A stretch of DNA of 37,603 nt, taken from contig PS015453.1 of NCBI GenBank assembly GCA_048213135.1, positions 1 to 37,603 on the forward strand, in the 5' to 3' direction. Shown piece by piece: positions 1 through 37,603 of the stretch (within the stretch, counting starts at the first letter, position 1; each line of letters opens with the position of its first letter). The notes beneath the pieces are model-generated. The model was given only the letters and a program-made list of their open reading frames with translations, did not search any database and had not been told where the DNA came from. Made by a program: the position numbers and the translations under genes. The DNA comes from Reclinomonas americana ATCC 50394. Its lineage: Eukaryota.

Positions 1-157
1 TATCCTAAGATCTTCTCAAATGCTTCAGTTGCATAATAATTGCTCTTGTTAACTTGATGTACGTGTGGCGTGTGAATGGCGGCATGGTGGTGGAGCCGCG
101 GTGAAAAAATGGGAACTGTCTAATGAACAGACGATAAATGTCGTCTCATGCATTCGT

Positions 158-2563
158 CTATTCTTCCGCCTCGGCACCCTCACCGCTTTCCATCGGCACC
201 ACGCCCTCACCCTCTCCACCTTCATCGTCATCTGCCACTTCCGCAACAGCAGCACTTGACTCACCCGCCGCCGCAGCACCGCCGTCGTCCTCGGCGTCCG
301 ACGCCACCGTATCGCGCTTACTCGACGGCAACGGCGGCAGTGGCGTGGCGATCTCGGGGAAGAGAAGGGCCAGGTTGCTGCGTACGGTACCGCGCTCCAC
401 CTTGGACACCATCAGATTCACAGAGCGGCGTGAGAGGTACACGGCCACCGCAAAGTGCTTGCTGTGAGGTCGCACAACGTGAGCAACGCAGAAACGCAGA
501 AGGAAGAGTGCCAGAGTGGAGAGAGACGCAACGCAGCACCCGGCACCGCCATCGCCGGCAGATTGCGCGCCTCCTGCAATGCGACGACGCCACCTCCACG
601 TTCGCCAGCGCGGAACATGGTGCACGCCTCGGGTGAGAATTCATCCTCGAATACTGTCGACCACGACAGCAGACGGTTGAAATCCTCCAAGTTGACATAG
701 TAGACGCGCTTCGTCAGGTACGGGAAGGCTACGTTACGTACAGGTGAGCGCAGAAGCACATTGTGGGCAAAATGCGAATCGACCAACGCACCAAATCCCA
801 CAGACTCGTGGCAGATGCGATACGGGCACGAAATGTACTCCGTGTCGCGCCTCTCAAACAAGCGGAGACCGGCATTCACAATCTACGAGACGCGTCAGCA
901 AGGAACACGTGAGGAGACAGCAGCCTGATGTAACCACACCTGCCATCTCTTCTGCACAAGGTTCTGTTGAATGAGTTCGTGCACTGACTTGCTGACGTAC
1001 ACAAAGCGCGTGCTCCGCGAGTCATCGTCACAGCGCGTGTAAAACTGATTGGCCGGCAGATCCATGCCAAATGCCGCGCTGTTACCACAAGCGAGTGAGT
1101 TAGGAACAAAAAGGAAGCCCTCACAGTCAACTGTGCAATGTGCCGCAACAGTGCATCCTGGACGGCAGCGGTCGGCGCCTCGCGGAACTGACTGAAATTG
1201 GTTCCACGTCCATTCCAGCTGCGCACCTTGGCCTTGGCCTTGCCTGCGACACAACCATCATCAGCACTCACGTAGTGGAACAGAAAGATGGCGTGATCTT
1301 GGTCTCACCTGGTGGAGGGGCCGGCGGCACATCCTCTTCCTCTCCGTCCACCGGCATGGCGCCCGATGTACCCTCGTTCGGCAACTCGGTGGCGGCCACT
1401 TCGTCCGACACGGCAGTGTCAGCAGCGGCGGCCGCGGCAGCCGAAGACGACGACGGTAACCTCCGCAGCACAGCAATGAAGAAACCGCCCGTGTTCTGCT
1501 TGTGCGGAAGCACACGCATGCTGGAGGACAAACACGTCGGTGAGCGCCCGATCCCTCGCCTAATGGCCATAAAACTGTGTCTCACCATCGCTCCAGATGC
1601 ATTTCAGCGGCCTCCTCGGCAGTGGGCGGGAACATCGAGTGCAGCAATCGCCCATTAGGCGGGCGCTCACCCGTCTGCGCCTCCACGGACTCCCAGAAGC
1701 GACCCCACGCATCTGCGACCTTCCACGACGACAAACCCGGCTCACGAATCAATTCGGGGTACCGAGCTGAGCAGTCCACCAACTCCATCGTGCCCTTGTT
1801 CTGGCGCAGCAGCTCGGCGACCACGGCCTCGTCTTCGATTGGATTGAGGGAGCAGGTCGAGTACACCACAATGCCGTTCTCCTCAATCAGCTGGATGGCT
1901 CGCTGGGCCACACGCACTTGCATGCTGGGAGGCGGGAGAAGGGATTCGAATGAGGTGCGAGGGTCAAGAGAGGTGGGGGGAGGAGAGAGGAGACACAACT
2001 TGTGCAACCCAATCGCGCCGACCACACGCCACTTGACCCAGGCGTCGGGCTGCTTGCGGAAGGTGCCATCGCCCGAGCACATGACGTCGCACAGAATGCG
2101 GTCAAACCGCACCCGCCCGCGCCCCGGCAGCGTCAGACCCGGGAACGCTGTGGCGTCGTGATTGGTCAAAATCATGTGCGGGTACAACTCACGCAGGCGC
2201 ATGACTTGATGAATCAGCAGATACGCGCGCTTCACGTCAATGTCGTTGGCAATCACAAAGCCACCTTTGCGGGGTGTGAGTACCACGTCCGGTGGGCACA
2301 TGGGGGAGGAGAGGGGAGGGGGAGACGCAACTAATGTCCTCCTCGCGAGTGCGATTCGCAGCCAGGTACTCCAGCAACTGTGCCGTCTTGGAGCCTGGCG
2401 AGGCGCACATGTCGAGCACCTGACACGCGACATTAGATGCGAGGGGAGAGGGAGAAGGGAAACAGAGAGAGAGAGAGAAGGGGGAGGGAGAAGTGGGAAA
2501 GAGAGGGGGAAGGGAAAGGGAGAGAGAGAGGAGGGAGGGAGGGAGAAGGGAGAGGAGGGAGAC

Positions 2564-2604
<41 letters not shown>

Positions 2605-3929
2605 TATGTGTGTGTGTGTGAGAGAGAGAAACAGGTGCACGCAACTCGATGATGGCTCTCCACATCCATCAGCATCGGCGGCACCATCGACACCTCCTCC
2701 TGACGACTGACATTGCCCTGTGGCAAGAGAAACAACACAATCAATCCTCCGAGTCCGCAGCATGACGACGACTCCACAGTGGCGCGCACACACCTGTGCA
2801 GTTTGCGCTCGCAGGAACTCCAGGAACTCCTTCATGCGTGGATCCTTGCGCAGTCCCGTGCCCCAAACGCCCAAGCGCCATGCCATTTGGTCGGGGTACC
2901 TGACGAGGGGGAGAAGAAGGAAGAGAGAAAGGGAGTGAGCAAGGAGAGAGGGAGGAGAAGGGGATCGAGTCATCAAGTGGCGCGGGAGATGAGAGAGGGG
3001 AGAGAGCAGGGAGAGAGAGAGAGAGAGAGCGAAAGGAGAAAGAGGGCAGAATGGCTTCAAGCATGGATTTCGATCGAGACACCAAGTGGGTGAAGAGAGA
3101 GCAAGGGGAGCAGGGAGAATACGAGAGGAAGGAGCAAGGAGGGAGAAGGAGAGGAGACAAGGGGTCTCTGTGAATGGATGCATGCACCTCGATCACGACA
3201 CCAAGTAACCCGGAAGATGAGAGGGGGGAGAGGGAGGGAGAGAGAGAGAGAGAAGGAGAGAGGCAGAGAGGCTCAATCCTGCTTGAAATGTCAATGTATG
3301 CATGTTCCCCGATCAGGACACTCAGTCGCAGGAGTGCAGACATGGAGGGATCTGCTTCTCCCTCTCTCTCCCTCGCAATCATTCATGCATGCACACCACC
3401 CAATGCAAAAAAATGTGACTGACTGATCTCTCCCTCTTCCCCTCTCTCTCTCACACACCACTTGATAGGCTCCAAGAGAATCGCATCACCCGTCTCACTC
3501 TGCAACGAGCGGAACTGCGGCACAAAGTGGTCGCGCAGGCGATCGCGAATGGCCTCCGCAAAGGGACACGCCCCATTGATGCGAAACGTGGTCGGCAGAG
3601 GCTCCCGCATGCACTCCACAAACGCCTCCCACTCACTCTCCGCGATAATCCCTTGCGCCTGCACACGCGCACACGCACACACGTGAGCGAGATGGCACGA
3701 CATGTCACTCTTTGTTTGCTTGCACCTTGTAAAAGGTGGCATGTGCGTCGTTTTGCACAGTGGAGCGCTGCAACTGCGCGCGGTCGTCGCGCCAGTCGCC
3801 ATCGCCGCCGCCTGCGTGTGAGCGTGGAGGAGAGCTGCCCTCGGAACGAGTCCGCTTTCGCTCACTGCCACCGTCTTCGCCTGCATTGGCGCGCTTCTGA
3901 CCGCGACCGCGACCCTTGTTTCGCCCCAT
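158..3929 (-). CDS. NSUN2: tRNA (cytosine-C5)-methyltransferase NSUN2/Trm4, 13 exons
   Basis: Spliced frames give MGRNKGRG.., LPTTFRING, GNVSRQEEVSMVPP, VLDMCASPGSKTAQL, FDRILCDVMCSGDGT, VYSTCSLNPIEDEAVV, CMRVLPHKQNTGGFFIAVL. Exons: 3929-3726, 3658-3459, 2899-2794, 2717-2646, 2419-2332, 2264-2000, 1924-1586, 1520-1309, 1243-1150, 1078-940, 882-792, 728-533, 461-158. All introns GT-AG and frame-consistent; TAG at 160-158. Confidence 0.96.
2950..3430. repeat. Degenerate ~115-bp tandem repeat (4-5 copies) inside NSUN2 intron 2
   Basis: Core GATCRNGACACCAAGT-like motif at 2963, 3072, 3191, 3311 (weak copy at 3425), usually preceded by GCATG and separated by GA-rich tracts. Confidence 0.65.
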
Positions 3930-4670
3930 CACGCACAAGCACACACAGAGGAGGAGAGAGGAAAAAAGTAGCGTCTACAGAAGCGCGTTTCCGTCCCTAC
4001 GTAGACGGGACGATCTCGGTTCTTTGTGTTTTGTGAGAGAAAGTGTGAGCGTGACCGCGACACTTGCTGCGACCTATCAGCGTGCATACACGTGCAAACG
4101 CACAGAGAGACGATAAGTCGCGTCTACAGAAGCGCGTTTCTGAGCAAGACTGTCGACGTCGTTCTCTTTTCTTGCGTTTTTCTCGTGTGAGAATGAGTGC
4201 GATTGTGCCCGCGATCGTAACCCTTGTTGCGGTCCATCGTGCACGCGTACGCACACAGAGGGGAGGAGACAAGGTCGCGCATGCAGAGTACAGTTCGAAT
4301 TCGCGATCGAAACGCGTTTCCAATGCATGCGCGACTGTCGTTCTCTTTTCTTGCGTTTTCGTGTACGAGTGTTAGCATGGCCTTTGTTACGACCCCGTCT
4401 TGCACGCACACAAGCCGCGCACACAAGAGCGGAAAAAAGACGCGTCCTGCACCAGCGCGCGCGTTTCCCAGCAGACTGGCAATTCTTGTTTCCTGTATTT
4501 GTGCGATAGAAGGTGCGAGAATGACCGCTGCCAAGGGGCTCTTGTTGCAGACACACACGCAACACATGCACAAGAGGAGAAGAATCGCGTCTACAGAAAG
4601 CGCGTTTTCTTATGTAGACTAGACGTTCTTTTTTTCTCTGCTTTCGTGTGAGAGAGAATGAGTGCAGCGG
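3900..4670. repeat. Five-copy degenerate ~150-bp tandem array forming the divergent intergenic/promoter region
   Basis: Exact 21-mer GCGTCTACAGAAGCGCGTTTC at 3971 and 4120 (variant at 4587). CGCGTTT core recurs at about 3984, 4133, 4313, 4460, 4601. Exact 23-mer GTCGTTCTCTTTTCTTGCGTTTT at 4158 and 4337. Confidence 0.85.
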
Positions 4671-6393
4671 GTCCTGTGAGTCGCATGCTGCGCGACCTCA
4701 CACAGCGACTTGCGCAGCATCGGCGACGATTGGACACTGGGCAGTGGAGCAGCAGCAGTGATGAGCACGATGATGATGATGAAGATGATGAGAGTGAGGT
4801 GGAGGCTGTGGAGGCCGGGTTGATGGGAAGAGTTGAGTGCAAATGAGGGAAAGGGAGGGGTAAGGGAGAGAAGTAGGTGGGGAAGGCGAGAGAGAGAGAG
4901 AGAGAAGGGAACAGCTGTCTCGATCACTCACTCACTCACTCACTTACTCACTCACTCACTCACTTACTCACTCACTCACTCACTCTCCCACTCACTCACT
5001 CTCCCACTCACTCACTCTCCCACTCTCCCACTCTCCCTCTCTCTCACTCTCACTCACTCACTCACTCGCTCTCTCGCCTTTCTCACAACTCATCTTCTCC
5101 TTTCCTTCTCCTTCCCTTCCCTGCTTCTTCCCTTCTACTTCCCTTCATCCTTCCTCACTTGTCCCCCCCTTCTCCCCCTCCCCCAGGTCCCCCGCGACGC
5201 CCCTCTGGACTCCGCCGGCGCCCTCCGCCGCAGCGTCCACGAGGAGTTGTCACGCGCACACGAACCCCAACCTCCGCCTCCTCTCGACGAGGTCCGCACC
5301 GTCGATCGTCGCACAAAGCGCGAGTTGGTGGTGCGCCCGCCAACTGCACCTCCGTCGCGCATGACCTTCCGTGGGGTTTCATTCGAGGTCGGAGGCGACA
5401 GTGGCAGTGCGAGTGCACGGGGCAGAGTTGTGGAGAATGCAGAGTTCCGAGCGGATTTGGGGCGCCGACTGACGCGCAAGAAGAAGAAGCGACGAGTGAG
5501 CCAGGTGGAGGAGCGGGAGGAGTTGCTGCGGAAACGCGAGTCGGCGAAGCGGTATGCGCGCGAGGCACGGGAGTCGACCACGCAGAGTTGAGAGCAGAGA
5601 GCGTGCATACCTTTTTTTCTTCTGTGTTTGTGTGTCGCTGACTCGATGAGCCGCAGCTGTTCGACGATCGACGAGTCGCACGCGACGCGGTCGTGTGAAG
5701 ACAAAGGCAGCTGCTGCGGCGCCACCGCCGCCACCGCCCTCGGATGTGCTGGCGTATCGACGCTACAAGGAGGGCCAGCTGCGGCGACAGCGGGCAGAGG
5801 AGGCCGAGGAGGAGGGGAGGCGTGTAGCGGAGGCGCATCGGGAGTGGGCGCTCGACATTGAGAGGCGCATGCAGCGGATACGTGAGCAGGCCGGCATTGT
5901 GCCGCCATCGCAGAATAGCGCGCGCACTCGTTCGACATCGCCGCCTCCACCGGCACCATTGTATGTGGCGCGCAGTCCGTCGCCACCGCCTGCGCGCGGC
6001 GAGTCGGTGGAGCGCGACGCCAGTGGAATCGAGTGGGTCATGGCCGACGATCGACCGCCATCACCATCACCACCGCCTCTGGTGTCGACGCCGTTGCAAC
6101 CATCGGCAGTCAGAGAGGAGGAGGAGCGTCGACGGGTGGAAGAGGAGCGTGGACGTGTGCGACATGTGACACCGACGGTTGGGCGACGCACGCGAAGCGC
6201 CAGCGGTGGCACGCCTCGTCATCAGAGCACGCAAACCGTGGATGCCTTCAACGAGTACCCGCCACCGTCGCCCCTGGTGCGCAATCCGAGTCTCGTGCGC
6301 AGCAGCAAGCGTGTGGGGTGGATATCGCCGCATAAACCCTTTAGGGCTGCCGCTCCCATTGTGCCCACCGAGCGGGGAGTGCGGCTCTTGTAA
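4658..6393 (+). CDS. Hypothetical low-complexity/coiled-coil protein, 3 exons
   Basis: Exons 4658-4831, 5187-5586, 5657-6393 join in frame via two A|GTTGAG..CAG introns. Arg/Glu/Pro/Ser-rich with a basic RKKKKRR cluster; TAA at 6391-6393. No family recognised. Confidence 0.75.
4925..5065 (+). repeat. (CACT)n microsatellite in intron
   Basis: Direct run of CACT/CTCA units inside intron 4832-5186. Confidence 0.9.
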
Positions 6394-6446
6394 AAAAGAA
6401 TCAGAAAAAATATTGTTGTTACACATTGCGGTTGTCTCGTCTCTCT

Positions 6447-9400
6447 TTATGAATTTCGCGAGATCGTTGGTGGGTATGGCACATTGGTGGCGAAGCCGGA
6501 CTTCTCGATCTGCACACAGATCGAAGTTGCGCCAGCACTATGTAGGATCTCCGCCACTCGCGCCAGCACTGTCTGCTCGTTGGCCTGCTCGTGGATGACC
6601 ACGTGCAGCGAGGTGACGAGACCGCGCGCGTCGTGCGACCAAATGTGCGGATTGCGACACTCAATGACCTCTTGCAAATCGCGCACCTGGTGACGCACAC
6701 TCTGGTTTTAGAGCGAGACACACACGCCTTCCCCCATCTCACCACCCACAATACCTTGTGCATGCAGTCCTCCAGCACCGGCTCACACCCGTAGGGTATG
6801 CGCTGCAGGAGAACGGCACCGGCGTGCTGGACAAGGCGAATGGCCGACAGGAAGATGAAAATGGCAATGAGCAGGGAACATATGGGGTCGGCAATCATCC
6901 AGCCCATGGTTTGGATCAGCAGCGACGAGGTGATGACGGCGACGGAGCCGAGGGCGTCGGCCACAATGTGCAGGTACATGCCCTCGTGGTTCATGTTGAG
7001 GTCGTGGCCGTGATGGAAGAACATGATGCCGACGACGTTGACGAGCAGTCCCAGTGTTGACACCAGCAGCAGGCGATCACTCAGTACCGTCGGCGGAGCG
7101 AATACACGACCCAGCGCCTCGAAACCGACCGCCACGCTGATACACAGCAGGAACACGCCATTGACGAAACCGGAGAGCACCTCAAACCGCCCGTACCCAT
7201 ACGAAAACACTCGATTGGCCTTCCACGACGCCATGTATGCGCCATACAATGCGATAGCGTGAGCGGTGCAGTCGAGCAGCATGTGCGCCGAGTCCGAAAT
7301 AAGGCCCAGCGAGTTGTTCATGACTCCGTATGTCAACTGCACGCACGTGAGGATGGAGGGGGACGAAGAGGGGGGAAAGCGTGAAAAGTGAGAGAGAGAG
7401 AGCTCACCTCGACGCCCATGAACAGCAGGTTGGCGGTGAGGAAAACGAAAATCTTGCGTGACCGCGGATTGCCCATGATGTGCGACAGCACCGACTTTAA
7501 CGACGCCGCCTGCGCCGGCAGCGACGGCTTGCTCTCCGACGACTCCGAAATGACCGAGTCGTGCAGCGACAGGCCGCCCAATCCCAGCGACAAGCTGCTG
7601 CCCGACGAGTCGGTGTCTTCTTGCACAAAGTGGATGGCTGTGGGAGGGGAGACTATCGTGTGAGGCTGAGGGAAGACTAGGCACGACACACGAGAGGTGC
7701 GCACACAAACCGAGAAGAACAAGGCCGGCCACGGCCATGAGCGACCACGAAAGCGCCAGCGAGTAGACCCAGTATTCAACAATGCATGCCGCCAAGAAGG
7801 AAGCCACGAAACCTCCGCGTGCCATCCACGGCACCGGCAGCCGCCGTGAGCACGCAGCATCGGCCAAGTGTGGCACCACAAAGACGCCAGCCACCAACAT
7901 GATCGAGTGGAAGAACTCGCCAAACGAGGTCAGCGGCAGTGGCACAGCCGATGTCTGTGGGGTGCGAAGTGAGGACGATGAAAAAACACAGGCGCCGTGT
8001 GGTCCTACCACACAACCACGCAACTCGGTATGCCGTGAGCAGCACCGACGGGAGGACCCACACCGTGGCGGCCAGCACTGTCAGCGAGAACTGGCGCTTG
8101 GAGCCGAGATCGGCGGCGAGTTTCCGCGAAAAGTTCTTGCGCAGAATGGAGATGAATGCGGCGAGGGCCAGGAAGAGCGAGCCCAGCAGCACTTGCGACG
8201 GAGCAATCGCCGCCTCGGCCATGTGCTCCACCACGTCCGGATCGACGGTCGCATCCGACACGGCATTATCGTCGCCGCCCTGGAGCGCCGCTTCGGCGGC
8301 GGCTGCCGCGGCTGCGGAGGGGGAGAAGGGAGAGGTGTGAGGGGAGGGGGAAGGGAGAAAGGGACAGGGAGAAAGGGAGAGGGAGAAAGAGAGAAAGGGA
8401 GAGAGGAAGAGAGAGAGAGAGAGGAGCGAGAGAGAGGGAAACAGATATGAGGTTCAGTGCACTGCGTGTGCGAAAGAGAAGGAGAGCGAGAGAGAAGAAG
8501 GGAGTGAGGGAGAAGAGACAGAGAGAAAGAAAGAGAATGAGGTGGCGATTCAGTCAGTACACAGTGAATGTGCACAGAGTGAGAGCGAGAGAGAAAAAAT
8601 GAAAGAAGAAAAACAGGAGAGAGAGAGAGAGAGAGAGAGAGCAGTCGAAGGAGAGTGCACGGAAAGAGAGGAAGAACAGAGAAAGACAGAGAATGATTGG
8701 GCGAATGGATTAATGCACAGTGGCGCGCGAGAAGAGAAGGGAGCGAGAGAGGGGAATGAAAGAAAACAAGCAGGGGAGTGGAGGAGAGGGACACAGAGAG
8801 AATGAACGAAACAGAGAGAAAGAAAGAATGAATGAAAGAGAGAAGGAAAGAAAGAGAGAGAAAGACAGAGAGTGTGCATAGAGTGAGAGTGAGAGAGTGG
8901 GGAGAACAGGATGAGGCGGAGACTGGATCAGTGCACAGTGTGTGTGCGGAGAGGAAGGGAGAGAGAGAGAGAAAGAGATCGCCAACTCACCTGCCGACTT
9001 TTCACTCGGCACCGACACCGTCACCGTCATGAAGAGCAGAAACGCGTAGGCCATGGTGAAAATCAACACGCCCTTCCACTTGCCACCACGCCACTTGCGC
9101 CAGCCAAACAGCGCACCGACCATCGACAGCAGCAGGAACTCCGACTGCTCAATCAGCAGCGTGCTGGGAGGGGGAAACACAATGAAATGCCAGCTGGGCA
9201 TCATCACAACAAGACAACACACACAGACCGCAGTGGGCCCACGCGCTGCAACCCCAAAATCCACAAGTACGTCGACACGGTGAGCAGCAGACCATTAAAC
9301 ATGACGCGCGCAATCTGTGTTCAAATTCGTTCAAAGTCACCAATGAGTGAGACCAACAAGCGCAGAGAAGAGACATGGAGAGCGAGGGAGAGGGGGAGGA

Positions 9401-9500
9401 GAGAAAAGAGAACGATCAGGCGGTCACTTTCTCACGGTTTCTGCATGCATTTCTCTCTCTCTCTCTGTACTCTTTCCCTCTCATGTCTCTCTCTTCCCTC

Positions 9501-9557
<57 letters not shown>

Positions 9558-9976
9558 AACTGACCGCACTCAAGTCGAGTGGCACTTTGAGCGGTGTTTG
9601 CCATGGTCTCTGAATGAGCATCAACACGCCACCACCAATGCCAAACATGAAAAAGGCAAAGATGGAGACGGAGGAGTGATCGACGGCGTGGTGCGTGCGA
9701 TACACCGATAATGTGCGAATGCACTTGGAGAAGGCGAGCGCGGCAAGAAACACAGCTGCGCGTGAGAGAAAGTCACTGCTGTTGCTGCTGCTTGCTCCAC
9801 TGGCACCACTTGCACTGCTGCCTCCACCACGCTGTCATGGGTAATAAAAGTGACAGTGAGGGAACGCGTGTCGTGTGTGTGCGCCATTGCCAAAAGTGTG
9901 TCACCTTGCTGCGTGCGCCTAGATCGGCGGCGCCGCCTCCCGACGAACTGCTCAGTGAGAAGTCCTCGGCGAGCAT
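6447..9976 (-). CDS. SLC30A5: Cation diffusion facilitator zinc transporter, ZnT5/Msc2 type (extra N-terminal membrane domain)
   Basis: CDF motifs: SRKIFVFLTANLLFMGVE, NSLGLISDSAHMLLDC (HxxxD), FSYGYGRFEVLSGFVNG, GMYLHIVADALGS (HxxxD), ADPICSLLIA. The N-terminal TM region contains GPLRTLLIEQSE, like ZnT5. Introns 9564-9315, 9228-9164, 8990-8312, 8024-7955, 7710-7638, 7407-7337, 6754-6687. The 5' end (ATG 9976) is uncertain. Confidence 0.9.
9504..9555. repeat. (CT)n/(GA)n microsatellite at 5' end of a ZnT intron
   Basis: Uninterrupted dinucleotide run. Confidence 0.95.
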
Positions 9977-10345
9977 CGACGCTGCGCTGGTGTCTTGCTT
10001 GCGGCGAGTGGCGCGGACTCGTGATCACAGGACAACTGCAACATGAAAGTTGCTGGCGTTCAGCGATGATGGTGAGCGTGCGGGGAGGTGTGTCGTGCTG
10101 TGGTGGGTCGACTGCAAGCGAAGGCGAGCGATTGCGGGCGTAGAAAAGGTGACTTCGACGTCGATCGACGTCGCAGTCGACGTCGTGGCTTTCGTCGTTT
10201 CCGCGCTCAGACGCAAGTGCTCCTCAAATCTCGTCCTCCAGCGTTATTCACATGACCGCCCAGGTGATCACACCGTCTTCTTTTGTAAGCTCTCCATGTG
10301 CGCCTGTGTTATGTAAGGTGTAGTGAGATCTTTTGTGTGCATAAG

Positions 10346-10382
10346 TGTGTGTGTGTGCTTGTGACGTGTGTGTGTGTGCTTG

Positions 10383-10439
<57 letters not shown>

Positions 10440-10440
10440 T
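10346..10440. repeat. Compound (GT)n(GA)n microsatellite, intergenic
   Basis: (GT)n runs with a duplicated GCTTGTGAC interruption, followed by (GA)n. Confidence 0.9.
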
Positions 10441-10495
10441 CTGTTTGTGCGAGTGAGTGTGTGTGTGCGTTGTCTCATCGTCGTGCTCAATCAGC

Positions 10496-13400
10496 ATGGA
10501 CGAATTGACGGATGCCTTGGTGCACACGCTCACCAACAAAAACAGCGAGCCTCGGGGCAGGAGTCTGCTTACGAATGCTTTCCAGTATGCGGATGCTCCC
10601 GCCAGACAGGAGCGATGGAATCAGTCGGTGCTCCTTCGTGTCTTCAAGCCTGAGGGGCTGTTGTGGTTGGCGAGCCAGATGCAGATAGAACTGTTGCCTG
10701 ACGATCTCCGCTCGCGAGACACACTCGCTCAGTGCTTGGTGGCATGGCAAGAAGCAAAGGTTTGTGACGCCTCGTTTCCTCGTTTCAGCATCCTCGACTA
10801 ACCAGCAGGCGCAGCTCCGCAATGTCGGTGGGAGCGGAAGTAGCAATGCGGCGAGTAGTATCACCACGTGAGCAGCCGTGTGCCACTCCGATTTGTTGTA
10901 TGAGCGCCATTTCTTATATATTTCATCACATGGACAGCACCAACAAACGCGCAGCGGATGGCGCTGACGATGAGGAAGAGGAGCCACCTGCAGCGGCCGA
11001 GCGGGTTGCTTCGCCAGCGCGAAAGCGAGCACGCTCAGGTGCAGCAGCTGAAGCTATGAGCGTCGGTGAGCTTCACGGACCTGCTGTGATCCTTGTTCGT
11101 CGTCTCACGTTCTCTTTCCGCAGACGGTGATGCATCAGACGACTCGCACGTTCTGCCCATGTCACAAGGTGAGCATTCTTTCTCTCGTCCTTGCGTATGT
11201 GTTTCAGCGCGTGATCCTCATGTCCACATTGAAGGAAGTACGTCGGGCGGGGGCCGCTCGTGCTTCCAGTCTCGTTGCGCTGGAACACACAAGTGCTGCG
11301 TGCGGATTGAACCTCTTGTGGTAACCGTGATGTGTCTTCCAGGGGAAGCTGTGGAGAGGGCGCTGACGAGACTGTCGAATCGACACCCTTCTGTGATGCG
11401 CGGGCCGGATCAGCGCACGTTGAACTCGTCAAACCAACCAGTGCGTCGTGCATGTGAGCGACCGCTGTTCCTTCGCAAGGTGGTCACGTAGTGTCATCTG
11501 TTGCAGCTCGCGGAGTACACCCAGATGCAACTTCAGCACCGCAGTCTACCGCCGGACCTGCCGACAAAAGTATGCGAGCATATGGATGCTTTGCGCAGAG
11601 GCAGGACAGCAAAGGAACTCCATCGCTTCATTGCTGTTGGCGGCGGACCAGGAACTGGAAAGTCCCGCCTGTTGGATGAGCTTCCACAGCTGCTGTTGAA
11701 CCTGGTGCAACACCAAATAGCCAGCGGTGCCAGACCCGGACGATTCAGTAATCTGCTGCCCACCCTCGAAAATCTGCTGAGTCATCGAAGAATTCATGTT
11801 GCGTGCGCATGCCTCTTGCTGTATTCACTGCGAAGTCATTGGTGACGCGTGTTCGCTCGCAGCTGTCGGTGACGTTCTGCAGCGGAGATGGCCTGCTTCC
11901 TGAGGAGAAGAACAAGGGAATACCACTCATCGGCTTTCGTGTACTCTGCTCGTGGTATTCGACACCGTCCACGTCCTTTCCGGATTGGATGAGGATGCTG
12001 CGGTCGTCAGCGGAGGGCAGCATTGAGAGCGACGTGAGCCTCTCTTTGGCATTGTCCACGATCGCGCATGACCTAGAGCGACGGTACCCCGGTATTTTTT
12101 GCCGACTTGCACCCCCCTGCACGAGTGAGCCGAGGCTGACGGCATGTGCACAGGCATTCTTGATGAGCAGCTCTTGGTATACGTGGCAGTGGATGAATGC
12201 CTCAAAGTGGTGGAGGCCAAGGGTAATCGCGTACTTGTTGCCAGGCATGAGTCTAGTCGTCCCACGAGTTACTGTTGTGCTGCAGGCAACCTGAAAGAGA
12301 TGGTGGGATCCATTGGTGACGGGCTCTGCTCGCCCCCAGCCGACGCTCCCAATGTAATCCTGCTGGCGGCCTGCTCGGCGCTGGTGCTCGGCCAACTTCA
12401 AGAGGTGTTTCATGCATCTGGTCATCCCATGGCGGCGGTGCCGCTTCCGCTGCTGGACGATCGCCATGTCGTGCGCATACTTGAAGGTGTGTTGGCTTCG
12501 GAGCAGCACCGTTTCTTGCACACATGGCGAGCGATGCCGCCACTCCGTCTGGTTATGGCTCAGCTGGCTGGGTTGCCGCGTGCTGTGGAGTACTTCGTAC
12601 GCACAGTACTTGATTGGCCGGGTGCGTAATCACTTCACGCTGTCGCTCTCTCAGCTGTCGTTCTGAGCTTCCTTGCGGGTGCAGGTGCTGGGTTGTTTCA
12701 CGAATCCGATATGCCAGAGTTCCGCGGTGCGCTGGTCAATTTGCTGAAGGAGCGGTACAAGGAACTGGACCTAGACGTCATCCGAGTATTGGAGCTGTCC
12801 ACACAGCCCGTGTCCAGTCTCGACGCCACCATCCTGTTCGAGGATGACAAGCGCATTCCCCTCAGCGAAGCTGAGTATAATGGGCGCCTGTATCACCGTG
12901 AGCTGAAGCAGGTACGCGCCGTCGTCTATTTTCTTGCTTCCTGGGCACAGTGTGACGTGACTCCATACAGTCCGACGGCTCGAGGCAGTTGTACCCTGTG
13001 TTCCCCTTTGTGCTGGCGTCCACTCAAGACGAAATGACGAGGAAGACTTTGGTGTACATGCGCGATGACGGCGACCAGATGTTCGAGCGCACCTGCACTG
13101 CTGCTCTCGCCATCAAGTTTTCATACCTGGAGCCGCCCAATCAACGCACCGTGCTGGTCAGCGATTTGCTTCGCGGAGCCAATTTTGGCGACCCAGCGAC
13201 TTTTCGGCGCCCGTCAGGAATGCCTCCCTCGACCCCTATTTCGATGGCTGAGCGGCTTTCAAGCCCATGGGTTCGTTGTAGTTGCTGTCTGCAGTAGTTC
13301 CGTGCATTCGCTCACACAATTGTGTTCCACAGGACGCATCGCGCCTCTCGCACCTGTCTGTTTTTCTGAACCGGCCACACTCTCCGGCCGCGGATGCTTT

Positions 13401-14268
13401 TCTCGTATGCCCTGAAGTGCGTTATGTTTCGTGTTTCTTCATTTTGCCAGGTTCTGCTGACCAAGGGACACTCCAGGGCTACATCACGTTTCAATACAAG
13501 CGAGTGTGGACGGGAGCACTCAACCAGGCAAAGTTCAAGCGCGAGTACGCCAAGGCTTTTTTGGTGCGTGCCTGTTGGTTCCGTGTGCCGTCAACAGCCG
13601 CCTCTGGCCCATTTTCCCCCTGCAGCCATGCATCCACATGGCCAACCTCCGGACAAATGGTTGTGCGCCACTGCGATTCGTTGGTCAGCTCGACAGACGA
13701 CAGGAAGCGCTGGTGCGGATGCCGAAAGAAGAGCTTGAACAGCAAAACCTCAAGAGCGACGCGGTTGTCGAAAGGATCTGTTCCACTGCTGATCTATGCG
13801 CCGTACGTGATATCTGCTTCGTGCAATGTTGCCTTTTCCAGCAGCATTTTTGATCCAGTCTCCGGCGCAGAACTTCTGGTTCGGTCTGATTGCTGTCCGG
13901 CCGCACGCAAGTCTCGATCTGCCGCGAAATGCGTTCGTTGTGGATCCTAGCAACATGGACGCATTCTTCGGTTTCGTAATTGGGCCCATGATGAGGACTG
14001 TCTTTGTCGGTGAGTCAAGAATTGTTTTTCGTTCTTCGACCCTCCTCCGTCTGCTCACCACCATTTGTTAGAAACCAACGTCAACACTTCCAGCCACACC
14101 CATCTGAACACGCTGCTCAAGTCCGAGACGGCTGTTGATTTCCTGACGCGGGAGCGCACAATCCGTCATTTTACGTCTTACCAGGATGTGTTGGAGCGTG
14201 CCGAAGAGCAAGCAATTGGGAGTGCTCTGTTCGAGAACCTCGAGGAGGGGGAGTTTGTGCTTTACTGA
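10496..14268 (+). CDS. Crinkler/RHS-type (CR) effector-like protein: P-loop NTPase + PD-(D/E)xK restriction-endonuclease fold + C-terminal helix-hairpin-helix, ~15 exons
   Basis: Walker A IAVGGGPGTGKSRLLDEL (~11630-11683), LSVTFCSG, Walker B LLVYVAVDE (~12171-12197), LAGLPRAVE. Nuclease-like FE..NRPHSPAADAFL..ITFQYK (13081-13500), LPRNAFVVDPSNMDAFFG. HhH-like NVNTSSHTHL..ERTIRHFTSYQD. A frame-consistent GT-AG model runs from ATG 10496 to TGA 14266-14268. Family assignment is from recalled motifs. Confidence 0.8.
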
Positions 14269-14624
14269 GCATGTTTGTCGTGAGCAATGCACACTGCGTT
14301 TTTTGTCGACGGTCGACATCGATATCGATCGTGATTGTGCGGGCATTCACGGGCTGCACTCCTTCGCCTTGCATCTGCAGTGGAGTACACTATCGCCTGT
14401 AGCTGCAGCTGCAGGTCGCTCATATGCAGTCGACAGTCGACATCGACATCGACGTCGACATCGACACAAGCAACTTTTTTGTCGGAGTGAGAGAGAACAC
14501 ACACCCTCGCTGTGTCTCGTTGCTCTCACTGCTCTCCTCTCGCTACTCTCTCTTCCACTCTTCCTCCCACTCTTCCCCTCCCTCCCCTCTCCCTTCTCTC
14601 TCTCTCTCTCTTTGCATTTCCCTC

Positions 14625-15077
14625 ATGGGTGACCACTTCACCAGCTCATTCACCGTCGCCGACAAGAGCGCCGACGAGGTCTTCGAGGCCATCAAGAACG
14701 TGCGCATGTGGTGGACGGGAGCCATTGAAGGCAGCGCAGACAACATTGGCGACGAGTTCACCTACCGCTACGGCGACATGCACTACTCCAAGCAGCGCGT
14801 CGCCGAGCTCATCCCCGCACGCAAGATCGTCTGGCACGTGGTCGACGCCGAGCTCACCTCCCCGCAAAACCGCACCGAGTGGAAGGGCACCGAGATTGTC
14901 TTCGATATCTCTGCAGGCGACGACGGGAAGACCGAGGTGCGCTTTACGCACATTGGTCTGGTGCCGCAGTTCGAGTGCTACAAGAACTGCGCCTACGCGT
15001 GGTGTTTTTACGTCGACACCAGCCTGCCGCATTTCATCGCCACTGGCGAAGGTCCGATGTCGCCTCCATGGGCGTGA
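14625..15077 (+). CDS. SRPBCC/AHSA1-like (START-fold) ligand-binding protein, intronless, bacterial type
   Basis: 150-aa ORF: MGDHFTSSFTV..EVFEAIKNVRMWW..GDEFTYRY..HYSKQRVAELIP..KIVW..TEWKGTEIVFDI..GKTEVRFTHIGLVPQFECY..AW. This is the pattern of bacterial AHSA1/CalC-like SRPBCC proteins; third codon positions are strongly G/C. Confidence 0.9.
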   Translation: MGDHFTSSFTVADKSADEVFEAIKNVRMWWTGAIEGSADNIGDEFTYRYGDMHYSKQRVAELIPARKIVWHVVDAELTSPQNRTEWKGTEIVFDISAGDDGKTEVRFTHIGLVPQFECYKNCAYAWCFYVDTSLPHFIATGEGPMSPPWA

Positions 15078-15223
15078 TCCGCGGACACAGTCGCAGTGCC
15101 GAACGCACGTGCATATGAGAGCAGCGATGTAATGAAGCGGTCTTGGTTGCTTTGCTTCCGTTGTTTGCATGCATCGCGACGTCCCATCAGTGTCCTTCTC
15201 TGCAACTTCGCACACACGCACAC

Positions 15224-15824
15224 ATGGGAAAGAAGGCCAAGTCACCGCGCTCAGCCACCAGCCCGACGAACGGTGCTTCGTCTGCATCCGCCGCTGCTGA
15301 TGCACCCACTGCTGCTGCTGCTGCAGCACCACCAGCAGCAGCTCTCTCACCGGAGGAGAAGCGCAAGCAGGCGGAGAAGGAGGAGGCCGAGCGCAAGGAG
15401 CGCGAGGAAGCAGAGGCTCGCGAGTGGCGCGCCACACACAGCAAGCCAAGAAGAGTACTGCGTCGCGTATGGGAAAAGACGACAAAGTTACGACGCCGCG
15501 AAGACATTTCGCACTTCCACGCACGCGCACTCACACACGCGCGCGTGCCTGTGTGTGTGTGTGTATGCTCACAGCACTGGGTCGTGGCTGTGGAACACCG
15601 CCAAGTCATGGGGATGGCAGATGACGACGGCCACGATTCTGCTGTCGCTTCCGGTGCTGCGTCTGATCCAGACCGAGATGCAGCTGGAGCGTGAGTCAGA
15701 GGAGCAGCTGGCGTTCCAGCAGCGCATGATCGCCTCCAGGCAAGCACAACAGGCGGCTGCTGCTGTGTCAGCGCCGGTGTCTGCGCCTGTGACTGTCCCC
15801 GGCTTGCCGTTGTTGCCCAATTAG
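15224..15824 (+). CDS. TOM22: Mitochondrial import receptor subunit TOM22-like, 2 exons
   Basis: Exons 15224-15486 and 15575-15824. TGSWLWNTAKSWGWQMTTATILLSLPVLRLIQTEMQLE matches the Tom22 signature W-x2-TT-x3-L-x2-P followed by a Gln/Glu-rich intermembrane-space helix. Confidence 0.75.
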
Positions 15825-16264
15825 AGAGAGAGAGTGGAGAGTGGAGAGAGAAGAGAGCGTTTTGATATAGTGAAAGCGCTGCCTTTTTCATTGTGCAAGC
15901 AACACTGAAGAGTTGCGTGTGTGTGTGTTAGTTGTGCTTGGTGGCGCGAATGGCCGGGAGCAGCCCGCCCACGAATCCAAGCAGCACCGAGGCCACCACC
16001 ACCGGCTCGCGAGAAATTGCCCGCTTGATCGCGCCCAGCATCGTCGTGCACGCGTGTATGTATGTGTGTGTGCGTCAGAGAGGGTGACGGTACGTATACC
16101 GCGCTGCGATGTATTTTCGCAAGGAAACCTCACCTCTGGCTGACTTCAATTGCGTTTCGCGGAGAAAGGTTTGCGTTCTCGTCTTTGTTTCTGTTGTGTG
16201 CGTCTCTCTCCATCCGTGTTACTTATTATGTGCGCTGTGTGACTTGCGCGCACACACACGCAAG

Positions 16265-19127
16265 ATGCTCTCTGGGGCATACGTTGTTCTCTCTTTTGCC
16301 GCCGTGTGCGGCACTGGGTGGTACGCACTGCGTGAGCATCACATGCAGTTCTTCCCCGCAGTGGAGAAGCTGGCCAGGTGCGCGGAAATCACACTCACTC
16401 TCACATGTGTGTGACACGTGTTACCTGACTCGTTTGTTCTCTCTGACGTGTCGCACGCAGCTCAAAAGCAGCGATTGCGGTGTTGTGTAACCTGGTGGTG
16501 GGGCTCACGTGGTGGTTTGGCACTCTGTGTCTGCGATTCTTCTTGGGCAAGCTGCGAGATATTGAGCAATCGGTGATTAGTCACCTCTTGTCTGCTGCGT
16601 TGACTCCGCGCGCACTGACACGTGTGTGTGCGTGTGCGCGTGTGTGTGTGTGTGCAGGACTTGTGGTTCAAGCTCAAGTTCACCACGTTCGAGTTGCTGT
16701 TGGCGCTCACTGTTGCGTCTCTCTGTGCATAATGGTTTTCCCGCTTCAGTGAGGGAGAAGCAGTAAGAAAGAAAGAAGCACTCTCAGAAACAGAGAGAGG
16801 CACTCTCTGCGTAAGAAAGAAGCGCTTTCTTTGACAGAAGGAGAAGCACTTTCTCGGAAAGAAAGAGAAGTACTCTAGAAGATAAAGAGGGAAGACCACC
16901 CTTTGAAAGCGCAGCACTCTCGGCATGAAAGAAGCGCTTTCTTAGAAAGGAGGAGATGTACTCCCCGTGTGTGAAAGAGGAGCGTTCGCCAAGAAAGAGA
17001 GACGCACTCTCTGAAGAACGAAAGAAACAGTCTCTCAAGAAAGTAAGAAATTGAAGCGCCAGTAGTCTCCTAGAATGAAAGAAGCAGAAGCACTCTCTTG
17101 GAAAGGAGGAGAAGCACTCACTCGCTGGGAGACAGAGAAGTGCTCCGTTAGAAAGAAAGAGAAGCACTCTGTGTCTGTGAAAGAGAAGCACTCTTTTGGT
17201 AAGGAGGAGAAACAAACAGAAAGAGAAGCACTCGCACGCACTCTCTCACTCCTGTGAAAGAGAAGCAAGCTCACTCTCTTCTTCCCTCATACTCTCTCTT
17301 TCCCTTTCATTCTCTCTCTCAAAAACAGCAAGAGATGAGACTCAGCCTTTGGTTCCATCTCTTTTCCGTTCAGTCTTATGAAGAGTGCGGTGGCTCATCT
17401 CTTTGCCTCTTCGTTCCATGCAGCTGTTCCGCGAGGAGTTGTCGCTGTACTTTGGCTTCCAGCTCCTCGTGCTCATGTTCCTCAAGACGTTCACATGGCT
17501 GGCCTCGTTCCGCTGCGGCTTCGTTGCGTCTCTCTCTCTCGTGCACCTCCAGCCGCACGCCAGCGTCTCACTGTCATGATGATGCGCGCAGCTGGAGACA
17601 TACGCAGAGCCGCCTCCCAAGGAGACACGCCGCATGTTCTTCCTGCTGGTGTTGCTGATCGCGGCCGATGTGTACGTTCTCAACTCGCTTGCCGCGAGCA
17701 TTGTGCGCCAGGGCTTCTCCGTGAAGCTGCTGTTCGCCTCCGAGTACGCCGTGTCGCTGCTGTCGGTGTTGAGCACGTCGGCGCGCTTTGTGGTCTTCCT
17801 GTGCGATATGCAGCGGTCGCGTGTGCTGCAGCGCAAGCTGTTTGTGCAGCGGAGTGTGGAGCGCATGAAGCGCAAGAAGGCCGAGGCGGAGGCCGCCGCG
17901 GAGAATGCAGACGCAGAGGGGGAGGCGGAGGAGCAGGAGGAGGAGGAGCCAGTACGTGTCCTTGATTTATCTCGATGTAGTTTCCGATTGCTGATCTCTT
18001 TTCGTCCTTTGCCACAGCTGGTGCTCGAGGAGATCGAGGTGCCGCGGTGGGGCGCCAAGGACGGCCTGCTGTTCTTTATCACGTTTGCGCGCGACTTTTT
18101 GCAGTCGCTCACCTACTGCGTCTTCTTTGGCTTGATTTCGTACGTGTACGGCCTGCCCATCCACATGGTGTTGGATCTGTACTTGAGTGTCAGCGCGCTG
18201 GTGACGCGTCTGGCCGACTTGCGGCGCTACCTGCTGGTGCGCTCGCGTCTTATCGATGTCAAGCCGCAAGACATTGAGCCGGACTCGCACTGTGGTGTGT
18301 GCCACGAGGCGCTGGATGTTGCGTTACCCCCCTTGTGCGCGCATCTGTCAGTGCGCGTGTACACTCATCATACGCACTGCCTGCAGGACGCCGTCAAGCG
18401 CATCCCGCACTGCGGCCACATGTACCACTTCCACTGTCTCGTGAAGTGGCTGTCGGAGAATCCGCGTTGCCCGATGTGCAACCAGGACGTGTTCCGCATG
18501 ATTCATCACCACGATGCGCGTGGCGCTGCTGCGGCTGGTGCGGCAAATGCTGCAGCGGCGGCTGCCGGTGCCGCACAGGCACAGCCGGCCGCCGGAGCAC
18601 AGCCGCAGGCACCCGCCGCTGGTGCTGCCGCCGGTCGTGTGCTGGGTCACGGAGCGGCTCAGCCGGCGGCACCACAGTCGCCTGGATCACCACTGGCCGC
18701 CGCCGGCTCACAGCCACCGCCCCCACCGTCACCATTCCCGCTGTTGACGCCGCCACCGCAGCCGCCGAGCTTCGTCACGGCCATGTGGAGCAACGCGTCG
18801 ACTCCGGCCACCACCGCGACCACGCCGGCCTTCTCGCCCTTCTTCCCGCCACCACTGCCACCATGGGCCATGAACGGTGGCGCTGGCACTGCCTCGCCCG
18901 GCGTCACCTCGCCCACATCGCACGCCTCCACGCTGGCCAGCATGGACGACGAGGATGTCGACGTGTTTGTGCGCGACCTCGAGCGTCTGCTGGCGCACGG
19001 CACCCACATTGTGGAGCGCCTGAAGTCGCGAGCGCGGAGGACCGCCTCAAAAGCAACAGAAGACGACTCATCACTCGGAGAAAAGGAGGCCGCTCGAGCA
19101 GCAGCAGCAGCAGCGTCGGAGCAATGA
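16265..19127 (+). CDS. HRD1: ERAD RING-H2 E3 ubiquitin ligase HRD1/synoviolin-like, 7 exons
   Basis: QFFPAVEKL, FFLGKLRDIE, FELLLALT/LFREE, FLKTFTWLASFR, LLFASEY, YGLPIHMV; RING-H2 CGVCHE..CGHMYHFHCLVKWL..CPMC; Pro/Ala tail. Exons 16265-16377, 16461-16572, 16658-16711, 17424-17522, 17592-17951, 18018-18317, 18387-19127. Confidence 0.92.
16750..17280 (+). repeat. Degenerate ~20-30-bp minisatellite (GAAAGAGAAGCACTCTC-like, ~20 copies) in HRD1 intron 3
   Basis: AGAAGCACT(C/T) recurs at about 16774, 16842, 17086, 17110, 17160, 17184, 17224, with many variants (AAGCGCTTT, AAGTACTCT, AAGTGCTCC) in between. Confidence 0.85.
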
Positions 19128-19189
19128 GAAAAATAAAAATTTGAACGTTACTCGTGTGTATTTTCCTGCATTGTGCGAGAGAGAACAAG

Positions 19190-20729
19190 ATGGAGTCATT
19201 CCTGTCGTCCTTCCGCTCGTTTGCCACTGGACTGCAGTACGACGCGCGTGAGTTGTCGTCGGCAGTGGAACGCCCACCGCCGCGTGGTGTGGGTGGCAAG
19301 AGTTGCGCCGTCTCTTGTGAAGACACTGATGATCCTCAGTCACTCACACGAGTGTTGTTGCGCAGGTTCTCTGTTGCTGGCTCGCCAGTTGCTCAGTTCT
19401 ACCGAGGGCCTGGGCAGCCATGTGCGCGCCCTGGAGAGCCTGGCTTTTGGTGAGTGAACAGAGAGAAAAGAGAGACAGAGATGTTATTGTGTAACTCATT
19501 CTCTGTGACACAGCGGTGTCTGAGGACCAGATCGCGGCAGCGTACACCGACGCCTTTACGCACCTCGAGTCACTCATTGAGCAGGTGGAAGAGCGCCTCA
19601 CTCAGTTCGGATACATCAAAGGTGCGTATGAAGGAAGAGACACAGCTTGACTTGGTTGTTGCTGACCTGTCGCGCAGCCGATCGTGCTGCGCAGTACGAG
19701 CAAGCCGAACGCGAGGCATACGAGGCGCACCGCGAGCAGCAGCAACAGCGCGCAGAGGCGGGCGATGCTTCCTCGTCTCAGTCGGCGGCTTCGACGGCCA
19801 CCATGAGTGGACCTGCGGCTGCTGCTGCGGCGGCGGCCGCTGCAGCTGCCTCCAGTCGCGCGTCGTTCGAGGTCCCCGGTGCACCGTGCACTCCTGTGTA
19901 CGCCTCGTCGAGCAGCATGCGACCGCCACTCGGCAGCGCCTTCAAGACGCCGACTCTGGCCGAGTTCGGCCTCGGCAACTACCTGTCGCAGCTGACCGAG
20001 AAGCCTTCTCGTTGCGTCTCCCATGCACAGCAGCCGGCTTGTCGTTGGTGTTGCTGTTGGTGGTGCTGATACGATAATGGCACAGGTCTGTCGTTTGGCG
20101 ACACCACTGGTCGCGCTCCGCTCACGCCCATCAGTGCTCTGTCCAACGCCATGGCCACCACTGTGCACGTGGACAGTGCGCTGAAGGGCACCGACTTGCG
20201 ACCGAATTTCACCAGGCCACAGAAGCCTGCTGCTGCCGCTGCCGCAGCACCGACTGCAGCAGTCACACAGCAGGTACTGCCGCCTCCACCACCGCCACCA
20301 CCAGCATCATCGTCATCGTCGTCGGCTGCCGCAATCCCCGCAGCAGCGACCACTGTCGCAGGCACAGCAGGCACCAAGCGCAGGCGAGCGGCAGCGGAGG
20401 AAGAGGAAGAACAGGAGGAAGAAGAGGAGGCTGGCGAGACTCTGTTCCCGCAGATGGAACTGGTGTCAGAGACCGAGTATGCCTCCATTCCGCTCCACCT
20501 CAACGCGCAATTCTCGCTGAAGAACCTCAACGCGGCTATTGAGAAGATCAACGAGTTTGTCACCGACAAGTCGTTTGCCAAGGACGAGCCGTATGTTACG
20601 CAGGCGGAGATGGAGGGCACGGAGCTCGCGTTTGGAACCAAGGCCAAGGCGCTGATTCTCATTCTGACGCACACCAACCGCTTCAGTGCGAAGCGTGCCG
20701 GTGGCCAGAAGGTGTACCATCTCAAGTAA
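19190..20729 (+). CDS. SKA3: Spindle and kinetochore-associated protein SKA3-like, 5 exons
   Basis: N-terminal helical region ending EERLTQFGY, TPTLAEFGL motif, disordered linker, and C-terminal VSETEYASIP..SLKNLNAAIEKIN..KAKALILILTHTNRF..VY resembling the Ska winged-helix domain. Exons 19190-19301, 19366-19449, 19514-19621, 19678-20010, 20086-20729. Confidence 0.8.
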
Positions 20730-20768
20730 ACTGCGGAACACGAAACACGAGTACATAGTGGTACATTG

Positions 20769-23528
20769 TCATCTGCCGACAGGTGTCATGGGCGCCGACA
20801 TGGGAGTGGGCGACTGCGGTGGCGAGAGTGCTGCACGCAGTGCCTGCCGACTCGCCGTCAGGCGGCGCTGGCTGAGTTCCACCACCTCCGATGGCGGTCG
20901 TGGGGAGGGTGAATCCAGTGAGGGTGGTGGGGTGGTGGCCGGCTGGAAATGTGTCGGCGGTGGCGTTGTCGGAGAGCTCGCCGACTGCGGCGAATACGCG
21001 GACGAGCGATGTGCGTGATGTGTCGTTGCAGGCATGGACGGGGGAGGCGGCGGTGGCGGCGACGGTGACATTGGCAGACGACCAGAGAGCATGGCTTGCA
21101 ATCGCCGCGGAGACGGCAGCGCGGCACCGTTACCAGTGGCCGGAAAGAGCAGACCCAGTGAGTAGGGATCGAGAAACGACGGAGCCATGCACGAGTGCTT
21201 GACTCGCGCCAGATTCACTGGCACGTGATATTGCGTCTGTCGATGTGCGGAATGCTGCTGCTGGTGCGGCGGCGAGGCGGGGCGTCGTCGATCGGCTGTG
21301 TAGTGCACAGTGAGACGCGCGGCACGACACAATTAAACACAAGAGGCGACAGCACACTCACCCGAAGATGATCGATCGGCATCGGCAAAACTCTGCCCGC
21401 GGGGACCAGGAGACCGGCGACCCGGCGAGCGCGGTTCACGCGCCGACGTACACATTAACCGGCCACCAAACATGGTCGCCGCACGGTTCCCCTTTGGTGA
21501 CGAGGACACGGGGCCGCCATCCCACGAGCGCGACATTTGGTGCAGACTGCCGCCCGAACGCGGCGAGATGGCAATGTCGTGTGACGACACGCGCAAGTTG
21601 GGCAGCTGACCGGGCGACCACTGCTTCTTGGGGGCGCGAAACGGCCCGTTGCCGCGCTGCTGTCGTCGCGTGCGCACGTCGCTCGTTGGTCTTCTCGTCT
21701 GCGGGAAAGTCACAGGCGGAACTGGGCACCCACAAGTCAGCAGCAGAAGCACAAACGACGAGGGGCCAAAGTGACGCACAAACAGTGGTCCGCGTCACGT
21801 GACCGAGTTGGGCATTCGTGGAACGAATCAGTTGCAGCAGCTTGTGTACGTCACCAGAGGCCACCACGCGCTCTGGCGTCCCCAAACGGCCTGCTTCGCG
21901 TCCAGGTGTCGACAGATTGCGATGCATTCGCTGCACAGTGCCGAGATCGAGCTGAATCTCGGCGCGCAGCGCGTCCGATATGGACCGACTGGCGTGGTAC
22001 AGCCGTTCTGGGGACAGCGTGCCACCCACCAGATACGAGGTCGGCGACCGCCGCGGAACCACATTGACCACCAACTCCGCATCCTCGTCACCGAGTGGTG
22101 CGAGGTTGAGGGAGGGAACTACACCATGCACGCCTGCGCCACCTCTCGACGTCGCCGCCGCGTGCGACAATACGGGCGTTGGCGACTGCAACGTCGTCAC
22201 GTCCATGTCGTCCAAGGCGCGAATCAGACGCGCCCTCCACGCCTCCGACACTGCGTCTTCGGCGTACGCCATGAGCTGCAGGAAGTGATAGATCTCGCCA
22301 CGCTCCAGTCGCCCCGTGTCGACCGATGCCAGCAGCTCGTGCAAGCGCATCAGTTCGGAGGGCGACAGCGGCTGTGAACTCTCATCCGACGACGAGGCGC
22401 CTCGGTCGTCCGCCTGACTCGGCGGCTGCGATTCGTTCTCACTCGCAGTCGAAGACGGTTCCACAGACACCTCGCGCTCCGCCAGTGTGGACTGCACTGC
22501 AGCGGCCGTAACGCCCACCACCTCATTCTCCTCCTCCTCCTCGTCGGGCTCAGGCGTCTGCACATTGTCCTCTTTCACGGAAAACCGTTCCTGCTCCAAC
22601 AGCAGCAAATCCTCCCCTCTGGCCGCACGCTGCAACGCCTCATGGTCATCACGCAACGCCCGCACACCAACGACAGGAGGCGGCGGCGGTGGTGGCGCAG
22701 CCTTCGCCTGCTGCTGCTGCTGCTGCTTCTTCTTCGTCGCTGGTCTTCGTCGTTGACCGTTGTTCGCGGTGTTGCTCGCCTTGCGCAGCGCGACAGCAAC
22801 CGACGACGAAGAGGACGTGGCCAGTGACGACGGCGGTCGCGAGTGCGGCGCCCACGGTTCAATCGACTCGGCTGGCGGTGGCATGACACTCAAATCCACA
22901 CTCGGCGTCGGCGGCATCTCATCGTCCACGACAGGCGCAGACGAGAGATCCACCAGCGCATCTGTCTCTACGTCTGCCTCCTCCTGCTCCTGATCGCTGT
23001 CGGCCAGTGTCTCGCCCTCTTCTTCATCATCGACAGACCACACATCCGACTCCTGCGCATATGCATGCTTTCACACATCAGCACACTCATCATGAGATGC
23101 GAGAATATCAGGAGCGTGTCACGTACTGGTGCTCCGAGGGGTGAGCCTCCAGCGCCAGCACCAGCGATGTTGTAGGTGGGCGATGATGGCGAGGGGCCTC
23201 CGCGCGGAACCAGTGCACCATGATGAGCGCCGATGGTGACTGTCGTGGCCGAGGTCACTGTCGAAATCTGCATCGGATCAATGCACACGAATGGTGAGAG
23301 AAGTGCAGATCGCGAGAAGAAGAGGACCTAACACACACACACACACGCGCGCACACACACACACATGCACACACGCGCGCGCGGACACACACGGACACAC
23401 TGTGACTCACTCTCTCTTCTTCTCATTCCTTCTCTCCCTCTTCTCTCACGTTCATTCTCTCTCTCCTTCACTCTCACCTCATCATCGACATCCTCATCCC
23501 ACTCGGCCGCCTCGCCCTTGCCACTCAT
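20769..23528 (-). CDS. Hypothetical largely disordered acidic/Ser-Pro-rich protein, ~5 exons
   Basis: MSGKGEAAEWDEDVDDE (23528-23478) splices in frame to ISTVTS.., ESDVWSVDD.. (long exon), TRRPTS.., ADRRRP..; TGA at 20771-20769. No family recognised. Confidence 0.7.
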
Positions 23529-23640
23529 CTGCCTGCGTTGAGACTCGACCGACTCTCACTCCCGCCAATTGGCCACTGTAAATTGCGCGGTGACGTCAGT
23601 TTTCACGCCGAGCAGTTTCTTCACACGCGCACGTCATCAA
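23529..23640. promoter_or_regulatory. 112-bp bidirectional promoter with palindromic CCAAT and CRE-like sites
   Basis: Lies between divergent ATGs (23528 -, 23641 +). GCCAATTGGC at 23564-23573, TGACGTCA at 23591-23598, ACGTCA half-site at ~23631. Confidence 0.45.
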
Positions 23641-26600
23641 ATGACCGAGCGTTCCCTCTCCGCCACTCCGTCTGGCCTGCGAGCTCCGGCGCCGCAGTCG
23701 AGCATGGAGAGCGGTATGCTGTCGGCGTTGGCGCTGTCGATGCCGTTGGCGGCGACGGGAACCATGAGATTTCGGTCGGGAGGAGCGGGGTCGCCGGCGT
23801 TGCGCTTGAATCCGGATCCGGAGGGTCCGTTCAGCGTGTTGCGGAGAGTGCCGGGGCCAAAGTTGCCGCCACTCGAGGAGGACTTGGATGTGTTGCAGAC
23901 GGTCGAGTTGCGTGCCCTCTCTATCTCTCCACAACACTCACTCTCTGATTGACTTACGGCGAGTGGCGCGCAGACTGACGCACACCAAGGACGCCAAGGT
24001 CCTTCATCACCACGGCGTGGGCAGCGCCGGACCGAAGAACCTCCTCATTCATCCGGTGTTCTCGCGACTGCAGGAGCCAGGTGAGGGCGAGAAACCAAAG
24101 ATGAACTTTAGCTTTCACAGTCTGCGCATCACGGATCGCTTGAGGTGAGCATGTTTATGCGTGGGTGTCTCTCTCTCTTTCACGTGCTGTCTCTCCTCAC
24201 CAATGTGCGCAGACGCACCTTCAACAAGGGCCTCACAGCACCTCTCGGAAAGCCGTATCAGGCGCTCGGTACGCCACGGCAGCCAGACACACTGGCACCC
24301 ACCATCTGGCAGCCACAAAAGCGGAAGCGAAGAAAGGTACATCAACCACCACACGAAGCGCATGAACATCAAGACCCTCACCGTCTCCTCTCTTTCCTCC
24401 GTGCAGCAGCGAGTGGGCATGTCGGCGGCTCGTGAGACGGAGGAGCCTCCGCCAAACGCTCCTGCTACTGCTGCTGCCGTCGACAGACCGGGCGCGTCCA
24501 CTGATGCTGAACAGCACCAGCAGCAGCAGGACCAGCACGGCGGTCAGGGCTCCACGTCTCCCAACCATGGCGGTCACCATGGACACCACCAAGCGCGGGC
24601 AGCGTCACCGTCCGAGTCGTACCACGTGTACGGAAACCGATCACGGTCACCATTGTTGCACGATCGCACCACCTTGTACGGCAAGGCGCCGCGCAAGACG
24701 CAGCGCGACGAGACCGAGGAGTCGCGGTTCCCACAGCAGTACCTGCAGGAGGCCTTTGATCGACTGCAGCGAAGCAAGAGTGGCCTCTCTCTCGTCGGCT
24801 TCGTGCACGAAGATGTCGACATGGATCGCTTGTTGCCTCGTGCGATCCTGTTTGAGAAGAGTTATGCATGCTAAACAGCACGACCACCTTCCTGTCCACC
24901 ACCATGCTCACTTGCGTGTGCAGATGCTGCTCGACGGCTGCACAAGCTGGTGTCGGCCGCGCGTCGTGCGTCCATCCGGTCCACAGACAGCGACATGTCA
25001 GAGGAGGCCGGGTTCGTGGTTTCGCACGCACGTCTTCACCACCGTCTTCTCACTGCGAGCGTTGCTCTCAGCGAGGGTGTGCGAAATCCACTGCGACGAC
25101 TTGCTCACGCCGCGAACAAGGTGCGCAAGCTGGCGAAAAAGGCCAAGACCAAGAAGGTGCCGAATCAGCAGGCGTTTGAGAACATCATGGACCCGACCGC
25201 GTACGAAGTGATTCGTCGGCGACAACGACCCGAGGTCGACGAAAACAGTGGACTGCTCACCGGAACAATGACCACGACGACGACCATCACCACCACCACC
25301 ACCACGACGACGACGACACCGGCTGCCACCAGTCGCACCAGTCGCGATGAAACGAGGTCGGCAAAGCCAGACTCGCGCGAAGCCAGGCCACTGTCGCAGC
25401 AGAAGCAGCCGCATGCGCAAGAGCTGCAGCAGAATTCGTTGCAAGCACCACCGCAGACTCCATCACTACGACGACGCTCCATTACTGAGCTGACGGAGGC
25501 GGAGAAGAATGCCAAGAACTCGGGTCAGGCCGCAGCACCTGCAGCAGCGCGACCACCTCCGGCCATCGCGACTGATGGGATGGAGGCCAGTGGACCCAGT
25601 GCACCGCCTGTCGATGGCCTCCACTCGCCCTCTGCGCTGCTGCGTGCGGCTGCCGCGATCAAGGAGGAACACATTCCGGCGCAGTGGCGGCAGCGCATCT
25701 GTGCCTTCCTGGACTCGATCCGGCCCACCGACACGCACTACTCCATGTCGGACGTCGACTTGGAGAACAATCCGGGCTACGCACCACTGCACGAGCCACT
25801 GTTTCGCAAGTGGGAAGGTGCATGATTGTTTGTGACCAACTTCAGTACTTGTTCGCCTCCTCACTCTTCTCGGTTGCAGATGTGCCTCGCAAGAGCCAGA
25901 ATCCGGACCAAGTCAATCTGCTGGCGCCCTCGGCTGTGTTGGACGAGGATCAGGATTCGATGAAGCACAAGGATCAGCGACAGTCCTCCAAGCACCACCG
26001 CCAACATCCAAACTACCTGCATCCCACTCACCCACCGGATTCGCCGGCTGGAGTTGCGCTTGCATAACTGGGCGTGGTGGTTGTTGTACGAGTGGCTGAC
26101 GCGCATGTGCATGTAGGGCACACTGATGAATGTGCTGTCGGATGTGCGCGAGGAGATGCGACGCAGCTTGCAGCAGGAGCTCGCTCTGCGCAAGGAGTCG
26201 CGCGACCACGTGATGGCCAGCAAGGAGCACTTGGCGAAGGTGGCCGGGCGTGCCAACAGTCTCGGTCGCCTGTGGTCCACCCAGCGCAACCGCAACCCGG
26301 TTCTGGCGCCCGGGCGCAGCTTCTGGTTGCGTCTTGTGAAGCTGGCAATAGGCGGAAAAACAAACAAGATTTCCTGACCCGTGTGCAGGGTGGACTTGCG
26401 CGACGAGCTGTTGGATCGGGTCGAGGCGCTGGCTCGCTCAGTGTACCTGTGGCGCTGCTTGCTCTTCTTCCTGGCCTACAACGGCATCCCGGGCTTTGAG
26501 CGCACGCTGGAGATTGTCGAGCACGCCCGACAGTTGCTGATCGGCGGACTCGGGGCCACCGACAAACTCTTCTTTGCTTTGCTGGACTTTGTTGGTTTGT

Positions 26601-27352
26601 CGCCTCCCTGCCTTGCTGTCACCACAGGTCGCATGATTCTCACCCTTGCCACACGACAGTGGAGCACGGGGAGCGAGTGGAGGAGATGAATCAGCGCGAG
26701 ACGCTGAAGATCATGCATTTCATTCGGTGCGCCGTCGGCGTCGATATCTGGGATGTATTCAATTATTTCAAGTCGAACACCTGGCCTCTGCCGCAGGAGC
26801 TGCGTGCACTCAAGCAGAAGATGCAGCAGGAGGATGGCTCGAATGCCACGCGGCTTTTGGAAGGTGTGGGGATTTTGAAGTGAAGAAGATGGCGTCCCAA
26901 TGGTCGGCACCACCACCGCAATGTGCAGCCGATACGCACCGACCCATCAGACTGCGCAGAGTCACCGTACGCTGCACGTCACCAGCCGGCATGGGGCACA
27001 CCATGGGCGTACTGCACCACACAAACGACTGCTGATGGACCACTGACTCGCCAAACGATATCTGATCATGATATCGAAGCAGGCAACTTCGAATTCTCAC
27101 TCAGCCGGTTCGACCACGATGCGATTTCTGCACTAGATGCTGGTATGTATCGATCGCGATGTTCTTGCACTGCTGCTGGTCCCCCTTGCCGCGAATGACA
27201 TTCACAAAGTCCTCGCGAAGTCGTGTCCCGACTCTGATATCGGAAAATTGAGCGGGATCCAAAGCGCGCGGTGCATGTGAGTCTCTCTCTCGCTCTCCAT
27301 CTCTCTGACACACACTTGCCTATCGCCACAATTCAGCGCAGCCTATGTGTGA
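23641..27352 (+). CDS. Hypothetical ~1000-aa protein, ~12 exons, disordered N-terminus and helical C-terminal domain
   Basis: Frame-consistent GT-AG chain (introns starting 23907, 24145, ~24337, 24861, 25818, 26053, 26326, ~26595, 26864, ~27143, 27277). Ordered-looking segment WVDLRDELLDRVEALARSVYLWRCLLFF..VDIWDVFNYFK. The last three exons are less certain. Confidence 0.7.
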
Positions 27353-27545
27353 AGTGCATACACTGTTTCACTGTGTGTGTTGTGCGGTATTCGGTGGTGG
27401 TTGGCCATGTCTCACTCTCCTGTACTCTCTCCCACGCACGCACACACGCACAAATCACACTCTCCCTCCTTCAGTCTCCTTCTCTCCCTCTCTCCTCATT
27501 CTTCTCGCTGACTCACTCACACACTCACCCTCACACACAGAAAAA

Positions 27546-30500
27546 ATGGCAGCTCGCGATGCAGGCGAGGCGCGCCTGGCTCGCATTCAGATCCAGAACC
27601 TGCAGCATGCCACTCTGCGTCACGTCGGCAACCGAGTTACACACACACATACACACACTCTCTCTCTCTCTCTCTCTCACGCACACTCCGATATTCACAC
27701 ACACATTGCACAGGAGTTTGACAAGGCCGCTGTCAAGACACTGCAGGCGCTGGAGATTGCGCGCAAGTTTGACCGTGCCAACTACCTGTGGTGTCTCAAG
27801 GTGCGCACTCTTGCCACTGACACACACACATCGATGCCAGTGACTCATTCATTCGTGAGTGCAGAGTGCGGCCAGTGTGCATCTGCAAGCCGAGCGATAC
27901 GCGCGAGCGGCCGAGTTGTTGCACGAGGCGCTTCCGTTGGAGGAGGAGAGTGGACGCGGATCGCTGGATCATGCCATGTTGTTGAGGGAGCAGGCCATGA
28001 CGCTGGCGATGCTGGGAGATTTCATTGCTGCCGAGTCGTCGTTGGTGTCGCTGGTCGGTGTGGTGCGACGCCTCGAGGGAGCGTTGCGTACTTCTTTCTG
28101 TGTTCTCTGCCCGCTCTTCTTCTCTCTCATCGTGCTTTTTTGCAGTGGCGTGGCACTGGTGCAGGAGGTGTTGATTGCGCAGGGCGACGTTCTGGAGTTG
28201 CAGGGATACTATGGGCTTGCGGCGAGGGCGTTTGGCATGGCGGTGGAGGTCGGCGTGAGGCCGCCGGCTTCTGTTGATTACGATGCCGTGAGTGCGCTGT
28301 GCGACGCCAAGTCCGTGGCGGCCACGGGGGAGAATGTGGCCTTGTGGGGTGCGTAAAATGTGCAAGAGTTACGTCACCAAGAGTGGTGTCTCACGATCTC
28401 TGATGATGGCAGGAGTCGATTTCGAGGACGTGCTCTTCCAGGGTGACGATTTCATCGGCAACGGACCCGTGACAGTGCCGTACAGTGCGCCACTGACGTC
28501 GGCACTCAGCGCCCCGCGTGCCACGTCGTCGGGTGACCCAGAAGAGTCGTTTGAGGGATCATCGTCTAGCTTGCCACACCGTGAACTGCGTGCCGCGGCG
28601 CGGTGGGCGCGAGCACTTGCCAGGCGCGTTTGATAGTGGGAAGGGGGAGGAGTAGGGGGGAAGGGAGAGGAGTAGGGGAAAGGAGGAGTGCTTGGGTTCG
28701 CTTCATTAGTGCTATTGAGCTTTCCACGCACAGAGTTGTTTTCCCCCTCCGCTCTTTTCTCTCTCATACACATGTTTCTCATTCCCTTTCTCTCGTTCCT
28801 CTCTTTCTTTCTCTATTTCTTTTCTGTTTTCTCTCTCTCTCTCTCCGGTCTTTTTCTCTCACACTCTTCCTGCCTATCTTCCGTGTCTCCCGTCTCTCCA
28901 ATCTCTCTTCCACATTTCACCCTCGCGCTTCTCCCTCTCTCTCCCCGGCCTCTCTCTCCACCCTCCCTCCCCTGCTCTCTCACACACATTCTTCCTGTCT
29001 CGATTCCTCTGTTTCTCATTTCTCACTCTCTGTCTTGTCTTTTCACTTCTCTCTCTTTTCTCTCGTTCTCTTCCCCTTCCTCATCTCTCGCCTCTCCGAG
29101 CTCTCTTTCTATCTCTTTCTCATTTCTTACTCCCTTCCCAGCTGCTCCTCTCTCTCCCGTGCCTCTCGTCTCTCTCTCTCTCACTCTCTCTCTTTCTCCC
29201 TTCCTCTTTCTCTCTTCTTTTTTCTTCTTCTTCCCTCTCTCTTCCCTCCTCTTTCCCTTCCTCTCTCCTCTCTCTCTCTCTCTTCTCTTCTTCTCTCTCT
29301 CCTCTCTCCCCTCTCTACCCCTCTGCCCCTCCTTCCCTTCTTTCTCTTCTATCTCTCATCCCTCTTCTCTCTCTCTTCTTTCAACAACGCAGGTGCTCGA
29401 TGGCCGACGACGCCGGCCTTGTCAGCTTCTCCTCGTCTCGCTCGCTCCGTCGAACATGCGCGGAGCGCGCCGTCCGTCTCTCAGAGTACGTCATCATTCG
29501 ACGGCGTACATTCGACGGGCCGTGCGTGTATCCGTCGAACCTGAGTGCGGCCGAGTTCACCACGTTCTTCTCGGAGAATGCCATGTTGCGTCTTTAGCCG
29601 AAAGAGCTATTAGTGTGTGCTTGTCGATTGCCAACAATTATGTGGCACAGGGAGTTGTCGTTTGCGCTGGAGACACTCGGACTGGTGTACCTCGAGTTTG
29701 GTGCACCGGAGGAGGCGTTGAACATGTTCCAGGAGAGCGCACAGCCGATTGAGCGACTGCAGATTTCACATCGGCGTCTCGTGGATGTTGCGTCTCTGTC
29801 ACCGTGTGTATGTGTGTGCGTGTGTGTGCATGTGTGTGTGTGTGTGTGCGTGCGTGTGCGTGTGTGTATGCGTGTGTGCGTGACGAATACGGCTTGTGTC
29901 GCGTTTGCAGTCACCTTCTCTCTCTCGCTGTGTGCATGTATGTGTGTACTTGGGATGTTGTGCACGAGAATGACCTGCGTGTGTCCCCAGTTGCGCCACT
30001 ACAGCGCCATGTGCCAAACATCGTCGATCAAGGCCATTCAAGAGCACAATGAGTTGCGTGCATGAACACCACGGGGGAAGGGGAAAAGGAATTCTCACTC
30101 ACTGTGTCGTATGTATATCCAGGGCCCTTTCGTCCCGGCAGGGACGCGGAGAGAGCACGCACCCTGTGGAGCTTGCCGACTCGCTGCGATGGACTGGCGA
30201 AGTGTATCTGACCATTAATGAGTGGTCGAAAGGTTTGTCAGCTTGCAGCAATAGTTGTTCTATCCCCGCTCACCGTCTCGGCCCTGCAGCACAATCGATC
30301 CTCGTCGAGTCCCTGCGAGTGGCGCGCTCTGCCGGCACAATTGCCAGCCTGCAGCAGCTGCGCAGTGTTCGCAGGTGATTGATTCTGTCGTCGACGTGTC
30401 ACGCTCATCTCTCGTTCCCTGACACGCTTGTGTAGTATTGTTCGCCTGCACTACTTGCTCGGTGACATGGAGGGTGCACTGGAGGCGGCTCATGCTGTGC

Positions 30501-33500
30501 TCCGCCTGCCTCACCGCCTCTATCCCGACACGCTGGATGACGAGGGTGCCGCCAACGGGGATGGCGAGGAACCTGCGTCGCGAGACGATTTCGTCAGGGG
30601 AAGCTCGGTGTTGCATGCAGCAGGTTCGTATCACGTAGGGCGAACCACTAAGTTGATTTAAGTTTGTGTCTCATTTGTCTGCGTGAAACAGTGGTGTCCT
30701 TCAGCGGCGGTTTGCGATTCGCACGACAGCCCGACAGCACCACCTTGGACGCCGTCTACGAAGCACCCGACGTTGTCACATCGCTGGTGCAACGCGAGTG
30801 GGTGAGTGTGTTGGTGGACAGAGTGATGTCGGTTGCCCGCAACTAAACACTGTCGTCGTGCAGATTGGGTGTGTCGACTCTGATCAAGGCTGTGCCCTGG
30901 TTGTCGACATTGCGTGCATGATTGGCGAGTTGTACGTTGACGGTGGTGCTGCGGAGGAGGCGCACGTGCTGCTCTCCAACGTGATTGAACTGTGCGAGGA
31001 GCTTTTCGGTACCGTGAACGACTACCTGGCTCGTGCGCTGGTTGCGCTTGGCGATTTGCTCTCACGGGTCCACCAGCGAGAGGAAGGCGTGTTCTTGTAT
31101 CAGAATCCGTTGTGTAGCTTCGCATCATTCCTGACACGCTGCACAGCTCTGGTGATGATGGACCGTGCGAGGAGTGTGCTCAACGAGGTCGACCCCTTCC
31201 ACTCGATGAATGTGCAGGCGATTCTCGAAAACACCTCCGAGTTGGTGGATGCCTCGCCACGGGGTTCGTGCTCTCTCTCTCCTGCTCTCTCTCTCCTGCT
31301 CTCTCTCTCCTGCTCTCTCTCTCCTGCTCTCATCGTCATCACTGTGTCTCACTGTTGTCACACAGACTCAATGGCCAGCAAGCCGCGGAAACGCAATCTG
31401 CTGAACTCACAGGAGCTCGTGGCTCCCGGACAGGGCCGCGCTGATCATTACGCCAGTTTCGCGTCGATTCTTGTTGCTCCTACTCCATGTCACAGTGGAT
31501 GCTCACTCTCGCCATGCACAGTGGAGACGGCGTTGCGTGAGGCGCGTGTGTGGCTCAAGATTGCCGATGCCGACATGTGCATCCGCTTGTGCTACATTCT
31601 TCTGCGGGCGAACCACCCACAGTGGCAATTCGACATGGAGGTCCTCACGTTGCTCGGCGACGCGCTGTTGCCGTCAAACATGGCCGAGGCACTGGTTTGT
31701 GTTTGTTTGTTCCCGCGTACTCCTGCTTCTTACCTCCTTGCTCCGTGTGCAGTCATGTTATCGCGAGGCAATCACCTGCGTCGGCCGCAGTGATCTGCAC
31801 CGGCACGGCAAGCACGCTCTCAAGGCACAACTGCTGGCCAAGATGGCCTCTGTCTCGGTGGAGCGTGGCAACTACGAGCAAGGTCGGACTCCTCCTGCCT
31901 GTGAGTTTTTGCGCACTTTCTCTCATCCAAAAAGCAGGTCTGATTGAGTACCTGGTGTGCCTGCGATACGTGCAACGCAACGTGTGTGGCGACGTGGCCG
32001 GTGCGCATCCGCTCATCATGCGACTCTGTCTCGACATGTTGCGCGTCATGTCGGTGCCGTACATTGATCGCTTGCTCTCCATGCTGGAGGTACGATCGAC
32101 TGAGAGAGAAGGTGGAAGTGGGAGAGAGACACTCACATGTAGATGCAGGCTGGACTCGACCGGAACCGCGTGGCGGACGACACGGGAGCGTCGGTAATCA
32201 CACTCGGCGTGGAAAGCGCCAGGTCGGTGGTCAGTGACTTGCCTTCGGCGCGGTCCACTGGTGCGTCGCTTGTCGTTGTCAGTTGTATCCGCAGGCGCTT
32301 ATCATATGTGCTTTTTTTGTTTTGTAGCGGCGGCGTCGTCGGCCTCCTCGAGTGTGGCGAGCATGGCGGAGGAGGACTCCACGCTGACGGTGCAGGATTG
32401 CCCGTCAGTCCTCGACCTTATGCGCACCGCAACAGCGGCTTACGATCGACTCGTGGCCGTTCTCACCCCTTTTGCTCCGTTCTCGCGGGCCATGCGTGTG
32501 CTGCACGACGGCGCCATTATGATTGACCAGTTCTACTCCATTCTTCATCGCCTTTACCTCCGTCTGACCAACGAAGCGCACGATGACGAGGGAAAGCCCG
32601 TCAAGCATCTCTTGCCGCAGGAGGTGCGCAAGCGAAAAGGTGAGCTTGAAGGAGATGGGAAGGGAAGGAGAAGGGGGAAAAGGAGAAGGGGGAAAGGAGA
32701 AGGAGAGGGGGATAAGAAGAAGAGGGAAAGGAGAAGGAGGAAAAAGTAGGGTGGAAGGAGAAGGGGAAAGGGGAAAGAAGTGGAGGGGGAAATGAGTGTG
32801 AAGAGGGAAAAAGTGCATCTTTCACAAGGAGCTTGTGAGCGAGTTCACGACAGACTGAGACATTCCACGTGTAAGCTAAAGTGCAAAGCAAGAGTGCGGA
32901 GAACTTGCTCTGCCTGCATATGTTACTCAATTCCGCGCTCCGCTTTGCGTGCGACAGCCACCGACGTCATGTTGATTATGGGCGACCTGAGCGTCAAGTA
33001 CAAGGGCCTGCTGTTGGATGCCGTGTACGACCGTGAAATCACGCAAGCGAAGCGCAAGCTGCGGTCGCAGTTGCCCGCTGTCGATGTCATGATGTGGTAC
33101 CTGCTCAGCGTCGAGCAGTCGCGCCATGTGGATCTTGGGTATGCGTCATTATTCCTCTCCTTTTGTGACACATTTGAAGCATGCTCACTGTTGGGTACAC
33201 AGTCCCGGCCCCGGCAAATCCGGTCCCGACCACGGCACTGAGGTTCGCGAACGACAGCAGAGATTACGCACGCTGGCGCAGCGTACACCACTTGGCGAGC
33301 CGACTCTCGGCAGCCTGCTGGAGTCCATGTCGGTTCCGCTGCCGAGAAAGTTTCGTGTGCTTGTTTTCTTGTGTGTTGTGTGACAATTGCTGACATTTTG
33401 CTGGCGCAGACGAGTGGCGAGTGCGCTGCCGCCAAACACCACCTTTGTCGACTTTATCTGGATGCCCATCCAGTCCACAACTCCGGCGTCGGTGACCACG

Positions 33501-36250
33501 GCACCGTCGGCACACGCTGTTGCGTCGCGGAGGGTTCCCTTCTTTTGCTTCGATCACTGCTCACACTGATTGCCCATGCTGCAGAGTGCCGGTGGATCGC
33601 CGCGATTCGGTCACTACTTTGCATTCGTTCACACTGGAGAACAACGACTGGGGGTGAGTGGGCGTTGAGGGAACAGCGCGAGAGAAAGAATCTCACCGCC
33701 ATTGCAGGAGCCTGTGGTCGAAGTCGTCGACATTGGCGTGTCGTCGCGCATTGACTCGCTGGTGTCGATTTTCATGACTGCCGTGTGCGTCAGTCGCTCA
33801 CAACAGAGCGGCGGTACTCCGAGCTCGGCTGAGGTTCGTTCTCCGTCGTTTATCGTAATAAGCAGTAGCGCGGTGACTGACTTGCCGCTCTTGCAGTCGA
33901 GCATCTCGTCGCCGGGACTGCCGCCCGACATTCTTGGCATTGGATTGCAGCTGCGCTCGCTGCTGTTCGATCCGGTGCTGCCGTTCCTGCCAAGCACGTG
34001 CACACGGGTGAGTTTCCCAGGCCATGCATATATCGAGTGGAGGGAGTGATTCTGACTTGTTCTGTGTTCCGAGCAGTTGCTGATCAGTCCCGACGGCACA
34101 CTGTGGGAACTCAATTTTGACATTCTGCCGATTCCCGCCGAGTACAGCTTCAAGTGTGTGAGCTCGCAGCGCACAGGTGCGTGATTTTTGGAGTGGTGTG
34201 CCTTCTGCACATGTGGGTTGCTGATCTCCATCCCTGCAGACGAAGTGATTCAGCGACTGAATATTCTCGCTGCACCGGCACGGTCGCGCTCGGCGCTGCA
34301 GTCACTGCGGTCGCCGTCGTCCGCACGTGCCGGATCGCCATCGTCGCCGATGCTCAACGGACGCGGTTCGTCACCGACTCCGTCGCGTCTCGGTTTCGAG
34401 TCGCCAGTGCTGCGCAGCCCGTCGGGTGTGCGCAGCAACACGCCGGCCACCATGCTGACATCGAGCACTCGTTGCGTTCCGTGCATTGCGTCCTCTTTTG
34501 AACATCTCTCACTCACGCGCACGCATGCACACACACACGCAGCCTTGCCACTGCCGCTCTCCAGCGAAACAGATCCGACGCAGCGGTACCTGGTCGACGT
34601 GGCCGTCATTGCATACGTGCACAGTGCGCGCGATCTCATTCGTCGTGCGGCCAACGACAACACGGCCAAAGTGGGCCACGTACCGACGCAGCCCGTCATG
34701 ATTGTGCGTACAAACACATCGGCCTGTCTTGCATCCGATGTCTCTGAAATCGCGTCTACGCAGTTGCACCAAGGTGGTGTCATCATGGAGGGTTCCGAGT
34801 CGTGGTCGACGGGCTCGCCCACGAGCGCCTCCGGCTCCGTTTCGTCACCGACTGCCGGCCGGCCGATTTCTATCGACACGCGCAGCTCTCGGGCCGACAC
34901 GATGGCCAGTCGCGAGCATCGCCGCTCCCCGTCACCGCACTATCCCGTCGCGAGTCCCACTGCCGCGCCGCCAAAAACCAAGTACGTTTTCACTCCCCAC
35001 TCCCCATCTCTTTCTCTCCCGCACACCGTGCTGACTGCACCCAAAAAGGCCGACACCATTCGAGGCGCTGGCCAGCCTGTGTCGCGACGTGTACGAGTCA
35101 TCGTATCGGTCGATTCAGTTTGAGCAGCTGGACACGCGTACGATTGATGCTGGTGGCGCACGCAAGGACGAGATCATGGCCCTCGTGCGACCCCGCATGT
35201 TGCAACTGACCTCGATTCTGGCGTGCGTATGCTGTGAACCAATCTCACGCCCTCTCTCCCACCTGCGCCACTCACTCTCCTGCATCCCCGCAGCTACGAC
35301 TTGCCGCTCGGCTACGACGGCGCCCTGTGCGACACGGATCCGTCGGCCAGATTACTGCGCGCGAGAATGCAGAGTCCGCCGACCACTGTGACGCTGCGCC
35401 CCATGGGCATTGGTCATCGAGTCGAAGAGATGCGCACGGTCAGTCAGATCAGTTCTCCACCCAGTGCCTCGGCGAGTGCTTTGCGCGACTTGCAGTCGTC
35501 GCCCTCGCAACGTCGTCTCGGTGCCACAGCCTCTGTCGCCCAGCGAAAGAAGGTGTGCGCTGCGAGGAGGCCTTTATTTTTTGGTACTCTTCTCTCCTCC
35601 TCACGCCGAAACACGCAGCTGTGGAGCGCACTGGAGACGTGGGCTCAGGGCTCCATGAGCATGCACTGCCCGAGTGGCATTCCGGTGGTGGGCCCCGATT
35701 TCGATGCCGGCATTTACACGGCGGTGGCCATGCGCAAGAGCGGCCTCACTGTGGCGCCACCGTACAATCCGCCCGAGCGCTGTCTGCCCGAGTACCTGTC
35801 GGCGCTGCTGCCGACCGATTTGGCGCAGATGCACCTGCTCGGCACCACGCTGGTGGTACTGGCCGCACTCGGTCAGACGCGGTTGGAGATCAAGGGGTCG
35901 TCGGCGCGTCGGCGGCTGTCGCAGGCGGTGGTGTCGGCCGGCGCGAGGTGTCTGGTGCAGAATCAGTGGTCGTCGGCGTCGGTGCAGATGCGACAGGCAA
36001 TCGGTGAGCGAAGGGGGAATTAGGGGAAGGGAATGGGGGGAAGAGAGAGGGGAAAGGGGAAGTTCACTGCGTCTCGAACTAACTCGCTATCTGGGCAGAC
36101 GATGTGCATCGAATCACCTTTGGCACGGTGGCCGACAAGCAGCTGTCTCTTCCGGAGGCCATTCGCATCGGCAAGCTGCGACTCAAGAAGGAATTCCCGC
36201 ATCCGTTCTTCTGGGGCTTCCTGCAGTGCTTTGGCGCAGGATCCGACTGA
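27546..36250 (+). CDS. Large TPR-repeat protein with C-terminal CHAT (caspase/HetF-like) domain lacking catalytic residues, ~34 exons
   Basis: TPR-like helices (AAELLHEALPL, LETLGLVYLEFGAPEEALNMF, LARALVALGDLL..EEAL). CHAT-family motifs in order: YKGLLLDA, VASALPPNTTFVDF, LRSLLFDPV, LLISPDGTLWELNFDILP, RYLVD..IAYVHSARDL, RPRMLQLTS, MRKSGL, LLGTTLVVLAALGQT, AVVSAGARCLVQNQW, HPFFWGFLQCFG. TGA at 36248-36250. Confidence 0.85.
28735..29381 (+). repeat. ~650-bp polypyrimidine (CT-rich) low-complexity tract in intron
   Basis: Almost exclusively C/T on the sense strand, up to the acceptor AG at 29391-29392. Confidence 0.9.
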
Positions 36251-36801
36251 GATCGATCGATGCATGTAAACTTTACCACTTCCGACGGCATGATCTCTCT
36301 CAATTCAACCTGATTGCTTTTTGCTTCACGGATCTGGACCCGGGTTTGCTTTGTGTTGGGTGCATATGTGCAGTGGGCGACCGCACAAAACGCTGAGCGT
36401 CTCTGCATGCGTGTTCCACTGTTATATCACAATTCTCGACTTGTTCGAAGCGCCGACAAGAAATCCAACTGCTGCCCTCAAGACTGGTGTTTGTGTTGAT
36501 GTTTGGATATACATGTGGCGCTGTGAACGACGTTGCTTTGCAGGCAAGCCAAGATCAATGTTTGTCACGATCCGAAGGCGTGCATTACATACGACATTCC
36601 GACTTTTCTTCTCGCACTGTTTCTGTTCTATTTCTGGTGCTCCTCAAGAAAGCATCATGCAGCAGCGTTGCTGTTTGCGATGTGAAGTTGTGTTGTCGTT
36701 TCCCGTCACAAACCCGGCAAAATCGCGGTCAAAGTTTTGCAAATTCATATTGTTTTCCGATACGCCTGCGCGACAAGTGTTCACTCTTTCGCACACAAGG
36801 A

Positions 36802-37314
36802 ATGGCAGACTCCAGCAACTCCGCGCCCTCTGTGGCCCGCCTGATGGGCGTCGGCATTGACGAGCAGAATGCACGCAACATGGTGGAGAACAGCGCTCGT
36901 CTCGCCGCTCTCCTCATCTACCTTCTCGACGAGGTACGCCTACATGAAAGCACACAGAACAACACGAGCGAGAAGAAGAGAAAAAAAGAGCGCAGTTTGG
37001 TGGGGGGTAAACAGGTGACGACATTTCGCACACATGCCCAAGCTCAAACACGCGCTCTCTGTTGCAGACGCACACGGCCGAGGGCTGTGATAAGAAGATC
37101 GGCACCATGTTGTCGTATGTGGCCTCCAAGATGCTCAAGCTGTTCACGCGGGAACAGGCGTTGTTGGTGGGTCGACTGGTCGCACGTGGTGAGGTGCAGT
37201 CGAATGCGCAGGTCGATGCCGCCGTCGAGTACTTGTCGCCGCTGCTGCAGTCGGATGGATCGCTGTTGGAGGGCGCGTTCGAGGAGAGTGCGTTGCGCGA
37301 GGCGGCGGGTGTTG
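36802..37314 (+). CDS. QARS1: Glutaminyl-tRNA synthetase, N-terminal eukaryote-specific domain (partial; gene runs off the window)
   Basis: Exons 36802-36933 and 37068-37314: GIDEQNARNMVEN..GCDKKIGTMLSYVASK..VQSNAQVDAAVEYL..AAGV(G), matching the GlnRS N-terminal appended domain. The window ends inside the next intron. Confidence 0.85.
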
Positions 37315-37490
37315 GTGAGTGTGGAGTGAAGTGGGAGGAAGGGGGGAGGGAGTGTGATCTCACTTTGGGCGTGCATCTGCTTCGCTGTCTTGCTGTTGTC
37401 TCTCACTCACTCTCTTCTGGCTCTCCTCCTCTTGTGTCACGTTGTTGCACATCTGTTCACTGATTCTTTCCCCTTCGCTCATTCTTCTTC

Positions 37491-37494
<4 letters not shown>

Positions 37495-37539
<45 letters not shown>

Positions 37540-37603
37540 GTCTCTCTCTCTCTCTCGTTACGTCTCGTACGTACGTACGTCGTACGTACGTACGTCGTCT
37601 CGT
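37495..37603. repeat. (CT)n and (CGTA)n simple repeats at sequence end
   Basis: Dinucleotide run degrading into CGTA/CGTC units; intronic, possibly a low-quality contig end. Confidence 0.8.

Follow-up and report, generated by a model that had tools for sequence, protein, structure and literature searches.

Evidence for a second class of 5' splice sites, displaced by one base, among the short GT-AG introns of a 37.6-kb stretch of DNA

Rare, atypical 5' splice sites in human genes are read in a shifted register and pair with standard U1 snRNA through A-rich cores. Human cells also contain variant U1 snRNAs, with more than one U1 species per cell and some altered 5' ends; these variants are minor players and are not known to have an intron class of their own. 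The shifted register goes back to Roca and Krainer 2009, as described in PMC4856993, which also cites Roca et al. 2012 for registers in which the U1:5' splice site duplex is bulged at +2/+3. According to the account in bioRxiv 10.1101/2022.06.08.495308, unusual donors are matched by an altered U1 5' end in Entamoeba (donor GUUUGU, U1 ACAAAC) and in Mastigamoeba (donor GUGCGC, U1 likewise changed), Physarum is reported to possess U1 in both standard and modified form, and a standard U1 persists in the majority of lineages whose donors are odd (yeasts, Giardia, Thecamonas, Mamiellales).

The window analysed here, the whole stretch of 37.6 kb with about 14 genes, very probably contains ordinary short GT-AG introns of two classes. 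Donors of class 1 have the form G|GTNNG(T), and those of class 2 the form W|GTTGCG(T), together with a few one-base variants; the conserved G-T of class 2 sits one base further into the intron, and its last exon base excludes G. This arrangement resembles the human shifted register, as PMC4856993 presents it, in having a U after GU, a consensus one base deeper, position -1 in place of -2, and cleavage at GU. Unlike the rare human sites, it accounts for 27 of 83 introns, and its GCG core is not predicted to pair with standard U1. It also resembles the Entamoeba and Mastigamoeba cases, as far as the bioRxiv account describes them, in that a lineage-specific, information-rich donor is unmatched by standard U1 and would most naturally be read by a changed one. 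There, however, a single transformed donor in the normal register took the place of the old one, whereas here two classes are found side by side, in the same genes and in different registers.

All junctions are gene models built from the sequence. Our own dynamic-programming gene finder (DP) was run donor-blind, with GT as the sole donor requirement, an acceptor matrix and a length prior, and it called 89 introns in the 37.6-kb window, 81 of them no longer than 130 nt. GTTGCG starts 15 of these 81 short introns (binomial p 7.9e-16, given 42 GTTGCG among 4729 GT sites), and in another donor-blind pass it was found at 13 of 65. For the 76 blind donors, the BIC of an unsupervised mixture was lowest with two components (2072; one component 2114, three components 2137), and these were the two donor classes. 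The curated set of 83 introns, all from this single window, was refined with the mixture model of donors that the blind pass had yielded and is therefore partly circular; it holds 43 introns with G at +5, 27 with GTT and G at +6, and 13 with neither. Class 2 thus makes up about 30% of introns (27/83), the share that the initial annotation had given. Two of the 15 blind GTTGCG picks were considered spurious: 6526 on the plus strand, antisense to the zinc-transporter gene, and 37292 on the plus strand, a 35-nt call. The class-2 introns, and one intron with a GTTACA donor, are as follows.

462 to 532, minus strand: NSUN2-like gene, donor GTTGCGTCTC; donor-blind DP; length not a multiple of 3
1079 to 1149, minus strand: NSUN2-like gene, donor GTTGCGGC; NSUN2 profile scan
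1925 to 1999, minus strand: NSUN2-like gene, donor GTTGTG; profile scan
2265 to 2331, minus strand: NSUN2-like gene, donor GTTGCGTCTC; donor-blind DP and profile scan
2420 to 2645, minus strand: NSUN2-like gene, donor GTTGCGTG, 226 nt; profile scan; contains a GA/TC microsatellite (2446-2602)
4832 to 5186, plus strand: donor GTTGAG, 355 nt; donor-blind DP; acceptor uncertain; contains a (TCAC)n repeat; the only class-2 donor for which pairing with standard U1 is predicted in the shifted register
5587 to 5656, plus strand: donor GTTGAG; donor-blind DP; stop if retained
7955 to 8024, minus strand: zinc transporter 5-like gene, donor GTTGCGTG; donor-blind DP
11798 to 11862, plus strand: donor GTTGCGTG; called with the donor mixture; stop and frameshift if retained
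15487 to 15574, plus strand: donor GTTACG; donor-blind DP; length not a multiple of 3
16712 to 17423, plus strand: HRD1-like gene, donor GTTGCGTCTC, 712 nt; HRD1 profile scan; contains degenerate 24-nt repeats
17523 to 17591, plus strand: HRD1-like gene, donor GTTGCGTCTC; donor-blind DP and profile scan
18318 to 18386, plus strand: probable class-2 intron, RING of the HRD1-like gene, donor GTTGCGTT, 69 nt; in frame, stop-free
19302 to 19365, plus strand: SKA1-domain gene, donor GTTGCGCC; donor-blind DP; length not a multiple of 3
20011 to 20085, plus strand: SKA1-domain gene, donor GTTGCGTCTC; donor-blind DP; stop if retained
23907 to 23973, plus strand: donor GTTGCGTG; called with the donor mixture
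24861 to 24923, plus strand: donor GTTATG; donor-blind DP even without the signal model; stop 11 nt in
26053 to 26116, plus strand: donor GTTGCGCT; donor-blind DP from the first pass onward; stop and frameshift if retained; just one alternative
26326 to 26388, plus strand: donor GTTGCGTCTT; donor-blind DP from the first pass onward; stop if retained; the sole class-2 donor with G at -1
27636 to 27713, plus strand: GTTACA donor without G at +6, in a CA-repeat intron; donor-blind DP
28083 to 28145, plus strand: donor GTTGCGTA; donor-blind DP; in frame and stop-free, so that its support comes from signals only
29585 to 29650, plus strand: donor GTTGCGTCTT; donor-blind DP from the first pass onward; stop 10 nt in
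29787 to 29990, plus strand: donor GTTGCGTCTC, 204-nt span; donor-blind DP; acceptor uncertain, several alternative donor/acceptor pairs possible; contains a GT-rich repeat (29804-29882)
30053 to 30122, plus strand: donor GTTGCGTG; donor-blind DP; stop and frameshift if retained
31456 to 31521, plus strand: donor GTTTCG; donor-blind DP; in frame, stop-free
33350 to 33409, plus strand: donor GTTTCG; donor-blind DP; stop if retained
33519 to 33584, plus strand: donor GTTGCGTC; donor-blind DP; stop if retained
34471 to 34542, plus strand: CHAT-domain gene, donor GTTGCGTT; donor-blind DP; in frame, stop-free

All 28 GTT hexamers listed by the initial annotation were found, 26 of them at the coordinate and strand given; the GTTGAG hexamers at 4832 and 5587 exist but are located on the plus strand. 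Its tally was reproduced as well, with 27 GTT donors carrying G at +6, plus GTTACA, and a -1 base of A in 15, T in 7, C in 5 and G in 1. More donors begin with GTT than the 28 it counted, however: eight others (GTTCGT and GTTTGT, four each) have G at both +5 and -1, and a further one is GTTCCA (13780). Class 2 is defined by GTT plus G at +6, not by GTT by itself.

Two regularities that the same annotation had suggested checking hold up. G at +5 and G at +6 are nearly exclusive, occurring together in 1 of the 83 introns, and G at -1 precedes 37 of 43 class-1 donors but only 1 of 27 in class 2 (p 2e-12). Among donors with T at +3 alone, the -1 G is present in 8 of 8 with G at +5 against the same 1 of 27 (p 4e-7). 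The -1 base of class 2 is indistinguishable from the -2 base of class 1 (p 0.19) and very different from its -1 base (p 8e-10), while T at +7 in class 2 (20/27) parallels T at +6 in class 1 (29/43). The extra base is always T, GT[ACG]GCG being used at none of its 124 copies. In phase-0 introns, where the -1 base is synonymous, it is A or T in 9 of 10 cases compared with 25% expected (p 3e-5), and selection on a synonymous position is seen. Class 2 therefore carries the statistical signature of a +1 register. It is also very uniform, with GTTGCG in 20 of 27 donors and the remainder mostly one change off. The proposal that each class-2 donor is a normal donor with one added T fails on the proportions, since GC occupies +4+5 in 74% of class 2 (20/27) and +3+4 in 26% of class 1.

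When candidate donors were scanned with profiles of unrelated homologues, the GTT donor came top at 7 of 9 testable junctions; in the same test, donors outside class 2 (with G at +5 or neither) were top at 10 of 14. In the NSUN2-like gene, 2645 was top of 9 alternatives by 6.0 bits, and its HHR|VLDMCA junction is gapless against homologues. Donor 2331 was top of 8 (junction ..EEDIS|GFVIAND, gapless), and 1999 was top of 18, 5.6 bits over GTGTCT 3 nt downstream, with a junction gapless against Seculamonas and Naegleria proteins. Donor 1149 was top among the listed alternatives, at 681.9 bits compared with 680.8 for a GC donor 3 nt downstream and 676.4 for the DP's donor at 1131. In the HRD1-like gene, 16712 was top of 13 alternatives by 6.9 bits and 17523 top of 28 by 5.5 bits. 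The seventh, 8024, was only nominally top of 5, with two GC alternatives within 0.2 bits and the next GT donor 6 bits lower. At 2645, 2331, 1149, 16712 and 17523 second place went in every case to a GC donor located 3 nt downstream, with a deficit of 1.1 to 6.9 bits. At 532, which lies in a variable region, GC-donor alternatives scored up to 3.8 bits higher. The evidence at 18318, in the RING of the HRD1-like gene, is divided. If the segment is excised, which takes out exactly 23 codons, 3 residues remain between the two aligned stretches, the same spacing as in human synoviolin 8kes_A, and if it is kept the Pfam zf-RING_2 match covers just profile positions 15-44; a homologue profile with a long RING loop insert in its consensus, however, prefers retention.

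These scans bear on the possibility that class 2 is an artefact of gene modelling, in which case the true junctions would use different GT or GC sites and the choice of GTTGCG would be due to chance or bias. The word GTTGCG by itself shows no enrichment in the window (42 copies compared with 34.0 +/- 5.9 in shuffles, 11 of 100 of which reached at least 42), and 6 of the 28 GTT introns are in frame and stop-free. Homology does not settle 18318, 532 or 8024, and at 23907 the donor-blind DP took GTGCCC 5 nt downstream with a different acceptor. The weakest of the 28, GTTACA at 27636, is in frame and stop-free with 9 alternatives. We nevertheless regard an artefact as very improbable, in view of the donor-blind enrichment (p 8e-16), the 7 of 9 scanned junctions, the strong -1 contrast with class 1 even among +3T donors, and the selection at a synonymous position. 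Read-through is impossible for 22 of the 28 introns, and for 14 of the 28 a frame-compatible alternative donor with G at +5 is absent within 36 nt. Modelled donors take 20 of the 42 copies of GTTGCG in the window, and it is the most donor-specific hexamer, with 36% of copies used, compared with 13% for GTGCGT and 3% for GTGAGT.

Beyond the donor, the two classes are alike. A branch-like motif, CTGAC/CTGAT, lies about 16 nt from a CAG acceptor in both; YTRAY occurs in 16 of 39 short introns of class 1 and 10 of 23 of class 2, at median distances of 16 and 16.5 nt; CAG ends 40 of 43 and 25 of 27 introns, and median lengths are 65 and 67 nt. Because branch motif, acceptor and length agree, the same catalytic (U2-type) spliceosome most likely removes both classes. 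A separate spliceosome for class 2, whether a diverged minor-type (U12-like) one or another, would fit the co-existence, in the same genes, of a tight, extended donor class beside a degenerate major one, which recalls the U2/U12 split. It is very unlikely, given the similar 3' halves and the lack in the window of any RTATCCT donor; TCCTTRAY occurs once per strand, in no class-2 intron. Least likely of all is that class 2 arose through the recent spread of a mobile intron family (introner) equipped with its own donor. The 10-mer GTTGCGTCTC is found at 7 donors and lengths are uniform, but class-2 interiors do not resemble one another more than those of other introns do, with mean local scores of 7.8 within class 2, 7.5 within class 1 and 7.6 between classes, and maxima of 18, 20 and 19 in that order.

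Duplexes with the standard U1 5' end, AUACUUACCUG, were predicted from nearest-neighbour energies, which take no account of pseudouridines or of proteins such as U1C and Luc7. Class-1 donors gave a mean of -7.3 kcal/mol, with G+1 paired to C8 in 41 of 43. The class-2 mean was -1.3 kcal/mol, weaker than the -2.9 kcal/mol of 600 random GT sites (p 2.5e-4), and G+1 paired to C9, as in a shifted helix, in just 2 of 27. The +1-shifted register originally proposed is partly supported: its signature is seen in the exon-side and +7 statistics, but the shifted helix is not predicted with standard U1. Since GTTGCG(T) barely matches standard U1, its recognition in this organism probably involves splicing machinery that is altered or additional; and since standard U1 is not predicted to form the shifted helix, altered recognition or a variant snRNA for class 2 appears more likely. 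A single U1 altered at positions 5-6 would give class 2 at best -6.3, against a background of -5.65. A hypothetical ACGCAAC end would give -10.0 with G+1 paired in 27 of 27, a score that offers no independent support because the sequence was fitted to the same data. No pairing model that we tried fully explains the near-absence of G at -1 (1/27, where a pure shift predicts about 23%).

It is possible, though rather unlikely, that one standard U1 snRNP serves both classes, either in a register shifted as in Roca and Krainer or with a U bulged out at +2/+3; the weak pairing would then be offset by U1C, Luc7, TIA-1/Nam8-like proteins and a later U6 check. In its favour, a one-base shift agrees with the statistics on the exon side and at +7, and no base other than U is ever inserted; shifted and bulged registers are proven in human cells according to PMC4856993, and the bioRxiv account (10.1101/2022.06.08.495308) has most odd-donor lineages keeping standard U1. 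The 12 nt past the class-2 core are 0.64 pyrimidine compared with 0.54, a difference that is not significant (p 0.13). Against this stand the pairing weaker than at random GT sites and the shifted helix optimal in 2 of 27 donors; compensation, moreover, predicts enrichment of GA/AA at +4+5, and GC is seen (20/27). The bulge registers, as PMC4856993 describes them, share the one extra U after GU and allow the same downstream pairs, but they keep -1G:C9, whereas here G is at -1 in 1 of 27 donors, and A, C and G never fill the extra position.

Still less probable is recognition of class 2 without U1 pairing, by a sequence-specific protein or by direct U6/U5 selection that reads UUGCGU. Complementarity to standard U1 is almost nil and the tight motif resembles a protein or RNA binding site; on the other hand, no candidate factor was seen, and the shift of the exon-side preference and the G-U pair are predicted by base pairing and not required by a protein site. 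The U6 ACAGA box would be expected to match GCG no better than other class-1 cores.

To the whole mechanism that we prefer, a +1 register on the same spliceosome with an altered U1 or a second U1-like snRNA as class-2 reader, we assign a probability of roughly 0.45. The class-2 signal would be read one base over, with -1 standing for -2, U+3 for U+2 and G+6/U+7 for G+5/U+6; cleavage would remain at GU, so that one U would have to bulge at U6 takeover. The standard U1 5' end would not be the reader; that role would fall to an altered U1 or, with greater likelihood, to a second U1-like snRNA. The 5' end of this reader would be complementary to GUUGCGU, about 5'-ACGCAAC-3', and class 1 would still be served by a standard-type U1. 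On cis signals and predicted energies, such an RNA is favoured because the predicted pairing of class 2 to standard U1 is weaker than at random GT sites, and the U1 changes that the bioRxiv account describes for Entamoeba, Mastigamoeba and Physarum support a non-standard reader by precedent. Human variant U1 snRNAs are like the proposed second U1-like RNA in that more than one U1 species is present in one cell.

Genes are densely packed in the window (37.6 kb, 54-63% G+C) and are interrupted by numerous short GT-AG introns, about 65 nt in length. No Rfam family matched within it at gathering thresholds. Its recognizable genes are:

158-3929, minus strand: NSUN2-like tRNA methyltransferase gene
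6447-9302, minus strand: zinc transporter 5-like gene
16265-19127, plus strand: HRD1/synoviolin-like ligase gene
further genes: one with a SKA1 domain, one TPR gene and one with a CHAT domain
several in the window: low-complexity genes that match no Pfam family

The initial annotation proposed that 28 introns in this window begin with GTT and are read in a register shifted by one base. All 28 of the listed hexamers are found in the window, those at 4832 and 5587 on the plus strand, and the count falls short only in that more donors begin GTT: eight GTTCGT or GTTTGT donors, plus GTTCCA at 13780. As a word, GTTGCG is not over-represented (42 copies in the window versus 34 +/- 6 expected), and the claim therefore rests entirely on these copies being intron starts. 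We modelled junctions with a dynamic-programming gene finder, written for this analysis, that scores codon usage and lets an intron run from any GT to any AG, so that GT is its only donor information. When its acceptor matrix was learned during the run, it returned 65 introns, 13 of which start with GTTGCG. With a length prior added it returned 89; of the 81 that are no longer than 130 nt, 15 start with GTTGCG, a count that includes two calls, at 6526 and 37292 on the plus strand, that we regard as spurious. The two strands together have 4729 GT sites, 42 of them GTTGCG, which gives a binomial p of 7.9e-16 for 15 of 81 blind donors. The gene finder used 36% of GTTGCG copies as donors, the top rate of all hexamers (13% for GTGCGT and 3% for GTGAGT), and took none of the 124 copies of GTAGCG, GTCGCG and GTGGCG.

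An unlabelled mixture model was fitted to the 76 blind donors that were left after removal of five calls antisense to stronger genes. Two components were favored (BIC 2072, versus 2114 for one and 2137 for three). Numbering the last exon bases -1 and -2 and the intron bases from +1, the first component has G at -1, G at +5 and T at +6, while the second has A or C at -1 followed by T+3, G+4, C+5, G+6 and T+7.

Our curated set contains 83 introns (81 from a third pass of the gene finder, minus 5, plus 7 set by homology or motif), and it is partly dependent on donor signal because the third pass used the mixture learned from the blind pass. Class 1, with G at +5, comprises 43 of the 83 (GTGCGT 9, GTGAGT 6, GTTCGT 4, GTGAGC 4, GTTTGT 4, and others). 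Class 2, with GTT and G at +6 but without G at +5, comprises 27 (GTTGCG 20, GTTGAG 2, GTTTCG 2, and one each of GTTACG, GTTATG and GTTGTG); the donors of the remaining 13 fit neither pattern. The G at +5 and the G at +6 nearly exclude one another, as had been anticipated, co-occurring in just 1 of the 83 introns. The expected depletion of G at -1 is likewise present: this base is G in 37 of 43 class-1 introns versus 1 of 27 in class 2 (p = 2e-12) and, among donors with T at +3 only, in 8 of 8 versus 1 of 27 (p = 4e-7). The eight additional GTTCGT and GTTTGT donors belong to class 1, all with G at -1. In phase-0 introns of class 2, -1 coincides with a synonymous third codon position, and 9 of 10 such bases are A or T (p = 3e-5, the expectation being taken from third codon positions in the NSUN2- and HRD1-like genes, with 25% A+T and 42% G), so this base is under selection.

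Some features of the other donors can be recorded here. At +3 and +4, class-1 donors have mainly GA (12) or GC (11) and never AA (0 of 43; no GTAAG), though GTAAG occurs 17 times in the window. Three neither-pattern donors ranked first in homology scans (GTATTG, GTGCAA and GTGATT), all three with G at -1. Their introns are:

6687-6754, minus strand: intron with a neither-pattern donor, homology scan
3659-3725, minus strand: intron with a neither-pattern donor, homology scan
16573-16657, plus strand: intron with a neither-pattern donor, homology scan

Another check on the junctions is protein homology. From homologues of three genes we built profiles, and with these we scored each GT-AG or GC-AG alternative that kept the frame, introduced no stop and lay 36 nt or less from a junction. 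In the NSUN2-like gene the GTT donor came top at 2645 (of 9 alternatives), 2331 (of 8), 1999 (of 18) and 1149, and in the HRD1-like gene at 16712 (of 13) and 17523 (of 28). At 8024 it was nominally first, with a lead within 0.2 bits that amounts to a tie; the donor at 532 lies in a variable region of the NSUN2-like gene, where the scan does not separate the alternatives. Overall, class-2 donors came top at 7 of 9 junctions, one of them this tie, and other donors at 10 of 14. The usual runner-up was a GC donor 3 nt downstream, which would make the exon end in GTT and a GC-AG intron start with GCG; this reading scored lower in all five scans where it was runner-up and tied at 8024.

The intron at 18318 is in frame and stop-free, and the evidence on it is divided. 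Excising it removes exactly 23 codons and restores the spacing of human synoviolin, and if it is retained the Pfam zf-RING_2 match covers the second half of the finger only; the HRD1 profile, whose consensus has a long RING loop insert at that point, favors retention. The HHR/VLDMCA join of the NSUN2-like protein (the slash marks the junction), cited in the initial annotation, is indeed gapless against homologues by tblastn, as is EEDIS/GFVIAND. In a frame check of 28 introns, with some phases set by heuristic, read-through was impossible for 22, and 14 had no nearby alternative donor with G at +5. As far as sequence and homology reach, for modelled junctions in one window, the existence of two donor classes is confirmed.

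The same searches touched on relatives of these genes. The top matches of one NSUN2 exon were to a jakobid (65% identity) and Naegleria (57-61%), which may be taken as only a hint of lineage; the nuclear genome of the jakobid Andalucia godoyi is described as intron-poor (PMC7050145). Scanning metagenomes with the NSUN2 exon turned up 18 loci, the top one at 55% identity, too distant for comparison of orthologous introns. A word-based search with an HRD1 exon gave no match; the closest HRD1 relative found, P0155 (52% identity, 161 aa), lies on a 1352-nt contig. P0155 aligns across the intron at 17952-18017 (plus strand) and is about 19 residues shorter there than the read-through translation (query 59-220 versus 3-145), a shortfall that fits removal of the 22-codon intron.

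The base composition around class-2 donors resembles that of class 1 displaced by one position. The class-2 -1 base (A 14, C 5, G 1, T 7) is statistically indistinguishable from the class-1 -2 base (A 18, C 6, G 10, T 9; p = 0.19) and differs strongly from the class-1 -1 base (p = 8e-10). T at +7 in 20 of 27 class-2 donors parallels T at +6 in 29 of 43 class-1 donors, and the extra base is always T, U at +3 with G at +6 being present in 27 of 27 by definition. These three patterns are marks of a one-base shift rather than of a generic bulge, which is disfavored because it should keep G at -1. The canonical exon-side pair of the -1 G, which a bulged +2/+3 register would preserve, is not preserved in class 2 (G in 1 of 27; A or T in 9 of 10 phase-0 cases). 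The shift itself leaves a residual deficit, with one G seen at -1 versus about 6 expected under a pure shift. The +1-shifted register put forward in the initial annotation is thus supported by the cis statistics of the -1 base, T+7 and the extra T, but shifted pairing with standard U1 is not predicted.

This last point comes from an energy model only, in which we computed optimal duplexes between donor positions -4 to +10 and the 11-base U1 5' end printed in PMC4856993. Class 1 averages -7.3 kcal/mol, with G+1 pairing C8 in 41 of 43 donors. Class 2, at -1.3 kcal/mol on average, pairs more weakly than random GT sites do (n = 600; -2.9; p = 2.5e-4), and G+1 pairs C9, the shifted register, in the optimal duplex of 2 of 27 only. 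Canonical complementarity to U1 (G+5 with C4, -1 G with C9) is missing from class 2, which lacks G+5 by definition and has G at -1 in 1 of 27. GC stands at +4 and +5 in 20 of 27 class-2 donors versus at +3 and +4 in 11 of 43 class-1 donors, an enrichment opposite to the selection expected from compensation towards standard U1. Because of these energies and the tight motif, standard U1 is unlikely to be the sole reader of class 2.

A single U1 altered at positions 5-6 does not discriminate: the best of 16 variants (GC) reached -6.3 for class 2 versus -5.65 for background. With a hypothetical U1 end made complementary to GUUGCGU, class 2 reaches -10.0, with G+1 paired in 27 of 27, and class 1 only -6.0; this end was fitted to the data, and all these energy-model values amount to a prediction, not evidence. 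The model results point to an altered U1-like RNA or, more likely, a second U1-like RNA as the reader of class 2. Whatever the reader, U6 would have to make room for an additional U separating the cleaved G from the paired G-U. The boldest reading, to which we assign a probability of roughly 0.35 and which is accordingly tentative, is that two U1-type snRNPs may act side by side, a standard one for G/GUNNGU and one with an end close to ACGCAAC for W/GUUGCGU. Cleavage at W/GUUGCGU would then fall one base off the register of the U1 and U6 helices.

Past the donor, the two classes are much alike. Class-2 models are GT..AG in 27 of 27 (required by the models) and end in CAG in 25 of 27, versus 40 of 43 in class 1. 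Among short introns, a YTRAY branch motif (CTGAC/CTGAT type) is present in 10 of 23 of class 2, with a median distance to the acceptor of 16.5 nt, and in 16 of 39 of class 1, with a median distance of 16 nt; median intron lengths are 67 nt for class 2 and 65 nt for class 1, and phases are similar. U12-type introns do not account for class 2: RTATCCT is absent from the window, and neither of its two TCCTTRAY sites falls within a class-2 intron. Nor is class 2 an introner or other mobile intron family, since class-2 interiors resemble one another no more closely than class-1 interiors do, alignment scores being equal within and between classes. Pairing of intron ends, as in the non-conventional introns of euglenids, was rejected as well; the two ends of an intron show no better pairing than ends swapped between introns.

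Non-canonical U1 registers are rare exceptions among human genes, whereas here the shifted donor would begin about one-third of introns, in many cases next to ordinary introns of that gene. Shifted and bulged registers are established for human sites, according to PMC4856993. A preprint (bioRxiv 10.1101/2022.06.08.495308) reports altered 5' ends that fit odd donors in Entamoeba and Mastigamoeba, both standard and modified variants in Physarum, and retention of standard U1 in yeasts, Giardia, Thecamonas and Mamiellales. Our literature search on splice donors, jakobid nuclear introns, shifted and bulged U1 registers and U1 variants in protists, which covered the main texts of papers, found no description of a GUUGCG donor class. 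If true, the register-shifted donor would be a main splicing mode, at about 1 in 3 introns, and a natural system for cleavage-site choice with the U1 and U6 helices offset by one base, for the limits of U1/donor co-evolution, and for two U1 species sharing out a genome's introns. The reading with two snRNPs, if true, would add a third kind of spliceosomal intron class, set apart at the 5' recognition step only and sharing one U2/U6 catalytic core with the others. In practice, gene prediction that relies on one donor matrix will mis-model about one-third of introns here.

Several introns and genes depart from the norm in length or structure. The NSUN2-like gene has a class-1 intron at 2900-3458 on the minus strand (GTGTGTGA) that, at 559 nt, is far above the 65-nt norm; it is fixed by an IKW/YPDQMAW join that is gapless against homologues. 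The few long introns are apparently long through the microsatellites or short tandem repeats they contain:

2446-2602: GA/TC repeat, in intron 2420-2645, minus strand
4924-5075: (TCAC)n repeat, in intron 4832-5186, plus strand
16765-17211: degenerate 24-nt units, in intron 16712-17423, plus strand
29804-29882: GT-rich repeat, in intron 29787-29990, plus strand
31269-31331: TGCTCTCTCTCTCC x4.5, in intron 31264-31365, plus strand

Among intron-rich neighbors, 14625-15077 on the plus strand is an intron-less gene of 150 codons that matches no Pfam family at E <= 0.01; it sits in a stop-free stretch whose GC3 of 0.79 is among the window's highest. The intergenic spacer at 14290-14470 (plus strand) is packed with GTCGAC/ATCGAC units (TCGACAGTCGACATCGACA x2), and GTCGAC, which was counted 64 times on the two strands together, ranks with the most frequent GT hexamers in the window.
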